From the NCBI GenBank assembly GCA_964355175.1, contig CAYHBZ010000001.1, positions 64,445 through 128,444 on the forward strand: a stretch of 64,000 nt of DNA, read 5' to 3'. This DNA comes from an uncultured Gammaproteobacteria bacterium. Lineage in GTDB: Bacteria > Patescibacteriota > Patescibacteriia > Magasanikbacterales > GWA2-37-8. Positions 1 to 64,000 of this stretch are shown piece after piece. How positions within the stretch are numbered: the first letter of the stretch is position 1; each line of letters begins with the position of its first letter. The position numbers were made by a program, and so were the translations under genes. The notes below the pieces were generated by a model. The model was not told the DNA's origin. It searched no databases and saw nothing but the letters and a program-made list of their open reading frames with translations.

Positions 1-48
1 AAAGTGTATAAAATTTTACTGTCTATATAAGTCAGAGTGTGCTAAGAT

Positions 49-1182
49 GTGCTTATGAAAATCGCTACTAATATAGCTCGCGACGATTTCGGCGGAATTA
101 CCATTTCAAATCTGGCGCTTTTTGATTGGCTGGAAGATAAAGAAGATACAATTGTGGGAATTGAAATAATTTCCAAGCGACATATTATGGGAGCAGTGAT
201 ATTTGGACGCTATCTGCCATCTTTTTTTACTCATCATATTATCAGCGCTCTCGACATTTTTCCACGCTATTCCTGGGAAAAAATGGGCAACCCTAAAAAG
301 AATTGGAAACTTATAATAGAAGCCGCTAAAAAAGTTCTGGTCAAAGAAGTTCCGGACATTCTTTTAATTAATGGTACCTACAATGTGCCGTGGATTTTGG
401 CGCAAGCTGCGAAGGATTTAGGGATTCCTATCGTATTGCGTTATGCAGGAGTACTACAAAAAGAAGTGGTACATAAAAATATTTTTATTCGCCACCGTTT
501 ATTGGCATATGAAAAATGGTTGGTATCTTCTGCCAGCGCCGTAATTTTTCCTTCGGCTGTCTGTCAAAAAGCCGTAGAAGAAGAAATAACAAGACATCCG
601 ATAAAAAATAGTGTAATTATTCCCAACCCGGCCAATCACTATAAAACTCATTTGCGTCGTCGGGTGGAGCGTTATACTATAGCGGCTATAGGACGCTGGA
701 CACCAGTGAAAAATTTTCAAGCTTTTGTCGCTTTACACAAACAACTCTTGTGTGAAAATTGGCCGCATCGCGCGGTGATGGTTACTTCTTATTGGGAGAA
801 ACGTTTCGGTTTGCCCGAAACCATCAGACAACAATCTTCAATGAGTCACGAAGAACTTTTAAAGTTTTATAAATCTATCAATTTGTTGGTAGTGGCTTCC
901 CATTTTGAAACTTTCTGTAATGTCGCCGCAGAAGCGCTTATCAGTGGTACATCAGTTTTGGTTTCCAAAAATGTCGGCTTTTCCGAAATACTTATTAAAG
1001 CCGGACTCAAAAGAATGGTGATAGACTCATTTGACGATCCAACAGCAGTCGCCAAAGCGGTGAAAAGAATTGCTGAAATAAAACTTTCTAAAAAAGAAAT
1101 TGATAAAGTGACCGCGTTGCTAGATCCACAGATTGTTCATCAACGTATTTTGAATGTGCTCAACGAGGTTATCAAGGGATAG
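49..1182 (+). CDS. glycosyltransferase, family 1 (GT4-like)
   Basis: C-terminal region (VASHFETFCNVAAEALISGTSVLVSKNVGFSEIL) resembles the GT1/GT4 Rossmann signature with E-x7-E-like spacing. Confidence 0.5.
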   Translation: MLMKIATNIARDDFGGITISNLALFDWLEDKEDTIVGIEIISKRHIMGAVIFGRYLPSFFTHHIISALDIFPRYSWEKMGNPKKNWKLIIEAAKKVLVKEVPDILLINGTYNVPWILAQAAKDLGIPIVLRYAGVLQKEVVHKNIFIRHRLLAYEKWLVSSASAVIFPSAVCQKAVEEEITRHPIKNSVIIPNPANHYKTHLRRRVERYTIAAIGRWTPVKNFQAFVALHKQLLCENWPHRAVMVTSYWEKRFGLPETIRQQSSMSHEELLKFYKSINLLVVASHFETFCNVAAEALISGTSVLVSKNVGFSEILIKAGLKRMVIDSFDDPTAVAKAVKRIAEIKLSKKEIDKVTALLDPQIVHQRILNVLNEVIKG

Positions 1183-1327
1183 TACGGGCTTTAAATTGAC
1201 ATTTTCCCAATAGTATACTATAATAAATTTGCCTTGGATATTGTGGAGTAAGTGGTGAGAAGTCTTTTGTCAAAAACAAATGCGCCTACTTGCAAAGAAA
1301 CAATATCAATTATAACCGGCCTTTGGC

Positions 1328-2266
1328 TTGGTTTTTTTATTTAATATGGACGTACAAAATTATTTATTCATTTTGTTTGGTATAGTGATAGTAGGATTTT
1401 TGGTAGCCGATCTTGGGTATTTTAATAAAGCCAACCATAAAATAGAACCTAAATCAGCTCTTATTCAATCATTATTTTGGATAGGAATGGCGTTTGGTTT
1501 TGGTTTTTTGATTTTCTTGTTCATTAGCAGAGAGGCCGCGGCTGAATTCATGAGCGCTTATGTCACTGAGAAAATGCTCTCGGTAGATAATCTTTTTGTG
1601 ATCATGTTGATCTTCAGTTATTTCAAATTAGATGAGAAATATCATCACCGAGTATTATTTTGGGGTATTTTAGGAGCGATAGTCTTTAGAGCTTTGTTTA
1701 TCACCGGCGGCGCTTATATTATTCACCAGTTCTATTGGGTGCTTTATATATTTGGAGCAATTTTGGTTTATACCGGTATCAAATTGCTAAGAGACAAAAA
1801 AGAGGAACATATTGATTTCAAACATAACGCCATTATTCGTCTGGCCCATAAATTTTTGCCTTTTACCGATAGTCACCACAATGGTAAATTTTTTTTCAAA
1901 GAAAAAGGTAAATTCTATTTCACTTCCTTGTTTCTAATAGTTCTGTTAATCGAAGGTACGGATATTATTTTCGCGGTTGATTCAATTCCGGCGGTATTTT
2001 CCATATCACAAAATCTGTTTATAGTGTTTACCTCCAATATTTTTGCTATCATGGGTCTACGAGCCTTATTCTTTTTAATCGAAAGTGTCTTGCACCGATT
2101 CCATCATTTACAAAAAGGTCTGGCTTTTATCTTATTATTCATTGGGGCCAAGATGTTGTCGGGAATTTTCGGTTTTCACCTGTCTTCACTGGTATCCTTT
2201 GGTGTTATCATGCTTGCTTTGGGCGCTTCGATGGTTTTGTCGGTAATTTTCCCAAAGAAAATATAA
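1328..2266 (+). CDS. TerC family integral membrane protein
   Basis: multi-TM protein; TerC-type motif MLSVDNLFVIMLIF and repeated hydrophobic helices. Confidence 0.65.
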   Translation: MVFLFNMDVQNYLFILFGIVIVGFLVADLGYFNKANHKIEPKSALIQSLFWIGMAFGFGFLIFLFISREAAAEFMSAYVTEKMLSVDNLFVIMLIFSYFKLDEKYHHRVLFWGILGAIVFRALFITGGAYIIHQFYWVLYIFGAILVYTGIKLLRDKKEEHIDFKHNAIIRLAHKFLPFTDSHHNGKFFFKEKGKFYFTSLFLIVLLIEGTDIIFAVDSIPAVFSISQNLFIVFTSNIFAIMGLRALFFLIESVLHRFHHLQKGLAFILLFIGAKMLSGIFGFHLSSLVSFGVIMLALGASMVLSVIFPKKI

Positions 2267-2290
2267 GTTGATCTCTAAATAATTTATAAT

Positions 2291-2488
2291 ATGGCTTGGT
2301 ACAAAAAACAACTCGCGGAAAAATTAAAACAATTGGAAGGTAAAAAATCCAAACCAAAATCAAAAAAAGAAGAGGTGTCTACTCCGTCACGCCCCTCATT
2401 TGACCCTCGAAAAATAAAAGGTAGCCGCTTTAGTCCTAGTCCGGTGGCGGCTCGCAATATCAACCGACCAAAAACTGACAAACCTTAA
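2291..2488 (+). CDS. small lysine-rich hypothetical protein
   Basis: 65-aa ORF directly followed by a strong hairpin terminator; no recognisable domain. Confidence 0.3.
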   Translation: MAWYKKQLAEKLKQLEGKKSKPKSKKEEVSTPSRPSFDPRKIKGSRFSPSPVAARNINRPKTDKP

Positions 2489-2498
2489 TCTAAAATAA

Positions 2499-2532
2499 AA
2501 AATAGTCCCGACTAAGTCGGGACTATTTTTTA
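2499..2532. terminator. bidirectional rho-independent terminator
   Basis: tagtcccgac-taa-gtcgggacta hairpin flanked by A-run and T-run, between convergent genes. Confidence 0.7.
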
Positions 2533-2544
2533 TTATCTATTATG

Positions 2545-3042
2545 CTATTCTAAAAACGAATTTTTTCTTACTATGCTTAAAGATTTCCACCATCTTCCCA
2601 GACCAAAGTAATCCTCGGATCTGATACTGGTGGTGGCTAGGCTGAGAAAAATGACCATATATACCACATGCTCATCGAATATAGGATTATTTTTTGGAAG
2701 TAGTAGTGCTAGCCACATCAAAAACATCATGATCATTCCGGCAAAACTGGAAATTTTTATGGCGACACCCAAAATTAATCCGGTTCCAATGGCCAATAAT
2801 CCAAACATAAATAGGCAATCCACCACTACACTGCCGGATAAAGAATTAAAGAAACCGGTAAATGGCCCGGTAACACCCATCTTCAAAAATCCGCTGGTAG
2901 GGGAGCCACCGTTTATCCAAGCCTGGGCGGGCTTCGTAGCAAAACCCAAACCAAATAATTTATCAAAAAATGCCCACAAGAAAATAAAACCCATTATAAA
3001 CCGGCCGATTGTCCAAACGTATACGTCTGAAATATGTTGCAT
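2545..3042 (-). CDS. DoxX family membrane protein
   Basis: 4-TM small protein; N-terminus (FIMGFIFLWAFFDKLFGLGF) typical of DoxX/DUF417-like proteins. Confidence 0.5.
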   Translation of the reverse strand: MQHISDVYVWTIGRFIMGFIFLWAFFDKLFGLGFATKPAQAWINGGSPTSGFLKMGVTGPFTGFFNSLSGSVVVDCLFMFGLLAIGTGLILGVAIKISSFAGMIMMFLMWLALLLPKNNPIFDEHVVYMVIFLSLATTSIRSEDYFGLGRWWKSLSIVRKNSFLE

Positions 3043-3211
3043 ATTTTTTATTAAAATTAAATATTAAATTATTAAAAAATAAAAACTCACCTTGGGAGCG
3101 AGCTTCTAGAGCGGGGTAGCTTCGTGCACATTTGACAGCGATATTCTTTTATCGACTGATTCATAATATCATAACTTACAAAAATATTATAACATGACGG
3201 CGTAGCGTTGT

Positions 3212-3715
3212 CTACAAATTTGAAATAGAAATAATCTTACATTTGATATTTCCATTTTCTCGCTCTATCTCAAATTCCTCATCAATCTTTTTTTCCATCA
3301 AAGCGATTCCGACGGGGGAGTTATGAGAAATAATCCCATTGGATGGGTCTGATTCTACCGATCCTAGCAGTTTAAAAGTTTTTATTTTACCGTTCATTTC
3401 CACCGTGACTGTATTTCCAATCCGTACCTTGTCCGTATCACCAGAATTTTCTATCAAAACCGCATTATCAATCTGCTTTTGCAAAGCAAATATCCCTCCA
3501 TTAATCCCGCGCAACTTCCCCTTGGCTAGCTGATACTCCACATTTTCCGAAAAATCTCCAAGCTCGGCCAGGCGAGCCACCTCAGCCGCGGCAAATGGTT
3601 TGGATTGCTTTAAATGTTCCAATTTTTCTTTCAAATCTTCCAATTTATCGGCTGTCAAAAGCGGATCCTGTTTCATCTGGCTGAAAATTCCGGGCTTTCG
3701 GTAAGGAATACGCAT
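3212..3715 (-). CDS. greA: transcription elongation factor GreA (paralogue 1)
   Basis: N-terminal coiled coil (LEDLKEKLEHLKQ); GDFSENVEYQLAKGKL-type acidic finger; C-terminal FKBP-like fold (GNTVTVEMNGK). Confidence 0.8.
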   Translation of the reverse strand: MRIPYRKPGIFSQMKQDPLLTADKLEDLKEKLEHLKQSKPFAAAEVARLAELGDFSENVEYQLAKGKLRGINGGIFALQKQIDNAVLIENSGDTDKVRIGNTVTVEMNGKIKTFKLLGSVESDPSNGIISHNSPVGIALMEKKIDEEFEIERENGNIKCKIISISNL

Positions 3716-3825
3716 TTGTTTATATTAGATTTTTTAACGAATTTTCTAGGCAACCCTTGCTTTTTATTAAAAAATATGATAAGCTTCATTTCTTATTATA
3801 CTTTAATTAAATAAATAAGCAAATT

Positions 3826-4377
3826 ATGAAAAATTTTAGTCGACCAAGCAGCGGCGGCAGTAGAGATTTCGGCAAGAAAAGCTTCCCTGGCCGCGGTTTT
3901 GGTGGCGGTGGTGGCAGAAGCTTTGGTGGTGACCGTGGCGGTGATCGCGGCGGAGACCGACCAATGTTTTCGGCTACTTGCAGCAAATGTGGCAAAGACG
4001 CTCAGCTTCCTTTCAGACCAAGCGGTGACCGTCCGGTTTTCTGCAGCAACTGTTTTGAAACTGAAAAGAACTCCGCTCCAAGCTTTGGTGGCGCTTCCAG
4101 CTTTTCTCGCCCACCTCGCAGTTTCGACCGACCTAGCTTTGGCGACCGTCGTCCGACTCCTATGGCCGCTCCAGCTGTAAATTTGGACCAATTCAAAGCT
4201 CAATTTGAAGCCTTGAACACCAAGCTTGATCGTTTGATCCGCGCAATTGCTCCAAACGAAGCGGTTGTGTCTGAAGAAAAAGCTCCAAAAGCAAGTTTGG
4301 GTAGCAAAGCTAAAGCCGCTCCAGTAGAAGCTCCAGCAAAACCAGCTAAAAAAGCTGCTGCAAAAAAGAAGAAATAA
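3826..4377 (+). CDS. Gly/Arg-rich (RGG-repeat) protein with CxxC-x17-CxxC zinc ribbon and Lys/Ala-rich basic C-terminal tail
   Basis: GGDRGGDRGGDRP tandem repeats; CSKCG...PFRP...FCSNCF zinc-ribbon motif; C-terminal KAKAAPVEAPAKPAKKAAAKKKK; locally GC-rich codons; the antisense ORF is judged an artefact. Confidence 0.55.
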   Translation: MKNFSRPSSGGSRDFGKKSFPGRGFGGGGGRSFGGDRGGDRGGDRPMFSATCSKCGKDAQLPFRPSGDRPVFCSNCFETEKNSAPSFGGASSFSRPPRSFDRPSFGDRRPTPMAAPAVNLDQFKAQFEALNTKLDRLIRAIAPNEAVVSEEKAPKASLGSKAKAAPVEAPAKPAKKAAAKKKK

Positions 4378-4386
4378 TACTAGCTA

Positions 4387-4415
4387 TTGACAAACACCAC
4401 ATTTTGTGGTATACT
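4387..4415 (+). promoter_or_regulatory. sigma70-like promoter (TTGACA-17-TATACT) for the cold-shock gene, followed by a long 5'UTR
   Basis: near-consensus -35/-10 with 17-nt spacer, ~60 nt upstream of the csp ATG. Confidence 0.5.
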
Positions 4416-4480
4416 TGTTTTCTACATGGAAATAGTAGTCGAATTTCTGAACATGTAAGTTTACCAATAATTTTAGACCT

Positions 4481-4684
4481 ATGAAAGGATCTATCAAAAC
4501 TCTCGTAACCGACAAGAACTTTGGCTTCATTACTCCAGAATCTGGAGAAAAAGACATTTTCTTCCACGTTACAGCTCTCCAGGGCGTGCAGTTCTCCGAA
4601 TTGCGCACTGGCGATATGGTTGAATTCGAAGTAGAAGAAACTGAAAAAGGCCCTCGTGCTATCAATGTAGCTCGCGCCGCTTAA
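4481..4684 (+). CDS. cold-shock domain protein (CspA family)
   Basis: 67 aa; RNP1-like GFGFI motif (KNFGFITP) and FFHVTAL characteristic of bacterial Csp. Confidence 0.85.
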   Translation: MKGSIKTLVTDKNFGFITPESGEKDIFFHVTALQGVQFSELRTGDMVEFEVEETEKGPRAINVARAA

Positions 4685-4702
4685 TAAGTTTTCAACTTCA
4701 AA

Positions 4703-4737
4703 AAACACTCTGATTATGTCAGGGTGTTTTTGTTTTT
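4703..4737 (+). terminator. rho-independent terminator after csp
   Basis: 10-bp stem AACACUCUGA/UCAGGGUGUU followed by a U-tract. Confidence 0.65.
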
Positions 4738-4805
4738 ATTAGCTTTTTAAACTGGCTCCGGTTCTAATTTTATGGTATAGTTTAATCTGGATTAATCCAT
4801 TATTT

Positions 4806-6053
4806 ATGCGTATTGCAATTATCGGCGCGGGCGCGGCAGGCATGATGGCAGCCGCTACCATAAATGAAGAATCTCCGGAAGCAGAAGTTTTTTTAATTGA
4901 AAAAAATGACGGTTTGGGCAAAAAGGTAATTATCTCAGGCGGTGGCCGCTGTAATGTTACTACCGGTATTACTGATTTAAAAATTGTTACCAAAAAATAC
5001 CCGCGTGGAGAAAAGTTTTTAATTTCCAGCATGCACCGTTTTTCACCAGAAGATGTCCGGGCCTGGTTTGAGTCTCATGGGGTACCTCTCAAATGCGAAG
5101 ATGATCTACGTGTTTTTCCGGTTTCCAATGATGGACATGACGTGGTGCGCGCTTTTGAAACAATTTTTTCCGACAGCAATACAAAGATATTTAAAAAATC
5201 CGCTGTCCAAGCGATAGAACGAAATATGGCAAATAAAAAGTTTGTAATACAGATAAAGGGTCAGCCAGATATCGAAGCTGACTATGTGGTGTTGTCTCTG
5301 GGAGGCCAAGCCTATCGCCATACCGGGTCTACCGGTGACGGATACACCCTGGCTGAGAGCCTAGGCCATCAGATTACGCCTCTGGCGGCTAGTTTGAACT
5401 CATTTATCACCACCGAAGCCTGGCCGGCTAGTATCAGTGGAGTATCTTTTGAGCGTGCCACCTTCACCGCTGAGGGGGAGAAAAAATATAGTTTTACCGG
5501 ACCTTTTTTATTTACCCATCGTGGCATTAGCGGTCCCGCAGTATTTGCCCTATCTTCACTCATAGCCTTTGAAGATTATGGTCCAAAAAAACCTTTTGCA
5601 ATTTTTATTGATCTGTTGCCGGATGTTAAAGCGGAAAATTTAGCCTCTGAAATCAAAGAGATTATAAATAAAAATCCCAAGAAAAGTTTCCGGACTATTC
5701 TACATACCTATGTGCCGCGTTCGGTGGTAGAGACTCTAGAAAAAGAATTCCATTTACCTTTGGAAAAAAAGAGTGCCGAAGTAAGCAATAAACAAATTCA
5801 AGCGGTGATAGAAAAATTAAAACATCTGCCTGTGCACGCTGTCGGTCGGGGAGCGGGAGACGAATTCGTCACTGCCGGTGGCGTAAAATTGGAAGAAGTT
5901 AATCCCAGCACGATGGAGTCGTTAATTTGTCCAAATTTATATTTTGCCGGAGAAATTTTGGCTATCGACGGCTTTACCGGCGGCTTCAATCTGCAGGCCG
6001 CTTGGGCTACCGGTCACGCGGTCGGTGAAAGTATAGTAAATAAACTGCAATGA
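4806..6053 (+). CDS. HI0933/YhiN-family FAD-dependent oxidoreductase
   Basis: N-terminal dinucleotide-binding IAIIGAGAAG; GGGRCNVT motif typical of the HI0933 family. Confidence 0.7.
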   Translation: MRIAIIGAGAAGMMAAATINEESPEAEVFLIEKNDGLGKKVIISGGGRCNVTTGITDLKIVTKKYPRGEKFLISSMHRFSPEDVRAWFESHGVPLKCEDDLRVFPVSNDGHDVVRAFETIFSDSNTKIFKKSAVQAIERNMANKKFVIQIKGQPDIEADYVVLSLGGQAYRHTGSTGDGYTLAESLGHQITPLAASLNSFITTEAWPASISGVSFERATFTAEGEKKYSFTGPFLFTHRGISGPAVFALSSLIAFEDYGPKKPFAIFIDLLPDVKAENLASEIKEIINKNPKKSFRTILHTYVPRSVVETLEKEFHLPLEKKSAEVSNKQIQAVIEKLKHLPVHAVGRGAGDEFVTAGGVKLEEVNPSTMESLICPNLYFAGEILAIDGFTGGFNLQAAWATGHAVGESIVNKLQ

Positions 6054-7372
6054 TAAAGAAAAATTTTCTTTTCAAAATAGTCGCCGCGCTCATAATAGTA
6101 TCCAGTCTATTTCCTTTTAGCCTGCCCGCGTTTTCCGCCGATACCCAGGTGCAATTGGAGCAACAGCTCAAAGATTTGGAACAAGAAATAACCAGTTTAC
6201 AAAAACAACTAAACCTTACCACTGCGCAAAAAAATACTTTGGCCAACAAAATAAAACAGCTAAAATTAAAACAAAGTGAGCTGAGCGCTTTGATAAAACA
6301 AACAACCGTGAAAATCGACAAACTAGAGGGTAATATCAATGTCGCTGAAAAAGATTTAAAAACTAACGCTATCAGAGAAATGGAGCTGAAGGGCAATCTA
6401 ATCCGAATGATAAAAATTTCGAACCAATCCGATAAAGAGATTCTATTGGCTTTGGTATCAGCCGACGGCATGTCCAGTTTTTTTGATGAGGTTCAAAACT
6501 ATCTCAACATTTCAATTGGTTTAGAAGACATCGTCAAACAGCTACAAAAAATTCGTGTCGATATTAATCACAAAAAAACAATTTTAGAGGATCAAAAAAA
6601 TGACGCTGATAATTTATTGCAGGTTAAAACTATTCAAAAACAAGAATTGTTAAATAATATTGATGAGCAAAGTGAATTGCTCCAAAAAACTAAAGGTTTG
6701 GAAGCAAATTATAGCAGCAGTTTATCCGACAAAAAAAAGCTGGCTGTTCAGATACGCAGCCGTATTTATGAATTATTTAATACCGGCAAACAGATAAATT
6801 TCGGAGAAGCAGTGGAAATTGCCAAGCTGGCCAATCGTCTTACCGGTATCAATGTCGCTTTTGTGCTCGCGATTCTGACCCAAGAATCCAACCTGGGGAA
6901 AAATGTCGGCACCTGCAACCGGCCCAATGATCCGCCGGAAAAAAGCTGGAAAGTGATAATGAAACCAACGCGTGATCAGGAACCATTTAAAAAAATTACC
7001 GAAGAGCTTGGTTTGAATATCGACGCCACACCGGTCTCTTGTCCGATGAAAGATAAAAAAGGTAATCAAGTAGGCTGGGGTGGGGCAATGGGGCCGGCAC
7101 AGTTTATCCCCTCGACCTGGATGGGCTTTAAAGATAAGGTAGCGGCCATAACTGGAAAAGGCATGGCCAATCCTTGGGACATTCGCGATGCCTTTATCGC
7201 TTCCGGACTCAAATTAAGAGCCGCCGGAGCCGCGGATACGGAAGCCAGCTGGTGGAAAGCCGGGATGATATATTTTTCCGGCTCTACCAATACGCAATTT
7301 CGCTTTTACGGTGATAATGTGGTATCATTAACCAAGAAGTACCAACAAGATATTGAGAATCTCAATAATTAA
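6050..7372 (+). CDS. secreted coiled-coil protein with C-terminal lytic-transglycosylase/lysozyme-like domain (putative murein hydrolase)
   Basis: signal peptide; ~200 aa of heptad-rich Q/L/K sequence; C-terminal LAILTQESNLG (SLT-like catalytic Glu context). Confidence 0.4.
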   Translation: MIKKNFLFKIVAALIIVSSLFPFSLPAFSADTQVQLEQQLKDLEQEITSLQKQLNLTTAQKNTLANKIKQLKLKQSELSALIKQTTVKIDKLEGNINVAEKDLKTNAIREMELKGNLIRMIKISNQSDKEILLALVSADGMSSFFDEVQNYLNISIGLEDIVKQLQKIRVDINHKKTILEDQKNDADNLLQVKTIQKQELLNNIDEQSELLQKTKGLEANYSSSLSDKKKLAVQIRSRIYELFNTGKQINFGEAVEIAKLANRLTGINVAFVLAILTQESNLGKNVGTCNRPNDPPEKSWKVIMKPTRDQEPFKKITEELGLNIDATPVSCPMKDKKGNQVGWGGAMGPAQFIPSTWMGFKDKVAAITGKGMANPWDIRDAFIASGLKLRAAGAADTEASWWKAGMIYFSGSTNTQFRFYGDNVVSLTKKYQQDIENLNN

Positions 7373-7378
7373 AAACCT

Positions 7379-7834
7379 ATGTCAAAAAAAATAAAAACTC
7401 TCTTATTTTTAAGTTTGGCCCTAGTATCTCTTTTTTTAATAACACCAGCCGTCTTCGCCAAAACACCACCAAAACCGGTAAAGAAAACTGAAGTTGTCAA
7501 AAAAGTGGTAGTAACAAAAAAAGTTGTCAAAAAAGTGGTCAAACCGGTAAAAAAAGCCGTAGTAAAAAAGACAGCTACCAAAAATATTCCGATGAATCAG
7601 CTGCCGAATCCCAACTCAGCTGGATCTGCTCCGATGAAGATCTACTTAAAAACTATCAACGACGCCCGTCTCACTTTTAAAAAAGAACAGGCTAAAGCAA
7701 AAACCAAAGAAGTCAAACAGGCGGCCGAAGATAAATATTCTCAAGCGGTACAAGAAGCGATGGACATATTAAGTGCTTCCAAAATAAACACCACAACAAA
7801 CACCGCGGAAAATTCTTCTAGCACAAACCAATAA
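7379..7834 (+). CDS. secreted Lys/Val-rich repeat protein
   Basis: signal peptide; KKVVVTKKVVKKVVKPVKKAVVKK tandem repeats; followed by a terminator. Confidence 0.45.
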   Translation: MSKKIKTLLFLSLALVSLFLITPAVFAKTPPKPVKKTEVVKKVVVTKKVVKKVVKPVKKAVVKKTATKNIPMNQLPNPNSAGSAPMKIYLKTINDARLTFKKEQAKAKTKEVKQAAEDKYSQAVQEAMDILSASKINTTTNTAENSSSTNQ

Positions 7835-7838
7835 TTAA

Positions 7839-7876
7839 AAAATCCCTCGAATTACTCGGGGGATTTTTTAATTATT
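7839..7876. terminator. bidirectional rho-independent terminator
   Basis: aaaaaatccctcgaattactcgggggatttttt hairpin with A-run and T-run. Confidence 0.7.
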
Positions 7877-7982
7877 TTTGTCTTTTACCCAGGCGAATAT
7901 GTCTGGTTTTGGCTTTTACAGCCTTGCCTTTTTTGGTATTTTTCTTGGCATGGTCCAAGCGGGCACGTAGGGCTCCATTCAT
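7872..7982 (-). CDS. unlisted sORF: 36-aa highly basic peptide (MNGALRARLDHAKKNTKKGKAVKAKTRHIRLGKRQK)
   Basis: complete ATG..TAA ORF on the minus strand; minus-strand promoter TTGATT-16-TATAAT (8015-8042); ends inside the bidirectional terminator; ribosomal-protein-like composition. Confidence 0.35.
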   Translation of the reverse strand: MNGALRARLDHAKKNTKKGKAVKAKTRHIRLGKRQK

Positions 7983-8097
7983 AAAAATAGGATTACTTAA
8001 TTTAACTGCTTATTATTATACACCTTTTTTAGAAAAAATCAATAGGAGTGGGTTTTTACCTTTGCAATTTAAGCTGTTTTTTGGTAAAATTTAGCTC

Positions 8098-8808
8098 ATG
8101 ACCGCCACTATTAATAATTTTATTAAAGAGGTAAAGACTGCCGGCGACCAAACCAAAGCTACGGTTTTAAGTCGTTTTTTTAAAACCGGTAAAGGCCAGT
8201 ATGGGGAAGGTGATATCTTTTTGGGAGTATATGTACCGATTCAGCGCCAAATTGCCAAAAAATATTCCACCTTGCCGCTAATAGATATCCAAACTTTATT
8301 AAAAAGCAAAATTCATGAACATCGTTTGGGCGCTTTATTTATTCTCTGCGATCAGTTCAAAAAAGCCGATGAGAAGACCAAGGAAAAAATATTTAAATTT
8401 TATCTCAAAAATTCTAAGAGTGTAAATAATTGGGATCTGGTAGACTTATCCGCGCCAAATATTGTAGGGGAGTGGCTATCAAAAAAAAATAAAAAGATTT
8501 TATACAAATTAGCGCGCTCCAAAAATCTCTGGCAAAAACGAATAGCGATTGTGAGCACCTACACTTTTATCCGCGCCAAACAACTGGAAGATACAATCAA
8601 GATTTCCGAAATTCTGATAGGAGACACGCACGACCTGGTTCACAAAGCGGTCGGCTGGATGTTGCGCGAAGCCGGCAAGCGCGATGAAGCGGTATTGATA
8701 AAATTTTTGGACAAACACGCCGCCAAAATGCCCCGCACGATGCTAAGATACTCAATAGAAAAATTTAATCCATCGACACGTAAATACTATCTATGCCTCA
8801 AGCCATAA
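8098..8808 (+). CDS. DNA alkylation repair enzyme (AlkD/AlkC-like HEAT-repeat glycosylase family)
   Basis: matches the DNA_alkylation family pattern; promoter TTGCAA-17-TAAAAT at 8062-8090. Confidence 0.6.
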
Positions 8809-9860
8809 CCTCAGCGGTAGCGCCAAAAAAACGCAATCATTTTATTTCATATATCAAAGGTTACGCTATCTTGAGTGTGCTTTTAATTCATATGATTGAT
8901 TGGTCCAATGTTATCATTGGACCGACTGGCATGTGGCTTAAAGAGCTTTTATATCCAGGCGTATTTTTCTTTATGGCCACTTCGGGTAGTGTGGTATATA
9001 TTGCGTATGCCAAATCGGAGACTTGGATCAAACCGGCCAAAAAATTATTTTTGCGCGGTCTGCAGTTGATAGGAATTTATTACGCGTACAACATCGTTAA
9101 ATTATTTATTTATGATTTTTCCAAAGAACCTTTTTATTGGCAGTTTACCAATAATGGTACGATGAGTCTAAAAAATATCGTGGAGCTCCGGGCCTATTCT
9201 GCCCCGATTTCTATTTTGATTACTATCGGCGTGATGATAATGTTATCGCCCTTACTTTTGGCTATTAGTAGAAAAATTAAATTCCCAAATTTAGTTCTTT
9301 CTCTTTTACTGACCGCTCTGCTGTATGCGGTTTATTGGCATACTTGGAGCGGCCCAATCGCTGATTTCCTATTTGCGCGCACCAATGTTATGTTTCCGAT
9401 AGCGCTTTGGTCTATTCCATTTTTAATCGGATATTTATTGGCCTCTTTCGGATTTGAAGAAAAAAGGAAATGGTGGGTATTAATTTTTGTGCCCCTGATG
9501 GCAGTATTTTATTATCTACGCGCGAAAACCGGCCTGGAGTTGAAGCCGTCGCATTCTATGTACCCGCTCCAAGCGTATTATATGGCAGCATCTTTATTCT
9601 TTGTTAGTATTTTATTTTATCTTTTTGCTTGGACCGAAAAAATACCTCTAGCATTGACGAAGAAAAAATTGGCGCTAATCAGATTTTTGGGTGATTACAC
9701 TTTGTCGGTTTATATTTGGCATTGGATAGTGGTGGATATTACCATTTGGATTTTTTATCCAAATACCAAATTAATTTGGGCTACAGTGATCGGATTTTTG
9801 TTGTTGTATATATTTATTAAGCGTGCTAAATTTAAGGAGTATTTAATGAACCAAGTTTAA
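8793..9860 (+). CDS. acyltransferase family 3 (membrane O-acyltransferase)
   Basis: ~10 TM helices; N-terminal [13 protein letters not shown] resembling the acyltransferase_3 signature. Confidence 0.45.
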
Positions 9861-9863
9861 TAT

Positions 9864-10361
9864 ATGGATTTCTTAGCAATCTTCGCAGCTCAGTATTTAA
9901 TTTTTATAATTATTGCGGTCGGAATAGCTTTTTTCTTACACCGTCCGCGTGCCGAGAAAAGAGAAATTTTAGTTTTTTCTTTTATCACTTTGCCAATTAT
10001 TTTTATCGTTTCTAGAATTTGCGCGGCGTTGTATTACAACCCACGTCCTTTTGTGGATAATCAATTTCTGGCTTTAATACCACACAAACCAAACAATGGT
10101 TTTCCATCCGATCACACTCTGCTGTCCAGCGCTGTCGCCATGGTTGTCTGGCATTTCCACAAAAAAGTTGGTTATCTTTTATTGGCCTTGGCACTGCTCG
10201 TCGGTTTAGCTCGCGTCTATGTGGGCGTTCATCATTATTTAGATATTTTTACCAGTTTAATTATTAGTTTTGTGATAGTGTTGATAATAGAAAAAACAAT
10301 TTGGACAAAAATAAAATCACACCACAATTTTTTCGCCTTTTTTGATAGAATTAGATTCTAA
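9864..10361 (+). CDS. PAP2-family phosphatase (undecaprenyl-diphosphatase-like)
   Basis: PAP2 motifs PSDH (PSGH-like) and RVYVGVHHYLD (SR-x5-H-x3-D). Confidence 0.6.
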   Translation: MDFLAIFAAQYLIFIIIAVGIAFFLHRPRAEKREILVFSFITLPIIFIVSRICAALYYNPRPFVDNQFLALIPHKPNNGFPSDHTLLSSAVAMVVWHFHKKVGYLLLALALLVGLARVYVGVHHYLDIFTSLIISFVIVLIIEKTIWTKIKSHHNFFAFFDRIRF

Positions 10362-10423
10362 ATACTTAGAGAAAATGTCGCAAAAATAATTTTCTCTTGA
10401 CTAAATTTAATATAATTGATTTA

Positions 10424-10757
10424 CTTCCTTCCATCACGCGATGGTTCTCGCGTGAATGGAGGGCCGATGGCCTATAAAATCAAATGGGGACAAAGGAGCA
10501 ATCTGCGCTACCGTTGGACATGTACCCGCCCATGGGATCGTGGACCGTGCGGAGCGGAGAACGAAAAGCACCGGCAGAATTGCTGGAACTGCAATCGCGA
10601 ATTCAGTCCCGACCTCAGCAAAAAAGCAGCTTGATTATGGGCCTTGGCGGCCTCGATGCCACTCTCGCAGTGGCAGGGGTCGAGAAAACAACTCGCACCC
10701 CACATTAATAGACTATAATAGCCCATTGATGTGGAGAAAAGGCGAGTTGTTTTTGTT
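10424..10757 (+). ncRNA. GC-rich structured RNA candidate of unknown class (~330 nt)
   Basis: GC-rich and stop-poor on both strands, unlike the AT-rich flanks; multiple hairpins (CCAUCACGCGA/UCGCGUGAAUGG; GGCC-N-GGCC x2; GCCACU/AGUGGC); ends in a stem plus U-tract (gcgaguuguuuuuguuuu); no convincing tRNA-like domain, RNase P P4 or SRP motif found by eye; strand uncertain. Confidence 0.3.
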
Positions 10758-10786
10758 TTGACAAATTCATCCTGTTTTAGTATAAT
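10758..10786 (+). promoter_or_regulatory. perfect sigma70 consensus promoter TTGACA-17-TATAAT for proS
   Basis: exact consensus hexamers with 17-nt spacer immediately after the upstream U-tract; near-leaderless proS transcript predicted. Confidence 0.6.
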
Positions 10787-10810
10787 AACCCCGTATTTTT
10801 ATTGTATTTT

Positions 10811-12037
10811 ATGTACTATTCCAAACTTTTTGGCAAAACCAGTAAGACAGTTTCAGCTGACGAAGAGAGTGTTAACGCTCAATTTCTTATCAGAGGCGGC
10901 TTTGTAAGTAAACAGATGGCGGGGGTATACAATTATTTACCTTTAGGTTTGCGTGTTTTGACCAAAATTCAAAACATTGTGCGCGAAGAAATGACCGAGA
11001 TTGGTGGAAATGAAATTCTCATGCCGACTCTTACTCAGGAAGAAAGCTATAAGACCACCGGACGCGACAACATGGATGTGCTTTTTCATACTGAAGGTCC
11101 AGGTGGTGCCAAATATGTACTCAATCCTACTCACGAAGAAATTGTTACACCGCTCGTACAAAAATATACCTTTTCTTACAACGATTTACCATTGGCAGTT
11201 TTTCAAATCCAAAATAAATACCGTAACGAACCACGCGCCAAATCCGGTATCTTGCGCGGCCGTGAATTCAATATGAAAGATTTGTATTCTTTTCACACCG
11301 GCGAAGAAAGTTTAAATGAGTTTTACGAAATCGCAAAAAAAGCTTACCACAAAGTATACGCTCGTTTAGGGTTGGGCGATCTTACTGTTCTTACCTACGC
11401 CTCCGGCGGTGCCTTTAGTCGTTACTCTCATGAATTTCAAACTCTATGTGAAGTTGGAGAAGACACTGTTTATTTTTGTGAAAAATGCCGCATTGGTATT
11501 AATAAAGAAATTATTGCTGACCAAAATTCTTGTCCGGAATGTGGCAATGTGGATCTGGCAGAAAAAAAAGGTATTGAAGTTGGAAACATCTTTAAATTAG
11601 GCACTAGATTTACCGATGCCTTTGAATTCAAATATCTAGACGCCGAAGGTAAAGAACAGCCTATTCCAATGGGTTGCTACGGTATTGGTCCCTCCCGTAT
11701 CATGGGTACGCTTGTAGAAGTATTTCACGACGACAAAGGTATAAAATGGCCGGAAAGTGTGGCGCCTTTTAAATATCATCTATTAGCCCTAGGAAAAGAA
11801 GATGAAACCTTTGTTGAAGCGGAGAAGATTTATAAAAATCTGGTTTCACAAGGCGTTGAAGTGCTATACGATGATCGTCGCGGCGTGACTGCTGGTGAAA
11901 AATTTGCTGACGCTGATTTAATCGGTTTGCCAATTCGTCTTGTAGTAAGCAAAAAAACTTTAGCCGAAAACTCAGTAGAACAAAAACTTCGCAACGAAAC
12001 CGAAGCTAGCTTGATAAAAATATCGGATCTGTTATAA
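10811..12037 (+). CDS. proS: prolyl-tRNA synthetase, short bacterial type without INS editing domain
   Basis: N-terminus aligns to bacterial ProRS (SKLFGKT...ADEES...LIRGGF...GVYNYLPLGLRV); class II motifs; C-terminal zinc-binding CEKC...CPECG; the ORF track starts at TTG 10802, the first ATG is 10811. Confidence 0.8.
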   Translation: MYYSKLFGKTSKTVSADEESVNAQFLIRGGFVSKQMAGVYNYLPLGLRVLTKIQNIVREEMTEIGGNEILMPTLTQEESYKTTGRDNMDVLFHTEGPGGAKYVLNPTHEEIVTPLVQKYTFSYNDLPLAVFQIQNKYRNEPRAKSGILRGREFNMKDLYSFHTGEESLNEFYEIAKKAYHKVYARLGLGDLTVLTYASGGAFSRYSHEFQTLCEVGEDTVYFCEKCRIGINKEIIADQNSCPECGNVDLAEKKGIEVGNIFKLGTRFTDAFEFKYLDAEGKEQPIPMGCYGIGPSRIMGTLVEVFHDDKGIKWPESVAPFKYHLLALGKEDETFVEAEKIYKNLVSQGVEVLYDDRRGVTAGEKFADADLIGLPIRLVVSKKTLAENSVEQKLRNETEASLIKISDLL

Positions 12038-12072
12038 ATCAAATAGGTTTAATCTCTGTAATTCTGTAATGT

Positions 12073-12720
12073 ATGCTTAATGCTGAAACGGTAAAGGAAA
12101 TCCACGCTAGTCTTTCAAAAATATTTCCAAATAATTTGGTTCTTATTGGTGGTAGCTATGCGGATCAAAAAGCTGTCGCCGATAGTGATCTGGACATCTT
12201 TCTTCTTTGCAGTTGGAATTTTTTCTTTAATCGAAAAAAGTACCAACCGCTAGTAAAGGATTTGAAAAGTAAATTTCCTCAATTGCAGATAATGCTCGTA
12301 CCAAATTTATTTTTTAAGTATGGTTGGTATAAGGTGTCTGGCACCGACATAAGCGGCCAAAGATACTCCTCGCCTTTGAATAAAAAAATAGTTTTTCGCA
12401 ATGCCGTAAAGCTTGCTTATTTTTATCTCCTCAAGTCTATCGATTCGCACCGCAAAGATTATTGGAAAAAACAATCGGACAAGCAAGCGTCTATTGCCAA
12501 AGAAAATTCAGCGGGAGAGAGTACTGAAAAATTAATGTCATTTTCTCTGTCCAATTATTTTATCTACAATCTTAAATTTATTCCCAAGGGTGACTTTCAG
12601 TTTTTATTTTCAAATCCGGATAAAAAAATTATTAACCTGCTCAAAGAAAAAGTAAAACAGAATAGCAACGCCGGACTATCGGCCATAGAAAAAATAGTTT
12701 TCCCCGTAATCATTTGGTAA
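12073..12720 (+). CDS. Pol-beta-superfamily nucleotidyltransferase domain protein
   Basis: LIGGSYADQKAVADSDLDIFLL = hG[GS]-x9-DxD NTase signature; C-terminal extension of unknown function. Confidence 0.4.
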   Translation: MLNAETVKEIHASLSKIFPNNLVLIGGSYADQKAVADSDLDIFLLCSWNFFFNRKKYQPLVKDLKSKFPQLQIMLVPNLFFKYGWYKVSGTDISGQRYSSPLNKKIVFRNAVKLAYFYLLKSIDSHRKDYWKKQSDKQASIAKENSAGESTEKLMSFSLSNYFIYNLKFIPKGDFQFLFSNPDKKIINLLKEKVKQNSNAGLSAIEKIVFPVIIW

Positions 12721-12723
12721 GCT

Positions 12724-13857
12724 ATGAACATCATCGCTCATTTTGACGAGATTTTTCTCAAAGGATCAAATCAAAAACATTTTATTTCCCGGTTAATTCA
12801 AAACCTGGAATTTTTGTTTAAGGGCATAAAAGTAAGCCGAATTGAGAGTGGTCTATGGATAGAAAATTTTGAAGAGGTGGAATTAGCGCGTCTAGCCCTT
12901 ATTCCCGGTATCGCCAATTTTGCACCGGCCTGGCTAGCAAAGCCGGAATTAAAGCACATTATCACATTAGCCGAAAGCCAAAATTGGGGAGGGGATATAA
13001 AAACTTTCCGTGTCAAAGCCGAACGCTCGGATAAAAATTTTCCACTCACCTCAATTGAAGTAGAAAAAGAAGTTGGATCGGCCATTAATATCAAATTTGG
13101 CTACAAAGTAAAATTAAAAGATCCAGAATTTAATTTGCATGTGAACATCGCCAAAGATCGCGCGATTGTGTTTGGTAATACTGTGCCTGGCGCGGGCGGA
13201 TTACCATCTGGCACAGCCGGCAAGGTGCTCTGTTTGCTCTCTGGAGGCATCGATAGCCCAATTGCGGCCTATCATATGATGCGCCGTGGCGCCACGATAG
13301 AATTGGTGCATTTTCAAAATCAAACCAAAGTTACTCAAGAAGTTTCTCAAAAAATTATTGACCTAGCAGAAGTATTATCCCAATACCAAGGTAAAATCAC
13401 TTTACATATCGTGCCGTTTGAACATTGGCAGAAACAAACCGTAATGAAAGTGCCATCTGATTATCGCATGCTTATTACTCGCCGCTTGATGTTTAAAATC
13501 AGTGAAGTAATTGCCGATAAAATTGACGCTCAAGCACTGGTGACCGGTGATTCCCTAGGCCAAGTCGCTTCGCAAACTTTAGAAAACTTGGATGTAGTAT
13601 ATTCCGCTACCAATATGCTGAAATTATCTCCACTAATTGGCGCCAATAAAATTGATATCATGAATTTGGCTAGAAAAATCGGTACACTGGAAATTTCCAA
13701 TCGTCCTTATGAAGATTGTTGCAGTCTCTTTGTCTCCAAACATCCTCAAACCAAAGCCCGACAAAGAGAAATAGATAAAATTGAAACCAATCTGGATTTT
13801 TCTGAGCTAAAAGACACGCCTTATATGTCATACAAAATAGGGATGACAAAAGAATAA
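12724..13857 (+). CDS. thiI: tRNA 4-thiouridine synthase ThiI
   Basis: THUMP-like N-terminus; PP-loop SGGIDSP; ThiI-like C-terminus. Confidence 0.8.
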   Translation: MNIIAHFDEIFLKGSNQKHFISRLIQNLEFLFKGIKVSRIESGLWIENFEEVELARLALIPGIANFAPAWLAKPELKHIITLAESQNWGGDIKTFRVKAERSDKNFPLTSIEVEKEVGSAINIKFGYKVKLKDPEFNLHVNIAKDRAIVFGNTVPGAGGLPSGTAGKVLCLLSGGIDSPIAAYHMMRRGATIELVHFQNQTKVTQEVSQKIIDLAEVLSQYQGKITLHIVPFEHWQKQTVMKVPSDYRMLITRRLMFKISEVIADKIDAQALVTGDSLGQVASQTLENLDVVYSATNMLKLSPLIGANKIDIMNLARKIGTLEISNRPYEDCCSLFVSKHPQTKARQREIDKIETNLDFSELKDTPYMSYKIGMTKE

Positions 13858-13891
13858 AAATTCTGTATAATAATAATACTTCTTAACAATC

Positions 13892-13959
13892 GTCATTCTG
13901 AGTGAAACGAAGAATCCCTTAAAGTTTGGCAAGGGATCCTTCGCTGCGTTCAGAATGAC
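13892..13959. repeat. palindromic intergenic repeat, copy A (GTCATTCTGAGTG...CGTTCAGAATGAC)
   Basis: near-perfect inverted repeat, ~29-bp arms, directly after the thiI stop; shares termini and internal GAATCCC/GGGATCC core with 5 other loci. Confidence 0.8.
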
Positions 13960-13976
13960 AATAAAAAATATAAAAT

Positions 13977-14579
13977 ATGCCATACGAAGTAGTATTTGAT
14001 ATTGAAACCCAAAATACCTTTGCTGAAGTAAACAACGATTTTAAGAAATTAAAAATTTCGGTTGTTTCTATTTATCGTAGCGATACCGACGCCTATGAAA
14101 GCTTTACGGAGAGTGAGCTCAGTCGCCTGTGGCCAATTCTTGAGAAATCCAACCGTATCATCGGTTTCAACAGCGAACACTTTGATGTGCCGGTGTTGAA
14201 CAACTATTATTTAGGTGACCTTTCACAGTTACCGCACCTAGATATCATGAAAGAAGTGAGAAGTAGCCTAGGTATTCGCCTCAAACTTTCTAGCATCGCC
14301 GAAGCTACTCTGGATAATGTCACGAAAAGCGCGGACGGTCTCGCCGCTATTCGTTGGTGGAAAGAAGGAAAAATTGATGAAATTAAAAAATATTGTGAGC
14401 AGGATGTGCGCGTGACCAAAGAATTGTATGATTTTGGTGTTACCAACAAACAGCTTTTTTACAAAAATCTTACTGGTGAAATTCTGCCCTTTGCCGTAAA
14501 TTTCGCGAAACCGGAAAAACCCCTCAACGCCAGTGGCGCTCCGGCTAACGCCAATATCAATTATACTTTGCCTTTTTAA
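13977..14579 (+). CDS. DEDD-type 3'-5' exonuclease (DnaQ/RNase T-like fold)
   Basis: VFDIETQ (Exo I D-x-E), FNSEHFDVPVL (Exo II), C-terminal YCEQD (Exo III-like). Confidence 0.5.
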   Translation: MPYEVVFDIETQNTFAEVNNDFKKLKISVVSIYRSDTDAYESFTESELSRLWPILEKSNRIIGFNSEHFDVPVLNNYYLGDLSQLPHLDIMKEVRSSLGIRLKLSSIAEATLDNVTKSADGLAAIRWWKEGKIDEIKKYCEQDVRVTKELYDFGVTNKQLFYKNLTGEILPFAVNFAKPEKPLNASGAPANANINYTLPF

Positions 14580-14580
14580 T

Positions 14581-14982
14581 ATGTTTAGTATTCGCCGCGA
14601 AACTGATTATGCCATCAAGCTGTTAAAAGCTTTGAGCCAATCAAAAAGGGACACGGTGATGTCTTTAAATAAAATTTCCAAAAATACAAAAATTTCTTTT
14701 TTGTTTTTACAAAAAATTGCCCGCAAATTACGCCTAGCAGGCTTAATTGAAGCGCACCAAGGAGTGGAGGGTGGGTATCGTCTTAAAATTGAATCCAAAA
14801 AAATCTCTCTTAAAAAAATAATCGAAGCTACCGAAGGGAAATGTTGTATAATTGCTTGTAATAATGAAAAAAAATTAGATTGCTGTCCGGGAGATTCCAG
14901 CACCCCTTCTCAAAAAAAATTAATAAAAATTAATAAAAAAATTGTTAAAATTCTAGATCAGACCAAACTTAGCCAAATATAA
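14581..14982 (+). CDS. Rrf2-family transcriptional regulator (IscR/NsrR-like)
   Basis: N-terminal wHTH (RRETDYAIKLLKALS...ISKNTKIS..FLQKIARKLRLAGLIEAHQGVEGGYRL); C-terminal Cys cluster CCIIAC...C; start moved to ATG 14581 to avoid overlap. Confidence 0.7.
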   Translation: MFSIRRETDYAIKLLKALSQSKRDTVMSLNKISKNTKISFLFLQKIARKLRLAGLIEAHQGVEGGYRLKIESKKISLKKIIEATEGKCCIIACNNEKKLDCCPGDSSTPSQKKLIKINKKIVKILDQTKLSQI

Positions 14983-14984
14983 TT

Positions 14985-16193
14985 ATGATACCAAAACCAA
15001 AGAAAATTAAAGAAATATATTTGGACCACGCCGCTACTACTTATACCGACCCACAGGTAGTAAAGGCGATGTTACCTTACTTTACCGAAATTTATGGCAA
15101 CCCCTCGGCTTTATACCACAAAGGAATAGAAGCAAACGGTGCGCTAAATGATGCCCGGCGCACTGTTTCCAAGCTAATCGGCGCCTTGCCGGAAAATATT
15201 ATTTTTACTGCCGGCGGAAGTGAATCGGATAATTTGGCAATTTATGGAATCGCTGAGGCATATAGTGACAAAGGGAAACATATTATCACCACGGCTATTG
15301 AACATCATGCCGTCTCACATCCTTTTGAGGATCTAAAAAAACAAGGATGGGAAGTCACTTACCTAAAAGTAGATGAGGAAGGATTTGTAGATATAAATGA
15401 ATTTAAGAAAGCTTTACGCCCAGATACTGTTTTGGTTTCTGTAATGTATGCCAACAATGAGATTGGTACTGTCGAGCCAATTAGTGAAATTGGTCGTGAA
15501 ATTTTAAAATACCGCAAAGATAATAATACCGCCTATCCATATTTTCATACCGACGCCTGTCAGGCCGCGGAGTATTTATCACTTGATGTAGAAAAATTGC
15601 ACACAGACCTGATGACAATCAACGGTAGTAAAATTTATGGACCAAAAGGAATTGGTATACTATATGTACGCCGTGGTGTAAAAATTAAGCCACAAATAGT
15701 AGGTGGTGGCCAAGAGCGCCATTTGCGCGCCGGCACGGAAAATGTTCCTGCTATCATAGGTTTTGCCAAAGCTCTAGAGCTGGCCCAAGAAAATGGATCC
15801 AAAGAAAATGCTCGCCTGACAAAACTTACCGAATATTTTTTAAAAGAATTGGAAGAAAAAATTCCAAAAATAAAATTAAATGGCCCGCCGATTGGACCAG
15901 AGCGTTTGCCCAACAACCTAAACATTGCCTTTGAGGATGTAGAAGGGGAGGCGCTGTTGCTATATTTAGATGAGTATGGCATCATGTGCTCCAATGGTAG
16001 CGCTTGCACCAGCGAATTGGTAGAGCCCTCACATGTGCTCACTGCCATGGGACTGAGCCCCAAGCTAGCTCAAAGCAGTATTCGCTTTACTCTGGGACAC
16101 AACACCGCAAAAGATGACATTGATTATGTGATGAAATATTTGCCCGAAATAGTTCAAGGATTGCGGGAAATTAATAAAATAAATTCCAAATAA
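14985..16193 (+). CDS. cysteine desulfurase (NifS/IscS-like, class V aminotransferase)
   Basis: PLP-fold; SGSESDNLAI; active-site loop SNGSACTS with catalytic Cys. Confidence 0.85.
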   Translation: MIPKPKKIKEIYLDHAATTYTDPQVVKAMLPYFTEIYGNPSALYHKGIEANGALNDARRTVSKLIGALPENIIFTAGGSESDNLAIYGIAEAYSDKGKHIITTAIEHHAVSHPFEDLKKQGWEVTYLKVDEEGFVDINEFKKALRPDTVLVSVMYANNEIGTVEPISEIGREILKYRKDNNTAYPYFHTDACQAAEYLSLDVEKLHTDLMTINGSKIYGPKGIGILYVRRGVKIKPQIVGGGQERHLRAGTENVPAIIGFAKALELAQENGSKENARLTKLTEYFLKELEEKIPKIKLNGPPIGPERLPNNLNIAFEDVEGEALLLYLDEYGIMCSNGSACTSELVEPSHVLTAMGLSPKLAQSSIRFTLGHNTAKDDIDYVMKYLPEIVQGLREINKINSK

Positions 16194-16196
16194 TAT

Positions 16197-16520
16197 ATGA
16201 GTGACAATAATGTGCGTGTTTGCTGTGGGATGACCTGCGGCGTGATGGGAGCCGGTAAAATCATGAGAAAAATAGAAGCTGAAACTGGAGTCAAGCAAGG
16301 TGAACATGATGACAAGACAGACTTGGCTTATTGCACCTGTACTGGCAATTGCCATGTGGCGCCCAGTGTGATGGTAAATGGAAATTTTATTCACGAAGCT
16401 AAAGAAGAAACTATTATGTCCGAAATTGAAGAAACCGCCAAACAACCAAAACAAGAAACTACAATTTCGGATGCGACGATTGATGAAATTTTGAATAATG
16501 ATTTTCTCAATGATGTCTAA
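16197..16520 (+). CDS. thioredoxin-like [2Fe-2S] ferredoxin (NuoE-like fold)
   Basis: Cys ligand pattern CC-x3-C ... C-x-C-x3-C (VRVCCGMTCG...YCTCTGNCHVAP), typical spacing of Trx-like ferredoxins. Confidence 0.45.
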   Translation: MSDNNVRVCCGMTCGVMGAGKIMRKIEAETGVKQGEHDDKTDLAYCTCTGNCHVAPSVMVNGNFIHEAKEETIMSEIEETAKQPKQETTISDATIDEILNNDFLNDV

Positions 16521-16522
16521 AC

Positions 16523-17176
16523 ATGTCTGAAATTATTACTACATATTTACTCGATGATTTGGATCAGCCTATACCAATGGATAGGACTGAATTTTATGAT
16601 AGTCAAATAGAACTTGCAAAGAAAGGTGAAAAACCCAATAGAGCAATTGGGGTTGCGCAAATTTTATTGTTTACTCAAGACGGAGATATAATTATCCAAA
16701 AACGCTCTAGATCCAAAAAACACAATCCTGAAAAACTTGATAAAACCGTAGGAGGACATATAGTATTTGGTGATTCGCCAAGCTATACGGTGATGGCAGA
16801 AACTTTACAAGAAATGTCTATCCCAGCTTTTGTATTAAACTCAGAAGAAGACTTTAGAAAAACTTTCAAACTTCTTTCCGGTCATTTAAGCAATTCGGCC
16901 CTAATCCAGTTTATCGATAGCCATACCGATACTTTTATAAAAGAATTTTCTGGACATGAAAAAGTTTCTATTATAAACAAGTATTATTTCTATATTGGTG
17001 TCTACAACGGCTCAATTAGACCAGCTGACAAAGAAGCCGCTGGAATTTTGTTTTATAACTTTGACCAACTAAAAAAAGAAATTACTGAAAATCCACAAAT
17101 TTTCACATCCGATCTAAAATTCTTTATTGATAAATACAATAATAAAATTAATAAGTTTTTAACTAAAATCAAGTAA
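16523..17176 (+). CDS. hypothetical protein with degenerate Nudix-like box
   Basis: GGHIVFGDSPSYTVMAETLQE resembles GX5EX7REUXEE with substitutions; otherwise no clear domain. Confidence 0.3.
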   Translation: MSEIITTYLLDDLDQPIPMDRTEFYDSQIELAKKGEKPNRAIGVAQILLFTQDGDIIIQKRSRSKKHNPEKLDKTVGGHIVFGDSPSYTVMAETLQEMSIPAFVLNSEEDFRKTFKLLSGHLSNSALIQFIDSHTDTFIKEFSGHEKVSIINKYYFYIGVYNGSIRPADKEAAGILFYNFDQLKKEITENPQIFTSDLKFFIDKYNNKINKFLTKIK

Positions 17177-17267
17177 AAGGCCAATAATATTGACAAAAAC
17201 TAAAAACCTTCGAAACTCGGGGGTTTTATTGATTTTAAACGGATAATCTGTTATTATATATAGGATT

Positions 17268-17930
17268 ATGTCTGGAAAACTCTTTATTGTAGCTACGCCG
17301 ATAGGCAACCTATCCGACATCACTTTACGCGCTTTAGAAACTCTCAAAAGCGTGGATTTTATTTTATGCGAAGATACGCGTGTGAGTAAAAAATTATTAG
17401 ATCATTACGAAATAAAAAAATCCCTGATTAGCTACCACCAACACAGTGATTATAAAAAAGTAAAAGAAATAAAAGATTTACTCGATGCGGAAAAAAATCT
17501 GGCACTAATTACGGATGCCGGCACACCGGGTATAAGCGATCCTGGGAATATGCTTATTGCCGAGTTATTAAAAAATAATGTGACCATAGTGCCAATTCCA
17601 GGCGTGTCCGCAATCGCCACCGCCCTAAGTGTCTGCGGATTCCCAACCGATAAATTTTTATTTCTTGGATTTCCTCCACATAAAAACAAACGCCAAAAAT
17701 TTTTTAAAGAAGCGGTATCACATGAATTTACAACTGCTTTTTACGAATCCGGCCACAGAATCATGAAATGTCTAAAAGAGCTCAAAGAATATGCGGATCC
17801 CAAACGCCAAATCATGGTAGGCAGAGAGCTTACGAAGCAATTTGAAACCATTTACCGAGGTACAATCGACGAAATAATGAGTCAAATGAAGGAAGAAAGA
17901 GGGGAATTTGTAGTAATAATTAGCCGCTAA
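17268..17930 (+). CDS. rsmI: 16S rRNA (cytidine1402-2'-O)-methyltransferase RsmI
   Basis: LFIVATPIGNLSDITLRALETLK...FILCEDTR matches the RsmI tetrapyrrole-methylase-like signature. Confidence 0.8.
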   Translation: MSGKLFIVATPIGNLSDITLRALETLKSVDFILCEDTRVSKKLLDHYEIKKSLISYHQHSDYKKVKEIKDLLDAEKNLALITDAGTPGISDPGNMLIAELLKNNVTIVPIPGVSAIATALSVCGFPTDKFLFLGFPPHKNKRQKFFKEAVSHEFTTAFYESGHRIMKCLKELKEYADPKRQIMVGRELTKQFETIYRGTIDEIMSQMKEERGEFVVIISR

Positions 17931-17934
17931 TCCT

Positions 17935-19443
17935 ATGAAAAACCACGAAAACTATTATCTCACCACCACTTTACCATATGTAAACGCTGATCCACATATT
18001 GGATTTGCTTTGGAAATTATTCAGGCCGATGTTTTGGCTCGTTATCATAGTTTACTTGGTAAAAAAGTAGTATTTAATACCGGTACCGATGAGCATGGAC
18101 TCAAAATTTACCGCAAAGCTCTAGAAAATAACCAAACTCCACAAGCTTATTGCGATGAATATGCAGCCAAATTTGACGCGCTCAAACAATCTTTAAATTT
18201 GAGTTACACCAATTTTATTCGCACTACCGACGCGCACCACATTGCCGCCGCGCAAGAATTTTGGCTCCGCTGTGAAAAAAATGGAGATATTTATAAAAAA
18301 GATTACGAAGTAAAATACTGCGTGGGATGTGAATTGGAAAAAACTGATTCGGAATTGGTAGATGATAAATGTCCTGTGCATCCAAATTTAGAAATTGAAT
18401 TAATCAAAGAAGAAAATTATTTCTTCAAATTTTCCAATTATCAGCAGGCACTTTTGGATCTATATGAAAGCAATCCAAATTTTGTCGTACCACAAAATAG
18501 ACAGTTAGAAATAAAAAACTTTGTAAAAAAAGGTTTGGAAGATTTTAGCATTTCCCGTCTCAAAAGCAAAATGCCTTGGGGCGTGCCGGTACCAAATGAT
18601 CCTGATCAGGTAATGTATGTCTGGTTTGATGCTCTCATTAACTATATTTCCACCCTCGGTTGGCCTAAAAAAGGCTCAGATTTTGATTCGTTCTGGCCGG
18701 GCTATCAAGTGGCCGGCAAAGACAATCTGCGCCAACAGAGCGCCATGTGGCAAGCCATGCTGCTTTCTGCCAAGCTTCCAACTTCGGCTCAGATATTTAT
18801 CCACGGATTTATTACTTCCGGCGGACAAAAAATGAGCAAGAGTTTGGGCAATGTAGTGGAGCCTTTGAGTTTGGTAGAAAAATATGGCACCGATGCGCTC
18901 AGATTTTTCCTACTTTCCGGATTACCTTCCCAAGATGACGGTGATTTTACGATCGAGCGTTTTGAAGAAAATTATACTTCCAATTTGGTAAACGGAATAG
19001 GCAATCTTACTTCCAGAATTATCACAATGATTGAAAAATATTCAGAAAGCATAATTCCAGCCAAATCCGATGACTCTTTTGGATTTAACGATAAAGAATT
19101 TTGGTCAAATGGTTATAGTGAAAGTTTGGATGGATATAATTTTGATCATGCCACCAAAAATATTATTGCCCAAGTAGTAAAATGCGATAAAATTATTTCC
19201 GAAACCAAGCCGTGGGAAAAAGCCAAAGCCGGCGAAGATATTTCCGGATTACTCTATCAGTTAGCAGAGGGTCTGCGTCATATAGCAATTGCACTCTTAC
19301 CAATCATCCCACAAACCGCTGAAAAAATTCTCACCCAGCTCGGCCAAGAAGTTCCGTCTGCATACGGCGATCTAATAAAATGGGGCAGTCTAAAACCAGG
19401 AACAAAAATAAACAAAGGGGAGATTTTATTCCCTAGACTTTAA
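17935..19443 (+). CDS. metG: methionyl-tRNA synthetase (short form)
   Basis: class I HIGH (ADPHIGF) and KMSKS (KMSKSLGN); zinc knuckle CVGCELE...CPVH. Confidence 0.85.
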   Translation: MKNHENYYLTTTLPYVNADPHIGFALEIIQADVLARYHSLLGKKVVFNTGTDEHGLKIYRKALENNQTPQAYCDEYAAKFDALKQSLNLSYTNFIRTTDAHHIAAAQEFWLRCEKNGDIYKKDYEVKYCVGCELEKTDSELVDDKCPVHPNLEIELIKEENYFFKFSNYQQALLDLYESNPNFVVPQNRQLEIKNFVKKGLEDFSISRLKSKMPWGVPVPNDPDQVMYVWFDALINYISTLGWPKKGSDFDSFWPGYQVAGKDNLRQQSAMWQAMLLSAKLPTSAQIFIHGFITSGGQKMSKSLGNVVEPLSLVEKYGTDALRFFLLSGLPSQDDGDFTIERFEENYTSNLVNGIGNLTSRIITMIEKYSESIIPAKSDDSFGFNDKEFWSNGYSESLDGYNFDHATKNIIAQVVKCDKIISETKPWEKAKAGEDISGLLYQLAEGLRHIAIALLPIIPQTAEKILTQLGQEVPSAYGDLIKWGSLKPGTKINKGEILFPRL

Positions 19444-19450
19444 TTTAAAT

Positions 19451-19981
19451 ATGCCTTTATCATATTTTGATCTAGTTCTATTAATCATAATAGCGGCTTT
19501 TGGTTTTTTTGGTTTATGGTTTGGATTGGTACATACGCTCGGATCGCTGGTCGGCACTGTTGTCGGTGCTTATTTGGCCGCCGTATATTATGAACCAGTT
19601 GCTAGTTGGCTCATCAAAACTACTGGTTGGGGTGAAAATTTTTCTAAAGTTTTAATTTTTGTTATCGTTTTCTTCATCATCAATCGTTTGGTTGGTTTGG
19701 TTTTTTGGATCGTAGATAAACTTCTGAGTTTCTTTACCCATCTTCCGTTTGTAAACAGTATCGATCGCATCTTTGGCATGGCCTTTGGTTTGCTTGAGGG
19801 CGCGATTATGCTTGGGCTTATTTTTTACTTTATTGGTAAATTTCCAGTTGGCATCAACTTTATGACCTGGATTACCGAATCAAAAGTAGTGCCGCAATTG
19901 GTAAAAATTGCTTCAATCCTAATACCTTTATTACCAATGGCTTTAAAAACTGTTCAAACCGCGATTCCGTCTTTAAAATAA
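19451..19981 (+). CDS. CvpA-family membrane protein
   Basis: 4-TM small protein with CvpA-like N-terminus (DLVLLIIIAAFGFFGLWFGLV). Confidence 0.45.
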   Translation: MPLSYFDLVLLIIIAAFGFFGLWFGLVHTLGSLVGTVVGAYLAAVYYEPVASWLIKTTGWGENFSKVLIFVIVFFIINRLVGLVFWIVDKLLSFFTHLPFVNSIDRIFGMAFGLLEGAIMLGLIFYFIGKFPVGINFMTWITESKVVPQLVKIASILIPLLPMALKTVQTAIPSLK

Positions 19982-20003
19982 AAACTTTGCAAAAATTAAA
20001 ATT

Positions 20004-21854
20004 ATGAAAAAAACGCTTCTGGTTGGATCTTTGGCCACCATTGTTTTTATAGCCGGTTTTTTAATTTTTAAAAATAATAATTTTAACCCAAGCCCTGCCC
20101 AAGCTCAGCAAACCAGCTCACTAAATGTGGCAATCACCATACAAAGCGAAGTAAACGATAAACACATCGCACCGCTAGAACAAAATGCTTTTGATAATTT
20201 TTATAAAATTGCGACCCCTCCGACAGATATTGGTACCGTAAAAGGCGGGGTAGTCCCGCACCATTTATTGGCGGGACAGTTACCAGCCGCGTTTTTTAGC
20301 TATCTGGAAAAACAAAAACCTTCTACCATTATTTTATTTGGACCAAATCATTTTTCTACCGGCAAAGGCAAATTTATTGCCAGCGCCAGAGATTATAAAA
20401 CTCTGTACGGCACAGTAAAAACGGATAAAGATCTTTTGAATAAATTGGTGGCCGATAGTTTTATTACTATAGATGAAACAGCAACACAAGACGAACACGC
20501 GGTATTTAATATAATGCCGTTTATCGCGAAATCTTTACCAAACACCAAAATAGTTTCGTTTATGATCCGCGGCGGGATGGATTATGAGAGCCTAAATAAA
20601 TTAACAGAAGAGTTAAAAAATAATTTACCAAGCGACGCAGTCATTGTCGCTTCGGTAGATTTTTCTCACTATCAGACTTTGGCTTCCTCCAATTTTCATG
20701 ACGAAATTACTATTCCGGTTTTGAAAAGTTTTGATTATGATCGCTACAAACAATTGGAAGTAGATTCATACCCAAGTCTTTATTTGCTTTCCAAACTCAT
20801 GGAAAAATACGGCACTCAGAAAATTGGCTATGAACTTCATACTAACGCCGCGGAATTGCTCAAAAATTTAGCCTTAAGCTCCGGTACGAGCCACTACAGT
20901 CCTTACTATATAAAAGGGGAGCCGACCCAAATTAAAACCGCTGGAATTTTAAACTTCGGCGATCTAATGCTAGATAGAAATGTAAAAAAACAAATCGATA
21001 AAAATGGACCAGACTATCCCTTTAAAAAATTGGCTGGCGAAGAAAATAGATTCTTTATGGGCATGGATGCCGTGACCGCGAATTTGGAAGGTAGTTTTGC
21101 CAACAAACGCCGCACTACCAGCAAATCTATTGCTTTCCGTTTTGACCCGGCCCTTATTCCTACTTTAAAAAAATATAATTTTAATCTTTTTACTTTAGCC
21201 AACAACCACAGCACCGACATGAGCGTAGATGGTTTCAAAGAAGGCCAGGCCAACCTCAAAAAAGCCGGGATTAGTTTTTATGGTCAACAATACAAACTAA
21301 ACGATGAAAATTTATTGGTAAAACAAATCGGTAATTTTAAATTTGGTTTGATTGGGCTCGACGATACTATTAATAAAGTAAATACTCTGAAAGTAAAAGA
21401 TCTGATAAAGAAAGCCAAAGACCAGGGTGCTGAAATAATCATGGTAAATATTCACTGGGGCGACGAGTACAAAGAAATTTCGAACACTCGTCAGCGTCAG
21501 CTAGCGCACGCTCTGATTGATATGGGAGTAGATGTGATTGTCGGCCACCATCCGCATGTCGTAGAAGAAATGGAAATCTATAAAAATCATCCAATTTTCT
21601 ATTCGCTTGGTAATTTTGTCTTTGATCAATATTTTTCCGTCCCTACCCAACAAGAATTAGGAGTTGGCTTGGTCTTTAAAGAAGAAAACAATCGGAAATC
21701 CGTTTCTGTCTATGTCTTCCCGCTGGAAAGTGTGCTGAGCCAAATTCGACAAATGAATTATTATAAATCTCTTAAATATTTTGATGCTTGGAGCGCCAAA
21801 AGTCGTTTGGGTGATTATAAATTTAATAATTTCAATGTAAAAATTAATTTTTAA
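20004..21854 (+). CDS. fusion protein: MEMO1-like (AmmeMemoRadiSam system protein B-like) N-domain + CapA/PGA-cap-like metallophosphoesterase C-domain
   Basis: N-domain GGVVPHHLLAGQ...ILFGPNHF (Memo-like); C-domain ANNHSTDM...HWGDEY...GHHPHVV...YSLGNFVFDQ (CapA/calcineurin-like); signal/TM at N-terminus. Confidence 0.5.
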   Translation: MKKTLLVGSLATIVFIAGFLIFKNNNFNPSPAQAQQTSSLNVAITIQSEVNDKHIAPLEQNAFDNFYKIATPPTDIGTVKGGVVPHHLLAGQLPAAFFSYLEKQKPSTIILFGPNHFSTGKGKFIASARDYKTLYGTVKTDKDLLNKLVADSFITIDETATQDEHAVFNIMPFIAKSLPNTKIVSFMIRGGMDYESLNKLTEELKNNLPSDAVIVASVDFSHYQTLASSNFHDEITIPVLKSFDYDRYKQLEVDSYPSLYLLSKLMEKYGTQKIGYELHTNAAELLKNLALSSGTSHYSPYYIKGEPTQIKTAGILNFGDLMLDRNVKKQIDKNGPDYPFKKLAGEENRFFMGMDAVTANLEGSFANKRRTTSKSIAFRFDPALIPTLKKYNFNLFTLANNHSTDMSVDGFKEGQANLKKAGISFYGQQYKLNDENLLVKQIGNFKFGLIGLDDTINKVNTLKVKDLIKKAKDQGAEIIMVNIHWGDEYKEISNTRQRQLAHALIDMGVDVIVGHHPHVVEEMEIYKNHPIFYSLGNFVFDQYFSVPTQQELGVGLVFKEENNRKSVSVYVFPLESVLSQIRQMNYYKSLKYFDAWSAKSRLGDYKFNNFNVKINF

Positions 21855-21855
21855 T

Positions 21856-23610
21856 ATGAACAGAAATAAAATAATTTTATTATCAGTGACACTTTTTGTG
21901 GTCTTGAGCGGACTAGCGATTTTTAGTTTATTAAATTTAAAAACCACAAAACAAGCACCCACTAATGAAGTAAAGCAGGAAGAGGCGGCAACCACCACTC
22001 AGACAAACCAAAATCCAACTGAAAGCACAGATACACCCGGATATGTAAATGGAGTTTTTAGTCCCACCAGCACACTGCTGATAGGTGAAGACATGTCTAG
22101 TTCGTCTGTAAAATATACCGACTTGCCAAAAGATTTATTTGTGCAAAATTTCTCTTGGCAAAAACCGGAAGAAATTCCTAAACTCGGCTTAGTTGTAAAT
22201 CAATTTTCCGAATGTGATGGTCCGGGCTGTAATTATTTCTCCGAAAAAGATTCTCTATATTACCGCGTTGCTACTTTTTCTTACCAAGGAAAAATTGGAG
22301 AAATTGTATTACTACCTCTAAACCACAGTTCCTTTTCCGGCTATAATTTTGGCGAATATTATTTTGTTAATTTAAACGGAAATTTAGTTTTACTCTGGAA
22401 AAACAGTACGGGCTTGAACGATGTTGACGGTTTAAATAAAATAAAATTCTTAGTTGATAAAAATTTATCATTACCAAAAAATACCATCTTACCTAAAGAA
22501 TTAAATATAACCGGGAAACAAAAATTATATTTAGAAGGCGAAGCTGACACGTCGCTATTCCTTGGCGATCTCCAGATAGGCGGCATCAAAAGAGAAAAAG
22601 TTGCTTACTTTGAGAATAAAGACATCTGGAATTGTGGTGACTTCTTCGTAACTTTTACCAACAATATCGAAGGTGTACAGCCAATAAAATATAATATCAA
22701 ATTACCAAAAATATTTAATTTGATTAATGGCCAAAAAGAAAATGTGGCCGATTATGATTCTACACGCAACACCGGCTGTGGCGGACGCAGTGGGGTAAAT
22801 GTATTAACAGAAGTAAACGAAAATAATTTAGAAAAAATTGGAACGGCCGATGACGGTAACATTATCTTTAGATATAAAAATGACGACTATACTGAATCAT
22901 ACAAAAATTATATTGGCTATTTGGAAGCTACAGGATCTTCCTCCAGTATTATTACTTATGAAAAATTCGTCGCGGAAAATCCTTTTATAATGATGAAGGA
23001 TGGTTTCGGACGCTACATTGGATTTCAAAAAAGTAAATTTTTTGTTTCCCTAGCCGAATGCGGCAAACCGGTAATTTACCTTTACCCAAAAACCGAAACC
23101 AAAGTAAATGTCCAAGTAAAACCAAACGGCGGTCTGACGAAGGTAGATCCTTTTTATCCAACCGACGGCTGGCTAGTGAGTGCCAAACCAAACGGCGAAC
23201 TCACCAATCTCTCCGACAGACAACAATACCCATATCTTTTCTGGGAAGGCAAAGCTTACGATATGAAAGTGCCAACCGACGGTTTTGTTTTGAGAAAAGC
23301 CAATGTCAAAAATGACATGACAAAATTATTAGCCAGACTTGGCCTCAATGAAAAAGAGGCCGCCGATTTCCTAGAATTTTGGCAGGTTAAATTGGAAGAA
23401 AAACCATATGTCTTTGTCACTTTTGTTTCCCAAACAGATTTTGATAAAGTCGCGCCATTAAATATTTCTCCTCGTCCAGATAAAGTGATTCGCGTGTTTA
23501 TGGATTACCAGCCACTCGACTTGCCAATCATTGTTCGTCCATTAAAAATAGAAACTCCTGTCCGCACCGGTTTTACCGTAGTAGAATGGGGTGGCAGATT
23601 ACATCAATAA
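21856..23610 (+). CDS. large hypothetical exported/membrane-anchored protein
   Basis: N-terminal TM/signal anchor, Thr/Gln-rich linker, no recognisable catalytic motif; start abuts the upstream gene. Confidence 0.4.
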   Translation: MNRNKIILLSVTLFVVLSGLAIFSLLNLKTTKQAPTNEVKQEEAATTTQTNQNPTESTDTPGYVNGVFSPTSTLLIGEDMSSSSVKYTDLPKDLFVQNFSWQKPEEIPKLGLVVNQFSECDGPGCNYFSEKDSLYYRVATFSYQGKIGEIVLLPLNHSSFSGYNFGEYYFVNLNGNLVLLWKNSTGLNDVDGLNKIKFLVDKNLSLPKNTILPKELNITGKQKLYLEGEADTSLFLGDLQIGGIKREKVAYFENKDIWNCGDFFVTFTNNIEGVQPIKYNIKLPKIFNLINGQKENVADYDSTRNTGCGGRSGVNVLTEVNENNLEKIGTADDGNIIFRYKNDDYTESYKNYIGYLEATGSSSSIITYEKFVAENPFIMMKDGFGRYIGFQKSKFFVSLAECGKPVIYLYPKTETKVNVQVKPNGGLTKVDPFYPTDGWLVSAKPNGELTNLSDRQQYPYLFWEGKAYDMKVPTDGFVLRKANVKNDMTKLLARLGLNEKEAADFLEFWQVKLEEKPYVFVTFVSQTDFDKVAPLNISPRPDKVIRVFMDYQPLDLPIIVRPLKIETPVRTGFTVVEWGGRLHQ

Positions 23611-23613
23611 TTT

Positions 23614-24456
23614 ATGATTGATACCCACTGTCATGTACAATTCAAAGCGTTCAACGCCGATTATGATGCCATCATAAAAAAATGTTTGGCGCAGGGAATG
23701 ACACTTAATTTGGTAAGTACTCAGAGAGATACTAGCGCCAACGCCGTAGAGACCGCGCAGAAATACGATAATGTCTACGCGACTATTGGTCTGCACCCAG
23801 TACATACCTTTGAAACTTTTGTCGATGAAAAAGAAGGCGGCACATTTACTTCGCGTGCTGAAACTTTTGATTATGAGTATTACAAAAATTTAGCGCAAAA
23901 TAAAAAAGTGGTCGGCATAGGGGAGTGCGGCCTGGAACTTTTTCATTTCCCGGAAGGCTATACAAAAGAAGAAGTATTGGCACGACAAAAAGAAGCTTTT
24001 CTTTTACAATACAAACTCGCGCAAGAAATGAACCTGGCCATGTCGATCCATGTCCGCGAAGCCCACGATGAAATGATTGAGATTTTAAAAACATTACCAC
24101 ACCCAATTAGGGCTGTCGTACATTGTTTCACTTCCAATTGGAAACACGCCCAAGAATATTTAAACATGGGAATGTATTTGGGCTTTACCGGCGTCATCAC
24201 CTTTCCACCAAAAAAATCTAATCCACAAATTCAATTGGATTTATTGGAAGTAGTAAAAAATATTCCAGTCGATCGCATGGTAATCGAAACCGACGCACCA
24301 TACTTGGCACCAAACGCCTACAGAGGACAAAGATGCGAACCGTGGATGGTAGTAGAAGTAAATAAAAAAATTGCTGAGGTAAAAAATATGGGATTAGAAG
24401 AGGTGGCTGAATACACACACAATAATGCCGCTAAGCTATTTAATATTCCTCTATAA
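23614..24456 (+). CDS. TatD-family metal-dependent hydrolase (DNase)
   Basis: MIDTHCHVQF N-terminal HxH motif and TIM-barrel metal ligands (GECGLE, HCF, ETDAPY). Confidence 0.8.
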   Translation: MIDTHCHVQFKAFNADYDAIIKKCLAQGMTLNLVSTQRDTSANAVETAQKYDNVYATIGLHPVHTFETFVDEKEGGTFTSRAETFDYEYYKNLAQNKKVVGIGECGLELFHFPEGYTKEEVLARQKEAFLLQYKLAQEMNLAMSIHVREAHDEMIEILKTLPHPIRAVVHCFTSNWKHAQEYLNMGMYLGFTGVITFPPKKSNPQIQLDLLEVVKNIPVDRMVIETDAPYLAPNAYRGQRCEPWMVVEVNKKIAEVKNMGLEEVAEYTHNNAAKLFNIPL

Positions 24457-24464
24457 AGGAACAA

Positions 24465-24561
24465 GGGCGGCAAAGGTATCTCCTGAACGGCTTATGAGCC
24501 CACAGGCGAGCTGCCTGAGGCCTCACGGCCGAAGAAAGTGAAGGAGTTACCTTTGCCGCCC
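24465..24561 (+). other. GC-rich ~97-nt structured element (closing stem ~18 bp plus internal hairpins), candidate small RNA or protein-binding site
   Basis: GGGCGGCAAAGGUAUCUCC pairs with GGAGUUACCUUUGCCGCCC; internal CAGGC/GCCUG and UGAGGCCUCA palindromes; lies between the tatD stop and the atp promoter; no U-tract. Confidence 0.3.
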
Positions 24562-24613
24562 GTCCACCATGCAGGATAGCCGTAAACTTTATCCCCAAAA
24601 TTTTAAACCAGAC

Positions 24614-24642
24614 TTGACCAAACCCCCAAAATTTAGTAAAAT
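24614..24642 (+). promoter_or_regulatory. sigma70-like promoter TTGACC-17-TAAAAT for the atp operon
   Basis: good hexamers with 17-nt spacer ~18 nt upstream of the atpZ-like ATG. Confidence 0.5.
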
Positions 24643-24659
24643 AATGCCGTTCACAATTT

Positions 24660-24929
24660 ATGTCAGAAAACCGCGAACTTAAGCCAAAAAACATCGAAAG
24701 GAAGTACTACCTTTTTGCCTTTAAGATCATTGGTGATTTTGGAGCCACGATAGCCGTGCCGGTAGTTATTTCCGCTATAGTTGGCCAAAAATTAGATGAT
24801 ATTTGGCACACCAGACCACTTATGCTCGTGATATTTATGGTCATTTCGGCCATATTAAGCGGGTATCTGATCTATAAAAAATCAAAGATTTACGGCCAAG
24901 AATTTCAGGACCTGGATAAAAAACAATAA
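24660..24929 (+). CDS. AtpZ/AtpI-like small membrane protein (ATP synthase protein I)
   Basis: 2-TM 89-aa protein first in the atp operon. Confidence 0.45.
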   Translation: MSENRELKPKNIERKYYLFAFKIIGDFGATIAVPVVISAIVGQKLDDIWHTRPLMLVIFMVISAILSGYLIYKKSKIYGQEFQDLDKKQ

Positions 24930-24935
24930 AAAATT

Positions 24936-25715
24936 ATGGAAATTCACATACCAACATTAGCGCCGGAAACTCTCTTCCATATTGGAAGCCTTCCAGTCAC
25001 CAACACCATGATCAATGTATGGTTGGCGATGGCTATATTTTTGGTAGTCGGAATTATCATCAAGAACCAACTTTCATTACGCCCTGGCAAATTTCAAAAT
25101 TTCTTTGAATACATTCTGGAAATGCTGATGGGTTATTTTGATCAAGTAACTGGAGACCGAAAAAAGACTTTGCGCTTTATGCCAATTGTCGGTACGGTCT
25201 TCTTTTTTATTTTACTTTCCAACTGGCTCGGACTTTTGCCTGGCACCGGCAGTATCACTTATAATCACGCTATGATCTTGCGTCCGGCCAACACCGATCT
25301 GAATCTTACTATCGCGATGGCACTAGTAGCGGTGGTTTCTTCCCATCTATTTGGTTTGTTTACTGTTGGTATTTTTACACATTTAAATAAGTTCATTCAA
25401 ATTGGCACCTTTTTTAAAAGTTTTAAAAAAGGTCCGGTTGGTGTTTTCACCGCCATCATTGAAATGGGTGTCGGTTTGATTGAAATTATTTCTGAAATGG
25501 CCAAGGTGTTATCATTGTCTTTGCGTTTATTTGGTAACATTTTTGCCGGCGAAGTTTTAATTTCAGTTATCAGCGGTTTGGTTAGCGCACTGGTGCCAGC
25601 ACCGTTTATGATGCTTGAACTTTTGGTCGGTTTAATTCAAGCAAGTGTATTTACGATGTTGACCCTGGTGTATCTCACCGTGATGACCGCTGCACCACAC
25701 GCAGACGAACATTAA
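24936..25715 (+). CDS. atpB: F0F1 ATP synthase subunit a
   Basis: LSLRLFGNIFAGEVL with essential Arg; 5-6 TM. Confidence 0.85.
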   Translation: MEIHIPTLAPETLFHIGSLPVTNTMINVWLAMAIFLVVGIIIKNQLSLRPGKFQNFFEYILEMLMGYFDQVTGDRKKTLRFMPIVGTVFFFILLSNWLGLLPGTGSITYNHAMILRPANTDLNLTIAMALVAVVSSHLFGLFTVGIFTHLNKFIQIGTFFKSFKKGPVGVFTAIIEMGVGLIEIISEMAKVLSLSLRLFGNIFAGEVLISVISGLVSALVPAPFMMLELLVGLIQASVFTMLTLVYLTVMTAAPHADEH

Positions 25716-25762
25716 TTATTTATTCATTGATATTTAAAAATAAATATCATAACACAAACATT

Positions 25763-25984
25763 ATGGATCACGAATCTATGTTGGTGATGGCCAAAGGTTT
25801 GACAATGGCTATCGGTGGTATGTTCCCAGCTTTGGCTATCGGCAAAATCGTAGCTACTGCCATGGAAGCGATCGGACGCAATCCAGAATCTGCTGGAAAA
25901 TCTTTCGTACCGATGTTGCTTGGTGCCGCTTTTGCGGAAGCTATTGCTATCTACTCTTTGGTAGTAGTATTCACATTGAAATAG
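25763..25984 (+). CDS. atpE: F0F1 ATP synthase subunit c
   Basis: hairpin proteolipid, GRNPE loop, conserved carboxylate helix 2; the ORF track starts at TTG 25727, ATG 25763 gives a typical 73-aa c subunit. Confidence 0.8.
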   Translation: MDHESMLVMAKGLTMAIGGMFPALAIGKIVATAMEAIGRNPESAGKSFVPMLLGAAFAEAIAIYSLVVVFTLK

Positions 25985-26012
25985 TTCAATCCGCCAGGTT
26001 ATTGCGCATACT

Positions 26013-26071
26013 GTCATCCCGAGCATGGCGAGGGATCTTACAAAAGATTCCTCACATTCGTTCGGAATGAC
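26013..26071. repeat. palindromic intergenic repeat, copy B (GTCATCCCGAGCA...TTCGGAATGAC)
   Basis: inverted repeat between atpE and atpF. Confidence 0.8.
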
Positions 26072-26119
26072 AAAGTAATAAAAATAATCTGGCCCATTTG
26101 AAAAATTTCTAAATATATT

Positions 26120-26689
26120 ATGACTTTTACTAATATCGCATACGCTTCTGAAACAGCTGAAAAAACTAACACTACCGAAGAAGGTGTTGCCAATGACAGT
26201 GTTTTGGCTAGTCTTGGGATTAATGGTACTTTGTTTGTAGCTCAATTGGTGAACTTTACTTTGGTTGCTCTAATTTTATGGTTCTTGATTCTAAAACCAC
26301 TTACCAAAAAAATGTCCGAACGCCAGAAAATGATTGATGACAGCATCGACAATGCCAAAAAAATTCAAGACAACCTCAACAAGAGCGAAAAAGAATATCA
26401 GACCCGTATTGATCAAGCTAAAGTAGAATCCAATAAACTTCTAGAAAAAGCCGCAAACGAATCCGAAGTGATGGTAGAAGAAGCCAAAACTAATGCCAAG
26501 ACTGAAATCGAACGCCTAGTATCACAAGCTCGCGACAGCATTAAAGCAGAAAAAGAAACTATGCAGGTGCAACTCAAAGAAGAAACTGCAAACTTTGTGG
26601 TTTTGGCACTCGAAAAAATCTTGGGTGAAAAAGTAAATGACACTTCTGACAAAAAATTAATTGATGAAGTTTTGAAAAAATTGAAATAA
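26120..26689 (+). CDS. atpF: F0F1 ATP synthase subunit b
   Basis: single N-terminal TM followed by a long charged helix. Confidence 0.75.
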   Translation: MTFTNIAYASETAEKTNTTEEGVANDSVLASLGINGTLFVAQLVNFTLVALILWFLILKPLTKKMSERQKMIDDSIDNAKKIQDNLNKSEKEYQTRIDQAKVESNKLLEKAANESEVMVEEAKTNAKTEIERLVSQARDSIKAEKETMQVQLKEETANFVVLALEKILGEKVNDTSDKKLIDEVLKKLK

Positions 26690-26710
26690 AATAGAAAATA
26701 AAGTTAAAGT

Positions 26711-27097
26711 ATGGCAAAAAATACGCCGAAAATTTACGCTGCTGCCTTATTGAAAAGTATTGTTGGATTATCTGATAAGAACTTGAGCACAACCCTAAAA
26801 AACTTTGTCGCTTTGGTAGCTCGCGAACACAAACTCAAACAGATGCCGAGAATTATCAATGAGTTTGTGCGCCTCGCCAAAAAAGAAGAGGGGATACAAG
26901 AGATAGAAATCCAGACGGCTAGAAAATTGGACGAAAAAACAATTGAAAAAATAAAACATATTTTCGGAAAAGATACAGAGGCCACGACTGAAATAGATGA
27001 AAGCCTACTCGGTGGAGTAAAGATAAAAACCGGTGATAAAATTCTCGACGGCAGCCTCAAAACCCAATTAAATAAATTAAAACAAACTCTAATCTAG
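26711..27097 (+). CDS. atpH: F0F1 ATP synthase subunit delta (short OSCP)
   Basis: C-terminal [26 protein letters not shown] signature; operon position. Confidence 0.7.
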
Positions 27098-27101
27098 TAA
27101 T

Positions 27102-28592
<1,491 letters not shown>

Positions 28593-28597
28593 TAATT

Positions 28598-28645
28598 TGT
28601 CATCTTGAACGAAGTGAAAGATCTTTCGTTACACTCAAGATGACA
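28598..28645. repeat. palindromic intergenic repeat, copy C (shorter, TGTCATCTTGAACG...CTCAAGATGACA)
   Basis: near-perfect inverted repeat between atpA and atpG. Confidence 0.75.
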
Positions 28646-28655
28646 CTAAATAACT

Positions 28656-29597
28656 ATGGCCGTAAATACCAAAGTAATTAAACGCCGCATCAAATCCGTC
28701 TCTTCCACCAAGAAGATTACCAAAGCGATGGAAATGGTAGCGGCCGCCAAAATGCGCAAAGCGGTAGATACTGCCTTGCGTACCCGCACCTATGCCAAAT
28801 TGGCTTGGGATATTTTGGTAGATCTATCCAAAACAGCGGATGTAAAAATTCCATTACTGGAAGTACGCCCGGTAAAAAATGTTTTGGTAATTTTAGTTAC
28901 TTCCAACCGCGGCTTGTGCGGCAGTTTCAATTCCAATATTATTAAAAAAACTTCCATTCAATTAAAAAATCCAGATAACTTGGGTATACAGAATATTGAA
29001 GGAAAGATTTTAAAAACCGATAAAGTAAATATTGATGTACTCGGTATCGGCAAAAAGGGTGCGGAATTTGCTAAAAGAAATAATTATAATTTGGTCGCAT
29101 CTTTTAATACTTTTTCCGATACTCCAAGTCTAAATGATATTTTACCAATTAGTCAGATGGTAATAGATCAATACTCCAAGAAAAAATATGACAAAGTAGT
29201 GGTGGCTTATACCGCTTTCAAATCTGCCATTTCTCAAACTGCTAAATTAAAACAAGTATTACCAATTTCTCCGATTGATCTGGAAAGTATAATAGGGGAT
29301 GCTTCAGTAGAAAAAACTCTACTTGAAGAAGAAAAATCCGAAGACAGATTATTTGAACCAAATCCACAAGAAGTTTTAGAAACTATTTTACCACGCTTGG
29401 TAGAAACAGAATTACTACAAGCCACGCTAGAATCCAGCGCCTCCGAACACAGTGCTCGTATGATGGCCATGCGCAGTGCCTCTGATGCCGCATCTGATAT
29501 GATCTCTGAGCTGAACCTCAATTTCAATAAAGCCCGCCAAGCCGCCATCACGCAAGAAATTGCCGAGATTGCCGGTGGAGCCGCCGCTCTAGAATAA
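28656..29597 (+). CDS. atpG: F0F1 ATP synthase subunit gamma
   Basis: N-terminal IKRRIKSVSSTKKITKAMEMVAAAKMRKA and C-terminal ITQEIAEI. Confidence 0.9.
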   Translation: MAVNTKVIKRRIKSVSSTKKITKAMEMVAAAKMRKAVDTALRTRTYAKLAWDILVDLSKTADVKIPLLEVRPVKNVLVILVTSNRGLCGSFNSNIIKKTSIQLKNPDNLGIQNIEGKILKTDKVNIDVLGIGKKGAEFAKRNNYNLVASFNTFSDTPSLNDILPISQMVIDQYSKKKYDKVVVAYTAFKSAISQTAKLKQVLPISPIDLESIIGDASVEKTLLEEEKSEDRLFEPNPQEVLETILPRLVETELLQATLESSASEHSARMMAMRSASDAASDMISELNLNFNKARQAAITQEIAEIAGGAAALE

Positions 29598-29606
29598 TTA
29601 ATAACT

Positions 29607-29662
29607 GTCATTCCGAACGCAGTGAGGAATCTTAGAAGATCCCTAGTTACACTCGGGATGAC
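29607..29662. repeat. palindromic intergenic repeat, copy D (GTCATTCCGAACGCAGTGAGGAATC...ACTCGGGATGAC)
   Basis: inverted repeat between atpG and atpD. Confidence 0.8.
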
Positions 29663-29675
29663 AATACTAAACTAA

Positions 29676-31073
<1,398 letters not shown>

Positions 31074-31076
31074 TCC

Positions 31077-31106
31077 GTCATTCTGAGCGTAGCAAAGAAT
31101 CCCTTT
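31077..31106. repeat. half copy (left arm only) of the palindromic repeat family, copy E
   Basis: GTCATTCTGAGCGTAGCAAAGAATCCCTTT directly after the atpD stop; no right arm. Confidence 0.65.
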
Positions 31107-31122
31107 CACTCAAACAAAAATT

Positions 31123-31557
31123 ATGCCAAAAATAAACCTAAAAATCGTTACACCGGAAAAAGTAATTTACGAAAATAATCAGGTAGACCAAATTACTATT
31201 CCGACTACCACCGGTGAAATCACCGTACTACCAAACCATGTACCCCTGGTTAGTATTTTGAAATCCGGTGAGATGATTTTTAAAGAAAATGGACAAGAAA
31301 ATTTTTTCGCGCTGTCTGGTGGATTTTTGGAAGTGAAAGAACACAGTGAAGTATTGATCCTGGCCGATAATGTAGAGCGCGCTCATGAAATTAATATTGA
31401 AAAAGCTGAGGCGGCGAAAGCAAGAGCCGAGGTACAGATGAGTGAACTCAAGAATACAGAAGATGTAGACTTTGCTAGATTGCAGGCGGTGATTGATAGG
31501 GAAGCGAATAGATTGAGAGTGGGGAATAAGTACAGAAAACTTCCTAAGAGTGAATAA
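31123..31557 (+). CDS. atpC: F0F1 ATP synthase subunit epsilon
   Basis: beta-sandwich N-terminus (VTPEKVIY...TGEITVLPNHVP) plus helical C-terminus. Confidence 0.8.
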   Translation: MPKINLKIVTPEKVIYENNQVDQITIPTTTGEITVLPNHVPLVSILKSGEMIFKENGQENFFALSGGFLEVKEHSEVLILADNVERAHEINIEKAEAAKARAEVQMSELKNTEDVDFARLQAVIDREANRLRVGNKYRKLPKSE

Positions 31558-31564
31558 ACTCAAC

Positions 31565-31598
31565 AAAAAAACAATGGTACGAGACCATTGTTTTTTTG
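31565..31598 (+). terminator. rho-independent terminator ending the atp operon
   Basis: aaaaaaacaatggt-acgag-accattgttttttt. Confidence 0.75.
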
Positions 31599-31626
31599 TT
31601 GAAAAAGGGATAAAATATATTTTATT

Positions 31627-32571
31627 ATGACTACAAATTTTATGACTAAAAAACAAGTCTTAATTCTAGAAGATCTCGGTATTACAAAAGCAGACTTTGA
31701 AAAAATCGCTGCAAAAGCGAATTTACCGTTTGATATCATATGGGAAAAAGATTTATCAGACACAGAGTCGGTTGAAGCAATTATCACTGTTAAAACAAAA
31801 TTTGATAAACAATTGTTTGCTAAATACCCCAATGTAAAAGTAATTACAGTCGCATTTACAGGCTACGATTGCGTTGATATTGAAATTTGTCGGCAAAATG
31901 GCATTGCTGTCTACAATGTCCCTGCTTATTCCACAAATTCTGTAGCAGAACTCACAGTTGGTTTGGCAATATCATTATTAAGAGAAATTCCGGCTGCAAA
32001 CAATATAGTCTGTTCTGGAAAATGGAATATGAAACCAGACCAAGAACTTTCTGGTAAAACAGTAGGTATTCTTGGCACAGGTACAATAGGAATAATGGCA
32101 GCAAATTTCTTCAAAACTTTTGGCTGTAAAATCGTAGGTTGGTCAAAAACAGAAAAAGAAGAGTTTAAAACGCTTGGCAATTATATCTCAGATCTACAAG
32201 AATTTTTCTCTATTTCAGATATTGTTTCTATACACCTCCCGCTGAATAACGAGACAAAAGGAATGATCGGAGAGAAAGAACTTGCTTCCATGCAAACAAC
32301 TGCCTATCTTATTAATACAGCGAGAGGGTCTATCATAAATGAAGAGGCTCTAATTAAAGTATTAAGCGAAAATAAAATTGCCGGAGCAGCCCTAGATGTA
32401 TTTGCTCAAGAACCTATCAATCCAGACAGTCGGCTTTTGCAGCTCCAGAATGTTATTTTAACACCGCACATTGCATACAAAACAGTGGAAGCATTGGAAC
32501 GAAGAGCTGAAATTACAATAAGAAATATTGCTAATTTTATCAATGACAACAAAACAAATAGAGTTAATTAG
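31627..32571 (+). CDS. D-isomer-specific 2-hydroxyacid dehydrogenase (NAD-binding; PGDH/GDH-like)
   Basis: GILGTGTIGIMAA Rossmann motif; catalytic R..E..H region (TARGSII...E, TPHIA). Confidence 0.75.
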   Translation: MTTNFMTKKQVLILEDLGITKADFEKIAAKANLPFDIIWEKDLSDTESVEAIITVKTKFDKQLFAKYPNVKVITVAFTGYDCVDIEICRQNGIAVYNVPAYSTNSVAELTVGLAISLLREIPAANNIVCSGKWNMKPDQELSGKTVGILGTGTIGIMAANFFKTFGCKIVGWSKTEKEEFKTLGNYISDLQEFFSISDIVSIHLPLNNETKGMIGEKELASMQTTAYLINTARGSIINEEALIKVLSENKIAGAALDVFAQEPINPDSRLLQLQNVILTPHIAYKTVEALERRAEITIRNIANFINDNKTNRVN

Positions 32572-32605
32572 GTGGCAATTTTTGGCAGTGACTTAAAAAA
32601 ATAAT

Positions 32606-32857
32606 ATGAATGTTACAAAAAAACACGATTTTATACCTAAAGAAAAAAGAAACAAAATAGTAAATGAGATAATTACTTACTATAAAACAAAAATGGATCA
32701 AGAAATCGGCGTAGTGGTCGCTGAAGATATCCTAGATTTTTTCTTAGAAGCTATCGGAAATGATATTTATAATAAAGCGATTAGTGATTCAAAAAATACT
32801 ATTAAAAATGGTTTTGAGATTATTGAAGTCGATTTAGATTTATTACTAAATAAATGA
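32606..32857 (+). CDS. hypothetical small protein
   Basis: 83-aa ORF in a block with A-ending codon bias; no recognisable motif. Confidence 0.3.
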   Translation: MNVTKKHDFIPKEKRNKIVNEIITYYKTKMDQEIGVVVAEDILDFFLEAIGNDIYNKAISDSKNTIKNGFEIIEVDLDLLLNK

Positions 32858-33243
32858 TTAAATTTAATAAAAAATATTTCATAGCCGCAATAATATTATT
32901 TATAATAGAAATTTTTATCGCCCTATTTATACATGATAGAATAGTTAGGCCTTACATAGGGGATATGCTGGCGGTAATCTTAATTTTCTGTTTTATAAAA
33001 AGCTTTATTAATATTAGATCTATGTATATAGCAATTTCTACTTTGGTCTTTGCTTACTTTATAGAACTACTGCAATATTTTAACTTACTTGATTATATTG
33101 ATTTAAAAGGCAATAAAGTTGCCGCGATACTGCTAGGTGGGTCATTTGACTGGATTGATTTGGTTAATTATACTTTAGGAATAGTAATTGTTATTACATT
33201 TGAAAAAATGATTTTAAAACTAACTAAAAATAAGCTCTCTTAA
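32854..33243 (+). CDS. hypothetical membrane protein (3-4 TM)
   Basis: hydrophobic helices; start overlaps the upstream stop (ATGA). Confidence 0.35.
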   Translation: MIKFNKKYFIAAIILFIIEIFIALFIHDRIVRPYIGDMLAVILIFCFIKSFINIRSMYIAISTLVFAYFIELLQYFNLLDYIDLKGNKVAAILLGGSFDWIDLVNYTLGIVIVITFEKMILKLTKNKLS

Positions 33244-33249
33244 TTAAAT

Positions 33250-33732
33250 ATGGAAAATCAAAACGAAAAATTTATCTTAAAATGTATTGAGTTAGCACAA
33301 AAAGGTTTAGAAAAAGGAGAGATGCCTTTTGCTAGCCTTATTACAAAAGGGGACGAAATTATAGTCGAATCTATAAATGGAGCCGCCGGAAGAATTTCTG
33401 ACCACGCTGAAATTCTAGTCCTAGACAGGGCTCATAAAATATTAGGAACGTCTGATTTATCAGGTTATACATTATATACAATTTGCGAACCGTGCCCTAT
33501 GTGCTCATTTATGATCCGTGAATATAAAATAAAGAAAGTGGTTTTTTCACTATTCTCACTATTTATGGGCGGATATTCAAAATGGAACATTCTCCAAGAT
33601 CAAGAAATAGCTCAATTTAAAGATTTCTTTGGCCAACCACCGGAAGTCGTGGGTGGAATTTTTGAAGACAGAGCAAAAAAGATATTTGCCCAGACGCCGC
33701 TTTGGATGTTTGGTAGTGACTTAAAAAAATAA
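33250..33732 (+). CDS. CDA-fold nucleoside/nucleotide (tRNA-adenosine/guanine-type) deaminase
   Basis: zinc-binding HAE ... PCPMC motifs. Confidence 0.7.
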   Translation: MENQNEKFILKCIELAQKGLEKGEMPFASLITKGDEIIVESINGAAGRISDHAEILVLDRAHKILGTSDLSGYTLYTICEPCPMCSFMIREYKIKKVVFSLFSLFMGGYSKWNILQDQEIAQFKDFFGQPPEVVGGIFEDRAKKIFAQTPLWMFGSDLKK

Positions 33733-33762
33733 AAGGTTATTTGTCCCTAGCAACCTATTAGA

Positions 33763-33796
33763 AATAACGACCATAGCACAGTCGTTATTTTTATTT
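33763..33796 (+). terminator. rho-independent terminator after the deaminase gene
   Basis: aaataacgac-catagcaca-gtcgttattt plus T-run. Confidence 0.55.
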
Positions 33797-33820
33797 AAAA
33801 CTACTACTAAATTTATAATA

Positions 33821-33849
33821 TTGACGCCCCCCCCCTCTAATGATATAAT
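33821..33849 (+). promoter_or_regulatory. consensus promoter TTGACG-17-TATAAT whose spacer contains a C9 homopolymer (candidate slipped-strand phase-variation switch)
   Basis: exact hexamers; spacer = CCCCCCCCCTCTAATGA (17 nt); the only long G/C homopolymer seen in the window; 37 nt upstream of ORF 33886. Confidence 0.5.
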
Positions 33850-33885
33850 TTTATCAAGTTTAAATTAGACTTTTAATAACATTAT

Positions 33886-34728
33886 ATGCATCCAGGTGAA
33901 GCGGGAAAAAATGAAATTAGTTCAATTGGCAGCGCCTATTACACTTTCAGTAAATTTAAAGAAAGAGCAAAAAGCAAGGATATGGTCGGGCTGAAGGCTA
34001 ATTTACAAGATGTCAAATCATCACAAAAATTCGTTGAAAAAAATTTACCCGATATTCCAAAAGAAGCACGTGAAAATAAAAATGGGATCTACAGTCCGGC
34101 CCACATGCTTAACAACGCTGTTTCTTACATGGCACAAACAATTGAATCTGGTGATCAGTCCGATTTAGGAAAGGCGTCAATTGCAGCAGATCAGGCTGAA
34201 AGACTAGCTGGTTATGGAATGAAACTAAAAGAAGTTAATAACAGTCTTAAAACAACTGTGCTCACAGGATCACACACTCGAGAAATTAATCGTACAAATG
34301 TAATCGATATACCGGTCAATTGGAAAGAATCCGAAGCTGGTAAAAAATTTTTAAAAGGTATTACCGATTTTATTATAGCAAGAAATAAAGGAGAGGTAAT
34401 AACAGACAAAGATATTCAAATGTTTACTGATTTAGGAGATTTAATATTGACCGCATACAAGGATTTAAAGGTTGGTAAGGATCAAGCTCAAACTTATCCT
34501 ATGGCGCGAGAAATGATCCTCATCAATCTAGCTTTATTGAAAGCTGAAGCAAAAAAACATATAGGCAAACGAATGCCGCAAACAGAGAAAGATTTTGTAA
34601 CAGTTCAACTTATTCGGGGATTATACCATCACGATACGGCTACTGAACAAGAACAAAAAATGGGGCACCGTGAAAGTTTTGATAAAGGTCCAACTATTAT
34701 AGATAGACCACCCGGTCTACAAACTTAA
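33886..34728 (+). CDS. hypothetical protein, 280 aa, no signal peptide, no recognisable domain
   Basis: long ORF with A-ending codon bias; own promoter and terminator. Confidence 0.45.
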   Translation: MHPGEAGKNEISSIGSAYYTFSKFKERAKSKDMVGLKANLQDVKSSQKFVEKNLPDIPKEARENKNGIYSPAHMLNNAVSYMAQTIESGDQSDLGKASIAADQAERLAGYGMKLKEVNNSLKTTVLTGSHTREINRTNVIDIPVNWKESEAGKKFLKGITDFIIARNKGEVITDKDIQMFTDLGDLILTAYKDLKVGKDQAQTYPMAREMILINLALLKAEAKKHIGKRMPQTEKDFVTVQLIRGLYHHDTATEQEQKMGHRESFDKGPTIIDRPPGLQT

Positions 34729-34835
34729 GATTATCAAATAGACATAAGAAGTTTAAAAAAATAAAAAATAGCCCTCAAAAAGAGCTATTTTTTAGCCCTA
34801 GCCAGCCATTTTCTTCTCTGCTATACTAAACATAT

Positions 34836-34970
34836 ATGTCCAAATGCAACACCTGCACCCTAGTTCTGGAGAATGAAGAGGATGCTTGCGTTTGCAACAG
34901 CAGTATTTGTCATGGTTGCTGTAGCTGCCAGGACGGCTGTGGTTGTGGATGTTTAGCCGCCCACATTTAG
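34836..34970 (+). CDS. unlisted sORF: 44-aa Cys-rich metallothionein-like peptide (MSKCNTCTLVLENEEDACVCNSSICHGCCSCQDGCGCGCLAAHI)
   Basis: 11 Cys in 44 aa, in CxC/CC/CGC clusters; ATG..TAG complete; TATACT -10-like box upstream; the overlapping 62-aa antisense ORF (34798..34986) is also Cys-rich, so strand choice is not settled. Confidence 0.4.
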   Translation: MSKCNTCTLVLENEEDACVCNSSICHGCCSCQDGCGCGCLAAHI

Positions 34971-35013
34971 AAGGAAATTTTATCACAGGGTAAAGACTAC
35001 TCTTTATTTAGGT

Positions 35014-37992
35014 ATGTCAAATTTGAATTCCAATCAAAAAATCGCGGTGGAATATAACGACGGCCCCTTGCTGATAGTAGCGGGTGCTGGTACCGGCAAG
35101 ACCACTGTGATCACCCAAAAAATCGCCTATCTGATCCAAAATAAACTCGCTCGCGCTGAGGAGATTTTGGCGGTGACTTTTACCGAAAAAGCTACTACTG
35201 AAATGGAGGATAGAGTACAAGAACTTTTATCTTTTTCCGGCTTTGATGTCCTTACTTGTACTTTTCACGGACTGTGCCAGCAGATCTTGGAAAGCAACGC
35301 GCTCGATATCGGCATCCCAAATAATTTTAAACTTCTCAACGAAACGGAAAGTTGGCTTCTCGTGCGCCAGAATTTGGATAAATTTAAATTGGATTATTAT
35401 CGACCACTGGGTAATCCGACCAAATTTATCCACGCGATGATTAAACATTTCCAAAAATGCAAAGACGAATTGGTCACACCGCAAAATTATCTGGAATATG
35501 CCCAAAGTTTGAACCTAGATTCGGATTTGGAACCAAGTAAAAAAAAGAAAAAGAAGACCGAGGATAGCGGAGAAGATACCGCACTAGAAATAAAAAGAAT
35601 AAACGAACTGGCTGAGGCATATCATACATACAATCAATTATTGCTTGATTCTAGTTCGTTGGACTTTGCGGATCTTATTTTTTATACCGTCAAACTTTTC
35701 CAAGAACGTCCAAATGTTTTAAAATTTTATCAAAAAAGATTTAAATATATTTTGGTAGACGAATTCCAGGATACCAATTATTCTCAATACCAACTTATTA
35801 AACTACTAACTCAAAACAGCGACACCAAACTCACGGTAGTGGGGGACGACGATCAAAGTATCTATAAATTCCGCGGCGCTTCCGTGTCCAATATTTTGCA
35901 ATTTAAAGATGATTTTGTAAAATCCAAAGAAGTGGTGCTAAGCGAAAATTATCGCTCCGGACAAAAAATTCTGGACTTGGCATATAATTTTATTCAACTC
36001 AATAATCCGGATCGCCTAGAAGATAGACTAAAAATAAATAAAAAACTATCGGCTCAAACCAAGAAAGTCGGGGATTACGATTTATTAATGGGACAAAATC
36101 CTAGTCATGAAGCGGATTTACTATGTAAAAAAATTCTTGGTCTAAAAGAACAGGATAAAAATCTTAAATGGAACGACTTTGCGATACTTTGTCGCGCCAA
36201 TAGTTTTGCAGATCAGTTTATCCCTTACCTCAATCAGCTAAATATTCCTTATGAATTTGCCTCTCCCAGCGGTTTATTTCGCCAAAAGGTAGTCTTGGAC
36301 AGTTTGGCATTCTTGCGTTTGTGCGACAACTACCACGAGTCCAGCGCGGTTTACCGCATTCTCAACAGTCCAATTTTTTCGATGTACTACAGCGATCTTT
36401 CTCAACTTTTGCTATATAGTCGCCGCCAGACAGTTTCGCTCTTTGAATCCATCAAAGTAGCTTCACGCGGAATTGTGAAACTAAGCAAACACGGACAAGA
36501 AGTTATTGAGAAACTCATAAACATCGTGGGTGAATGCACTCAGCTGAGCAAACAAGAGCCGGCCGGTCGTGTGCTCTATAAATTTTGGGAAAAATCAGGT
36601 TATCTGAAACTGCTCAGCGATAATGTAGAAAAATACCAAATTGATATTTTGTATTTGCAGGCCTTGTTTGAAAAGATAGACGAATTCCAAAAAAATAATA
36701 GCGATACCGGCGTGCGATCTTGGCTGACATATTTTGAAACTTTGCTTGAATCAGGTGATGACGGGGAAGATTTTTCTCAAGATACCAGAGGAGACGCTGT
36801 CAAAATTATGAGCATTCACCGATCCAAAGGTTTGGAATTTGAATATGTCTTTATTCCAAATTTTGTAGACCAGAGATTTCCATCTACCAACCGCTCTACC
36901 GCTATTGATCTGCCCGATGCTCTGGTACGCGAAGCGGCCTTACCAAGCGGTGACGCCCATACTCAAGAAGAGCGTCGTTTGCTATATGTAGCCATCACCC
37001 GCGCCAAACAAGGTGTATATTTTACAGCAGCCAAAAATTATGGCGGTGCGCGTGATAAAAAACTTTCTAAATTTATCCTCGAACTAGAAAGTACCAACCA
37101 AACCGCTTTTAGCCGAGAAATAATTAGCAGTGGACCAATTATTGATCTGGAACAAAAATCTAATGAGGAGGTAGCCGAAACTTTTGAACTGGAAATTCCA
37201 AAAGAATTTTCCTTTTCACAATTACAATCTTTTGATAAATGTCCTTGGCAGTATCGTTTTCAATTTATTCTCAAAGTACCAACTTTTGGCAAAGGAGTGT
37301 TTAGTTTTGGTAAAACCATGCATGGTACTTTGCAAAAATTTTACCAGCAAGTGATTGAATTAAATTCCGCCAAACAAAATTCTTTGTTTACTGCCGCTGC
37401 GCCAAAATTAGGCGAAGAAATAAAAGTGCCGTCACTGGATACTTTAAAAGAAATTTATAGAGAAGCTTGGCAAGATAGCTGGTTTCAATCTGCTGGCCAA
37501 AAACAAGAATATAAGAAAAAGGGGATTGAGATTTTGGAAAACTTTTATGCTCGCGGCGAAAAAGAAGGTTGGACTGTGCCTATCACCGTGGAAAAAGGTT
37601 TCCGTTTCAGATTAAAAGATCACACTATCAAAGGCCAAATTGATCGTATTGATAAAACTATCGACGGTAAATTAGCCATCATTGATTACAAAACCGGCCG
37701 ACCAAAAGACAAACTCGCTGCCGAAGATAAAAGTCAGCTCTTGATTTACCAAATCGCAGCTGAGAGCGTGATTGAACTGCGTAACCTCGGCGAAGTATCT
37801 GAACTGCGTTATTATTATTTAGATAATAATAGTGTTCAGGCTTTCAAAGGTACCGATGAAGAAACTGAAAAAGAAAAAATAAAAATTGATGAAATAATTA
37901 CCGAGATAAAAAAGAAAAATTTTACACCAAAACCAAATAAGGAGACTTGCCAGTACTGTGACTTCCGTGATATCTGTGATTTTCGTGTATGA
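35014..37992 (+). CDS. UvrD/PcrA-type SF1 helicase fused to a C-terminal RecB/Cas4-like PD-(D/E)xK nuclease with a 4-Cys cluster
   Basis: Walker A AGAGTGKT; helicase motifs (VDEFQDTN, TVVGDDDQSIYKFRGA, MSIHRSKGLEFEYVF, VAITRAK); nuclease motif IIDYKTG; C-terminal CQYCDFRDICD. Confidence 0.8.
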   Translation: MSNLNSNQKIAVEYNDGPLLIVAGAGTGKTTVITQKIAYLIQNKLARAEEILAVTFTEKATTEMEDRVQELLSFSGFDVLTCTFHGLCQQILESNALDIGIPNNFKLLNETESWLLVRQNLDKFKLDYYRPLGNPTKFIHAMIKHFQKCKDELVTPQNYLEYAQSLNLDSDLEPSKKKKKKTEDSGEDTALEIKRINELAEAYHTYNQLLLDSSSLDFADLIFYTVKLFQERPNVLKFYQKRFKYILVDEFQDTNYSQYQLIKLLTQNSDTKLTVVGDDDQSIYKFRGASVSNILQFKDDFVKSKEVVLSENYRSGQKILDLAYNFIQLNNPDRLEDRLKINKKLSAQTKKVGDYDLLMGQNPSHEADLLCKKILGLKEQDKNLKWNDFAILCRANSFADQFIPYLNQLNIPYEFASPSGLFRQKVVLDSLAFLRLCDNYHESSAVYRILNSPIFSMYYSDLSQLLLYSRRQTVSLFESIKVASRGIVKLSKHGQEVIEKLINIVGECTQLSKQEPAGRVLYKFWEKSGYLKLLSDNVEKYQIDILYLQALFEKIDEFQKNNSDTGVRSWLTYFETLLESGDDGEDFSQDTRGDAVKIMSIHRSKGLEFEYVFIPNFVDQRFPSTNRSTAIDLPDALVREAALPSGDAHTQEERRLLYVAITRAKQGVYFTAAKNYGGARDKKLSKFILELESTNQTAFSREIISSGPIIDLEQKSNEEVAETFELEIPKEFSFSQLQSFDKCPWQYRFQFILKVPTFGKGVFSFGKTMHGTLQKFYQQVIELNSAKQNSLFTAAAPKLGEEIKVPSLDTLKEIYREAWQDSWFQSAGQKQEYKKKGIEILENFYARGEKEGWTVPITVEKGFRFRLKDHTIKGQIDRIDKTIDGKLAIIDYKTGRPKDKLAAEDKSQLLIYQIAAESVIELRNLGEVSELRYYYLDNNSVQAFKGTDEETEKEKIKIDEIITEIKKKNFTPKPNKETCQYCDFRDICDFRV

Positions 37993-38282
37993 TGAAATCT
38001 CTCGCTGACATCCTGAAATACAAAGGACGCAGCTCACCTTTTATCAAAGGCGTGCTTTCGGCTGCCATTGTCGACAATGGCAATATTTTTATAGAAAAAA
38101 ACTGGGGAGACGGTGGTAAAAAATTAGCACAAGCGATATATGTGAAGGAAGGGGTATTGGTAATAGCTTGTCTGAGCTCCATAATGGCCCAAGAAATCAA
38201 ACTAAAAGAGCGCGAACTGCTCAGCCACTTAAACCAAAACTACAGCGATATACCGATTAAAAAGATCAGATATTTGTCTTAA
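37989..38282 (+). CDS. DUF721/DciA-like small protein
   Basis: 97 aa; start overlaps the helicase stop (ATGA); pattern L..IL...G......A.....W..IV....LA..I....L.I...SS.WA.E resembles DUF721. Confidence 0.35.
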   Translation: MMKSLADILKYKGRSSPFIKGVLSAAIVDNGNIFIEKNWGDGGKKLAQAIYVKEGVLVIACLSSIMAQEIKLKERELLSHLNQNYSDIPIKKIRYLS

Positions 38283-38340
38283 ACTAGCCTAAAATTCCGC
38301 CTTGCCAAAGCCGATTATTTGGACTATAATTAATTGACTT

Positions 38341-38739
38341 ATGACCTTAAAACAATATTTACATCTGATGGCGGCAGGCACCCTTATCTGTTGGGTAGCC
38401 TGGTTTTTTATATTGTTTAACACCGATCCGAAAGAAGCCGACTTCGTAATTTTTACTTTTTTATACAGCAGTTTGTTTTTGGGAATTGTTGGTTTATTTT
38501 CCGTTATTGGCTTTTTGATAAAGAGCCGTCGCACTACTCATGATGATGCCGTATTTCGTCAAGTGAAAAAAACTTTCACTCAAGGCATATTGCTGGGTGC
38601 TTTTACAATTTGTGTTTTAATTTTGCGTCAATTTGATTTATTGTTCTGGTGGAATGCGATCTTTTTGGTAATACTCTATGTGCTGATTGAGGGCGTAATT
38701 TTATCCAACCGCAAGTACCATAATCGTGATTATGTTTGA
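38341..38739 (+). CDS. hypothetical membrane protein (4 TM)
   Basis: hydrophobic profile only. Confidence 0.4.
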   Translation: MTLKQYLHLMAAGTLICWVAWFFILFNTDPKEADFVIFTFLYSSLFLGIVGLFSVIGFLIKSRRTTHDDAVFRQVKKTFTQGILLGAFTICVLILRQFDLLFWWNAIFLVILYVLIEGVILSNRKYHNRDYV

Positions 38740-39778
38740 TAAATTGTTTAATCGTTTTCGCAAAGATCTGGGAATTGACCTTGGTACGGCCAATACTTTG
38801 GTGTATGTAAAAAATCGTGGCATTGTAATCAACGAACCAAGTGTAGTGGCAATCAATACTCGCACTGATCAAATTTTAGCCGTAGGAAACCAAGCCAAAG
38901 AAATGGTTGGCAAAACCCCACCTCACATTATTACTCCTCGTCCGCTCATTGGTGGCATTATTGCTGATTTTGAAGTTACTGAAAAAATGTTGCGTTATTT
39001 TATTGATAAAATAAACGAAGACGAACGAAATTTCTTTTCTCGTCCGCGTGTAGTAATCGGTGTACCGCTTGAAATTACCGAAGTAGAGCGCAAAGCCGTA
39101 TCCGATGCGGCCATCAATGCCGGCGCCAAAGAAGTATATGTGGTCCAGGAGCCGATGGCCGCCGCGATTGGCGCGCGTATGCCGGTGCGTGAACCGGTAG
39201 GAAATCTGATCGTAGAAATCGGCGGCGGTACTTCTGAGATCGCTTTGATCTCTCTAAGCGGTGTCGTGAATTGGAAATCTATAAAAATTGCGGGGGACGA
39301 ACTCAATCGCAATATTGTTCAATACGCTCGTGATGAATTTAATTTGCTTTTGGGCGAACGCCAAGCGGAAGATATCAAAATAAAAATTGGTTCCGCTATT
39401 GAACTATCGGAAACCATGCAATATCCGATGCGCGGCCGTGATTTGCTCAGCGGCTTACCAAAAGAAATCATGATCAGCGATGCTCAGGTGCGTGAAGCGA
39501 TAATTAAATCTCTGCGTACTATCGTAGAACATGTAAAAGCTACACTAGAAACTTCTCCTCCTGAATTAGTAGCCGACATTCATGAGCGCGGCATTTTGTT
39601 ATCCGGCGGTGGCGCACTACTGCGCGGGTTGGATAAATTAATTGGCCGTGCCACCGAAATTCCAGTGCGTATCGCGGACGATCCTTTAACTTCTGTCGTA
39701 CGCGGCAATGGTTTGCTTTTGGACGATATGGAATTACTCAACGAGGTAGCAATTCTTTCTCCTCATCATAATCTTTAA
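38726..39778 (+). CDS. mreB: rod-shape-determining protein MreB
   Basis: actin-fold phosphate-1 motif DLGTANTLVYV; EIGGGTSEIA; full-length MreB homology. Confidence 0.9.
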   Translation: MIMFDKLFNRFRKDLGIDLGTANTLVYVKNRGIVINEPSVVAINTRTDQILAVGNQAKEMVGKTPPHIITPRPLIGGIIADFEVTEKMLRYFIDKINEDERNFFSRPRVVIGVPLEITEVERKAVSDAAINAGAKEVYVVQEPMAAAIGARMPVREPVGNLIVEIGGGTSEIALISLSGVVNWKSIKIAGDELNRNIVQYARDEFNLLLGERQAEDIKIKIGSAIELSETMQYPMRGRDLLSGLPKEIMISDAQVREAIIKSLRTIVEHVKATLETSPPELVADIHERGILLSGGGALLRGLDKLIGRATEIPVRIADDPLTSVVRGNGLLLDDMELLNEVAILSPHHNL

Positions 39779-39780
39779 AA

Positions 39781-40542
39781 ATGCGTTATTACTCCTTCAA
39801 AAAAATCTATCTCAAAATAGTGATCTTATTTTTTTTATTGATCGCTTTTCATTATTTTGGTTGGCTCAACCCAATAGAAAATAGACTGAGGAATTTTTTC
39901 TTGTGGGCTATCCATCCGGTAAATAAACAATCTTTTCAAAATAACGACGCGAGCGAAACTCTCACCGCCGCGCTGGCACTGACCGATCTTTTGAACGCGA
40001 AAAATAAAATTTTGGAAAAAGAAAATTTTGATCTGCGTTTGGAATTAAATTTTAAAGCCAAAAATAAATTTAATTTGCTGGGCGCGGAAGTAGTCGCAAA
40101 AAATATCCAAGCTATTGAACAAGTAGTGATTTTAAACCGCGGTCTGAAAGACGGTGTGAAACTAGACCAACCGGTAATTTACGGCGACGGCGTCCTGATT
40201 GGAAAAATAATTAAAGTGGAGGATAATATTTCTTTTGCCCGACTGCTCAATGATAATCAAAGTAAAATCGCGGCCACAGTCACCAACTCCGGCCATAGCC
40301 TCGGGGTAGTGGAAGGCGGCTATGGACTAAGCATAAAAATGAATTTTATTCCCCGCAACGAAAATGTGGCGATAGGGGACCAAATAATAACTTCCGGCAT
40401 TGAGCTGTCCATTCCGGCCGGACTCGTAATTGGCAAAGTGGCAGCAATTGAAAATGAATCATATCAACCTTTCCAACAAGCGGTAATTACTCCGGTGGTG
40501 GAATATCAAAAGGTGAATATCGTCAGCATCATCACGAATTAA
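39781..40542 (+). CDS. mreC: rod-shape-determining protein MreC
   Basis: N-terminal TM plus coiled coil, C-terminal beta domains; position after mreB. Confidence 0.75.
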   Translation: MRYYSFKKIYLKIVILFFLLIAFHYFGWLNPIENRLRNFFLWAIHPVNKQSFQNNDASETLTAALALTDLLNAKNKILEKENFDLRLELNFKAKNKFNLLGAEVVAKNIQAIEQVVILNRGLKDGVKLDQPVIYGDGVLIGKIIKVEDNISFARLLNDNQSKIAATVTNSGHSLGVVEGGYGLSIKMNFIPRNENVAIGDQIITSGIELSIPAGLVIGKVAAIENESYQPFQQAVITPVVEYQKVNIVSIITN

Positions 40543-40544
40543 TT

Positions 40545-41087
40545 ATGATTAAAAATAAAATCATAAAAAATATACTATTTTTTCTATTGGCTAATTTTTT
40601 AATTTTTTTAAACCTTTCTTGGCATATTATCGCAAATCCGGCGCTAAATCTTATAAACATTAACTTGGCGGTACTGCTCTGGGCAATTATTTCTAATCCC
40701 CGCGGAAATTATTGGCCATATATTTTATATGTGGCTTTTGTAAATGAACTCTTTGAAAAAACTTCTTTTGGTATTACGGCTTTACCTTTGATAGCCACTT
40801 TACTATTTGTGCACTGGCTATTGCTAAACATCTTTACCAACCGCTCCCTGGTTACCGTGTTTCTAAGCGGCTTTTGCGCGCTAGTATTATATCGACTGCT
40901 TTTTATTGGTTCAAATTTTTTATTTTATTCCTACCCCGATCAAACTCTCACCAACGGCACACAACTTAAACTACTTTTGGTAGAAGCAATTCTCACTGCC
41001 AGCGTATTGGCTTTTGGCTATTTGATCTCGGCCTTTTTTATCAAACGACTCCATCCGGAATATATTAATCGCGGCCATATCTTATGA
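40545..41087 (+). CDS. MreD-like polytopic membrane protein
   Basis: 5-TM protein between mreC and PBP2 (synteny); no diagnostic motif. Confidence 0.4.
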   Translation: MIKNKIIKNILFFLLANFLIFLNLSWHIIANPALNLININLAVLLWAIISNPRGNYWPYILYVAFVNELFEKTSFGITALPLIATLLFVHWLLLNIFTNRSLVTVFLSGFCALVLYRLLFIGSNFLFYSYPDQTLTNGTQLKLLLVEAILTASVLAFGYLISAFFIKRLHPEYINRGHIL

Positions 41088-43066
41088 GTAAAGATTTTTT
41101 TGAAATTCAAGATTTGAGCGAAAACTTTCAAAACCTGAATGGTAAATTTAGCCATGGCTGGATAGAAGATAATTTTCATTTGGATAAAGAAACTGGCCGC
41201 CACAACAATACTACCAGTGGCACTCGCAAATATCTGGGCAAAAGCATCTCCAATAAGTATCTATTTTGGTTTGGCATAATTTTAATTATTGGAATTTCCA
41301 CAATATTTCTAAAAAGTTTTTATACCCAAGTTATTCGCGGGAATTATTTTTATACTCTGGCTGAAAATAATCGCGTGCGTATCCGTCCTATTCCGGCTGA
41401 GCGCGGTATTATTTTTGATCGCTATGGCAAACAGCTGGTACAAAATGTGCCGGATTTTTCTCTGTCTATCATTCCGCAAGATTTACCGGCTGATCAAAAT
41501 AAACGTCAGGAGATTATTCGACGCTTGGCCGATATCTCCGGATTGACTACCGACTATATTCAAAATTTATTACAAAAATATAAAAATTATAGCTATGACT
41601 CTTTGGTCCTAAAAGAAAATTTGGACTATGACACTTCTTTAAAAATTTATATTGAGAGCGCGCAGATGCCGGGCGTATTGATTAGCGGTGGTAATAAGCG
41701 TTTTTATATTTATTCTCAGGACGACACCTCGCCAAGCTCTACTGTGAGTTTGTCGCATGTAATGGGATATCTGTCCAAATTAAACGACTCAGAATTGGAT
41801 GAAAAACGATCTCAAGGATATTTACTCTCGGATAACATCGGCAAAACCGGTGTAGAAAAAAGTTATGAGACTGAACTACGCGGAATTTATGGACGCAAAA
41901 AAATTGAAGTAAACGCCGCCGGACAAGAACAAAATATCGTGGCTGAAGAACCGCCTACACCCGGTAAAAATCTCTACCTGACTATCGATGCCGAGGCACA
42001 AAATAAAATGGAAAATTTAATAAAAACTTTTGTGGCCAATCATGGACCGCACCGTATCTCCGCCATCGCTATGGATCCGCGCAACGGAGAAATAATAGCC
42101 ATGGTGAGCTGGCCAAGTTTTAATAATAACTTATTTTCCGGCGGAATTTCACAAGAAAATTATAATAAATACCTGGCCGATACCAATCATCCGCTTTTCA
42201 ATCGCGCGATTGGCGGCAACACTCCTTCTGGCTCTATCGTAAAACCGGTAATGGCCGCGGCGGCTTTGGAAGAAAAAATTATAGATGCTCGCACCACGGT
42301 TTTTAGCAATGGCGGCATCCATGTAGGGAAGTGGTATTTCAAAGATTGGAAAGCGGGTGGACACGGAACTACTAATGTTACTTGGGCTTTGGCTTGGTCC
42401 GTAAATACTTTCTTTTATCATATCGGTGGCGGTTTCCAAAATTTCAAAGGTTTGGGGCTAGATAAAATACTAGAGTACATGCACAAATTTAATCTTGGCG
42501 CTAAAACCGGAATTGATCTACCCGGAGAAACTACCGGATTTCTTCCAAGCAGAGAATGGAAAGAAAAAACTCGTGGCGAACAATGGTATGTAGGTGATAC
42601 TTATAACTTGTCTATCGGCCAAGGTGATTTATTGGTCACACCGCTTCAAGCCTCGATTTGGACATCAGCGGTAGCTAATAACGGCACTATCGTGCGCCCA
42701 CATGTGGCTATGCAAATTTCCGGCACTGATAAAAATATTCAAAAACTGGATTTCCCGCCGACAAAAACTAATATTGTATCTGGAGAAACTTTATCGGTAG
42801 TGCGCCAAGGTATGCGCGACTGTGTGCTAGTAGGTAGTTGTAAACTTTTACAAACATTGCCATTTACTTCCGCCGGAAAAACCGGTACGGCGCAATGGAG
42901 CAGTAAAGAGCCCGAGCATGCCTGGTTTACCGCTTTTGCTCCTTATGAGAATCCTCAAATTCAGGTGACGGTGCTAATCGAAGCGGGCGGACAAGGCTCT
43001 ACTGTGAGTATGCCTATTGCCCGCGACTTTTTGAGCTGGTGGGGAAAAAAATATTTGACACACTAA
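41084..43066 (+). CDS. mrdA: penicillin-binding protein 2 (class B transpeptidase)
   Basis: N-terminal TM; PBP dimerisation region; SxxK (SIVK), SxN-like and KTG (AGKTGTA) motifs. Confidence 0.8.
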   Translation: MSKDFFEIQDLSENFQNLNGKFSHGWIEDNFHLDKETGRHNNTTSGTRKYLGKSISNKYLFWFGIILIIGISTIFLKSFYTQVIRGNYFYTLAENNRVRIRPIPAERGIIFDRYGKQLVQNVPDFSLSIIPQDLPADQNKRQEIIRRLADISGLTTDYIQNLLQKYKNYSYDSLVLKENLDYDTSLKIYIESAQMPGVLISGGNKRFYIYSQDDTSPSSTVSLSHVMGYLSKLNDSELDEKRSQGYLLSDNIGKTGVEKSYETELRGIYGRKKIEVNAAGQEQNIVAEEPPTPGKNLYLTIDAEAQNKMENLIKTFVANHGPHRISAIAMDPRNGEIIAMVSWPSFNNNLFSGGISQENYNKYLADTNHPLFNRAIGGNTPSGSIVKPVMAAAALEEKIIDARTTVFSNGGIHVGKWYFKDWKAGGHGTTNVTWALAWSVNTFFYHIGGGFQNFKGLGLDKILEYMHKFNLGAKTGIDLPGETTGFLPSREWKEKTRGEQWYVGDTYNLSIGQGDLLVTPLQASIWTSAVANNGTIVRPHVAMQISGTDKNIQKLDFPPTKTNIVSGETLSVVRQGMRDCVLVGSCKLLQTLPFTSAGKTGTAQWSSKEPEHAWFTAFAPYENPQIQVTVLIEAGGQGSTVSMPIARDFLSWWGKKYLTH

Positions 43067-43130
43067 AAAACCTCTGTTATTATATTAGCAAGAAACTCTT
43101 TGCGAGTTTATTTTATTTCTATTTTGACCT

Positions 43131-43595
43131 ATGGACAACAATATCCAGTACCTAACGAAAGAAAGCTTACAAAACCTAAAGACCGAACTGGAAACTTTAC
43201 GCAATAAAACCATTCCGGATATCGCTCGCCGTATCGATGAAGCCAAGCAACAAGGCGATCTCTCGGAAAATGCCGAATATCACCAGGCTAGAGAAGATAT
43301 GAGCTGGACACAGGGCCGAGTACAAGAGCTAGATCAGCTGATCCAGAATGCCCAAATCATCGAAAAAAGTGTAGACCATGACACCGTGAGCATTGGATCT
43401 ACAGTGACTGTAAAAATAAATGGAAAAACCAAGGACTATACTATTGTTGGTCCACAAGAAATTGATCCGTCCAAAGGCTATATCTCCAACGAATCTCCGC
43501 TAGGACAAGCCTTTCTCAAACATAAAGTAAAAGACAAAATAGAAGTAATTACCCCGGCTGGAAAAAATGTTTACGAAATAATTTTGATAAAATAA
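43131..43595 (+). CDS. greA: transcription elongation factor GreA (paralogue 2)
   Basis: GDLSENAEYHQAREDM acidic finger; C-terminal FKBP-like domain. Confidence 0.8.
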   Translation: MDNNIQYLTKESLQNLKTELETLRNKTIPDIARRIDEAKQQGDLSENAEYHQAREDMSWTQGRVQELDQLIQNAQIIEKSVDHDTVSIGSTVTVKINGKTKDYTIVGPQEIDPSKGYISNESPLGQAFLKHKVKDKIEVITPAGKNVYEIILIK

Positions 43596-43602
43596 ATTAA
43601 AT

Positions 43603-43637
43603 AAAAAATCCTCCGATTGAGTCGGAGGATTTTTTAT
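43603..43637. terminator. bidirectional rho-independent terminator between convergent genes
   Basis: aaaaaatcctccgac-ttga-gtcggaggatttttt. Confidence 0.75.
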
Positions 43638-43644
43638 TTAATTT

Positions 43645-44511
43645 TTAATCACAGCTTTTACGACTGGAGTCATCGAGATTTCTTGGGAGAATCAAGGTTC
43701 TCATATTTAGCTTCAAAGATTCAATACAAATTTTCGGACTATTTTTATATTCAGCATTAAAAATTGGCTTGTTTTGCTTGGTAAATACGGACAGCTGATC
43801 ACATTCATGATACACATGACATTGTTCGTTTACCGTGAGATCAAAATAATCAACCAAATCTCCGGCCAACTCAACAGCATTTTTGAGCGCTACCGTAAGA
43901 CCACGCTTGTGTGCCTCCTGCGAAATTTGACGATTAAAATTTAATTGATCAGCTTTAGTTAAAGCAAAACCTGTTTTGTTGGAATACCCATCTACATTAT
44001 CTGGTTCCACACCATCACAACCTTTAGCGACCGCCAGATCAAGACGGGAGATGTTCACATCCATCACATTTTTTGCGCGGATGTCCAGCCATTTTTCACC
44101 ATTCCAACCATCGAGAGGTTTGCCAAGTGAATTGGAGTTGAACTTTTGATAATCAGGTCGCCATTTTTCAGCTGATCCGGCGGAAAAATAACATAAAACT
44201 TTTTTACCGGACGCTTTGAGGCTAGAGATAATCTCGGGAGAAGTGTCAAAAAGGTCAATATCATAAACGTCAACCGGATAACTTTGATTAATATTTCCAG
44301 TTAGTTGCCATTGCCAGGTGGTGGTAACGATTGGGCGGTACCAATTTCCCTGAATCGGTGCGGAGACCGGCTGGGCGAGAGAGGTGGACATTGCAGGCTT
44401 GGCAGCTGTTTTTTTTGCCGTTTTTTTGGCCTTAGCGGCCAAAGTCATGGTCGGTATGACCAAAAAAGCTATAATTACTAGGAAAACAGCTCTTTTTGCG
44501 TAGTTTTTCAT
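43645..44511 (-). CDS. secreted glycoside hydrolase family 114-like (PelA-type endo-alpha-1,4-polygalactosaminidase fold)
   Basis: signal peptide plus Lys/Ala-rich linker; TIM-barrel motifs VYDIDLFD, LCYFSAGS, GCDGVEPDNVDGY typical of GH114/TM1410-like proteins. Confidence 0.5.
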   Translation of the reverse strand: MKNYAKRAVFLVIIAFLVIPTMTLAAKAKKTAKKTAAKPAMSTSLAQPVSAPIQGNWYRPIVTTTWQWQLTGNINQSYPVDVYDIDLFDTSPEIISSLKASGKKVLCYFSAGSAEKWRPDYQKFNSNSLGKPLDGWNGEKWLDIRAKNVMDVNISRLDLAVAKGCDGVEPDNVDGYSNKTGFALTKADQLNFNRQISQEAHKRGLTVALKNAVELAGDLVDYFDLTVNEQCHVYHECDQLSVFTKQNKPIFNAEYKNSPKICIESLKLNMRTLILPRNLDDSSRKSCD

Positions 44512-44590
44512 TGATTAAAATGCTTAAGATTAGATTAATTCATTTAGCATACCATAATTTTGACTTTTTATCCAAAAACAGTTATAATCA

Positions 44591-46108
44591 TTGGGAATTA
44601 TAATAATTTTTATGATCGAAGAAATCGAAGAATACCAGACCCGTTTGGGGCGTTTAAATACCCTAAAAGAAGCGGGGATAGATGCCTACCCAGCCCAGAG
44701 TGAAAAAGGGGCTAATTTAGCTGATGCCAAAAATTTACCGGTTGATTCCGCCGTGACATCTTCAGGCCGCCTGGTCGCTATGCGCGATATGGGCAAACTT
44801 TGTTTCGCTCACTTGAAAGACGCTTCCGGAAAAATGCAATTGGCGGTATCCGAAAAAGAACTCGGTAAAGACAGATATAAATTTTTTGTAAAAAACTTTG
44901 ACCTCGGGGATTTTATTTGGGTTTCCGGAAATATTTTTGTTACTCATGCTGGTGAAACTTCTATTTTGGTAAAAGATTTTAAAATTCTTTCCAAAGCACT
45001 TTTGCCATTGCCAGAAAAATTCCACGGCCTAACTGATATTGAGATCCGTTATCGCAAACGCTATTTGGATCTGCTTGGCAACGAACAATCTATGGAGATT
45101 GCCAAGATGCGTTCCAATGTGGTGCGTGAATTGCGCAATTATTTTGATGCCAAAGGTTTTTATGAAGTAGAAACTCCAGTACTGCAAACTTTATATGGCG
45201 GTGCCTTGGCCAAACCATTTGAAACTCACCATAATGCTTTGGATATTCCATTGTATTTGCGTATTGCTCCGGAACTTTATTTGAAAAGATTAATTGTTGG
45301 TGGTTTTGAAAAAGTTTACGAAATTGCAAAATGTTTCCGTAACGAGGGAATAGATAATAATCACAATCCTGAATTTACTCAAATTGAATTCTATTGGGCT
45401 TACGCTGATTACACCATGCTCATGGATATGGTAGAAGATTATTTGCCACGCCTTATTAAAGCTGCCGGCAAAGAATTGAAATTAAATATCGCGGGACAAG
45501 AAGTAGATTTTACTGGTCCATACCCACGCGTATCAATGCGTGATTTGATCAAACAATACGCCAAGATTGACATTGAAGATTATCCAACTGATGAGGCAAT
45601 GTATAAAAAAGCAATTGAATTGAAGGTGGAAGATACCAAACCAGGTACTGGACGCGGCAAATTGATTGATGAAATTTATAAAGTTTACGCTCGACCATAT
45701 ATCGTCAATCCAATTTTCATGATTGATCACCCAGTAGAGCTTTCACCTTTGGCCAAAAAGAAAGTCGGTGACCCGCGCTATGTAGAGCGTTTCCAATTAC
45801 TCTGTGTTGGTGGTAATGAACTCTGTAATGCTTTTTCTGAGCTCAACGATCCGCTCGATCAAGAAGAAAGATTCAAAGAACAAACTCGTTTGGAAGCGGC
45901 AGGGGATGACGAGAGTATGCCATACGACGAAGACTTTGTGACCGCCCTCAAACACGGCATGCCACCAACTGGCGGTCTTGGCATGGGCATTGATCGCTTG
46001 ATAAAATTACTAGCGGACGCTGATAATCTAAAAGAAGTAATTTTGTTCCCAACAATGAGACCAGAAGGTGGAAAAGAAAAAGCAGAACCAGAAAAACCAA
46101 AAAAATAA
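44591..46108 (+). CDS. lysS: lysyl-tRNA synthetase, class II
   Basis: OB anticodon-binding N-domain; class II motifs (FRNEG, GGLGMGIDRL). Confidence 0.9.
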   Translation: MGIIIIFMIEEIEEYQTRLGRLNTLKEAGIDAYPAQSEKGANLADAKNLPVDSAVTSSGRLVAMRDMGKLCFAHLKDASGKMQLAVSEKELGKDRYKFFVKNFDLGDFIWVSGNIFVTHAGETSILVKDFKILSKALLPLPEKFHGLTDIEIRYRKRYLDLLGNEQSMEIAKMRSNVVRELRNYFDAKGFYEVETPVLQTLYGGALAKPFETHHNALDIPLYLRIAPELYLKRLIVGGFEKVYEIAKCFRNEGIDNNHNPEFTQIEFYWAYADYTMLMDMVEDYLPRLIKAAGKELKLNIAGQEVDFTGPYPRVSMRDLIKQYAKIDIEDYPTDEAMYKKAIELKVEDTKPGTGRGKLIDEIYKVYARPYIVNPIFMIDHPVELSPLAKKKVGDPRYVERFQLLCVGGNELCNAFSELNDPLDQEERFKEQTRLEAAGDDESMPYDEDFVTALKHGMPPTGGLGMGIDRLIKLLADADNLKEVILFPTMRPEGGKEKAEPEKPKK

Positions 46109-46109
46109 T

Positions 46110-46505
46110 ATGTCCAAGGTAATGGTCTTTGGAACATTTGATATTTTACATCCTGGTCATTTGTTTCTACTAAACGAAGCCAAGAAGATGGGGAATAGCC
46201 TCACGGTTGTAATAGCTCGCGATAAGACAGTAACGGCAGTAAAAAATATCACGACCCAAAATGATGAACAAACTAGACTAAAAAATCTCACTGATCTAAA
46301 TATCGCCGACAAAGTCATTCTAGGAAATCCTGGCGATAAATATCAGGTAGTGAGAGATGAATCGCCAGATGTAATTGCGCTAGGGTATGACCAAACCGCT
46401 TTTACCGCTGATTTAGAAAAAGTTTTTCCTACTATCAAGATCGTACGATTAAAACCTTACAAAGAAGATATTTATAAAAGTTCAAAATTTAGAAACATAA
46501 AATAA
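46110..46505 (+). CDS. cytidylyltransferase-like nucleotidyltransferase (HxGH family; RibL/FMN adenylyltransferase- or PPAT-like)
   Basis: VFGTFDILHPGH = (T/H)xGH motif; start moved to ATG 46110 just after the lysS stop. Confidence 0.5.
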   Translation: MSKVMVFGTFDILHPGHLFLLNEAKKMGNSLTVVIARDKTVTAVKNITTQNDEQTRLKNLTDLNIADKVILGNPGDKYQVVRDESPDVIALGYDQTAFTADLEKVFPTIKIVRLKPYKEDIYKSSKFRNIK

Positions 46506-46506
46506 T

Positions 46507-46565
46507 GTCATTCCGAGTGCAACGAGGAATCTTTACCAAGATCCCTCACATTCGTTCGGGATGAC
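46507..46565. repeat. palindromic intergenic repeat, copy F (GTCATTCCGAGTGCAACGAGGAATC...CGTTCGGGATGAC)
   Basis: inverted repeat directly after the 46110-46505 stop; its last ATGAC supplies the ATG used by the ORF-track start 46561. Confidence 0.8.
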
Positions 46566-46578
46566 AAATAAAAAACAC

Positions 46579-47595
46579 ATGCAAAAGATATTGATCGCTA
46601 CTACTAACGAAGGAAAGTTTCACGAAATCGTGAATATCTTTAGCGACCTACAATTTACTTTTGTAAGTCTCAAGCAAGTTGGACTAGATAAATATGATGT
46701 AGAAGAGCCATATAATACGACTTGGGAAAATGCTTTGGCCAAAGCCAAATTTTATGCCAAAAAAAGCCGCCTACTTACATTGAGCGAAGACAGTGGTTTC
46801 TATGTGGACGCTCTGGAAGGCGCCCCGGGAATAAAAGCCAAACGCTATGGCCGTGATGGTAAAGAAAGAAATAATAAAATATTAGCAGCTTTAAAAAGCG
46901 TACCGAGCGACAAACGCACCGCTCACTTTGAACTTAGTGCTTGTCTATATAATCCAAAAAATAATTCTTTTAGTATCTTTAGCGGGGAAGCCAAGGGATC
47001 AATTAGCACCAAGGAGATCGGCGACTCCCATAAAGGACTCGGATACGACAGTATATTTTATTATCCACCGCTCAATAAAAATTTTTCCGAACTTTCCGTA
47101 GCGGAAAAAAATACGGTTAGCCACCGCGGTCAGGCACTTTTGAAAGTAAAACATTTTCTAGAAAAACAATTTCACTTTAGACAACTGGTCGTACCGGCCG
47201 CAATAATTGTGAAAGATAGAAAAATGTTTTTTCAAAAACGCCGTGACTCTAGAAAAGAATTTTCTAAATGGGAATTCCCTGGCGGGGGAGTGGAAGACGG
47301 TGAAGATTTGATCGGCTGTCTAAAAAGAGAGGTAAGAGATGAAACCGGATTTAATGTAGAGCCACTGGAATTACTTTCACCGATAATGAATCGGGTAGAA
47401 AAAAAATACAACTATCAAGTTTTTCTCCCAGTATATATTTGCAAAATAAAATCAGGGAAAATAAAAGTGGCGCACAACGAAGTGGCCGATCATGGCTGGT
47501 TCACTATCAAAGAAGCGTTAAAACTAAAATTCCTTCCGCTCAATAAAGAAATAATCAAAGCCAACCTAGCCATCTTAAAAAAATACTCAGACTAA
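46579..47595 (+). CDS. fusion: Ham1/RdgB-type non-canonical NTP pyrophosphatase + C-terminal Nudix hydrolase
   Basis: N-terminal MQKILIATTNEGKFHE...(Ham1); C-terminal Nudix box GGGVEDGEDLIGCLKREVRDETG; start moved to 46579 so the repeat is not translated. Confidence 0.7.
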   Translation: MQKILIATTNEGKFHEIVNIFSDLQFTFVSLKQVGLDKYDVEEPYNTTWENALAKAKFYAKKSRLLTLSEDSGFYVDALEGAPGIKAKRYGRDGKERNNKILAALKSVPSDKRTAHFELSACLYNPKNNSFSIFSGEAKGSISTKEIGDSHKGLGYDSIFYYPPLNKNFSELSVAEKNTVSHRGQALLKVKHFLEKQFHFRQLVVPAAIIVKDRKMFFQKRRDSRKEFSKWEFPGGGVEDGEDLIGCLKREVRDETGFNVEPLELLSPIMNRVEKKYNYQVFLPVYICKIKSGKIKVAHNEVADHGWFTIKEALKLKFLPLNKEIIKANLAILKKYSD

Positions 47596-47596
47596 T

Positions 47597-48832
47597 ATGC
47601 TCGATATAAAATTTATTCGTGAAAATCTAGAACTGGTCAAACAAAATTGTACCAACCGTAGAGCGAAAGTGGATTTTGATAAATTGCTTGAACTAGACGA
47701 ACAGCGTCGTGGTGCCCTCAAACAAATAGACGACCTACGCGCATCTCGCAATCAAGGCTCCAAAGGCAAACCAACTCCGGAAGAAATTACCAAGATGCGT
47801 GAAGTGGGTGAGAGAATAAAAGAAGCTGAATCCAGCCTCACCGCCGTAGAAACTGAATATAAAGATCTACTGATGCGCGTGCCAAATATGACACACGCTG
47901 ATACACCAGTTGGCGGCGAAGAAGATTTCAAAACAGTATATCAGAGTCCAAAGGAAATGAAATTTGATTTCACTCCAAAAGATCATGAAGAATTATTACT
48001 TGCCAGCGACCTAATAGATTTTGAACGCGGCGCCAAAGTGGCTGGAGCAAAATTCTATTTTACCAAAAATAATTTAGTCCGATTAAACCAGGCGCTGATA
48101 AACTACGGCATGGATGTAGTGACCAAGCACGGTTTCACCTTGCTAGAAACTCCAGATCTGGCCAAAAACGAAATTCTTACCGGCATTGGTTTCAATCCAC
48201 GCGGAGCTGAAACACAAGTTTACTCAGTAGAGGGGACAGACCTTAGTTTGATCGGTACGGCCGAAATCACTGTGGGAGGATATCATGCCAACGAAGTATT
48301 GGACCTCTCCACTGGGCCAAAAAAATATGTCGCTCTATCACACTGTTTCCGTACTGAAGCTGGTGCCTACGGTCGCACCAATAAAGGTTTGTACCGAGTA
48401 CACCAGTTCACAAAATTAGAAATGTTCGTATATTGCAAACCAGAAGATAGCGAAAAACAACATCAGGAAATTTTAGAGATTGAAAAAGAAATTTGTGAAG
48501 GTCTAAAATTAAACTACCGCGTAATCGACATCGCTTCGGGCGATCTCGGCGGTCCGGCTTATCGCAAATACGATCTGGAAGCTTATATGACGATGAACAG
48601 CGGCTTTGGAGAGATTACTAGCTGTAGCAACTGTACCGACTATCAATCACGCCGATTAAATATCAAATACAAAAAGGAAGATGGTAATACCGAGCTGGTG
48701 CACACGCTCAATGGTACGGCCATGGTGCTGAGCCGTTTCCCGATTGCAATTGTAGAACAATATCAACAAGCCGATGGATCCATCCTCGTGCCGGAAGTAC
48801 TGCAACCTTATTGCGGGCTGAAAAAATTATAA
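47597..48832 (+). CDS. serS: seryl-tRNA synthetase
   Basis: N-terminal coiled-coil arm; class II motifs (FRTEAG, GLYRVHQF, GSGLA-like). Confidence 0.9.
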   Translation: MLDIKFIRENLELVKQNCTNRRAKVDFDKLLELDEQRRGALKQIDDLRASRNQGSKGKPTPEEITKMREVGERIKEAESSLTAVETEYKDLLMRVPNMTHADTPVGGEEDFKTVYQSPKEMKFDFTPKDHEELLLASDLIDFERGAKVAGAKFYFTKNNLVRLNQALINYGMDVVTKHGFTLLETPDLAKNEILTGIGFNPRGAETQVYSVEGTDLSLIGTAEITVGGYHANEVLDLSTGPKKYVALSHCFRTEAGAYGRTNKGLYRVHQFTKLEMFVYCKPEDSEKQHQEILEIEKEICEGLKLNYRVIDIASGDLGGPAYRKYDLEAYMTMNSGFGEITSCSNCTDYQSRRLNIKYKKEDGNTELVHTLNGTAMVLSRFPIAIVEQYQQADGSILVPEVLQPYCGLKKL

Positions 48833-48837
48833 ATATT

Positions 48838-50649
48838 ATGCAAAAAATTAGAAATATCGCGATTATTGCCCACGTTGACCACGGCAAGACTACATTGGTG
48901 GACGCATTGTTGCACCAAGCCAAAACTAAATTCAGCAAAGACACAGTAGACCAAATTTGTGTGATGGACAGCAACGATCTTGAAAAAGAACGCGGCATTA
49001 CCATCTTCTCCAAAAACGCGGCCGTACGCTGGGGTGAACACAAGGTTAACATTATTGATACTCCAGGCCACGCCGACTTTGGTGGGGAAGTAGAGCGCGT
49101 GCTCACTATGGCCGACGGTTGTTTATTGCTTGTAGATGCTAAAGAAGGTCCGATGCCTCAGACCCGTTTCGTACTCAAAAAAGCTTTGGCCATGAAATTG
49201 AAAGTTATTGTAGTCGTAAATAAAATTGATAAACCAGACGCTCGTCCCGCTTTTGCTTTGGACAAAACTTTTGATTTGTTTTTAGAACTTGGAGCTGATG
49301 ATGAAACTGCCAACTTCCCTGTAATTTACGCCAGTGCCAAACAAGGCTTGGCTGGTCTGGAACCGGATCTTACCAAGATGACTGATGTCAGCCCACTGTT
49401 TGATACTATTTTAAGTTATATTCCCGAACCAAGTGGCGACGCGGAAAAACCTTTACAGATGTTGGTGACTACTTTGTCTGCCGACAATTATAAAGGCCGT
49501 ATTGTTACTGGAAAACTTCTCAATGGTCGCATCAAAGCTGGCCAAGAAGTAGCTCGCATTCGTCGCGACGGTACAATTTCCAAGCACCGTCTCGTAGCTC
49601 TGATGAGCTTTGAAGGTTTGGACCGTATTATTGCTGAAAATGTAGAAGCCGGTGATATCGTAGCGGTAGCTGGTATTACTGACGCGATGATCGGTGAAAC
49701 CATCGCTGACCCAATTAACCCAATCGCTTTGCCAATACTTAAAATTGAGGAACCAACCGTGAAGATGACTTTCTCCGTAAATGATTCTCCATTTGCCGGT
49801 AAAGAAGGTCAATTCACTACTTCTCGTCAGATCAACGAACGCTTATACAAGGAATTAGAAACCGACATGGCCTTGCGTATTGAAAATGGTCAAAACAATG
49901 ACTGGATTGTATCCGGTCGTGGTGAATTGCATTTGGCAATTTTGATCGAACGCTTGCGTCGTGAAGGTTATGAAATTCAAGTTTCTCGTCCGCAGGTAAT
50001 CGTGAAAGAAGTAGAAGGAAAGAAAATGGTACCTTTTGAAAATGTTTATATCGAAGCTCCAGAATTTGCTTCTGGCTCGGTAATTCAAAAACTTGGCTCT
50101 CGCCATGGTCTCATGCAGCACATGAAGATTGAAAACGGAATTTTCTTTGGTGAATTCCTTATTCCTACCCGCGGTTTGTTTGGCTACCGCACCGAATTTT
50201 TGACTGATACCAAAGGTTTAGGTTTGATCAACGCTATCTTTAACGGATACGAAGCTGATCCAGGTAACTGGAAAGAACGCGACCAGGGATCGCTAGTGGC
50301 TCACGAAACTGGCACTACCAACCTATATGGTTTACTCAATTCTCAAGACAGAGGTTTGCTGTTCCTTGGCCCAGCTGTAGAAGTATATGCTGGACAAGTA
50401 ATAGGACAACACGCTCGTACCGGTGATCTGCGCGTGAATGTATGTAAAACAAAAGCTCTTTCCAATATGCGCTCCAAAGGTGATGGCGTATCTGAACATT
50501 TCAATGCTCCAAAAACTATGGACCTGGAAGATGCTTTGGAATATATTGGCGATGACGAATTGGTAGAAATCACTCCAAAAAATATTCGTATTCGCAAACA
50601 AATATTAAGCGAAAGCGAAGCTCGTAAAAAAATGTTGGGTATAAAATAA
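48838..50649 (+). CDS. typA: translational GTPase TypA/BipA
   Basis: IRNIAIIAHVDHGKTT G1 motif; DTPGH; EF-G-like domains; ~600 aa; start moved to ATG 48838. Confidence 0.85.
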   Translation: MQKIRNIAIIAHVDHGKTTLVDALLHQAKTKFSKDTVDQICVMDSNDLEKERGITIFSKNAAVRWGEHKVNIIDTPGHADFGGEVERVLTMADGCLLLVDAKEGPMPQTRFVLKKALAMKLKVIVVVNKIDKPDARPAFALDKTFDLFLELGADDETANFPVIYASAKQGLAGLEPDLTKMTDVSPLFDTILSYIPEPSGDAEKPLQMLVTTLSADNYKGRIVTGKLLNGRIKAGQEVARIRRDGTISKHRLVALMSFEGLDRIIAENVEAGDIVAVAGITDAMIGETIADPINPIALPILKIEEPTVKMTFSVNDSPFAGKEGQFTTSRQINERLYKELETDMALRIENGQNNDWIVSGRGELHLAILIERLRREGYEIQVSRPQVIVKEVEGKKMVPFENVYIEAPEFASGSVIQKLGSRHGLMQHMKIENGIFFGEFLIPTRGLFGYRTEFLTDTKGLGLINAIFNGYEADPGNWKERDQGSLVAHETGTTNLYGLLNSQDRGLLFLGPAVEVYAGQVIGQHARTGDLRVNVCKTKALSNMRSKGDGVSEHFNAPKTMDLEDALEYIGDDELVEITPKNIRIRKQILSESEARKKMLGIK

Positions 50650-50725
50650 GCTAAAGCTTGCGATAACATCGGACCTCGCAAATAAATTTATTTGTCTTGT
50701 CCCTAGAAATCTTAAAACTCTCTAT

Positions 50726-51838
50726 ATGTTAACTTGGGTGGAGGTAAACAAACAGGCAATAGAGTATAATCTGAAACAATTCAAAAAACTAATTGGTGCA
50801 AAAATTCTTTTGATGCCGGTTATTAAGTCCAATGCCTACGGGCATGGACTTGTTGAAGTTGCTAAAATCTGTCAACAGAGTAGGGAAGTAGGCAGGCTCT
50901 GCGTAATAAATTTAGATGAAGCAATAGAATTAATAAAAAATGGCATCAAAAAACCAATAATGATTCTGAGTTTTTATGAATTTGATACTGAAAAAATAAA
51001 GATTGCGATAAAAAACAAAACCGTCTTCCCAATTTACAGAGAGGACCAAATAAAATTCTTACAAGAAAGCGCTAAAAAATTAAATTTGAAGGTTCGAGTG
51101 CATCTAAAAATAGATATAGGCACTAGCCGGTTGGGTGTTTTTCCAAAAGACGCCGTGATTTTTGCCAAAAAAATAACCTCTTCAAAAAATTTAGTACTTG
51201 AGGGACTGTGGAGTCATTTTGCTTCCAGCGAAACCGACAGGGGACTTACCATAAAACAAAGACAGATCTTTGAGAAGGTAGTGGGGGAGCTGGAACAAAA
51301 TAATATTTTTGTACCACTAAAACACACAGCCTGTTCGGCGGCAACCATCCTTCATCACGACGCTCATTTCAACGCGATTCGTTTAGGGCTTAGCACCTAT
51401 GGACTATATCCGGATGAAAAAAGTAAAAAAATTATCACACTAAAACCAGCTCTATCCTTGAATACAAAAATTATCCAATTAAAAACAGTACCTCCTAATA
51501 CTAAAATAAGTTACGGTGGCACCTTTGTTACCAAACAAAATACCACCGTCGCCACTTTGCCGATAGGCTACTGGGATGGCATGGATAGAAGAATGTCCAA
51601 TAATGGGGAAGTGCTTATAAATAGCCAAAAATGCCCAATTATAGGCCGAGTTTGTATGAATTTAACAATGGTAGATGCTTCTAAAGTAAAAAATATTAAG
51701 GTGTGGCAGACAGCTACGGTGATTGGACGACAAGGAAAATCCATGATAACCGCTGATGATATTGCCAAAAATATCGGTACTATTAATTACGAAGTGGTGG
51801 ATAGAATAAACCCATTAATCAAACGCATTGTAAAATAA
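50726..51838 (+). CDS. alr: alanine racemase
   Basis: PLP-lysine motif VIKSNAYGHG; C-terminal beta domain with catalytic Tyr region. Confidence 0.8.
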   Translation: MLTWVEVNKQAIEYNLKQFKKLIGAKILLMPVIKSNAYGHGLVEVAKICQQSREVGRLCVINLDEAIELIKNGIKKPIMILSFYEFDTEKIKIAIKNKTVFPIYREDQIKFLQESAKKLNLKVRVHLKIDIGTSRLGVFPKDAVIFAKKITSSKNLVLEGLWSHFASSETDRGLTIKQRQIFEKVVGELEQNNIFVPLKHTACSAATILHHDAHFNAIRLGLSTYGLYPDEKSKKIITLKPALSLNTKIIQLKTVPPNTKISYGGTFVTKQNTTVATLPIGYWDGMDRRMSNNGEVLINSQKCPIIGRVCMNLTMVDASKVKNIKVWQTATVIGRQGKSMITADDIAKNIGTINYEVVDRINPLIKRIVK

Positions 51839-51840
51839 CT

Positions 51841-52818
51841 ATGCGCTATTTTCATTCCAATAAAAACTTCAACCAATACAAACCGAGTGTATCTTTTTGG
51901 GATAGATTTAAAAAAAAACATCCTCAGAGGGGACTGAACACGATAAAAACACCAAATGTATTATCCAATCCTTTCAAAAGGGAACAGCCAAAACCCAAAA
52001 ACTACAAAAAGATATTTGTTACCGCTTTTATTTTGTTAATATTCTTAGGCTGGATTACTCTCATGCTGACCCTGCCATATTTTAAAATAAACAACATCGT
52101 AATAAATGGAACAAAAATTAGCAAATCTGCGGAAGTAAATGATTATGTTCGTTATGGTGATTATTTTAAAGATGGCTTGGTGTCACGAAGAAATTATTTT
52201 CTTTTCCAGGATAAAACCGTAGCCCAAAAAATACAAAATAAATTTTTGTATGAAAAAGTAGAAATAAAAAAGAATTTTCCCAACACTGTCAATATAATTA
52301 TCAGCGAAAAACCGGCGAGTATTATCTATGATAATAATGGAATAATATATTTACTTGATAAAGACGGCAAAATTATCAAAAAAACAAAGCTCTCCTATAA
52401 TAATACAAACCCAGCGCAACCGGCTTTAAGTCCTACCACCACACCGATAATTTCCTTGAATCAGGCCGCTTCTAGGGCTTATGAAGAAACTATGGCAGAA
52501 TATGGTAACTTTCCGGTAATTATCGATCATAAGACGATTTCAACCAACGATGATAAGCTTTTATCCGCAAAATTAATAGAGACTGCCCAACTATGGCACA
52601 AATATTTAAAAGAACAGGCGATAGGGGAAATAAAATTTTTTAGCACCGATGAAACAGACTTTAATTTGAAAATTACTTTAAATAAACCCTGGTATATACT
52701 AATAAACACTCAAAGTGACACGAACTCCCAAATGCGCAACCTAAAAATGATTTTATCAAGCAGTAATCCGACCAGCTATATAGATCTACGATTTGGAGAT
52801 CGGGTATACTGGAAATAA
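51841..52818 (+). CDS. FtsQ/DivIB-like cell-division protein (POTRA-containing)
   Basis: N-terminal cytoplasmic tail plus single TM; POTRA-like INNIVINGTKISKSAEV. Confidence 0.45.
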   Translation: MRYFHSNKNFNQYKPSVSFWDRFKKKHPQRGLNTIKTPNVLSNPFKREQPKPKNYKKIFVTAFILLIFLGWITLMLTLPYFKINNIVINGTKISKSAEVNDYVRYGDYFKDGLVSRRNYFLFQDKTVAQKIQNKFLYEKVEIKKNFPNTVNIIISEKPASIIYDNNGIIYLLDKDGKIIKKTKLSYNNTNPAQPALSPTTTPIISLNQAASRAYEETMAEYGNFPVIIDHKTISTNDDKLLSAKLIETAQLWHKYLKEQAIGEIKFFSTDETDFNLKITLNKPWYILINTQSDTNSQMRNLKMILSSSNPTSYIDLRFGDRVYWK

Positions 52819-52840
52819 AAAAGTCGCGCAACCTCATAAT

Positions 52841-52872
52841 TAAAATCTCTGAAATTTAATCAGAGATTTTTT
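52841..52872 (+). terminator. rho-independent terminator
   Basis: aaaatctctga-aatttaa-tcagagatttt. Confidence 0.6.
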
Positions 52873-52945
52873 ATTTAAAAATTTTAAAGGGAGACGGTAG
52901 AGGAGTGGCCGAAACGGGTGTGGATAAGGCCGCTTTACAGCTGGG

Positions 52946-53488
52946 TTGCTTTGTTATATAATTGAGTATAATAACTCTTACACTCAGTTATATGTACTAA
53001 TTATGCGCTTAAATAAGACAAAATCAATTAGCTTGGCCTTTAGCACCCCTTTTGATCTTTTAATGAAAAAACTATATTCAGAAAAAGAAATGTCGACTCC
53101 GGAAATTTCTGATTATATTTTTAAACAAGTAAAAATTTTTATAACTCCAAGATCAATTCAAAGAGAAATAAAAAAACTTGGATTAATCAGAGGTCTGAGT
53201 GATGCTTTTAAACTGGCTATAAAGAAAGGTAGAAAATCCTACGAGCACCTCAAAAAACCCATTAAGTCTTCCCTACTGCGCCACGGAATCACTTTGAAGA
53301 CCAGATTTGAGGTTTTCCAAAGAGACAGCTCACGCTGTGTTATTTGCGGCAAAACTGCTCAAGATGATATACTAGTAGTCGATCATATCATTCCGGTGGT
53401 CAAGGGAGGGACAAACAACATAAAAAACCTCAGAACATTATGCCGAGAGTGTAACCACGGCAAGATGCTTTTAAATGAACATATATGA
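52946..53488 (+). CDS. HNH endonuclease with N-terminal HTH-like region
   Basis: CVICGKT...VDHIIPVVKGGTNNIKNLRTLCRECNHGK = HNH with Cys4 zinc site; alternative start ATG 53003; stop overlaps the next gene's start (ATGA). Confidence 0.7.
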   Translation: MLCYIIEYNNSYTQLYVLIMRLNKTKSISLAFSTPFDLLMKKLYSEKEMSTPEISDYIFKQVKIFITPRSIQREIKKLGLIRGLSDAFKLAIKKGRKSYEHLKKPIKSSLLRHGITLKTRFEVFQRDSSRCVICGKTAQDDILVVDHIIPVVKGGTNNIKNLRTLCRECNHGKMLLNEHI

Positions 53489-54438
53489 CCTCCAACCAAT
53501 TCCCACTTCCCTACTTTGATGATTTTATTTTAAATCTTAAAGCCAATAATTTTTCGGAAGAAACTGCGTATAATTATGAACGCGATTTAAAAACTTTTGA
53601 ATCTTTTTTAAGTAACGACATAAAAAAATCTTTTGACCAAATAAATAAAACTGATATTTTACGTTTTAAGGCTTATCTTGGCTCATCTGAACGCAAAACT
53701 GCTGAAGACAAAAAACCAGAAAAAAAGCTTAATAGCTACTCTATAAACCGCATACTTTCTTCAATGCGCTCTTATTTGAAATTCATGGAAGACATGGACC
53801 ATAAATCCCCAATATCCTCTAATGCAATAAAACTGCTTAAAAACGAGAAAAAAAGCGCGCGCGTACCGGAATTTGAACAACTTATCAAACTCATTGAAGC
53901 ACCGACAAAATATGAAGAAAAAATCCAAGTAGCATTGCGTAACCGGGCGCTACTGGAAACTTTATTCGCTACCGGCATGCGTATCTCCGAACTTTTATCT
54001 CTAAAAGTTGAGCAGATCGACCAAACTGGTAAAATATATATCATGGGTAAAGGTAAAAAACAAAGATTTGTCTATCTGACACCCCGAGCTCTTGTCCATT
54101 TAAAAAGTTATTTAGCCAAAAGAAACAGCACTTCAGATATGTTGTTTGTTCCTTACCGCGGCCGCAATAATAATGAAAAAAATAAAAAACTTTCGACTAA
54201 TTATTTACAATACAAAATCAAACAATACCGTCAGTTATTGGATATAAATTTGCCAATCAGCGCCCATACTTTACGCCACAGCTTTGCCACTTTTTTGGCA
54301 GAAAAAGGTGCCAATCCAGCCGCTATTCAAATCCTTTTGGGCCACGAATCACTTGATACCACCACTAGATATGTACATGCTTCAGATAGATATGCGGAGA
54401 AGACGCATCACGAATTTCATCCACTCTTTGATAAATAA
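53485..54438 (+). CDS. Xer-like tyrosine recombinase (XerC/XerD family)
   Basis: N-terminal SAM-like domain (ETAYNYERDLKTFESFL); catalytic R...HTLRHSFAT...LLGHESLDTTTRYVH with the Tyr. Confidence 0.75.
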   Translation: MTSNQFPLPYFDDFILNLKANNFSEETAYNYERDLKTFESFLSNDIKKSFDQINKTDILRFKAYLGSSERKTAEDKKPEKKLNSYSINRILSSMRSYLKFMEDMDHKSPISSNAIKLLKNEKKSARVPEFEQLIKLIEAPTKYEEKIQVALRNRALLETLFATGMRISELLSLKVEQIDQTGKIYIMGKGKKQRFVYLTPRALVHLKSYLAKRNSTSDMLFVPYRGRNNNEKNKKLSTNYLQYKIKQYRQLLDINLPISAHTLRHSFATFLAEKGANPAAIQILLGHESLDTTTRYVHASDRYAEKTHHEFHPLFDK

Positions 54439-54466
54439 TTTTTTCTACTCGCTTGAAAATAAAAAA

Positions 54467-54497
54467 ATATCCCCCAACTTAATCGGGGGATATTTTT
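54467..54497 (+). terminator. rho-independent terminator after the recombinase
   Basis: atatccccc-aacttaatc-gggggatat plus T-run. Confidence 0.65.
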
Positions 54498-54539
54498 AAT
54501 TTCGGTTGTCATCAGACCTCACTTCACTAATGCTGACTT

Positions 54540-54855
54540 CAAAAAATAAACATTAGGGAACGGTGAGGTCTGCGCGCAGCAAACTCCGCCCGCCCTCGGA
54601 AGGACCTTGTTGGTCATCCCACAACTTCCAGCACCGAAAGTGCCAGCTGGGCCTCTTGGGCACGAGCAAAAGTCACCTGCAGGCACAGGTGGCGCTCGTT
54701 GCGACGATGAGGCACACGCCCAGCGCAATTCGGACAGCCGGAATCGCGAGGAGGCCGAGCTGAAGTCAGGGGAGCATTGGAACGAAAAGGACGTGCTTTG
54801 TCTGCCATTGTGTTTCCTTCGGTAAACGGATACAGTGCGAGAAACAACCTTCAAA
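54540..54855 (-). ncRNA. GC-rich structured RNA candidate of unknown class (~310 nt), probably minus strand
   Basis: GC-rich and stop-poor on both strands between the terminators of the recombinase and ddl; minus-strand promoter TTGACT-17-TACTAT at 54856-54884; minus-strand 3' end has a UCUGCGCGCAGA hairpin then a U-run; no tRNA-like domain found by eye. Confidence 0.3.
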
Positions 54856-54884
54856 ATAGTATCTCAAATATGGCTAAAAGTCAA

Positions 54885-54914
54885 GAAAACAGCCCTACTA
54901 TAGGCTGTTTTCTT
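54885..54914. terminator. terminator for the minus-strand ddl unit (bidirectional hairpin)
   Basis: gaaaacagcc-ctactata-ggctgttttc. Confidence 0.55.
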
Positions 54915-54928
54915 CATAATTTATATTT

Positions 54929-55909
54929 TTATAATGCCGCCGAAATTATCAAATCAAGCATTTTTGGAAACGATATCCCCGCTTTTCCAGCCGCTTCCGG
55001 AAGTAGACTAGTTCCAGTCATCCCAGGAATAGTGTTGGTTTCTATTATATATACTCGCCCATCATCCCCAAGAAAAAAATCACTGCGACTCATCCCCCGA
55101 CAGCCCAGCGCTTTGTGAGCGGTAACTGCTAATTCTTGCATCGTTTTATTCACATCTTCTGAAAAATCCGCCGGACAAATATGTTTGGATCCACCTGGCA
55201 AATATTTGGATTTATAATCATAAAATTTCCCCACTTGCGGCAAAATATGAGTTGGCGGCAAAGCAAACGCCTCACCTTTTTTCTCGAGCACTCCACAAGT
55301 AGCTTCTTGGCCTTTGATAAATTTCTGCGCCAATAGCCAAGGAAATTTTTTAATTGTTTTGTTCACTGTCTGTTTGAGATCATCTTCGGTTTTTATTATA
55401 CTTACCCCTACTGCCGATCCTTGATCTACCGGTTTCACCACACACGGATAACCGACACTAGTATTGATAGCCGCCAAAACTTCTTTCTGGCTGTTTTTCC
55501 AATTTTTGGCAGTGATATCAATAAAAGCCGGATGCGGCAAATGCCAAGAATAATATATCAGACCAGCATACACTTTATTCATACACAGCGCGCTACTTAG
55601 AGTATTTGGACCGGTATATTTGATACCCAGCGCTTCAAATATCCCTTGCACCGTACCGTCCTCCCCTGGCGTACCGTGCAAAGCAATAAATACTACATCA
55701 AATAATTTTCTGTCTTTATTTACAAAATCTACCAATCTTTTTTTATTTTTTATTTTCAAAACAAAATGATTATCTTGAGTCATTTCCACCAAACTCGGCG
55801 CATATTTTTTACGATCCAAATTATCAAAAACAGCTTGACCCGTGACCAGAGAAACTTCTCTTTCCGAAGATGACCCTCCGTACAATACCGCCACTTTTAA
55901 TTTCTTCAT
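54929..55909 (-). CDS. ddl: D-alanine--D-alanine ligase
   Basis: ATP-grasp; MKKLKVAVLYGGSSSEREVSL N-terminus; full-length Ddl homology. Confidence 0.85.
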   Translation of the reverse strand: MKKLKVAVLYGGSSSEREVSLVTGQAVFDNLDRKKYAPSLVEMTQDNHFVLKIKNKKRLVDFVNKDRKLFDVVFIALHGTPGEDGTVQGIFEALGIKYTGPNTLSSALCMNKVYAGLIYYSWHLPHPAFIDITAKNWKNSQKEVLAAINTSVGYPCVVKPVDQGSAVGVSIIKTEDDLKQTVNKTIKKFPWLLAQKFIKGQEATCGVLEKKGEAFALPPTHILPQVGKFYDYKSKYLPGGSKHICPADFSEDVNKTMQELAVTAHKALGCRGMSRSDFFLGDDGRVYIIETNTIPGMTGTSLLPEAAGKAGISFPKMLDLIISAAL

Positions 55910-55934
55910 AGGCTTATATTAAATATCTATGATT

Positions 55935-57173
55935 TTACGGCAAATAACCCAACGGGTCAACCGGAATACCGTTGGAGCGAACTTCAAAATGCAAATGAGC
56001 GCCGGTTACAAATGGACCAGATCCCACCATCCCAGGAGTTCCACCGGAATAACCAATTATGTCACCCTTATTCACAAATTGCTCATCGTTAATCAAAATT
56101 GAACTAATGTGACCATAGAGAGTAGACAAATTACCATTGTGGATAATCAATATATAACTATAACAAGTGGAAACAGTACAACGCTTAGCGCGCCCAATAT
56201 AGCCGGATGCGGCGGCCCGCACTATTGAGCCTTGAGGCATACGAATATCTATGCCACTATGTTGAAAAACATTTTTAAACGGATAATCCGGATCATGAAA
56301 ACGCGATGTAACATAATGACCGCTTACCGGCCAGCCAAAATCATCAACATCGCTAGGTTTATTAGCAAATCTATCCTGATCGGATAATTTTTTACGCACC
56401 TGTGCTTCAAAAGAAGAAACTTCATTTTCTACCAATTTGTATTGAGCGCGCATACTGTCGAGCAAAGTTTGATAGCGCAATTCCGATGATTTGGTCTGCA
56501 CCAACAAAGTTTCTTTATTATTTTTTTCATCGGTCAGATCCTTTTTTTGATTGTTTAGCTGATCCAAAAACTTATCATAATCTGTTTTTTTTACTTCGGC
56601 CAAAGTTTTTTTACCATCCAGATCTTCTTTGGCAATACGTACTCCTTTTACGGTGCGACCTAGATCGATATAAACATTTTCCAGATATTTTGCCTGATTA
56701 TAAAAATTGGCAAAATTGCTATTAGTAAGCATTATCTCCAAAAAATTCTTCTGATCATTGGCATGGAGGCTCTGGACCATCTTTCCAATCATTCTTTTTT
56801 CGCGATCAATAGTATCTTCTTTTTCTGCAATGGAAATAGTCAGAGCCTCAATTTCCAGCTGAGTTTTTTGTAATTCTTGGTTAGTCAGATCCACATCCGC
56901 TTGGGTCTGAGCAATATGATTATTGATAATGCTCATCTGATTTTTCAAGGACACTCCCTCGGTTTGTTTTTGCGCAATATTTTGTTTGTAGGTACTAATA
57001 GTATCTTCAAGCTGTTTAATCTTGTCTTTACGCAATTGAATTTCTTTATTAAGCTGTTCGACTTCCGGATTCACAGTAGAGGTGACAGTTTCCGCTAAAA
57101 CCAAAAAACTACTGGCGGAAAATAATCCGAAAGCAAGTAATAAAAAAAGGGTGATTTTGACTCTTTTTTGCAT
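55935..57173 (-). CDS. M23-family metallopeptidase with N-terminal coiled coil (EnvC/NlpD-like murein hydrolase)
   Basis: signal anchor; long coiled coil; C-terminal HxxxD...HLHFE LytM motifs (GIDIRMPQGS, YGH, HLHFEV). Confidence 0.8.
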   Translation of the reverse strand: MQKRVKITLFLLLAFGLFSASSFLVLAETVTSTVNPEVEQLNKEIQLRKDKIKQLEDTISTYKQNIAQKQTEGVSLKNQMSIINNHIAQTQADVDLTNQELQKTQLEIEALTISIAEKEDTIDREKRMIGKMVQSLHANDQKNFLEIMLTNSNFANFYNQAKYLENVYIDLGRTVKGVRIAKEDLDGKKTLAEVKKTDYDKFLDQLNNQKKDLTDEKNNKETLLVQTKSSELRYQTLLDSMRAQYKLVENEVSSFEAQVRKKLSDQDRFANKPSDVDDFGWPVSGHYVTSRFHDPDYPFKNVFQHSGIDIRMPQGSIVRAAASGYIGRAKRCTVSTCYSYILIIHNGNLSTLYGHISSILINDEQFVNKGDIIGYSGGTPGMVGSGPFVTGAHLHFEVRSNGIPVDPLGYLP

Positions 57174-57237
57174 AAATAGATTATAGCATATAAATAAAAA
57201 AAACTGAATACATTTGTATCCAGTTTTCTAAAAAATA

Positions 57238-58716
57238 TTATTTTAATTTTGCCAAGGCTATGTTTAGGCGCTTTAGTGATTCCTCCCTGCCCAAAACCTC
57301 AGCAATCTCAAACGGCCCAGGAGAATTTTGTTGGCCGGACAGAGCCACACGCATCGGCCAAAGGACTACGCCATTGGCCAGACCATTTTGACCAGTCCAC
57401 TCCCCTAGCATCGCCTGTAATTTTTCCTTATTCCAATCTTGAACACTAATTGTGTTCAAATGTTCCACTAGCTTTGGCAACACATTTTTTACTTCTTCTA
57501 AGCTACTTTTTTTCCACACTAATATCTGACCTTCATATTCCGGCACAGAAAATATAAACTTAAGCGCCTCTGGTAATTCAGCCAAGGTAGTAATACGCTC
57601 CTTTTCTAGCGACAAGGCTTTGCCCAACCAAGCTTTATCGATGTTTTCATCTACTAATCCCGCTTTTACCAACCAAGGCAAAGATACTTTTACCAATTCA
57701 TCAAAAGATAAGGCGCGTATATACTGTTGATTATACCAGTCTAATTTTTCTAAATTAAAAACCGCTCCAGACTTATTTATCTTATCCAAACTAAAAGATT
57801 TTATCAACTCATCCATTGAATACAATTCTTGTTCAGTGCCTGGATTCCATCCCAAAAACGCCACAAAGTTAATCATCGCTTGAGGCAAATAACCTTTTTG
57901 AGCATAATCATCTACGGCCACATCGCCTTGGCGTTTGCTGAGTTTACTTTTATCAGGATTGAGCAATAGAGGCACGTGGGCAATTTGCGGCACTTCCCAA
58001 CCAAAATATTTAAACAATTGAATGTGTTTTGGCGTACTGCTGAGCCACTCTTCACCTCGCACAATATGAGAAATTTCCATGAGATGGTCATCTACTACCA
58101 TCGCCATATGATAGGTAGGAAAACCGTCAGTCTTTATCAACACCTGATCATCCACCAATTCATTTTTAAAAGAAACTTGACCGTGGATCAAATCCTGAAA
58201 AACAGTCTCACCCTCAGTCGGCATCTTCATGCGCAAAACATGAGTTTCCCCGCTAGCCAATTTGGCCTTTACTTCTTCCCCATCTAGATTACGGCAATGG
58301 CGATCATAGCCGCTTGGTAATTTATTTTTTTGCTGATAATTTCTCAAATCTTCCAATCGCTGTGGCGTACAAAAACAATAGTAAGCATGACCATTTTCCA
58401 AAAGCTCTTTGGCATATTTAGCGTATATTTCCAGGCGCTCTGACTGAATATATGGTCCTTTATCCCCTACCTGAAAAATTTTACCGTCCTCACCAATCTT
58501 GGCGCCTTCATCGTGATTAATACCACCCCACGCCAAAGAATTTATAATATTTTCAATACCACCTTCTACAGTGCGCTTCTGATCAGTATCTTCAATTCGT
58601 AACACAAATTGCCCACCATTTTGTTTGGCAACCAAATAACCATATAAAGCGGTACGGAGACCACCTACATGCAAAAAGCCGGTTGGAGATGGGGCAAAAC
58701 GAGTTCTTACGGTCAT
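57238..58716 (-). CDS. gltX: glutamyl-tRNA synthetase
   Basis: class I HIGH (PSPTGFLHVGG) and KLSKR motif. Confidence 0.9.
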   Translation of the reverse strand: MTVRTRFAPSPTGFLHVGGLRTALYGYLVAKQNGGQFVLRIEDTDQKRTVEGGIENIINSLAWGGINHDEGAKIGEDGKIFQVGDKGPYIQSERLEIYAKYAKELLENGHAYYCFCTPQRLEDLRNYQQKNKLPSGYDRHCRNLDGEEVKAKLASGETHVLRMKMPTEGETVFQDLIHGQVSFKNELVDDQVLIKTDGFPTYHMAMVVDDHLMEISHIVRGEEWLSSTPKHIQLFKYFGWEVPQIAHVPLLLNPDKSKLSKRQGDVAVDDYAQKGYLPQAMINFVAFLGWNPGTEQELYSMDELIKSFSLDKINKSGAVFNLEKLDWYNQQYIRALSFDELVKVSLPWLVKAGLVDENIDKAWLGKALSLEKERITTLAELPEALKFIFSVPEYEGQILVWKKSSLEEVKNVLPKLVEHLNTISVQDWNKEKLQAMLGEWTGQNGLANGVVLWPMRVALSGQQNSPGPFEIAEVLGREESLKRLNIALAKLK

Positions 58717-59483
58717 ACTCTTTTAATTTTTTTGTATATTATTAGGCTTGCAAATACAGCGGTGGCCTTGAAAATACGGCCTAAACGCCATGGCTGTCTA
58801 AATAAACGATATAACCATTCTAGCCCAATTTTACGCAAAAAACAAGGGGCGCGCCTGGTTATGCCGGAAATATAATCAAAAGATCCCCCTACTCCCATCG
58901 CCAATTTTACCGTGGGCAAATTTTTAATATTCTCGTAAATCCACTTCTCTTGCTTATTATGCCCAAAAGCCACCAACAACACATCCGGAGCAGTCATAAT
59001 AATATCGTAAATAGCATTATCGTTGGCATTTGATTCGGAAATTATTTTATTCTGATCTTCTACTAATAAAAACTCTATTTCTGGACCAGGATTAAATCCG
59101 GCAATCCGCAAATTTGGAAATTGTTTTTTTAAATTTTCAGCCGTCTTTTCGAGCACCTCTCTAGAACCAGAGCCGAGCAAATAGACGCTCTTATTTTCTT
59201 TCTGGGCCAATTCACACAATCTCAAAACAAAATCAACGCCGGGAATACGCTTAATTTCCCCAGCGCTGACAAAAGTCACTCCAAAGCCATCGCTAATATT
59301 AAGATCCCCGAGATTTAAAACCTTTTTAAAATAACTATCATTCTGCGCATCCACGAGCATTTCTGGATTTGGCGTAAAAACCAAATTTTGTTTATTGGAA
59401 TATAAAAAACCCCGCGCTTTTTCTAGCGCCCGATCCATAGTAAGACTATCAATTTTCACTCCCAAAATTTCTTTCATAACCAT
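58713..59483 (-). CDS. WecB/TagA/CpsF-family glycosyltransferase
   Basis: ~250 aa GT26-like; conserved pattern around VYLLGSG and LAMGVGGSFD. Confidence 0.55.
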   Translation of the reverse strand: MVMKEILGVKIDSLTMDRALEKARGFLYSNKQNLVFTPNPEMLVDAQNDSYFKKVLNLGDLNISDGFGVTFVSAGEIKRIPGVDFVLRLCELAQKENKSVYLLGSGSREVLEKTAENLKKQFPNLRIAGFNPGPEIEFLLVEDQNKIISESNANDNAIYDIIMTAPDVLLVAFGHNKQEKWIYENIKNLPTVKLAMGVGGSFDYISGITRRAPCFLRKIGLEWLYRLFRQPWRLGRIFKATAVFASLIIYKKIKRV

Positions 59484-59594
59484 AAAATTGTAGCTTATTT
59501 AGCCAAAAAAATCAATTAGCCAAAACACCCTAACATTCCATTTTTAAAAAGTCAACAAAAAATCCTCTGATTTCTCAGAGGATTTTTATATTTT

Positions 59595-61394
59595 TTATTT
59601 GATAAATCCACCAGCTTGCAGATCCCAAAGTTTCTTGTACAGACCGCCTTTTTTCTTGAGCAACTGGGCGTGCGTACCGTCTTCAGCCACCGCGCCCTTA
59701 TCTATCACCAAAATTCTATCAGCACTCATAATTGTAGACAAGCGATGCGCAATCATAATCACAGTTTTGCCTTGCATCAAAATATTCAAAGCGTCTTGGA
59801 TATAATGTTCGGATTGAGAATCCAAGCTAGACGTAGCCTCATCCAAAAATAGAATCGGCGCATTTTTGAGAATCGCGCGCGCTATTGCGACACGCTGACG
59901 CTCACCACCTGAAAGCTTCACACCGCGCTCACCCACATAAGTATCATAAGTTTCCGGCAGACCGGCAATAAACTCATGACAATGGGCCAATTTGGCCGCC
60001 GCCTCTATTTCGGCATCGGTGGCGTCAAATCTACCATAGCGGATATTTTCACGTAAAGTACGATGGAATAAAATAGGATCCTGAGGTACCAACGAAATAT
60101 TTTTCCACAGACTTTCTTGAGAAACTTTGGCAATATTTTGTCCATCAATCAAAACTTTTCCTGCCGACACATCGTGCATACGCAACAACAATTTCACTAG
60201 CGTAGATTTACCGGCACCAGACGGCCCCACCAAAGCAATTTTCTGACCACTCTTAATTTCCAAATTAAATTTCTTCAGAATGGCACGAGTTTCATGATAA
60301 TTAAATCCAACTTCTTTAAATTCAATCTTACCTTCCCCTACTTTCAAATCCTTGGCCCCAGGCACATCATTTATTTCGTGAGGAGCGACCAAAATTTCCG
60401 TCATTTCTGCCGCTTCGGACAGATCTGAATAGATATTACGTACCACACGACCAAAATTCCAAATATTTTGCACCACCGTGATTATGTATGCCTGGATCAA
60501 CATCAAATCACCGGCCGTGAATTTACCCACTTGCCATAGCTTGATACCGATATACATCAACACCGCTTCCAGTAAAAAGGCAAAGAAAGCCTGAAAACCA
60601 TCGAAGGCACTATCCATGTACCAAGAAAAAAGTTGTAAGCGGGAAAATTTAGCCTGAGTATCTTTGAAATAACCCTTCTCTTTCCCGTAACCGTTAAATA
60701 ATTTTACATTAACATGATTGGTAATAGTATCGGCCAAAACACCACTGACGGCTGAATCGGCTTCACTGCGCATGATATCGTACTTGATGCGATAGCGATT
60801 ATAAAATACGCTAATCACCACATACACCGCTATCCAGATAAGCAAAGCGAGACCAAGATAAAGATTGCGATAAAATAAAACACCTAAAACGATAGTAATT
60901 TCCAGCACCATTTCGGCCACATTGAAAATAATACGATCGTTGAGCGATTCAAACGAACGCACAAATCTGTTCACGCGCTTTACCAGCGAACCTACAAAAT
61001 TATTATTGAAAAAAGTAAAAGAATGACGATGTAAATAGCCAAAAGCAAAATTACCCAAATCTGACATCGTCTTGGAGCAAAAATAAGAATCCGCGAACAT
61101 CTCCAGACGGCGCGAAGCAAATTGTACAAAACGTAAAAATACTATTATCCAAAATATTTTATAAAGGGCGGGCAATAATTCTTCTACACTGCCGCTTTGC
61201 GCCAAAATATCCACAAATTGTTTCAAATAAAGTGGTACTGTTACACCAACAACTGAGGTAACTACAGCGCAACCGATAACCAAAGATAGAGATATTTTAT
61301 ATCTCTTCAAAAATTTCCAGTAAAAACCGGCGGTTTCTTTGACGTAAAGTCTCTTGGTCTTGCTTTCCGTTTTCATAAAACACGATACGCGCAC
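59595..61394 (-). CDS. ABC exporter, fused TMD-NBD (MsbA-like)
   Basis: 6-TM N-domain; Walker A GPSGAGKST, signature LSGGERQR, Walker B ILFLDEATS. Confidence 0.8.
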   Translation of the reverse strand: MRVSCFMKTESKTKRLYVKETAGFYWKFLKRYKISLSLVIGCAVVTSVVGVTVPLYLKQFVDILAQSGSVEELLPALYKIFWIIVFLRFVQFASRRLEMFADSYFCSKTMSDLGNFAFGYLHRHSFTFFNNNFVGSLVKRVNRFVRSFESLNDRIIFNVAEMVLEITIVLGVLFYRNLYLGLALLIWIAVYVVISVFYNRYRIKYDIMRSEADSAVSGVLADTITNHVNVKLFNGYGKEKGYFKDTQAKFSRLQLFSWYMDSAFDGFQAFFAFLLEAVLMYIGIKLWQVGKFTAGDLMLIQAYIITVVQNIWNFGRVVRNIYSDLSEAAEMTEILVAPHEINDVPGAKDLKVGEGKIEFKEVGFNYHETRAILKKFNLEIKSGQKIALVGPSGAGKSTLVKLLLRMHDVSAGKVLIDGQNIAKVSQESLWKNISLVPQDPILFHRTLRENIRYGRFDATDAEIEAAAKLAHCHEFIAGLPETYDTYVGERGVKLSGGERQRVAIARAILKNAPILFLDEATSSLDSQSEHYIQDALNILMQGKTVIMIAHRLSTIMSADRILVIDKGAVAEDGTHAQLLKKKGGLYKKLWDLQAGGFIK

Positions 61395-61451
61395 CCAATG
61401 GGCGCGCTCTGTATAAGAAGACGCTAAAAACCCATTTTTGTTACAAATTAG

Positions 61452-62231
61452 CTACATTTTGATCTTATTGAAAAAATAGCTGGCCAATCCTAGCAAGACC
61501 AGCGTTGTTCCAGAAAGCACAGCCAGATCCAATCCTAGACTAAAATGGGCGTAAGAGGGGCCAATAAGCAGATAACGCAGAGCGTCCACTCCATAAGTCA
61601 AAGGATCAAGAGCGGCCACAATAGTCATGATTTTGGGCAGACCTTCCAAAGGAAACAGCGCACCCGACAGGAAAAACATTGGCATGATAAGAAAATTTAC
61701 AATAATCTGAAAAGCATGCATATCTTCAAGCAGTGACCCAATCACCGTGCCAAAAGCGGCAAATAGCAGAGAAATCAAAAACATCACCCCAAAAGCGCCC
61801 AGTAGCGCCCACCAGGAATAAACTTTAAATTTAAAAATTGAAACAATTAAGAGCACAATAAATCCCTGTAAAAAAGCCACAGTCGCTCCACCCAAGGTGC
61901 GACCCAGCACAATCTTAAATCTACTCACCGGCGCCACAAATGTTTCTTTGAGAAATCCAAACTGCCGGTCCCAAATCATCTCAATACCGGAAAATACCGA
62001 CAAAAATAAAATACTCATCGCGATAATTCCCGGAGTAATAAACTGGATATAGTTGCCACCACCGGCTTTTTCATAAACCGGTCCAAAACCAAATCCCAAA
62101 GCCACCAAAAATAACAGCGGCTGACCAAGCGAGCCAACAATACGCGAACGACTGCGTAAATATTTTTTTATCTGTCTCAACCACAAAATGTATATCACCA
62201 TATAAAAAAGATAAAAAATTATTTGCGCCAC
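61452..62231 (-). CDS. ABC-2-type transporter permease
   Basis: 6-TM, 259 aa; overlaps the downstream ABC ATPase (operon). Confidence 0.65.
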   Translation of the reverse strand: MAQIIFYLFYMVIYILWLRQIKKYLRSRSRIVGSLGQPLLFLVALGFGFGPVYEKAGGGNYIQFITPGIIAMSILFLSVFSGIEMIWDRQFGFLKETFVAPVSRFKIVLGRTLGGATVAFLQGFIVLLIVSIFKFKVYSWWALLGAFGVMFLISLLFAAFGTVIGSLLEDMHAFQIIVNFLIMPMFFLSGALFPLEGLPKIMTIVAALDPLTYGVDALRYLLIGPSYAHFSLGLDLAVLSGTTLVLLGLASYFFNKIKM

Positions 62232-63004
62232 ATCTTACCCTGCTGGCGCATAATGTCGGCGCTACTGGATTCCTCGTCGCGAATAGTTTTGCCGGTCAAT
62301 GCCAAAAACGCATCTTCGAGCGAACTGGTGCTGGTCTGGGCCTGCAATTCCACCGCTGTCCCCTGCCCCACTATTTTGCCGTGATCAATAATTATAATTC
62401 GATCGGCCACTTTTTGCGCTTCTTGCATATAATGGGTGCTAAAAAATACCGTCATTTTTTCTTCACGAGCCATTTTGGCTACATATTCCCAAATATGATT
62501 GCGTGTTTGCGGATCCAGACCAAGAGTCGGCTCATCCAAAAATAAAATTTTGGGATGATGGGTCAAACCACGCGCGATTTCGAGGCGCCGTTTCATACCG
62601 CCGGAAAACTTTTTTACCTGATCGTCACGCCTATCCCACAGCTCTACAAATTTCAACAATTGTTCAATGCGCTCCAACCGTATTTTTTTTGATACACCAT
62701 AAAGTATTGCGTGAATTTCCATATTTTCCCAAGCACTTAATTCATCATCGAGGCTGGGATCCTGAAAAATAATTCCAAAAGAACGACGCGCCGCGTCCGA
62801 ATCTACACTGGGATCAATTCCATTTAGTTCCAACTTTCCTTCTGTAGGATCAATAAGCGTAGTAAACATTTTTATGGTGGTAGTTTTCCCCGCGCCATTT
62901 GGCCCCAAAAAAGCCAATATCTCGCCCTCAGATACCGAAAAGCTGATATTATCTACGGCCAAAAAATCTCCGTATTTTTTTGTTAAATTAATCGCATCAA
63001 TCAT
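62219..63004 (-). CDS. ABC transporter ATP-binding protein (ABC-2 partner)
   Basis: Walker A GPNGAGKTT, signature FSGGMKRR, Walker B ILFLDEPT. Confidence 0.85.
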   Translation of the reverse strand: MIDAINLTKKYGDFLAVDNISFSVSEGEILAFLGPNGAGKTTTIKMFTTLIDPTEGKLELNGIDPSVDSDAARRSFGIIFQDPSLDDELSAWENMEIHAILYGVSKKIRLERIEQLLKFVELWDRRDDQVKKFSGGMKRRLEIARGLTHHPKILFLDEPTLGLDPQTRNHIWEYVAKMAREEKMTVFFSTHYMQEAQKVADRIIIIDHGKIVGQGTAVELQAQTSTSSLEDAFLALTGKTIRDEESSSADIMRQQGKMWRK

Positions 63005-63492
63005 AGAGTTGCGTTTACTTTTTCATTATATTCTTTTAAATCAGCCAACACCTCATCAGCGTGCGTTTCTGGCTTTACGCCTTCATATACTTTGGCAATC
63101 TTACCTTGCGGATCTATTAGAAACGATTCGCGCATTATCCCCATATACTCGCGTCCCATAAATTTCTTTTTCTGCCAGACATCATAGGCCTGCACCACTT
63201 CTTTATTTTCATCGGCCAATAATGTAAATGGTAATTTAAATTTATCCGCAAATTTACGATGACTTTTTACCGAATCCACACTCACCCCAAAAATTTTGGC
63301 CTGAAGTTTTTTAAACTTAGGCAAATTATCACGCAAAGAACACGCTTCGGTGGTACAACCGGCGGTATCGTCTTTTGGATAAAAATATAACAACACCCAT
63401 TGTCCGGCGTAATCTTTCAAATCGTGCATTTTCCCGTCTTGATCCGGCAGATGAAACCCTGGCGCTTTCGCCCCAACTTTTAATTTGGACAT
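63001..63492 (-). CDS. bcp: peroxiredoxin Bcp (AhpC/TSA family)
   Basis: thioredoxin fold with peroxidatic Cys in PKDDTAGCTTE. Confidence 0.8.
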   Translation of the reverse strand: MSKLKVGAKAPGFHLPDQDGKMHDLKDYAGQWVLLYFYPKDDTAGCTTEACSLRDNLPKFKKLQAKIFGVSVDSVKSHRKFADKFKLPFTLLADENKEVVQAYDVWQKKKFMGREYMGIMRESFLIDPQGKIAKVYEGVKPETHADEVLADLKEYNEKVNATL

Positions 63493-63533
63493 AAATTTAT
63501 TATTAACCTCTTGTATTATAGCAAATATAAAAA

Positions 63534-63569
63534 GAAAAAGAACCAGCCCGTCTGGGCCATGGTTCTTTT
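63534..63569. terminator. hairpin terminator upstream of bcp (ends a minus-strand unit further right)
   Basis: aagaaccagccc-gtct-gggccatggttctttt. Confidence 0.5.
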
Positions 63570-63704
63570 ACTGATGCAGCGTATCTCCTGTATAGGAGCA
63601 AAGTAGCTACAATCAGCGCCGGCTTCATGGAGGATCACTACCGATCTCTCCTATTAAGTATATACGACCATCCTGCCGCATTTGTTTCACTCACCCATAT
63701 AATT

Positions 63705-63944
63705 CTAATTTGCACCCGCGGCGGAAGTTGGCGTCGTGGATATAGAGGGCGTAGAAGTATTATAAGACTCTAATTCGCTATGCTGTCCACTACCCGACAA
63801 GGGTATGGGTGTGCCCAAAAATTTTGGCTTGGCATGAAAGAGTACATCAAAAAATCCCTTCACCCGTGCCATTGATTCGCGTATTTTTAACCAAACAATA
63901 CCACGGTAAGTGTGCTTGTCGGCCGAAAGCCCCACCACTTTCAT
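63705..63944 (-). CDS. hypothetical 79-aa protein with S/T/P-rich C-terminus
   Basis: ORF preceded by an AGGAG Shine-Dalgarno 7 nt before the ATG, unusual here; locally GC-richer DNA; no recognisable domain. Confidence 0.3.
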   Translation of the reverse strand: MKVVGLSADKHTYRGIVWLKIRESMARVKGFFDVLFHAKPKFLGTPIPLSGSGQHSELESYNTSTPSISTTPTSAAGAN

Positions 63945-64000
63945 ACCCAGGCTCCTGCCAAAATAAACAGCGCGATTCAGATGAAAATTTTGCGTGACCA

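Follow-up and report, generated by a model that had tools for sequence, protein, structure and literature searches.

The window, a 64,000-nt stretch of patescibacterial DNA, carries an ORF for a 183-aa protein with a predicted Cys4 zinc module, hereafter the zinc protein. On the same strand it is followed by a CspA-family cold-shock gene (csp) and, past an intrinsic terminator, by a gene for an HI0933-like flavoprotein; greA lies on the other side (Table 1). Rfam and tRNA scans of the 64-kb window both came back empty, and the window holds no ABC-F or DEAD-box gene.

Table 1. Features at the zinc-protein locus, in window coordinates
Feature	Position	Strand	Basis and remarks
greA	3212..3715	-	PF03449 and PF01272; divergently transcribed, 111 bp upstream of the zinc-protein gene
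Antisense ORF, 135 aa	3796..4203	-	Lies inside a 195-codon open frame; by-product of the sense frame, with its many Gly, Ala, Arg and Pro codons, not a gene
Zinc-protein gene, 183 aa, PF23477/TIGR04272, CxxC-x17-CxxC	3826..4377 (including stop codon)	+	Pfam, NCBIfam, 409 homologues
N-terminal region, residues 1-46	3826..3963	+	MKNFSR, then Gly/Arg/Phe-rich; pLDDT ~45, predicted disordered
Zinc module, residues 47-82	3964..4071	+	Predicted ligands C52, C55, C73, C76; PFRP and RPVFCSNCF conserved
Linker, residues 83-117	4072..4176	+	Predicted disordered, pLDDT 49-58; conserved RPSFGDR
Amphipathic helix QFEALNTKLDRLIRAI, residues 118-143	4177..4254	+	Predicted helix 120-141, pLDDT ~88
Ala/Lys/Pro basic tail, residues 144-183	4255..4374	+	Net charge +7; predicted disordered
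csp promoter, sigma-70-type, TTGACA-17-TATACT	4387..4415	+	11/12 matches, TG before the -10 element
csp leader, ~58 nt	4422..4480	+	Start inferred from promoter; 57/59 identical to relative L001
csp, CspA-family cold-shock gene, 67 aa	4481..4684	+	PF00313, E 5.4e-24, profile 1-64/66
Intrinsic terminator closing the zinc-protein/csp unit	4701..4741	+	14-bp-stem terminator (4701-4731), then T run
HI0933-like flavoprotein gene	4806..6053	+	PF03486, E 2e-77

As the initial annotation had described, csp sits directly downstream of the zinc-protein gene behind a near-consensus promoter. The promoter begins 10 nt past the zinc-protein stop codon, its -35 and -10 elements are retained in a 91%-identical relative (L001), and no terminator was found between the two genes. 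The long 5'UTR attributed to csp did not hold up: the leader is short and is not predicted to fold any better than shuffled sequence does (z -0.17), so a structured leader or thermosensor was discarded as a candidate. An inverted repeat in the promoter spacer (4396-4410) was also set aside, as it is not conserved in L001. The cold-shock protein displays KNFGFI and IFFHV (RNP1-like and RNP2-like strands), and its matches to the CspE/C/A-like models of NCBIfam score under the equivalog cut-offs, leaving no named E. coli paralogue assignable.

The zinc-protein gene and csp have a codon bias in common that is absent from greA and from 42 reference ORFs: 17 of their 31 Phe, Asp and Asn codons end in C, against about 25% (p 4e-4). 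The codons are few, and this usage suggests that the two proteins are made in large amounts together. The zinc-protein gene is also rich in GC (51% versus 39% for the window), while its GC3 of 0.39 lies near the window mean of 0.37, so that the richness stems from Gly, Ala, Arg and Pro codons. The annotation had coupled this local GC-richness with a spurious antisense ORF, and rightly so, since the sense frame is kept in 409 homologues with invariant cysteines.

The protein itself is, by its composition and its AlphaFold2 model, small, strongly basic (net charge +18), mostly disordered and predicted to bind zinc. The three-part composition originally noted, an RGG region, a Cys4 module and an Ala/Lys/Pro tail in 183 aa, is real and conserved across Patescibacteria, and the disorder prediction proposed with it leaves only the finger and the helix ordered, with the N-terminus, linker and tail disordered. 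Residues 1-46 include 16 Gly and 10 Lys/Arg (net charge +6), with RGG at residues 37 and 41 (RGGDRGG, a di-RGG) and RG at residue 23. The RGG-box class, which is one of motif and not of homology, was reportedly defined by Thandapani and colleagues in 2013 through RGG motifs in close succession, in a di-RGG or a tri-RGG form; the window protein lacks the tri-RGG form and has its di-RGG within a predicted disordered region, as that class calls for. The three GGDR copies correspond to a 12-nt repeat at 3928-3959 (2.7 copies, 80% match) in which synonymous codons differ. In the helix, we read L120, F123, F127, L130, L134, L137 and I141 as putative a/d heptad positions, and N131 and K133 are invariant in the alignment, D135 nearly so. 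The tail, KAKAAPVEAPAKPAKKAAAKKKK, has 10 Lys, 10 Ala and 4 Pro among the final 30 residues. Such a Lys tail would fit a DNA-binding protein just as well, a point counted against an RNA-binding reading.

By its profile matches, the zinc module is a member of a catalogued family, PF23477/TIGR04272, which the initial annotation had missed. Residues 45-81 align with the whole of Pfam PF23477 (zf_Tbcl_2; profile 1-37/37) at 61 bits against a cut-off of 27, and NCBIfam TIGR04272 (cxxc_cxxc_Mbark) scores 59.4 bits against a cut-off of 36. The cysteines C52, C55, C73 and C76, spaced CxxC-x17-CxxC, are invariant together with P62, F63 and F77 in an alignment of 35 sequences, from which column invariance in the window-protein family was read, and also in two domain alignments; the family strings PF(R/K)P and (R/K)PV(F/Y)C..CF are both present. 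The annotation had named non-conservation of the frame, or loss of the Cys ligands among homologues, as grounds for its rejection; the frame proves to be coding and the ligands invariant, so that it is not refuted on either ground.

It had also called the module a zinc ribbon, with a motif resembling those of YacG-like or small nucleic-acid-binding ribbons. The AlphaFold2 model instead has a beta-hairpin (48-51/58-61) and a helix (74-83) at pLDDT ~90, with the first CxxC in the hairpin knuckle and the second where the helix begins; for the Cys4 module, of ~37 residues, it predicts a treble-clef fold, not a ribbon. YacG, a DNA gyrase inhibitor, has the spacing CxxC-x15-CxxxC. The likeness to it amounts to a small Cys4 zinc module and a local string, CxxCGK...PFRP(F)CS; YacG was rejected as a relative, with no match to its Pfam family (PF03884) at E up to 1, an hhalign probability of 15% over 19 columns and a Foldseek E of 3.7 to 1lv3, and gyrase genes are absent from the recurrent neighbours of the window-protein family. 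Foldseek with the predicted model gave no significant structural relative and hence no suggested binding mode, and a sequence search of the PDB gave chance matches only (neuroglobin, CPSF4). A Foldseek match to a Methanosarcina ribosome/SriA-SriB chain raised the Sri hibernation factor as a candidate; it was dropped, as the Sri paper assigns non-Sri matches in bacteria to other proteins with CBS domains, implying that Sri is itself CBS-type and unrelated.

The family is large: clustering at 50% identity leaves at least 7395 clusters, and the species-representative genomes with a relative number at least 594. Our literature search with PF23477, PF13451 and TIGR04272 gave no papers on its function, and the sole experimental fact found is zinc binding by archaeal mini-versions: two small members from Methanosarcina mazei, A00184 and A01980, bind zinc by ICP-MS (PMC12704099). 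The invariant Cys4 set suggests that the window protein would do the same. The M. mazei proteins share with it the zinc module, the Cys spacing, the PF(R/K)P and (R/K)PV(F/Y)C strings and short basic flanks. They are, however, stand-alone proteins of ~50-60 aa, whereas in the window protein the module is joined by an RG/FG-rich N-terminus of 46 residues, a linker, the heptad helix and the Lys/Ala/Pro tail.

We define here a long Patescibacteria (CPR) subfamily, of which the window protein is, judged from sequence, a one-finger member. Full-length homologues number 409 (E down to 1e-95, cysteines invariant), and architectures were counted over 120 of them. Subfamily proteins start with MxNFxR and continue with an RG-rich region and one or two fingers; a conserved heptad helix (LNxKLDxIL) follows, and most end in a tail rich in Lys. 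The N-terminus has a median of 27% Gly and 21% Lys/Arg in the 120 homologues, and the window protein opens with MKNFSR. The helix motif [LIVMF]-N-x-K-[LIVMF]-[DE] occurs in 108/120, as LNTKLD at residues 130-135 of the window protein. Two fingers are found in 84 homologues and one in the remaining 36. In the two-finger homologues, the second finger occupies the place of the linker at residues 83-117 of the window protein. Because the window protein retains RPSFGDR, the lead-in of the missing finger, it is best seen as a one-finger variant rather than as a non-member.

Across the whole family, finger copy number ranges from one to five, and basic low-complexity flanks accompany the finger in every architecture: the mini-proteins take the form GG..GPREM-finger-KRK, without a long tail, and the multi-finger members (up to five) have linkers that read RGGDRGG or are R/S-rich. 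No fusion to an enzymatic or RNA-binding domain was present in the top 120 matches of the domain-profile search or in the top 150 of an exhaustive representative search, in which all proteins were at most 340 aa and made of fingers and linkers, and a single-sequence search for proteins of other kinds that carry the conserved helix gave no candidates. In Chloroflexota, PF13451 (zf_Tbcl) is fused to PF23477, and the PF23477 finger is preceded, as in the window protein, by a G/R(/Y)-rich linker. These fusions differ in having a second type of treble-clef domain at the N-terminus and in lacking the heptad helix, the Lys tail and CSD neighbours; in at least one such locus (L058), a DEAD-box helicase gene follows the fusion gene.

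The neighbourhood of the family gene was compared in two independent sets of loci, with 57 CPR-type loci in set 1 and 59 loci in set 2, drawn from at least 594 and at least 586 matches, of which the best 80 were used in each case. Unbiased clustering of neighbours placed ABC-F, DEAD-box helicase, cold-shock (CSD) and GreA genes at the top. ABC-F, CSD and GreA genes were tightly clustered with the family gene in both sets, DEAD-box genes in one only. In set 1, ABC-F lay within 3 kb in 11/11 (p 1e-5), CSD within 1 kb in 7/10 (p 5e-5) and GreA within 300 bp in 4/7 (p 8e-5), and distance enrichment was absent for DEAD-box. In set 2, ABC-F lay within 300 bp in 7/9 (p 1e-5), and distance enrichment was seen for CSD (6/10, p 4e-4), GreA (4/4, p 2e-4) and DEAD-box (4/9, p 0.017). 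At least one of the four genes was found within 1 kb in 14 of the 26 set 2 loci that extend 1 kb or more to either side. Fewer than half of the loci show any of them. The loci are divergent, with a median zinc-protein identity of 45-50% and variable gene order.

Some of these arrangements are operon-like. In L018 the ABC-F ATG lies 4 nt past the zinc-protein stop codon, and in L046 the zinc-protein gene has a CSD gene before it (gap 53 bp) and a DEAD-box helicase gene after it (gap 115 bp). The CSD link recurs for stand-alone mini-proteins outside CPR. The RNA-chaperone neighbourhood that the initial annotation proposed from the window gains support from these comparisons, with CSD within 1 kb far above expectation in two independent sets and ABC-F, DEAD-box and GreA recurring. 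Neighbours unrelated to RNA are also seen, namely an AI-2E transporter and a GIY-YIG nuclease, the latter present in set 1, absent from set 2 and so not counted. The HI0933-like gene recurs as well (seven CPR-type loci in set 1, six in set 2); any functional link to the zinc protein would be hypothetical.

Since the recurrent neighbours are cold-shock, ribosome-ATPase, RNA-helicase and transcription-factor genes, the zinc protein probably handles RNA. The best explanation, which we hold to be evenly poised between right and wrong, is that it is made in quantity and, as a multivalent RNA binder or an RNA chaperone, acts on mRNA or ribosomes. Binding to RNA would not be strictly sequence-specific and would be spread over several weak sites, namely the RGG region, the Lys tail and an aromatic and basic face that the zinc module presents (F48, F63, R64, R69, F72 and F77). 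The helix would dimerise the protein or dock it on a partner. Taken together, these features would let the protein chaperone or anneal RNA, or act in association with ribosomes or mRNA, and in the window it would work with the cold-shock protein of the adjacent gene. In other lineages it would be paired with the ABC-F ribosome ATPase, a DEAD-box RNA helicase or GreA, whose genes cluster, or would be co-transcribed, with its own.

Two groups of eukaryotic proteins offer parallels. The plant cold-shock proteins AtCSP/AtGRP2 and WCSP1, and Lin28, combine a cold-shock domain, Gly-rich regions and CCHC knuckles and have documented RNA-chaperone roles. They hold the three ingredients on one polypeptide, whereas the window splits them over two adjacent, probably co-expressed genes, and the comparison is one of analogy only, as the CCHC knuckle is not homologous to the Cys4 treble clef. 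The FET proteins (FUS/EWS/TAF15) have an RGG-Cys4 RanBP2 finger-RGG order and bind RNA multivalently. The window protein resembles them in its Cys4 finger between RGG-type disordered regions; they differ in an unrelated finger fold, in an RRM and a prion-like domain, and in being eukaryotic, with arginine methylation.

Among the alternatives, it is unlikely that the zinc protein belongs to the ribosome in stoichiometric amounts or serves it as a dedicated factor (a lineage-specific accessory protein, a factor for assembly or hibernation, or the obligate companion of the short CPR ABC-F ATPase) instead of being a free general chaperone. Many ribosomal proteins are small, very basic and zinc-binding, with disordered extensions, as is predicted for the window protein, and its codon bias is like that of highly expressed genes. 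ABC-F is moreover the commonest and tightest neighbour, with gaps of 4-9 nt to the zinc-protein gene in L018, L045, L027 and L120, but it is near in only ~20 of the 116 CPR-type loci, and no inspected locus places the gene in a ribosomal-protein operon. Variable finger number (1-5) and tail chemistry would be unusual for a fixed ribosomal component, and the search of solved ribosome chains gave no sequence match and only non-significant fold matches (E >4). In favour of this reading, too, PMC12641178 puts the ribosome biogenesis factors of CPR bacteria at about half the usual number.

That the zinc protein is nucleoid-associated and H1-like, using its Lys/Ala/Pro tail and RGG region to compact or coat DNA, is a quite unlikely reading. 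In its favour is the tail, which the initial annotation had already likened to H1/HU-type tails: the last ~30 residues are H1-like in composition, and at least seven Lys/Arg occur in the last 20 residues of 105/120 homologues, at a net charge of +18 for the window protein as a whole. Tails of this Lys/Ala/Pro type occur in Chlamydia Hc1, Pseudomonas AlgP and the C-terminus of mycobacterial HupB. The likeness to them is compositional only, and the remainder of the window protein is unrelated. A Lys-rich tail is common in the subfamily, but it is not universal: variants with an acidic tail (L034, L083) or none keep the RGG region, finger and helix, and the acidic-tail variants show that the tail is not essential to core function. 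The mini-proteins, too, do without a long tail, and the recurrent neighbours concern RNA, translation and transcription elongation, not DNA metabolism.

It is improbable that the zinc protein is an RNA-polymerase-associated transcription factor acting with, or like, the secondary-channel factors of the GreA/DksA type. greA is the immediate neighbour in the window and in at least eight further loci (L001, L002, L017, L047, L093, L102, L113 and L114), yet ABC-F and CSD are commoner neighbours. E. coli DksA has the same CxxC-x17-CxxC spacing and, like GreA, is a factor of the polymerase secondary channel; the DksA/TraR C4 zinc finger (PF01258) was nevertheless rejected as a relative, with an hhalign probability of 0.9%, no match to Pfam zf-dskA_traR at E up to 1, and one 22-residue predicted helix in place of a coiled-coil hairpin. 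Some archaeal mini-members carry the source label 'DNA-directed RNA polymerase', and Foldseek gave a weak match to RNA polymerase subunit P (9bct_P, probability 0.30), non-significant at E 2.1.

Very improbable is a zinc buffer or store, or a zinc-responsive switch, with incidental basic regions: family members do bind zinc (PMC12704099) and one mini-member gene adjoins a ZIP zinc transporter gene, but a single site per ~180 residues makes a poor store, zinc-homeostasis genes are absent among the recurrent CPR-type neighbours, and the conserved helix and flanks point to macromolecular interactions. Finally, the notion that the region is non-coding, low-complexity GC-rich DNA open by chance in both strands has next to nothing in its favour beyond the open frames themselves and is refuted by HMM scores at twice the curated cut-offs, by the 409 homologues with invariant cysteines and conserved helix, and by the synonymous variation among the GGDR repeats.

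The original observation is thus confirmed and its interpretation partly supported; RNA binding itself we infer from sequence and gene context. Returning to the RNA-chaperone reading, a stronger form of it, which we put forward tentatively and think unlikely, would give the long CPR form a role throughout the lineage: present in large amounts, it may help to remodel RNA as a co-factor, bind the short CPR ABC-F ATPase directly on the ribosome and act together with the cold-shock protein and the DEAD-box helicase. Such a minimal RNA-chaperone toolkit, possibly condensate-forming through RGG/FG, could offset the halved set of ribosome-biogenesis factors.

Should the protein turn out to be a plain nucleoid protein, its interest would be modest. 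The PF23477/TIGR04272 family is large, conserved across Patescibacteria and probably highly expressed, and the recurrence of ABC-F, cold-shock, DEAD-box and GreA genes beside it, largely replicated between the two sets, provides a testable entry to RNA folding and translation in ultra-small bacteria that have few ribosome-biogenesis factors. If the RNA-chaperone reading is true, the family would be a clear bacterial case of the eukaryotic-style logic that joins RGG regions to a zinc finger.

The zinc-protein gene encodes 183 residues, which composition and an AlphaFold2 model (input alignment of 35 homologues) divide into five segments. The initial annotation had described a three-part protein beside csp, the adjoining CspA-family gene, and this description was confirmed, the Gly/Arg-rich N-terminus, Cys4 module and Ala/Lys/Pro tail all being present. 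Four FG pairs are located in the N-terminal region or the linker. At the DNA level the GGDR repeat has a 12-nt period (2.7 copies, 80% match) and its copies use differing synonymous codons, a sign of selection acting at the peptide level and not of recent slippage. GC content is 51% in the gene against 39% for the window, but at third codon positions it is 0.39, equal to the mean of the window (0.37, sd 0.04), so that the high value stems from Gly/Ala/Arg/Pro codons; the same codons account for the antisense open frame, in keeping with the earlier view of a locally GC-rich gene opposite a spurious ORF.

Coordinates of the features discussed (positions in the window unless another locus is named)
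Feature	Positions (strand)	Residues	Properties
Hydrophobic ORF	2545-3042 (-)		165 aa, downstream of greA; no Pfam match
greA	3212..3715 (-)		divergent
Antisense open frame	3796..4203		
Zinc-protein gene	3826..4377 (+)	1-183	
N-terminal disordered region		1-46	MKNFSR, then 16 Gly, 10 Lys/Arg; net charge +6; RGG at 37 and 41; GGDR x3; pLDDT about 45
Zinc module		47-82	C52-x2-C55-x17-C73-x2-C76; pLDDT about 90
Linker		83-117	second stretch of low model confidence
Helix		118-143	pLDDT about 88
Tail		144-183	Ala/Lys/Pro-rich; net charge +7; last 30 residues 10 Lys, 10 Ala, 4 Pro
Inverted repeat ACCACAttttGTGGT	4396-4410		in csp promoter spacer
csp with leader	4422-4684		
csp	4481..4684 (+)		67-aa cold-shock domain; PF00313, E 5e-24
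Intrinsic terminator	4701-4731		strong; 3' of csp
HI0933-like FAD flavoprotein	4806-6053 (+)		PF03486 and barrel/H2TH domain PF22780
Skew flip	about 52000-56000		GC skew from weakly positive to about -0.19
Gene, L001	6959-10219		1086 aa, no Pfam match
Acidic-tail form, L034	878-1471		
Acidic-tail form, L083	9863-10309		
Tandem PF23477 genes, L089	3562-4168 and 6024-6512		133 and 55 aa
Stand-alone finger, L091/L092	4001-4168		55 aa

The zinc module matches Pfam PF23477 (zf_Tbcl_2, 'probable treble clef zinc finger') over its full length (61 bits, cut-off 27) and NCBIfam TIGR04272 ('CxxC-x17-CxxC domain'; 59.4 bits, cut-off 36). The model places the first CxxC in a beta-hairpin formed by strands 48-51 and 58-61, and the second where helix 74-83 begins, so the predicted fold is a treble clef and not the two-knuckle zinc ribbon first proposed. 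Likeness to YacG was not borne out either (no Pfam match, hhalign 15%, Foldseek E 3.7), and identity with the DksA/TraR finger was rejected (hhalign 0.9% despite equal Cys spacing). Among 5.8 billion proteins searched there were 409 full-length homologues, those with names all from Patescibacteria/CPR MAGs (Uhr-, Falkow-, Magasanik-, Buchanan- and Peregrinibacteria), and a profile search run exhaustively against 1.84 billion cluster representatives gave at least 7395 clusters with E no higher than 1e-3. A literature search for PF23477, PF13451 and TIGR04272 found no papers; the sole functional work found on the PF23477/TIGR04272 family is a 2025 study in which two Methanosarcina mazei mini-proteins bind zinc (ICP-MS), a transcription role being speculation by its authors (PMC12704099). 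Judged by sequence, the zinc protein is a previously undescribed one-finger member of this already catalogued family.

Across the 35 divergent homologues of the alignment the four Cys, P62, F63, F77, N131 and K133 are invariant, and D135 nearly so. Of the 120 best homologues, 84 carry two fingers and 36 a single one; the helix motif [LIVMF]-N-x-K-[LIVMF]-[DE] is found in 108 and a Lys/Arg-rich C-terminal tail in 105. The window's one-finger variant still has RPSFGDR, the lead-in to the second finger that it lost. We read the helix as a clean heptad (a/d positions L120, F123, F127, L130, L134, L137 and I141) with N131, K133 and D135 at flanking or exposed positions, from which we infer that it may dimerise or dock on a conserved partner. 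Stand-alone fingers of 46-77 aa, with short GG..GPREM and KRK flanks, occur in Omnitrophota and several archaeal groups, and multi-finger relatives (P0241, P0242, P0249, P0264) carry up to five tandem fingers, with linkers of RGGDRGG, RGGDRGGHRGGDRGG or Arg/Ser-rich sequence and no domain besides the fingers. Chloroflexota fusions of about 110 aa (MAG loci L044, L058, L060, L064, L070, L072, L077, L085) join PF13451 (zf_Tbcl) through a G/R/Y-rich linker to PF23477; no cold-shock-domain (CSD) gene lies near these fusion genes, and in L058 the gene that follows 61 bp downstream encodes a DEAD-box helicase of RhlE/CshA-like type. Since basic low-complexity flanks appear in every architecture, such sequence, and never an enzyme, seems to be the constant companion of the finger among the matches listed.

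The csp promoter (TTGACA-17-TATACT, TG upstream of the -10) begins ten bases past the zinc-protein stop codon and, with 11/12 matches, is near-consensus as annotated; the 'long 5'UTR' was overstated, the inferred leader being only about 58 nt and folding no better than shuffled sequence (z -0.17). No terminator was found between the zinc-protein gene and csp, so transcription reading through into csp is plausible. The locus of the closest relative (L001, 91% protein identity) has the same order, greA<, >zinc-protein gene, csp. DNA identity between the two is 57/59 in the csp leader, 198/204 in csp, 471/540 in the zinc-protein gene and 414/503 in greA, i.e. 97% for csp with its leader against 82-87% for the flanking genes. 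This closeness suggests that the csp unit is under unusually strong constraint, stronger than on any other part of the locus, or that it was recently exchanged. The inverted repeat is degenerate in L001 and is probably not an operator. The 165-aa hydrophobic ORF has a counterpart at the same position in L001 (165 aa, no Pfam match); the 1086-aa gene there, between csp and the HI0933-like gene, is absent from the window (4685-4805). In the whole 64-kb window there are no tRNA genes and no Rfam families at gathering threshold. Towards its far end, genes run on the + strand up to 54435 and on the - strand from 54932, a convergent pattern that with the skew flip is compatible with a replication terminus.

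Among distant homologues the context was variable, with recurring themes. In a first set (best 80 of at least 594 matches, loci from species-representative genomes) we called ORFs and clustered every neighbour without prior choice; after lineage-specific Chloroflexota synteny, the biggest clusters were ABC-F, DEAD-box helicase (CshA/RhlE-like), cold-shock protein, GreA, HI0933-like flavoprotein and a small GIY-YIG protein. The ABC-F neighbours (483-506 aa) match NCBIfam NF000355 and EttA/Uup-like models and have two ABC_tran domains; in L027 there is a match to ABC_tran_Xtn as well. HMMs made from the clusters were used for counts in 57 non-redundant loci of the CPR type (RG-rich region, one or two fingers, heptad helix) and in 59 of an independent set from metagenome contigs (best 80 of at least 586 matches, flanks only 264 kb), with binomial p-values against uniform spread over the DNA examined. 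ABC-F genes lay within 3 kb in 11/11 cases (p 1e-5) in set 1 and within 300 bp in 7/9 (p 1e-5) in set 2; CSD genes within 1 kb in 7/10 (p 5e-5) and within 300 bp in 6/10 (p 4e-4); GreA within 300 bp in 4/7 (p 8e-5) and 4/4 (p 2e-4). DEAD-box genes showed no distance enrichment in set 1 (4/9 within 3 kb) and lay within 300 bp in 4/9 in set 2 (p 0.017). Of the 26 set 2 loci whose flanks extend 1 kb or more on each side, 14 have one of the four genes at most 1 kb away. The RNA-type neighbourhood proposed for csp and the zinc-protein gene is thus backed by CSD, ABC-F and GreA clustering in both sets, and by DEAD-box in set 2 only.

Recurrent layouts differ in order and orientation: CSD, zinc-protein gene, ABC-F (L018, L045, L120); zinc-protein gene, CSD, HI0933-like (window, L156); ABC-F, zinc-protein gene, CSD on the opposite strand (L116, L166); DEAD-box, zinc-protein gene, CSD on the opposite strand (L158); and CSD, zinc-protein gene, DEAD-box (L046). 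The zinc proteins of loci with these neighbours have a median identity of only 45-50%, so the linkage is not a single inherited block. The ABC-F reading frame of L018 opens 4 nt past the zinc-protein stop codon, and csp there is closed by a terminator of its own. Stand-alone mini-fingers outside CPR show the CSD link too, but a third example has a ZIP transporter gene and nrdD beside it instead. In L089 (Omnitrophota) two tandem CSD genes follow the tandem PF23477 genes on the same strand, about 1.9 kb downstream. HI0933-like genes lie within a few kb in seven CPR-type loci of set 1, six of set 2 and the Omnitrophota mini-finger locus (L013, L014, L015, L022, L045, L059, L089, L112, L122, L138, L156, L167). 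New here are the subfamily anatomy and the replicated genomic link to ABC-F, CSD and GreA, that to DEAD-box being less consistent.

The zinc-protein gene and csp share a codon bias that is not seen in greA or in 42 reference ORFs from the window: GCT is preferred for Ala and GAA for Glu, GGA/GGG and GCG are avoided, and Phe/Asp/Asn codons more often end in C (17/31 in the zinc-protein gene, reference about 25%, p 4e-4, numbers being small). Such bias is typical of highly expressed bacterial genes. The CPR protein family is large and conserved, and probably abundant.

Four features, shown or directly predicted, bear on function: a conserved Cys4 treble-clef module whose family binds zinc, disordered arms that are strongly basic, a single conserved heptad helix, and conserved linkage to RNA, translation and transcription-elongation genes. 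We give about even odds to a protein that would bind RNA multivalently through its RGG arm, aromatic/basic finger surface and Lys tail, with the helix pairing two copies or docking it on a partner, and that would act as an RNA chaperone or ribosome/mRNA-associated factor alongside the cold-shock protein, and elsewhere alongside ABC-F or a DEAD-box helicase. CSD, Gly-rich regions and zinc knuckles occur together in plant cold-shock-domain proteins and Lin28, and FET proteins have an RGG-ZnF-RGG layout; the likeness to both is functional, an analogy and not homology. The initial interpretation stands in part, in its RNA-type linkage and not in its zinc ribbon, YacG likeness or long 5'UTR.

A stoichiometric ribosome component or dedicated ABC-F partner is an unlikely alternative; ABC-F is a replicated neighbour, and the window has no ABC-F or DEAD-box gene. 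Somewhat less likely again is an H1-like nucleoid protein: the tail is Lys-rich here, but rare long forms (L034 and L083, records labelled Nanoarchaeota / uncultured archaeon) keep the RGG region, finger and LNxKLD helix with a strongly acidic Asp/Glu tail instead, and the L046 protein ends directly after the helix, which places the tail outside the conserved core. An RNA-polymerase-associated factor, suggested by greA lying 111 bp away, seems improbable, and zinc buffering very improbable, the sole zinc-homeostasis context among the loci examined being L091/L092, where a finger gene lies divergent beside a ZIP-family zinc transporter gene, upstream of nrdD. That the ORF is a non-coding artefact is refuted with near certainty; PF23477 is present in all 409 homologues. 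For the RNA chaperone or ribosome/mRNA-associated factor that we favour, the interest lies in an RNA or ribosome hypothesis for a large conserved CPR family, open to testing.

Follow-up and report, generated by a model that had tools for sequence, protein, structure and literature searches.

The GC-rich element at positions 10424-10757 is very probably a gene for a small protein, so far unannotated and structured in its untranslated regions, and not a non-coding RNA (probability about 0.88). Its product would be a basic, four-cysteine protein of 55 residues and of the zinc-ribbon type. Positions refer to the window, that is, the whole stretch of 64,000 nucleotides that was analysed. The element contains a conserved open reading frame with signatures of coding selection, conserved promoter and Shine-Dalgarno motifs, and a terminator structure with covariation. 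The initial annotation had described the region as an unclassified non-coding RNA. Its middle 168 nucleotides are instead a coding open reading frame, with a Shine-Dalgarno sequence, conserved cysteines, an excess of differences at third codon positions, and a dN/dS ratio below 1. The features of the locus are collected in Table 1.

Table 1. Features of the small gene and of its neighbours, with positions in the window.
Feature	Positions	Strand	Description
PAP2 phosphatase gene	9864-10361		Flanking gene
Putative small-gene promoter	10397-10425	+	-35 TTGACT at 10397-10402; 17-nt spacer; -10 TTTACT at 10420-10425
5′-UTR hairpin	10427-10463	+	15 bp in the MFE fold; 5′ arm CCUUCC pairs with the Shine-Dalgarno GGAGGG
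Shine-Dalgarno GGAGGG	10458-10463	+	Ends 3 nt before the ATG at 10467
CDS	10467-10634	+	ATG to TGA, 55 aa, MAYKIKWGQRSNLRYRWTCTRPWDRGPCGAENEKHRQNCWNCNREFSPDLSKKAA; basic, Cys4 zinc-ribbon-like, Cys 19/28/39/42
3′-UTR hairpin	10648-10682	+	Outer stem around inner GCCACU-CUCGC-AGUGGC; per-allele folds
Compound intrinsic terminator	10684-10759	+	Outer stem AACAACUCGC/GCGAGUUGUU, inner 13-14-bp hairpin, T-run
proS promoter TTGACA-17-TATAAT	10758-10786	+	12/12 consensus positions; belongs to the neighbour and marks the 3′ boundary
proS, class II ProRS	10811-12037		Flanking gene

Homologous loci were gathered from Magasanikbacteria-like Patescibacteria by means of ProS homologues (82-96% identical) and exact look-ups. 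The element is present in L083 and L084 (ProS 96% identical), L085 (93%), L087 and L088 (91%), L090 to L092 (89%), L098 (88%), and L094 and L095 (82%). It is absent from L086 (ProS 93%), L026 (92%), and L089 (91%). L026 retains the last ~50 nucleotides of the element, corresponding to the 3′ arm of the terminator, so that the absence is, at least there, a deletion. The space between an acyltransferase gene and proS is variable in the relatives and can hold PAP2, BacA, both of these, a methyltransferase, and/or the small gene.

Each copy of the element holds one open reading frame of 55-59 codons in a common register, with start (ATG) and stop (TGA or TAA) codons in alignment. The frame is intact in the seven full alleles, while L093 has a longer version. 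This frame contains no stops in any of the seven and is the sole frame that is open in all of them. The other two plus-strand frames, which reach 101 and 74 amino acids in the window, were also weighed as possible genes, but stops interrupt both of them in L087 and L098, and they were rejected on that ground. A tag-like frame ending in KKAA-UGA, to which the initial annotation had drawn attention, is the C-terminus of the conserved 55-residue frame. Upstream of the ATG, a GGAG or GAGG motif is found at a distance of 6-10 nucleotides in all other alleles.

The differences between alleles carry the marks of a translated sequence. At first, second, and third codon positions they number 15/15/33 between the window and L087, 16/15/32 between L083 and L087, and 15/17/34 in a third comparison. 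Among the five alleles that were compared first there is one indel, which is in frame and 3 nucleotides long. Cysteine codons switch synonymously between TGT and TGC, and the Nei-Gojobori dN/dS of the small frame is 0.06-0.45. As aligned, all seven full alleles share M1, Y3, W7, S11, R14, W17, C19, R21, G29, N32, K34, Q37, C39, W40, C42, F46, S51, and K53. C28 does not vary among the first four alleles; in L094 it is shifted by one column, and the alignment of that cysteine is ambiguous.

The L093 version, approximately 92 residues long, is more divergent and has a long basic N-terminal extension. It keeps the core W-x-C...C-x3-N-x6-C-x2-C...F, which is followed by the same 3′ module as in the other alleles.

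Gene callers have treated the locus in different ways. The copy in L088 was called as a 55-residue gene by the gene caller of one assembly (P0121), and nothing was called in the gap in L001 and L002. Among the 15 billion predicted proteins of one collection, the product of the window copy does not occur. A profile built from four alleles and run over 5.8 billion clusters found P0121 as the sole relative. Likewise, a HMMER scan of 1.84 billion representatives returned P0121 together with four long repetitive proteins, which were rejected as low-complexity noise on the basis of their Pfam content. Scans of JGI metagenome contigs (performed twice) and of IMG/VR with back-translated, exact-word patterns gave no confirmed relative, and a blastn search in “distant” mode gave no match in phages and plasmids. 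A 72-residue frame with a TTG start had no match in a word-index protein search. A search of the window and of 82 proS loci gave no copy of the element beyond the orthologous site, 80 more distant proS loci have none, and a scan of six-frame translations for the cysteine pattern revealed no paralogue.

The properties that first drew attention to the region can be explained by such a gene. Its GC content is indeed sharply raised, at 52.7% compared with a window mean of 39.1%. In a 150-nucleotide profile, the GC fraction goes from 0.25 at ~10250-10400 to a peak of 0.57 at 10550-10700, and then back to 0.31. Stop codons had been reported to vanish on all six frames. They are strongly depleted across the element, but the stretch that is free of them in all six frames is only ~10480-10600; stops occur within the element at 10603 and 10615 in frame -0, and at 10475 and 10706 in frame +1. 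The same loss of stops had been read as the hallmark of a structured RNA, which is misleading here, where one of the open frames is a conserved gene. Both the GC-richness and the scarcity of stops arise because the coding sequence is rich in Arg, Gly, Cys, Trp, and Ala and has GC-rich third positions, and because the helices of the untranslated regions are GC-rich as well.

The several hairpins described in the initial annotation are borne out by folding. The 351 nucleotides at 10415-10765 have a minimum free energy of -139.5 kcal/mol, compared with -105.5 ± 5.8 in dinucleotide shuffles (z = -5.8), and none of 100 shuffles matched the native fold. The opposite strand is nearly as foldable (z = -5.5). 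Folded by itself, the coding sequence of the window allele is unremarkable, with z = -0.7 under permutation of synonymous codons and z = -0.5 under dinucleotide shuffling. The global value therefore stems from the untranslated regions. For other alleles, the coding sequence gives values from +0.1 to -4.9 in a pattern that is not conserved, the values for L087 and L094 being -3.4 and -4.9. In view of the strong structure in these two alleles, selection at the RNA level may also act on the coding part. Within the coding sequence RNAalifold finds little consistent pairing, and many predicted pairs are broken among the alleles.

The structured ends of the element are those of a transcription unit. 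An extended -10 element, TGa (10417-10419), closes the spacer of the putative small-gene promoter, and the pattern TTGACT-N14-TGnTT(A/T)A(C/T)T is kept in 7/7 full alleles, including L083, L085, L087, L090, L094, and L098. This promoter was overlooked by a consensus scan because its -10 hexamer has no A at position 2. Conservation of the motifs suggests promoter activity at 10397-10425. Other alleles also have a GC-rich 5′ hairpin at the same place, shorter and of a different sequence, and complete coverage of the Shine-Dalgarno sequence is seen in the window allele only. The nested architecture of the 3′ hairpin, with its inner CCAC...GUGG, is common to the alleles though their sequences differ.

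The initial annotation was right to place a stem and a U-tract at the end of the element. The terminator hairpin occupies 10684-10754 and runs into the T-run TTTTTGTTTT at 10750-10759. Across eight alleles, 95.5% of the cells in the alignment of its helices are paired, compared with 39-47% in controls in which the partner strand was slid. Eight of the 25 pairs have changed on both sides, a level that was attained in 0/500 shuffles. For instance, L094 has a compensatory change from A-U to G-C in an outer stem that is otherwise invariant. Covariation analysis on homologous loci had been proposed as a check on the whole element; it supports the terminator in this way, whereas structure within the coding sequence is inconsistent across alleles. 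As in other intrinsic terminators, a GC-rich stem is directly followed by a U-run, its pairing is conserved in homologues through compensatory changes, and it lies at the end of a transcription unit. It differs from the usual ones in being unusually long (71 nucleotides, with an 11-bp outer stem around a 13-14-bp hairpin) and in that its U-run shares positions with the -35 hexamer of the proS promoter.

The proS promoter is as perfect as initially described and is kept in relatives whether or not they have the small gene. The element had also been proposed to form a separate transcription unit and not a leader of proS. This view is upheld by the promoter conserved in the seven full alleles, by the covarying terminator, and by the persistence of the proS promoter where the element is missing.

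A mode of expression can be proposed from these parts. A promoter of the sigma-70 type with an extended -10 element would start transcription near 10431. The leader of ~35 nucleotides would form a stable hairpin, which in the window allele would occlude the Shine-Dalgarno sequence. The reading frame would then be translated from a monocistronic, self-contained unit. The 3′ untranslated region of ~125 nucleotides would form the nested hairpin and then the compound terminator, which would stop transcription just 5′ of the independent proS promoter. The hairpins of the untranslated regions may make the mRNA more stable, hold back its translation, and insulate proS.

The predicted protein is basic and hydrophilic. 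Across the alleles, its pI is 9.8-10.5 and its GRAVY score -0.9 to -1.4, the window copy having a pI of 9.8 and a GRAVY of -1.42. Each allele has four cysteines (five in L094) and three or four tryptophans. The window copy has no match in Pfam, NCBIfam, or PHROG, the only PHROGs hits being at E >= 0.08. An AlphaFold2 model built from a two-sequence alignment was unusable (mean pLDDT 48.9, pTM 0.22), so that the fold and zinc binding are read from the cysteine pattern only.

The pattern resembles that of RanBP2-type zinc fingers, whose consensus is W-x-C-x(2,4)-C-x3-N-x6-C-x2-C. RanBP2 fingers are mainly eukaryotic and occur as domains of larger proteins; those of RBM10 and ZRANB2 bind single-stranded RNA. 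The window protein reads W17-x-C19 ... C28-G-A-E-N32-x6-C39-W-N-C42. W-x-C, C-x3-N, N-x6-C, and C-x2-C are all present in 6/7 full alleles, the exception being L094, which has C-x4-N. A difference lies in the first pair of cysteines, which is spaced by 8-9 residues in the window family and by 2-4 in RanBP2. The Pfam family PF00641 (Zn_ribbon_RanBP) gives weak matches in 4/8 alleles at E <= 1, the best with E = 0.002; all of these fall below the Pfam gathering threshold, and the window allele gives none. Among PDB sequences, RBM10 gives the best match with its RanBP2-type finger (2mxv, E = 0.14), the alignment covering CG..N.KRR.KC..C.

The protein is classed as a putative small Cys4 zinc ribbon whose pattern is RanBP2-like, and it is not assigned to PF00641. 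Zinc would be bound through C19, C28, C39, and C42. A role in binding nucleic acid, probably RNA, is suggested tentatively by the small size, the charge, and the resemblance to RanBP2, and is put at somewhat less than even odds.

Small proteins of this general kind are known from other prokaryotes. The small Cys4 proteins of Haloferax volcanii are likewise ~50-60 residues long and consist, as is predicted here, essentially of one zinc-binding Cys4 module (PMC6562870). Prokaryotic one-domain zinc-finger micro-proteins resemble the present one in being encoded by stand-alone small genes that are usually overlooked by annotation, and probably in having an accessory or regulatory rather than an enzymatic role. 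There is no detectable sequence relationship between the Haloferax volcanii micro-proteins and the window family, which is bacterial (Patescibacteria), very basic, has a first knuckle of C-x8/9-C instead of CPxC, and is so far confined to one locus in one clade.

The small gene evolves several times faster than its neighbours. Proteins of other alleles share 49-56% of their residues with the window protein, while the corresponding ProS proteins are 82-96% identical, and the dN of the small gene is 5-15 times that of proS. At the nucleotide level, the flanking genes are 76-87% identical between relatives whose alleles are ~50% identical. Third codon positions have a GC fraction (GC3) of 0.56-0.75 in all alleles, compared with 0.364 ± 0.046 and a maximum of 0.44 in 60 genes of the window.

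Divergence does not always follow that of the neighbouring genes. The cassettes of L083, L085, and L090 are near-identical, with 88-95% nucleotide identity and a dS of 0.08-0.27 in the coding sequence and 91-97% identity in promoter and terminator; in the same loci proS and PAP2 are only 82-86% identical, with a dS of 0.9-1.2. Conversely, the cassettes of the window and L083 are saturated (dS 2.4), though their ProS proteins form the closest pair. On the simplest reading, homologous recombination anchored in the conserved promoter and terminator may exchange the cassettes. Alternatively, the low dS could come from strong constraint on synonymous sites. As a whole, the pattern suggests an accessory gene that is fast-evolving, lost repeatedly, and probably swapped by homologous recombination between related strains.

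Other explanations of the element keep an RNA as its product, in whole or in part. It might be a structured non-coding RNA of an unclassified family, in which the open frame is a by-product of GC-rich helices. Strong folding on both strands, the high GC content, the depletion of stops in several frames, and the gap left uncalled in L001 and L002 are what such an RNA would lead one to expect. Searches for known families, however, gave nothing to build on. At the gathering score Rfam 15 had no match in the whole 64 kb or in the seven homologous loci, neither to tmRNA (RF00023), RNase P (RF00010/RF00011), SRP (RF00169), 6S (RF00013), or T-box (RF00230) nor to any other family, and at E <= 10 the region 10200-10950 gave only two chance matches (snoZ188 and CrcZ), neither within the GC-rich element proper. 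ARAGORN found no tRNA or tmRNA in the window. The earlier rejection of tmRNA, RNase P, SRP, and T-box agrees with these results. The coding signatures moreover largely refute this explanation already, since exactly one frame is open in every allele behind a conserved Shine-Dalgarno sequence and ATG, the third-position excess, the low dN/dS, and the in-frame indel are those of a protein gene, and synonymous changes leave Cys, Trp, and Asn intact. Together with the scarcity of consistent pairing in the coding sequence and its near-random folding in the window, this makes a purely non-coding element very improbable. Slightly less improbable, though still a slim prospect, is a dual function, in which the transcript is the mRNA for the small protein and its 3′ part (hairpin and terminator, ~110 nucleotides) is released as a regulatory sRNA, or in which GC-rich codons are kept for a role at the RNA level. 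The 3′ module is the best-conserved part of the element, persists behind the divergent gene of L093 and as a remnant in L026, and has covariation in its helices. The GC3 of the alleles stays high in a genome at 0.36, the coding sequence is strongly structured in some alleles, and the synonymous divergence of the L083, L085, and L090 cassettes is low beside that of proS. Against this, one would expect a conserved terminator beside a conserved promoter even if there were no sRNA, recent recombination explains the low dS of the one allele group equally well, the structure of the coding sequence is not conserved, and no target or seed region can be named.

Two further explanations accept a small open reading frame and give it another purpose; each has hardly any credibility. 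A leader peptide with an attenuator, or a T-box-like leader, could control proS, which lies directly 3′ of a small frame followed by a terminator. Yet a perfect promoter sits between that terminator and proS, and it is retained in L026, L086, and L089, which are without the element. Moreover, only three of the 55 residues are proline, and the frame is conserved as a zinc-ribbon protein. No T-box was matched, and the string GUGGACCGUGCGG, in which a partial T-box sequence had initially been seen, encodes the residues D-R-G-P-C-G of the first cysteine knuckle. The other explanation is a locus resembling type I toxin-antitoxin systems, in which the mRNA for a small toxic peptide is held untranslatable by its structure. 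The gene is small and is present or absent among close relatives, its 5′ hairpin in the window occludes the Shine-Dalgarno sequence, and the regions of its start and stop codons can pair. Type I toxins are small, hydrophobic peptides that act on membranes and are paired with an antisense RNA. The protein here, however, is very hydrophilic and basic and has no transmembrane segment, and occlusion by the anti-Shine-Dalgarno arm is not conserved in other alleles. No antisense RNA gene or promoter was identified in the window, where the minus strand offers only a weak 9/12 consensus match.

If the element is a small-protein gene, as is by far the most probable, its evolution invites a more far-reaching reading. 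The locus may be a hypervariable allelic cassette, in which divergent versions of a RanBP2-like zinc-finger micro-protein recombine between related episymbiotic Patescibacteria, bracketed by the conserved promoter and terminator. This full picture is speculative and considered unlikely. If it were true, it would suggest diversifying or frequency-dependent selection, as in systems of conflict in which phages, hosts, or competitors are the opponents. In that case the foreign GC3 would be due either to selection on the mRNA at the RNA level or to continuing import, and the product would be a rare bacterial example of a stand-alone RNA-binding finger of the RanBP2 type.

The kind of protein is ordinary, a small zinc-finger micro-protein, while the family is new and narrowly distributed. 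Given its fast evolution, patchy presence, and foreign codon composition, it can reasonably be considered a candidate accessory factor that binds nucleic acid and is possibly involved in conflict. The locus also illustrates that an island in an AT-rich genome can be rich in GC, poor in stops, and strongly folding without being an RNA gene; here it would be a small protein gene whose structure is carried by its untranslated ends. The small genomes of the Patescibacteria are regarded as well catalogued; the locus would add to them a micro-protein family that had not been annotated.

A longer version of the small gene lies in the equivalent position in L093, the same proS locus in a related genome whose ProS is 88% identical to that of the window. 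It encodes a protein of about 92 residues, although its true start is uncertain because the contig begins just upstream. The protein has a strongly basic N-terminal extension (MGRGNSTPKMRRNASRNKKKGRDQRRAAAAKAHK...) and a divergent Cys4 core, WYC-x12-C-YGYN-x6-C-SRC. On its 3' side, the gene is followed by the same conserved hairpin and terminator module that is found behind the 55-residue gene.

In the minimum-free-energy fold of the window's own allele, the start-codon region (10467-10484, AUGGCCUAUAAAAUCAA) is paired with the stop-codon region (10630-10645, UUGAUUAUGGGCC), such that the entire coding sequence is enclosed as one domain. The other alleles show such pairing weakly or not at all, so it is not counted as a feature.

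A second GC-rich island lies between ddl and a gene for a XerC/D-like integrase, with GC content peaking at 64.5% in 200 nt. No Rfam family matches within it, even at E <= 10. The island contains a 64-residue open reading frame, MADKARPFRSNAPLTSARPPRDSGCPNCAGRVPHRRNERHLCLQVTFARAQEAQLALSVLEVVG, with AAGGAAA upstream of its ATG and a hairpin and T-run downstream. The product has no match in Pfam, and a protein of identical sequence is a gene call in one ENA assembly (protein P0126). The island may represent either a further uncalled GC-rich small gene, like the 55-residue one, or an RNA. Gene orientation points to a strand switch close to this island: nearly all genes in the window lie on the forward strand as far as about 54.4 kb, and on the reverse strand beyond that point. 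The whole 64 kb contains no tRNA, no tmRNA and no match to an Rfam family at gathering score.

Another island of high GC content, at 3801-4298, is due to a gene for a 183-residue protein that matches the "probable treble clef zinc finger" family (PF23477, E = 9e-17). This gene has a GC content of 51%, and its GC3 of 0.39 is normal, whereas that of the small gene is not.

Features at the proS locus of related genomes and elsewhere in the window
Feature	Sequence	Position	Strand
Longer version of small gene	L093	42-323	
Variable slot, example	L083	1277-2029	
Variable slot, example	L089	1548-2327	
Variable slot, example	L094	683-2065	
Variable slot, example	P0017 contig		
183-residue protein gene	window	3826-4377	+
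XerC/D-like integrase gene	window	53485-54438	+
Second GC-rich island	window	54520-54850	
64-residue ORF	window	54614-54808	-
ddl	window	54929-55909	-

Members of this clade differ in what they carry in the variable slot that separates the acyltransferase gene from proS. Depending on the relative, it holds PAP2 alone, BacA alone, or PAP2 and BacA together with a SAM methyltransferase. Other variants include the small gene, either with PAP2 and a methyltransferase or with BacA and a 460-residue protein of unknown function.

In three related loci (L083, L085 and L090), the small-gene cassettes are more alike than the genes that flank them. Nucleotide identity between the cassettes is 88-95% with dS of 0.08-0.27, compared with 82-86% and 0.9-1.2 for the flanking proS and PAP2. 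This difference suggests either that the metagenome assemblies are chimeric or that one cassette allele has spread recently by recombination.

What the first reader, a model, noticed from the sequence alone, without database searches (positions are those of the whole stretch)
13892..46565. Family of ~50-70-bp palindromic intergenic repeats (GTCATYCYGA...TCRGRATGAC), five full copies and one half copy
Six loci (13892-13959, 26013-26071, 28598-28645, 29607-29662, 31077-31106, 46507-46565) share the same termini (GTCAT[T/C]C[C/T]GA..., ...CG[T/G]TC[A/G]G[A/G]ATGAC) and an internal GAATCCC/GGGATYC core. Each copy is a near-perfect inverted repeat predicted to fold into a ~20-29-bp hairpin. Every copy sits 0-10 nt after the stop codon of a + strand gene (thiI, atpE, atpA, atpG, atpD, the HxGH nucleotidyltransferase). 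Copy E keeps only the left arm. Copy F ends in ATGAC and supplies the spurious ATG start of the Ham1-Nudix ORF. The mix of sequence drift, a half copy and one compact 48-bp copy suggests a proliferating MITE/REP-like element co-opted as terminator or attenuator, or as an mRNA-stabilising or processing hairpin. I do not recognise it as a named repeat family.
Basis: seen in the sequence. Interest (0 to 1): 0.72.

Follow-up and report, generated by a model that had tools for sequence, protein, structure and literature searches.

The report
Ssn-type hairpin repeat doublets, recently inserted
The six intergenic palindromes are real and are recently inserted copies of a mobile hairpin repeat found in many bacterial phyla; elsewhere the same repeat wraps the gene of a small nuclease (Ssn family, described in 2025) that cuts single-stranded DNA, so this is a new variant of a known system rather than a terminator or a new kind of element.

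Summary
Five full copies and one decayed copy sit at the stated coordinates, all between + strand genes of a Candidatus Magasanikbacteria (CPR) genome.

The unit is not the 50-70-bp palindrome. It is a ~25-nt hairpin: (C/T)GTC tag, ATYCY, tandem G·A, a 2-bp stem with a GNA loop, RGRAT, then C. Covariation in 92 distinct arms supports this fold. Each "copy" is an inverted doublet of two such arms.

Relatives with 83-95% identical AtpG lack copies B, C, D and E. These are therefore recent insertions, not conserved regulators. B lies in the apical loop of a conserved atpE-atpF hairpin. None has a U-tract.

The arm motif occurs in at least a dozen phyla. In three genomes a ~93-aa GIY-YIG gene sits exactly in the doublet loop. 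Of 80 such genes fetched by protein similarity alone, 41 have arms on both sides and 69 on at least one. The protein is 46% identical to the NTS-flanked gonococcal homologue of SsnA.

This matches the Ssn/SRM system (Chenal 2025) and CGTC-tagged REPs (Di Nocera 2013). However, the arms fail the published SRM search string (0/92). No ssn gene lies in the window. Mobilisation by Ssn is inferred, not shown.

The parts
13891..13960 (.). Copy A: inverted doublet. Left arm 13892-13916 (+; tag CGTC). Spacer 18 nt. Right arm 13935-13959 (-). Lies 34 nt after the stop of ORF 12724-13857 and 17 nt before the ATG at 13977.
   Evidence: I1; -32.2 kcal/mol, z -6.1. The left arm GTCATTCTGAGTGAAACGAAGAATC is identical to arms on a Planktothrix plasmid (L210).
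26012..26072 (.). Copy B: inverted doublet. Left arm 26013-26037 (+; ATCCC/GGGAT). Right arm 26046-26071 (-; ATTCC/GGAAT, 4-nt loop). Lies between atpE and atpF.
   Evidence: (z -7.8). Absent in relatives: the atpE|atpF gap is 135 nt here against 56-59 nt in L201 and L203.
25985..26102 (+). Native atpE-atpF stem-loop that encloses copy B. The outer stem 25985-25989 pairs with 26098-26102. The inner stem 25993-26003 pairs with 26083-26093. B sits in its apical loop.
   Evidence: The whole region folds at -49.8 kcal/mol, z -7.9. Relatives L201 and L203 have the same UUCAA...UUGAA framework with a plain 7-10-bp apical hairpin and no repeat.
28598..28645 (.). Copy C: compact doublet. Arms 28599-23 (+) and 28620-44 (-) overlap on the central AGATCT. 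Lies between atpA and atpG.
   Evidence: I4; z -4.6. Relatives have only 2-4 nt between atpA and atpG, against 63 nt here.
29606..29663 (.). Copy D: inverted doublet. Left arm 29607-29631 (+; ATTCC/GGAAT). Right arm 29638-29662 (-; ATCCC/GGGAT). Lies between atpG and atpD. Its arm order is opposite to that of A, B and F.
   Evidence: (z -4.8). Absent in L201, L203 and L205 (95% AtpG identity): gap 35-40 nt against 102 nt here.
31076..31115 (.). Copy E: decayed doublet. The left arm 31077-31101 is intact apart from G18 changed to A. It is followed by a right-arm remnant, ...CTTTCACTCAAAC. Lies between atpD and atpC.
   Evidence: (no fold). Relatives have an 8-nt gap against 49 nt here.
46506..46566 (.). 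Copy F: inverted doublet. Left arm 46507-46531 (+). Right arm 46540-46565 (-). Starts 1 nt after the stop of ORF 46068-46505. Its terminal ATGAC creates an in-frame upstream ATG (46561) for the next ORF, whose likely start is 46579.
   Evidence: (z -5.5).

Best explanation
The six loci are inverted doublets of a ~25-nt hairpin repeat. The repeat belongs to the CGTC/TGTC-tagged REP class and is a variant of the Ssn-related motif (SRM).

Each arm reads: tag (C/T)GTC; then stem A-T, T-A, Y-R, C-G, Y-R; then two sheared G·A pairs; then R-Y and C-G closing a GNA loop; then an unpaired C.

Shown here:
1. The arm hairpin is maintained by compensatory changes.
2. The doublets were inserted recently into tiny intergenic spacers of the atp operon in this Magasanikbacteria lineage. 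One went into the loop of a native hairpin.
3. In this genome the doublet, not the single arm, looks like the unit that multiplied. All five full copies pair one G11 arm with one A11 arm, in either orientation.
4. In other genomes the same arms tightly enclose an Ssn-family GIY-YIG gene.

Taken from the literature (PMC11893778): Ssn enzymes bind such hairpins only as single-stranded DNA, on one strand, and cut a few nucleotides 5' of the tag. They act on neither dsDNA nor RNA.

Inferred:
- The doublets are non-autonomous, REPIN-like derivatives of an arm-ssn-arm element. An Ssn nuclease spreads them in trans on transiently single-stranded DNA, with the tags-out geometry placing one cut outside each end.
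- That nuclease would be encoded elsewhere in this genome, or was formerly present.
- Where Ssn is present, the copies also mark single-stranded DNA for cleavage.
- The long RNA hairpin in the atp transcript is a tolerated by-product, not the selected function.
For: Arm hairpin:
- In 92 distinct arms, 95.3% of cells pair. There are 97 double-sided changes against 32 +/- 5 in shuffles (0/500 reach the observed value). Slid registers pair only 18-50%.
- In arms found with a pattern that did not force complementarity, pair 6-22 is T-A 21, C-G 19, mismatch 2. Pair 8-20 is T-A 27, C-G 14, T·G 1.
- In window copies B, D and F the two arms differ (ATCCC/GGGAT against ATTCC/GGAAT), yet each arm is self-complementary.

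Recent insertion:
- Relatives with AtpG 83-95% identical have gaps of 56-59, 2-4, 35-40 and 8 nt where the window has 135, 63, 102 and 49 nt.
- The relatives' loci (about 45 kb fetched, partly overlapping) contain no arm.

Link to Ssn:
- A GIY-YIG ORF (PF01541, E 5e-17) sits exactly in the doublet loop in L005, L039 and L019.
- Of 80 loci fetched by protein similarity alone, 41 have arms on both sides within 150 bp and 69 on at least one side. Arm density is 6.2 per kb near the gene against 1.6 per kb elsewhere in the same loci.
- It is the only gene family recurrently next to arms in the pattern-ascertained loci. No RAYT was found.
- The protein is 46% identical over its full length (E 9e-26) to the single gonococcal homologue, which is itself flanked by canonical NTS repeats.
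- Y7, Y17 and E64 are invariant in alignment A2. They correspond to the catalytic Y6, Y17 and E64 mutated in SsnA (PMC11893778).
- The closest solved structure is the UPF0213 protein 1ZG2.

Breadth and horizontal transfer:
- The arm pattern hits at least 120 stretches in at least a dozen phyla.
- Ssn homologues are 67-75% identical across Saccharibacteria, Chloroflexota, Nitrospirota and Deltaproteobacteria.

Matching features reported as critical for SsnA: the tag GTC and the C after the palindrome.
Against: - No ssn gene lies in the 64-kb window. The rest of the genome could not be read, so a resident enzyme is unproven.
- Mobilisation of SRMs by Ssn has never been demonstrated. The source paper only proposes it.
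- The arms fail the published degenerate SRM string (0/92 arms; no repeat locus in the window matches).
- The enzyme clade is only 46% identical to a characterised one, so its specificity for this variant is untested.
- Nearest-neighbour DNA energies for single arms are weak (-1 to -5 kcal/mol, mostly not better than shuffles). The model lacks sheared G·A and GNA bonuses. The long inter-arm hairpin would compete with the arm hairpins.
- No target-site duplication or sharp insertion boundary could be defined.
- Only about half of the ssn genes are flanked tags-out. Neisseria is tags-in.
Confidence: 0.66

Rival explanations
1. Homing-target model. The doublets are spread by some other host or unknown process. 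The ssn gene is a selfish homing-type endonuclease gene that invades the loops of pre-existing doublets. It is therefore a passenger, not the engine of repeat proliferation.
For: - The gene sits precisely in the doublet loop, with the arms serving as short flanking homology.
- Short empty doublets vastly outnumber ssn-bearing ones: 3 of 120 pattern-ascertained loci have an adjacent ssn.
- A different ORF, of CDGSH type, is also found nested between arms in L022.
- No ssn lies in the window.
Against: - Characterised Ssn enzymes cut single-stranded DNA just outside the hairpin tag, not in the loop where the gene sits (PMC11893778).
- The spacers between arms vary in sequence and length from -4 to 95 nt, so they make a poor homing site.
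- This model leaves the spread of the doublets themselves unexplained.
Confidence: 0.15
2. Co-opted RNA element. The long hairpins act in the transcript as terminators, attenuators, RNase processing sites or stabilisers that tune expression of atp and neighbouring genes.
For: - Strong RNA hairpins with z -4.6 to -7.8.
- All copies are intergenic and inside or after + strand transcription units.
- B extends a conserved native atpE-atpF hairpin to -49.8 kcal/mol, which could alter its effect.
Against: - The copies are absent from relatives with 83-95% identical AtpG.
- No copy has a U-tract or a terminator call, while the genome uses canonical terminators elsewhere.
- The copies lie in both orientations.
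- Covariation preserves the intra-arm hairpin, at the cost of mismatches in the long hairpin.
- E has decayed without replacement.
- There is no Rfam match.
Confidence: 0.1
3. Classical REP/REPIN system mobilised by a RAYT (IS200/IS605-type HUH tyrosine transposase), or a MITE derived from a DDE insertion sequence.
For: The architecture is the same as a REPIN: an inverted pair of imperfect palindromes. It also occurs in clusters and tandem arrays.
Against: - The tag is (C/T)GTC, not GTAG.
- No RAYT or other transposase family recurs next to the arms in 120 loci.
- Di Nocera et al. likewise found no transposase for CGTC REPs.
- No target-site duplication is seen.
Confidence: 0.04

Closest known systems
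NTS/SRM repeats with SsnA (Ssn family, cd10448 GIY-YIG ssDNA nucleases), Neisseria meningitidis and others (Chenal et al. 2025, PMC11893778)
   Same: - A short hairpin repeat with an unpaired HGTC tag, a stem that starts A-T, and a conserved C after the palindrome.
- Hundreds of mostly intergenic copies.
- A ~94-aa single-domain GIY-YIG gene flanked by the repeats: 42% on both sides and 71% on at least one in the paper, against 51% and 86% here.
- The protein is homologous over its full length, 46% identical.
   Different: - The stem contains two tandem G·A pairs and a GNA triloop.
- The arms fail the published SRM search string.
- Copies here are mostly tags-out inverted doublets, and the gene is nested inside one doublet. 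The Neisseria locus is tags-in.
- The host is a CPR bacterium.
- No ssn gene was seen in the window.
- No biochemistry exists for this clade.
CGTC-tagged REP superfamily (Di Nocera et al. 2013, PMC3733652), including Neisseria dRS3 and Rickettsia RPE-4 and RPE-6
   Same: - A CGTC or TGTC tag.
- An 8-9-position stem whose first two pairs are A-T and T-A.
- A short unpaired tail.
- Predominantly inverted dimers, often heterodimers.
- No associated tyrosine transposase.
   Different: - The loop is 3 nt (GNA) rather than 4-5 nt.
- The stem is interrupted by G·A pairs.
- The tail is C followed by CC or TT rather than CCA.
- The distribution is far wider than the five phyla reported.
REP/REPIN-RAYT systems and IS200/IS605
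   Same: - Imperfect-palindrome units that act as single-stranded DNA hairpins with a short 5' tag.
- Inverted doublets as the replicative unit.
- The cognate nuclease gene is flanked by the repeats.
   Different: - The enzyme is a GIY-YIG hydrolytic nuclease, not an HUH tyrosine transposase.
- The tag is GTC, not GTAG.
- A strand-transfer mechanism is unknown.

Membership tests
Ssn-related motif (SRM/NTS) repeats | A 20-50-nt imperfect palindrome that forms a hairpin | tested here: met
   7 pairs, 95.3% of cells paired in 92 arms, 97 double-sided changes against 32 +/- 5 in shuffles. All 11 window arms fit.
Ssn-related motif (SRM/NTS) repeats | An unpaired HGTC tag 5' of the stem and a conserved C immediately 3' of the palindrome (critical for cleavage and binding in PMC11893778) | tested here: met
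   The window arms read CGTC or TGTC, then ..., then ATC. C25 is present in 91/92 arms although the pattern allowed T. GTC itself was fixed by the search pattern.
Ssn-related motif (SRM/NTS) repeats | Matches the published degenerate SRM string HGTCWYN(0-2)YYVSBRHN(0-5)WNVSBRGN(0-2)RNCYNB | tested here: not met
   0 of 92 arms match. Only 1 of the 80 ssn loci has any hit. The single window hit (47861-47893) is unrelated to the repeats. A control NTS sequence matches.
Ssn-related motif (SRM/NTS) repeats | Physical association with an ssn (single-domain GIY-YIG) gene | tested here: met
   Met for the repeat family: 41/80 ssn genes have arms on both sides and 69/80 on at least one. The gene is nested in L005, L039 and L019. 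It is homologous to the gonococcal ssnA locus. Not seen within the window itself, and the rest of the genome was not available.
Ssn-related motif (SRM/NTS) repeats | Bound and cut by the cognate Ssn as single-stranded DNA only, in a strand-specific way | not testable with these tools
   This requires biochemistry.
CGTC-tagged REPs (Di Nocera 2013) | A terminal CGTC/TGTC tag, with a stem of 8-9 bp whose first two pairs are A-T and T-A | tested here: met
   A4-T24 in 92/92 arms and T5-A23 in 91/92. The stem has 9 positions if the two G·A pairs are counted.
CGTC-tagged REPs (Di Nocera 2013) | A loop of 4-5 nt and a 3-nt tail of consensus CCA | tested here: not met
   The loop is G-N-A, 3 nt, with 4 nt in B-right and F-right. 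The tail is CCC in A and E, and CTT in B, C, D and F.
CGTC-tagged REPs (Di Nocera 2013) | Mostly organised as inverted dimers, with no dedicated tyrosine transposase | tested here: met
   There are 35 distinct tags-out doublets, against 9 tags-facing and 14 tandem neighbours. No RAYT cluster lies near the arms.
GTAG REP / REPIN-RAYT | A GTAG tag and a flanked RAYT gene | tested here: not met
   The tag is GTC. No such gene family lies near the arms.
MITE | Terminal inverted repeats plus a target-site duplication, and derivation from an IS with a transposase | tested here: inconclusive
   The inverted arms are present. No duplication is recognisable at the four filled-versus-empty sites, but the flanks are AT-rich and diverged. 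The only candidate parent carries a GIY-YIG nuclease, not a transposase.
Intrinsic terminator | A GC-rich stem followed by a U-tract | tested here: not met
   No repeat copy is among the terminator-like sites in 24000-33000. The copies are followed by A-rich sequence.
Any Rfam family | A score at or above the gathering threshold | tested here: not met
   0 hits in the window and 0 hits in five repeat-rich loci.

The most novel reading that the evidence does not exclude
This G·A/GNA variant together with its nested ssn gene is an autonomous mobile element driven by a GIY-YIG single-stranded DNA nuclease. It has moved horizontally through more than a dozen phyla, including CPR bacteria. The short doublets are its REPIN-like non-autonomous offspring. 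On this reading, the filled and empty atp spacers seen here would be comparative evidence that Ssn-related repeats actually transpose, including into hairpin loops. That would supply the long-missing mobilising enzyme for CGTC-tagged REPs.
Probability: 0.4. Interest if true: 0.7.

Novelty: new variant of a known kind. Interest (0 to 1): 0.5.

Why it matters
Di Nocera et al. (2013) found no dedicated enzyme for CGTC-tagged REPs. Chenal et al. (2025) linked related hairpins to Ssn nucleases but only speculated that the repeats are mobile.

This window and its relatives add four things:
- Clean filled-versus-empty sites in an essential operon of a CPR bacterium.
- A repeat variant that the published search string misses, yet which is near-identical across distant phyla.
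- A compact arm-ssn-arm arrangement, with tags facing outward, that looks like an autonomous unit.
- One insertion into the loop of a pre-existing hairpin, which hints at a target preference.

Practical consequences:
- These arms generate spurious ORFs and false start codons (copy F) and should be masked in annotation.
- The variant offers a new hairpin/enzyme pair for the single-stranded DNA tools proposed for Ssn.

Tried and rejected
- Rfam at gathering thresholds on the window and on five repeat-rich loci gave nothing.
- A full-text search for arm sequence strings returned only unrelated primers.
- Searches combining GIY-YIG with palindromic/intergenic/mobile terms, 'repetitive extragenic palindromic', 'miniature inverted', REPIN or YhbQ found nothing relevant. 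The search GIY-YIG plus 'extragenic' finally found the Ssn paper.
- My initial recollection of a link to the 23S rRNA intervening-sequence four-helix-bundle genes was not borne out. The ORFs nested between arms were GIY-YIG, plus one CDGSH-type ORF.
- A RAYT or other transposase association was rejected. GIY-YIG is the only repeat-specific gene cluster in the neighbourhood.
- The terminator idea was rejected.
- Exact-protein look-ups for AtpD and for one ORF near the left end of the window were not on record. The look-up at the right end returned only a 5.7-kb contig with no further copy. The rest of the 953-kb genome, and hence any resident ssn, could therefore not be examined.
- Single-arm DNA folding energies were uninformative.
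- NCBIfam has no specific model for the nuclease.
- Isolated phage genomes hold only distant GIY-YIG relatives, 34-37% identical.
- No target-site duplication could be defined.


Full report
**1. Observation**

The six loci exist as described.
- The exact decamer GTCATYCYGA occurs 11 times in the window, all as arms of these loci.
- With one mismatch allowed there are 17 hits, against 8.9 +/- 2.6 in dinucleotide shuffles. None of 100 shuffles reaches 17.
- The five full copies fold as RNA at -19 to -32 kcal/mol, z -4.6 to -7.8. E does not fold.
- All copies lie between + strand ORFs.

Two details in the finding are wrong.
- A and B start 34 and 28 nt after the stop codon, not 0-10 nt.
- E is not a clean half copy. 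After its intact left arm comes CACTCAA, which aligns with the right arms of C and D.

The remark about F is correct. The ATG at 46561 inside the right arm is in frame with a second ATG at 46579.

**2. Host and insertion history**

AtpG of the window is identical to a protein on a 953,736-bp contig. Its nearest named relatives are Candidatus Magasanikbacteria.

Contigs of relatives with 83-86% identical AtpG (L201-L204) and 95% identical AtpG (L205, GCA_016212605.1) carry the same atp operon but none of the repeats.

| Spacer | Relatives | Window |
|---|---|---|
| atpE\|atpF | 56-59 nt | 135 nt |
| atpA\|atpG | 2-4 nt | 63 nt |
| atpG\|atpD | 35-40 nt | 102 nt |
| atpD\|atpC | 8 nt | 49 nt |

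- The relatives' loci (about 45 kb fetched, partly overlapping) contain no arm at all.
- B, C, D and E are therefore recent lineage-specific insertions.
- In a genome with spacers this short, "right after a stop codon" is simply where an insertion can survive.
- The flanks are AT-rich and diverged, so no target duplication or exact boundary could be defined.
- Copy B lies in the apical loop of a stem-loop that relatives also have between atpE and atpF. The UUCAA...UUGAA frame is conserved, and the composite folds at -49.8 kcal/mol.

**3. The real unit**

Reading the copies showed that the two arms of B, D and F differ: ATCCC...GGGAT against ATTCC...GGAAT. Each arm is nevertheless complementary to itself.

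I tested this on arms from elsewhere.
- In arms found with a pattern that allowed Y and R independently, position 6 pairs with 22 as T-A 21, C-G 19, mismatch 2. Position 8 pairs with 20 as T-A 27, C-G 14, T·G 1.
- In 92 distinct 25-nt arms collected with positions 6-8, 11-17 and 20-22 left free, the structure ...(((((..((...))..))))). gives 95.3% paired cells.
- That structure shows 97 double-sided changes against 32 +/- 5 in shuffles (0/500 reach the observed value). Slid registers pair only 18-50%.
- Positions 9/19 and 10/18 are invariant G/A and A/G. Positions 13 and 15 are G and A in 69/92 arms.

From established knowledge of DNA hairpins, this is a stem with tandem sheared G·A pairs capped by a GNA triloop.

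Nearest-neighbour DNA energies for single arms are weak. Those parameters omit such motifs, so the support for the arm hairpin is covariation, not energy.

Each "copy" is thus an inverted, tags-out doublet of two hairpin units. All five full window copies combine one G11 arm with one A11 arm. A, B and F lie one way round and C and D the other. This suggests that in this genome the doublet is what multiplied, and that orientation relative to transcription does not matter.

**4. Distribution**

The hits come from Nitrospirota, Chloroflexota, Acidobacteriota, Patescibacteria, Bacteroidota, Bacillota, Planctomycetota, Pseudomonadota, Bdellovibrionota, Gemmatimonadota, Omnitrophota and others. They include complete chromosomes and an isolate.
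- Paired arms are mostly 60-145 bp apart, with a minority 250-490 bp apart.
- The arm of copy A is identical to arms on a Planktothrix plasmid.
- A further 120 or more IMG/VR contigs carry the motif.

**5. Associated gene**

The 436-487-bp pairs include cases with a ~93-100-aa GIY-YIG ORF (PF01541, E about 1e-16) exactly in the loop. These are L005 (Saccharibacteria), L039 (Gracilibacteria) and a decayed copy in L019 (Cyclobacteriaceae).

I then ran the reverse test on 80 metagenome loci retrieved by protein similarity alone.
- 41 have a forward arm within 150 bp upstream and a reverse arm within 150 bp downstream.
- 69 have at least one arm.
- Arm termini are 6.2 per kb around the gene, against 1.6 per kb elsewhere in the same loci.
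- Among ORFs near arms in the 120 pattern-ascertained loci, this is the only repeat-specific recurrent family. No RAYT or other transposase recurs.
- Homologues that are 67-75% identical occur in Chloroflexota, Nitrospirota, Deltaproteobacteria and Binatia. This points to horizontal transfer.

**6. What is already known**

Di Nocera et al. 2013 (PMC3733652) defined CGTC-tagged REPs by these features:
- a tag of CGTC or TGTC;
- an 8-9-bp stem starting A-T;
- a short tail;
- mostly inverted dimers;
- no dedicated transposase.

The class includes Neisseria dRS3 and Rickettsia RPE-4 and RPE-6.

Chenal et al. 2025 (PMC11893778) reported the following:
- The ~94-aa GIY-YIG protein SsnA of N. meningitidis binds the hairpin repeat NTS (CGTCATTCCCGCGMAVGCGGGAATCYRG) only as single-stranded DNA and only on one strand.
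- It cuts a few nucleotides upstream of the repeat.
- ssn homologues are flanked by Ssn-related motifs: 71% have at least one and 42% have them on both sides.
- The system restricts transformation in Neisseria.
- NTS-ssnA-NTS resembles an IS or a REP/RAYT system, which the authors raise only as a hypothesis.

My GIY-YIG protein is 46% identical over its full length (E 9e-26) to the single gonococcal homologue. That homologue is itself flanked by canonical NTS repeats. Y7, Y17 and E64 are invariant, matching the residues mutated in SsnA. The closest solved structure is UPF0213 protein 1ZG2.

**7. Same and different**

The window arms share three features with SRMs: the HGTC tag, the A-T start of the stem, and the C after the palindrome. 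Those are the positions reported as most critical for SsnA.

They also differ.
- None of the 92 arms, and no repeat locus in the window, matches the published SRM search string. The G·A/GNA interior is the reason.
- The nearest arms around ssn are tags-out in 32 of 80 loci and tags-in in 13. Neisseria is tags-in.
- Loop and tail also differ from the CGTC-REP definition.

I therefore file this as a new variant within the Ssn/SRM and CGTC-REP kind, not as a canonical member.

**8. Mechanism**

Shown here:
- arm hairpins maintained by compensation;
- recent insertion;
- association of the arms with ssn.

Taken from the literature:
- single-stranded-DNA-specific, tag-proximal cleavage by Ssn enzymes.

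Inferred:
- Doublets are non-autonomous derivatives of arm-ssn-arm units.
- They are mobilised in trans on single-stranded DNA.
- The tags-out geometry puts one cut outside each end, on opposite strands.

Open points:
- No ssn gene lies in the window, and the rest of the genome was unreachable.
- The homing-target rival, in which ssn is a passenger of the doublets, is not excluded.

The RNA-function reading is unlikely.
- No copy has a U-tract or a terminator call, whereas canonical terminators exist at 31560-31602, 43594-43644, 7830-7876 and 2486-2542.
- The copies occur in both orientations.
- Close relatives lack them.
- Covariation favours the arm hairpin over the long hairpin.

**9. Verdict**

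The feature is real and is not a chance pattern. It is a new variant, in a new host, of a recently described system. It provides useful comparative evidence for mobility. It is neither a new category of element nor a regulatory element.

Noticed in passing
L191 2890-2975 and 3325-3460; L210 925-985; L010 4104-4228: Tandem arrays of truncated arms lie beside ssn genes or alone. An example is TGTCATCCTGAGCGAAGCACTAA, with a 20-23-nt period and up to 7 units. Only the tag and the 5' half of the hairpin are repeated. Their origin is unexplained.
   Followed up: partly
L022 5920-6406: A 90-aa ORF with two CDGSH-like motifs, not a GIY-YIG protein, lies between a pair of arms 487 bp apart in a Binatia MAG. 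Either other cargo can sit in a doublet or these are two separate half sites.
   Followed up: no
L210 (Planktothrix agardhii plasmid NZ_LR882964.1, 18247-19713): An ssn homologue (68.5% identical to the Saccharibacteria protein) with doublets and arm arrays sits between a type IIL MmeI-like restriction-modification gene and DISARM drmA. That is a defence-island context.
   Followed up: no
L211-L330 (IMG/VR contigs): At least 120 viral-collection contigs carry the exact arm pattern. None of the fetched stretches encodes an ssn-like protein. Whether these are real phage genomes or host flanks was not checked.
   Followed up: partly
L209 (N. gonorrhoeae NZ_CP119142.1, 1881119-1882585): Two 2.17-Mb gonococcal chromosomes are filed as plasmids in PLSDB. 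In this record the upstream ATG (594) runs into a stop after 6 codons in its own frame, and the ssnA reading frame lacks an obvious ATG. The gonococcal copy may use another start or be damaged.
   Followed up: no
window 31560-31602, 43594-43644, 7830-7876, 2486-2542: Perfect or near-perfect 19-28-nt inverted repeats flanked by A-runs and T-runs look like bidirectional intrinsic terminators. One lies directly after atpC. They are unrelated in sequence to the repeat family.
   Followed up: partly
window 25985-26102; L201 3489-3528; L203 3473-3511: A conserved stem-loop lies between atpE and atpF in this Magasanikbacteria group, with frame UUCAA...UUGAA. It is plausibly a native mRNA element for the c-subunit gene. 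In the window its loop hosts copy B.
   Followed up: partly
window 1-64000: Rfam found no tRNA or other RNA family in the 64 kb. Nearly all long ORFs between about 4.8 kb and 54 kb are on the + strand.
   Followed up: no

Follow-up and report, generated by a model that had tools for sequence, protein, structure and literature searches.

Transcription unit and promoter of the X280 gene

The window, i.e., the whole 64-kb stretch of DNA that was analysed, contains an operon encoding ATP synthase epsilon, a 2-hydroxyacid dehydrogenase, a DUF2164 protein, a DUF2809 protein and a cytidine/dCMP-type deaminase, the gene of the latter being the last of the operon (33250-33732). The operon is closed by an intrinsic terminator hairpin followed by a U-run on the + strand (33759-33793; dG -12.4 kcal/mol, z -6.5), which was equalled by none of 200 shuffled sequences and which insulates the next promoter against read-through from upstream. 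The following gene (33886-34728, + strand) encodes a protein of 280 amino acids, designated here as X280. An in-frame TAA lies upstream of its ATG (33886), and both the start (ATG-CAT-CCA) and the full-length protein are conserved in relatives, thus indicating that the open reading frame is real. A bidirectional terminator-like hairpin with flanking A- and T-runs (34762-34794, + strand; dG -10.3, z -3.5) ends the unit, and X280 is a single-gene unit between two terminators. The predicted 5' leader of approximately 30 nt, counted from a putative transcription start (33856-33885, + strand), is AU-rich and without a Shine-Dalgarno, and its structure is no greater than that of shuffled sequences (z +1.0). 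A Shine-Dalgarno is present in only 1 of the 61 ORFs of the window; the possibility that X280 is a pseudogene for want of one was rejected, 60 of the 61 being without it. The idea of another start, or of a short ORF, at 33911 was also rejected, because the AATGA conserved there stems from the codons for Asn and Glu in the main frame. The whole window was scanned for tRNAs and against Rfam without a match, and the intergenic region is therefore not a known RNA gene.

Upstream of the leader lies a predicted sigma-70-type promoter, in which the order along the strand is TATAATA, TTGACG, CCCCCCCCC, TCTAATGA, TATAAT and TTTATC. The -35 hexamer TTGACG (33821-33826, + strand) agrees with TTGACA at five of six positions and is directly abutted by a homopolymer of nine C's (C9; 33827-33835, + strand), the variable part of the spacer. 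The remainder of the spacer, TCTAATGA (33836-33843, + strand), has a constant length of 8 nt, and is followed by the -10 hexamer TATAAT (33844-33849, + strand), which is invariant across all orthologous promoters. Direct reading of the sequence showed that the spacer between TTGACG and TATAAT is exactly 17 nt, and a consensus scan ranked the promoter as the top site of the region from 31 to 38 kb, with 11 of 12 matches plus a TG; both results agree with the original prediction, which had proposed this promoter with C9 inside its 17-nt spacer. The tract is therefore placed, within the predicted promoter, at the location where contingency promoters carry their repeats, and its nine residues fall within the range of about 7 or more in which mononucleotide G/C tracts are slippable. 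The spacer remainder also contains the TG of an extended -10 element (33841-33842, + strand): in TGATATAAT at 33841-33849, TG stands one base 5' of the -10 hexamer, as in sigma-70 extended -10 promoters. This element had not been mentioned in the original prediction.

A scan of the whole window for near-consensus sites revealed a 17-nt spacer in 12 of the 15 strongest promoter matches listed and in all seven other + strand matches of at least 11/12, and the strong matches that were checked are located just 5' of ORF starts. The organism thus appears, from its sequence, to use canonical near-consensus sigma-70 promoters with a strict spacing preference. Since the strongest matches nearly all have 17-nt spacers, RNA polymerase appears to make use of the -35 element and of its spacing, and a change of a single C should matter because strong promoters of this genome use 17-nt spacers almost exclusively. 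Such a strict preference is a precondition for a working spacer-length switch.

The X280 protein family and its genomic context

The description of 33886-34728 as a domain-less gene with its own terminator was borne out, since X280 had no Pfam, PHROG, NCBIfam or PADLOC match and the hairpin described above follows the gene. A sequence-profile search of PDB gave nothing significant, and HMMER, run exhaustively against 1.8 billion representatives, recovered a family of 26 members. Nearly all of these are stand-alone proteins of approximately 280 amino acids, one member reaching 1137 amino acids with a long K/E-rich N-terminal extension, and a conserved C-terminal I-I-x-Q-P-x-x-L-R-T motif ends most aligned members. 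Based on the 26-sequence alignment, AlphaFold gave a model with a pLDDT of 92 and a pTM of 0.90, in which predicted helices are accompanied by a long beta-hairpin (residues 112-137). Foldseek searches showed no match with E < 0.2 in PDB (both models) or in BFVD. The protein is hydrophilic and basic (GRAVY -0.61, pI 9.1). In the Kyte-Doolittle analysis its highest 19-residue value was 0.71 and the N-terminal 25 residues averaged -0.58. Neither a hydrophobic N-terminus nor a membrane segment was found by hydropathy, and the domain searches revealed no sorting domain. X280 is thus predicted from its sequence to be a soluble orphan protein, and a surface or secreted factor was rejected on the grounds of hydropathy and lack of domain matches.

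The genomic context analysis pointed to an accessory gene. Downstream of X280, the window encodes a UvrD/PD-(D/E)XK helicase-nuclease, whose protein is 93% identical in a MAG from Lac Pavin and approximately 65% identical in other Magasanikbacteria MAGs. These relatives identify the window as DNA of Candidatus Magasanikiibacteriota, a lineage within CPR/Patescibacteria. A sister species (L006) has a helicase with 93% protein identity, and the small ORF upstream of it is approximately 99% identical at the nucleotide level. Homology of this locus to the window starts only at ~34787, just past the X280 terminator; further upstream, the L006 DNA is related to no part of the window, and the X280 gene is missing directly upstream of the helicase. 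The neighbours on the other side of the cassette also differ: it follows the deaminase gene in the window, RNase J in three related lineages (L022 with L025-L028, L029, and L030), and in more distant genomes it is accompanied by a transposase fragment, a nucleotidyltransferase or tRNA genes. No regulator gene conserved beside the cassette was found at the loci compared. In addition, apparent coding lesions were observed in two orthologues, namely an in-frame TAA at codon 12 in L022 and an apparent frameshift in L030, the latter on a contig with 2.4x coverage. The patchy distribution, the differing contexts and these apparent lesions argue that X280 is a movable, dispensable accessory gene. The suggestion that the promoter drives an accessory or surface-interaction factor therefore held for its accessory part and failed for its surface part, there being no signal peptide or membrane segment by hydropathy. 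The gene was also thought to sit in a compositionally distinct island, which was rejected: its GC content is 36.5% against 39% for the window, and the neighbouring DUF2164 and DUF2809 genes alone are unusual (25% GC).

Conservation and length variation of the C tract

As originally predicted, C9 is the only long G/C homopolymer of the window, being the sole G/C run of at least 6 nt in 64 kb. A first-order Markov model gave an expectation of about 12 G/C runs of at least 6 nt and 0.08 C-runs of at least 9 nt per window, and the single run seen against the ~12 expected indicates that G/C runs are depleted in this genome and that C9 is an outlier. Across ~160 kb of related loci, no G/C run of at least 7 nt was detected outside the homologous promoter tracts.

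Comparison of the orthologous promoters revealed a layout common to four lineages, composed of TTGACR, a run of C's, 8 nt ending in TGn, TATAAT, a leader of 32-36 nt and the ATG. The window promoter, ahead of X280 itself (100%), reads TTGACG-C9-TCTAATGA-TATAAT with a spacer of 17 nt. The promoter of L022 (NCBI GCA_036170335.1; protein P0009, 45% identity to X280) reads TTGACA-C8-TGCGATGT-TATAAT and that of L029 (P0030, 46% identity) TTGACA-C8-TGCAGTGC-TATAAT, both with spacers of 16 nt, while L030 (P0013, ~41% identity) has TTGACG-C10-TCTGATGT-TATAAT, with a spacer of 18 nt and a C10 that rests on the contig of 2.4x coverage. Together with the C7 described below, tract lengths of C7, C8, C9 and C10 give spacers of 15-18 nt, all of these lengths being values from consensus assemblies. 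The number of C's is the sole source of spacer-length change among the tract-bearing orthologues: the spacer remainder is always 8 nt and ends in TGn, its sequence being only 3-6/8 identical, and the leader is identical at 20-25 of 36 positions. Divergence is thus seen at sites to which no evident function belongs. The C-run is uninterrupted in every tract-bearing lineage, with proteins only 41-46% identical to X280. Thus, over the 64-kb window, the ~160 kb of relatives and the four lineages, an outlier from the genomic background has been retained without interruption across considerable sequence divergence.

The tract is not found throughout the family. The closest orthologue (P0004, 52% identity) keeps the ATG-CAT-CCA start and a recognisable leader and is without the tract; its -35/tract region is gone, the upstream gene ending 50 nt before the ATG. 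In distant family members (~35% identical), the promoter is of an ordinary kind or not visible, and that of L023 is TTGACA-17-TACAAT, from which the homopolymer is absent. Within the X280 family, the tract thus belongs to one subclade. Exact and gapped promoter-pattern scans of JGI metagenome contigs, GTDB genome contigs and IMG/VR gave no matches, and a protein-based locus search in metagenome contigs gave no confirmed loci.

Variation within lineages was evaluated in the sister lineage, where a full-length protein (P0029) is encoded on contigs from four sequencing runs. These four contigs (L025-L028) showed no mismatches across pairwise overlaps of 1.46-2.68 kb, and the length of the tract was the single difference among them: C8 was present in SRR25490545 and SRR25490529 (L025 and L027), and C7 in SRR25490519 and SRR25490521 (L026 and L028). 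None of the A/T homopolymers of 6-7 nt that these contigs also contain (9-15 per contig) differed, which speaks against a general sequencing artefact at homopolymers. C8 was also found in L022, which diverges from the four contigs by 0.2%. A hypervariable tract within identical flanks is, at the level of sequence comparison, the signature of a putative slippage locus. The window's own lineage showed no such polymorphism: C9 was found in all four of the assemblies available (the window, SRR24858484, ERZ4201065 and ERR3856789), with 100% identity along stretches of up to 8.9 kb. An assembly artefact was rejected as the origin of C9, since it was reproduced in independent datasets. The own-lineage comparison has low power, given that the assemblies are clonal and that ERZ4201065 and ERR3856789 possibly stem from a single sample; its invariant C9 means either a stable tract or the optimal 17-nt state as the selected majority. 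The proposal that strain variants would differ in tract length was accordingly confirmed by C7 and C8 in the sister lineage and found no counterpart in the four clonal assemblies with C9. Taken together, C7, C8 and C10 at the same position in three other lineages, and C7 beside C8 within one of them, support the candidate slipped-strand tract of the original prediction. The pattern that had been named as speaking against it, an invariant tract with orthologues that keep the gene and lack the tract, did not hold, as three other lineages retain the tract and its lengths differ.

Proposed spacer-length control of X280 and comparison with known systems

Based on sequence comparison and on analogy with known promoters, we estimate a probability of roughly 0.6 that C9 is a hypermutable tract in the spacer of a sigma-70-type promoter, which by slipped-strand mispairing serves as a "volume control" of X280. 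[quoted passage not shown] With C9, the two elements would stand at the preferred distance of 17 nt and transcription would presumably be at its maximum, C8 and C10 would reduce the output, and C7 would leave little past what the TGn extended -10 alone sustains. The length of the tract would in this way act as a heritable and reversible dial on X280. An effect of tract length on transcription would be expected both from the 17-nt preference of the window's promoters and from the precedent of porA. A dial is favoured over an ON/OFF switch, because an extended -10 with a conserved TGn could dampen the effect of changes in the spacer. The tracts of C7 to C10 are at the short end of those having high slippage rates.

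The conserved perfect -10 hexamer together with TGn could also free the promoter largely from its -35 element and so blunt the effect of spacer length. This leads to the strongest of the other explanations, an unlikely one in our estimate, in which the length polymorphism at a mutational hotspot is real and is tolerated as noise, the extended -10 (TGnTATAAT) running the promoter with little or no effect of the tract on expression. Extended -10 promoters of E. coli and Firmicutes can indeed work without a -35 element, TGn and the perfect TATAAT are kept in every lineage, and lineages appear to persist at C8 and C7. However, the -35 hexamer is kept in all four lineages while its flanks diverge, and the strict 17-nt spacing of the strong promoters implies that the -35 element and its spacing are in use. 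In addition, over a divergence that leaves the proteins 41-46% identical, substitutions should have eroded a C-run that has no function, but it is uninterrupted everywhere, and this in a genome otherwise without G/C runs of at least 6 nt.

It is somewhat less likely still that the poly-C is itself the functional element, either as the site of a regulator or as a rigid spacer that shapes the geometry of the promoter, with lengths that reflect rare fixed indels between lineages. Such an element would account for the presence of the tract and its position abutting the -35 hexamer, both conserved over deep divergence, and for the invariant C9 in the lineage of the window. Against it, a tract indel is the sole difference in up to 2.7 kb among the four sister-lineage samples, which argues for a local mutation rate far above background; moreover, no partner regulator gene is conserved beside the cassette, and a sequence-specific site is not expected to tolerate four lengths. 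The least probable explanation, that the length differences are homopolymer sequencing or assembly artefacts and C9 a chance or neutral feature, can appeal to the error-prone nature of homopolymers, the 2.4x coverage of the L030 contig and the short Logan contigs, which suggest low coverage, but it is opposed by the recovery of C8 and C7 twice each in independent runs with no other difference and invariant A/T homopolymers, by C8 in L022, an NCBI MAG distinguished by SNPs, and in L029, which belongs to another species, by C9 in four assemblies, and by a chance expectation for a C-run of at least 9 nt (0.08 per window) that becomes far lower within one of about a dozen strong promoter spacers.

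If the spacer-length control of X280 is true, uncultured episymbiont-like bacteria would hedge stochastically over a factor under fluctuating selection, e.g., in host or phage interaction, a setting in which variable expression of X280 may be of benefit, and the X280 family would represent a key unknown of CPR biology. CPR bacteria, which are uncultured, encode few regulators in their tiny genomes and are believed to grow attached to other cells; a stochastic dial that is conserved would extend the use of contingency loci to this group. Such a dial would also flag as probably under fluctuating selection an orphan family that has a confident model and no known structural relative. What takes the locus beyond routine is a tract that is conserved across species, polymorphic, and located ahead of an orphan family with an unmatched predicted fold.

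Homopolymer switches in promoter spacers are textbook knowledge for host-adapted pathogens such as Neisseria, Bordetella, Haemophilus, Mycoplasma and Campylobacter. In the C-stretch of Bordetella pertussis fim2/fim3, the (TA)n of Haemophilus influenzae hifA/hifB and the poly-A of Mycoplasma hyorhinis vlp, repeats in the spacer switch transcription by altering how far apart the promoter elements lie. References on repeats of this kind are van Ham (1993) and a survey of homopolymers in Bordetella (PMC1891110). These systems differ from the window in the type and position of the repeats and in activator dependence (BvgA for fim) and, unlike the window, they control surface structures of host-associated bacteria. 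The opc gene of N. meningitidis encodes a surface adhesin, and its tract of approximately 10-15 C's is longer than the C9 of the window. The promoters of opc and fetA of N. meningitidis have in common with that of X280 a poly-C tract within the promoter, whereas the genes and promoters of opc and of the window are evolutionarily unrelated. For opc, the length of the poly-cytidine tract in the promoter is reported to set the transcription level (Sarkari et al. 1994, cited in PMC5084427).

The likeness to porA of N. meningitidis is one between a switch that has been followed in expression and a locus known from its DNA. [quoted passage not shown] Both promoters carry a G/C homopolymer of ~9-11 nt in a sigma-70 spacer, in porA one-nucleotide changes shift the spacing and grade expression, and in both cases the length of the tract varies among isolates. 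Unlike in porA, the tract of the window is poly-C on the coding strand, abuts the -35 hexamer and is accompanied by an extended -10; its host is an environmental CPR bacterium and not a host-adapted pathogen, and X280 is a predicted soluble orphan, whereas the product of porA is an outer-membrane antigen. The only slippage-type local hypervariation from CPR in the literature searched was that of a Gracilibacterium gene, where a 9-mer array encodes PTD repeats (PMC6851277); this is a repeat of the coding sequence and not a promoter homopolymer. No report of promoter or homopolymer phase variation in CPR/Patescibacteria was found in the same literature. It can be proposed tentatively, at slightly less than even odds, that, with the X280 promoter, a contingency locus has been recognised for the first time in the Candidate Phyla Radiation, in the form of a self-contained cassette that controls the X280 family and whose tract is kept across several Magasanikiibacteriota species. 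The class of mechanism is well known, and what is new here is the phylum (CPR) in which it would operate.

X280 family and apparent coding lesions

The AlphaFold model of X280, the 280-aa orphan protein encoded behind the poly-C promoter (window 33886-34728), was confident (pLDDT 92), and Foldseek searches with this model against PDB and BFVD returned no match. The family comprises 26 representatives, and most of the aligned members share a conserved extreme C-terminus, I-I-x-Q-P-x-x-L-R-T-COOH. In one member of 1137 aa (P0008), the X280 domain is fused to a long K/E-rich N-terminal region, which is probably a coiled-coil. Apparent coding lesions were found in two orthologues of the tract-controlled gene, L022 (positions 3950-4001; NCBI MAG GCA_036170335.1) and L030 (positions 433-640). 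In L022, codon 12 is an in-frame TAA that the near-identical Logan contigs lack. The L030 lesion is a frameshift close to codon 65, and the contig that carries it has a coverage of only 2.4x.

Composition and repeats around the poly-C promoters

The original prediction placed the X280 gene in a compositionally distinct island, but the local dip in GC comes instead from the adjacent DUF2164 and DUF2809 genes (window 32606-33243), which have 25% GC compared to 39% for the whole window. In L030, an insert of ~100-150 nt (positions 205-300) separates RNase J from the poly-C promoter. The other lineages lack this insert, which resembles a small repeat or MITE-like element and carries an inverted repeat (TGTCATTCCCGTGAAAACGGGAAT ... 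GCGGGAATGACA). Homopolymeric A/T runs are common in the window, unlike G/C runs: 16 A/T runs of at least 8 nt were counted, including one inside the helicase gene (window 35539-35557), where A8 together with an (A8G)2 repeat encodes KKKKKK.

A conserved cysteine-rich small ORF upstream of the helicase gene

A conserved Cys-rich ORF of 44-45 aa, MSKCNTCTLVLENEEDACVCNSSICHGCCSCQDGCGCGCLAAHI, is located on the forward strand within window 34799-34970, and the UvrD/PD-(D/E)XK helicase gene lies directly 3' of it in several Magasanikbacteria. Counterparts were identified in the sister species locus L006 (213-344) and in three further loci, L007 (7817-7951), L008 (7813-7947) and L010 (1-105). In the window sequence, 10 cysteines can be aligned to the orthologous proteins, and these are conserved. 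Between the window and L006, the small ORF showed ~99% nucleotide identity, whereas the helicase showed only 93% protein identity. The ORF had no match in Pfam or PHROG, and its product is probably a small metal-binding protein. Its mRNA is probably leaderless, because the ATG is located 8 nt downstream of an extended -10 element (TGcTATACT, 34819-34827).

Chromosome polarity and translation starts across the window

The cumulative GC skew reaches its maximum at ~51 kb of the window and drops steeply beyond it (region about 51000-55000), and gene orientation changes from + to - at about 54.5-54.9 kb, where the genes are convergent. The skew peak and the gene convergence are consistent with a replication terminus inside the window. 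Shine-Dalgarno sequences were found in only one of the 61 window ORFs, the genome being essentially devoid of them, and TATAAT lies no more than ~10-20 nt from the start codon of many window genes; this promoter position suggests that leaderless or short-leader mRNAs are widespread in the genome.
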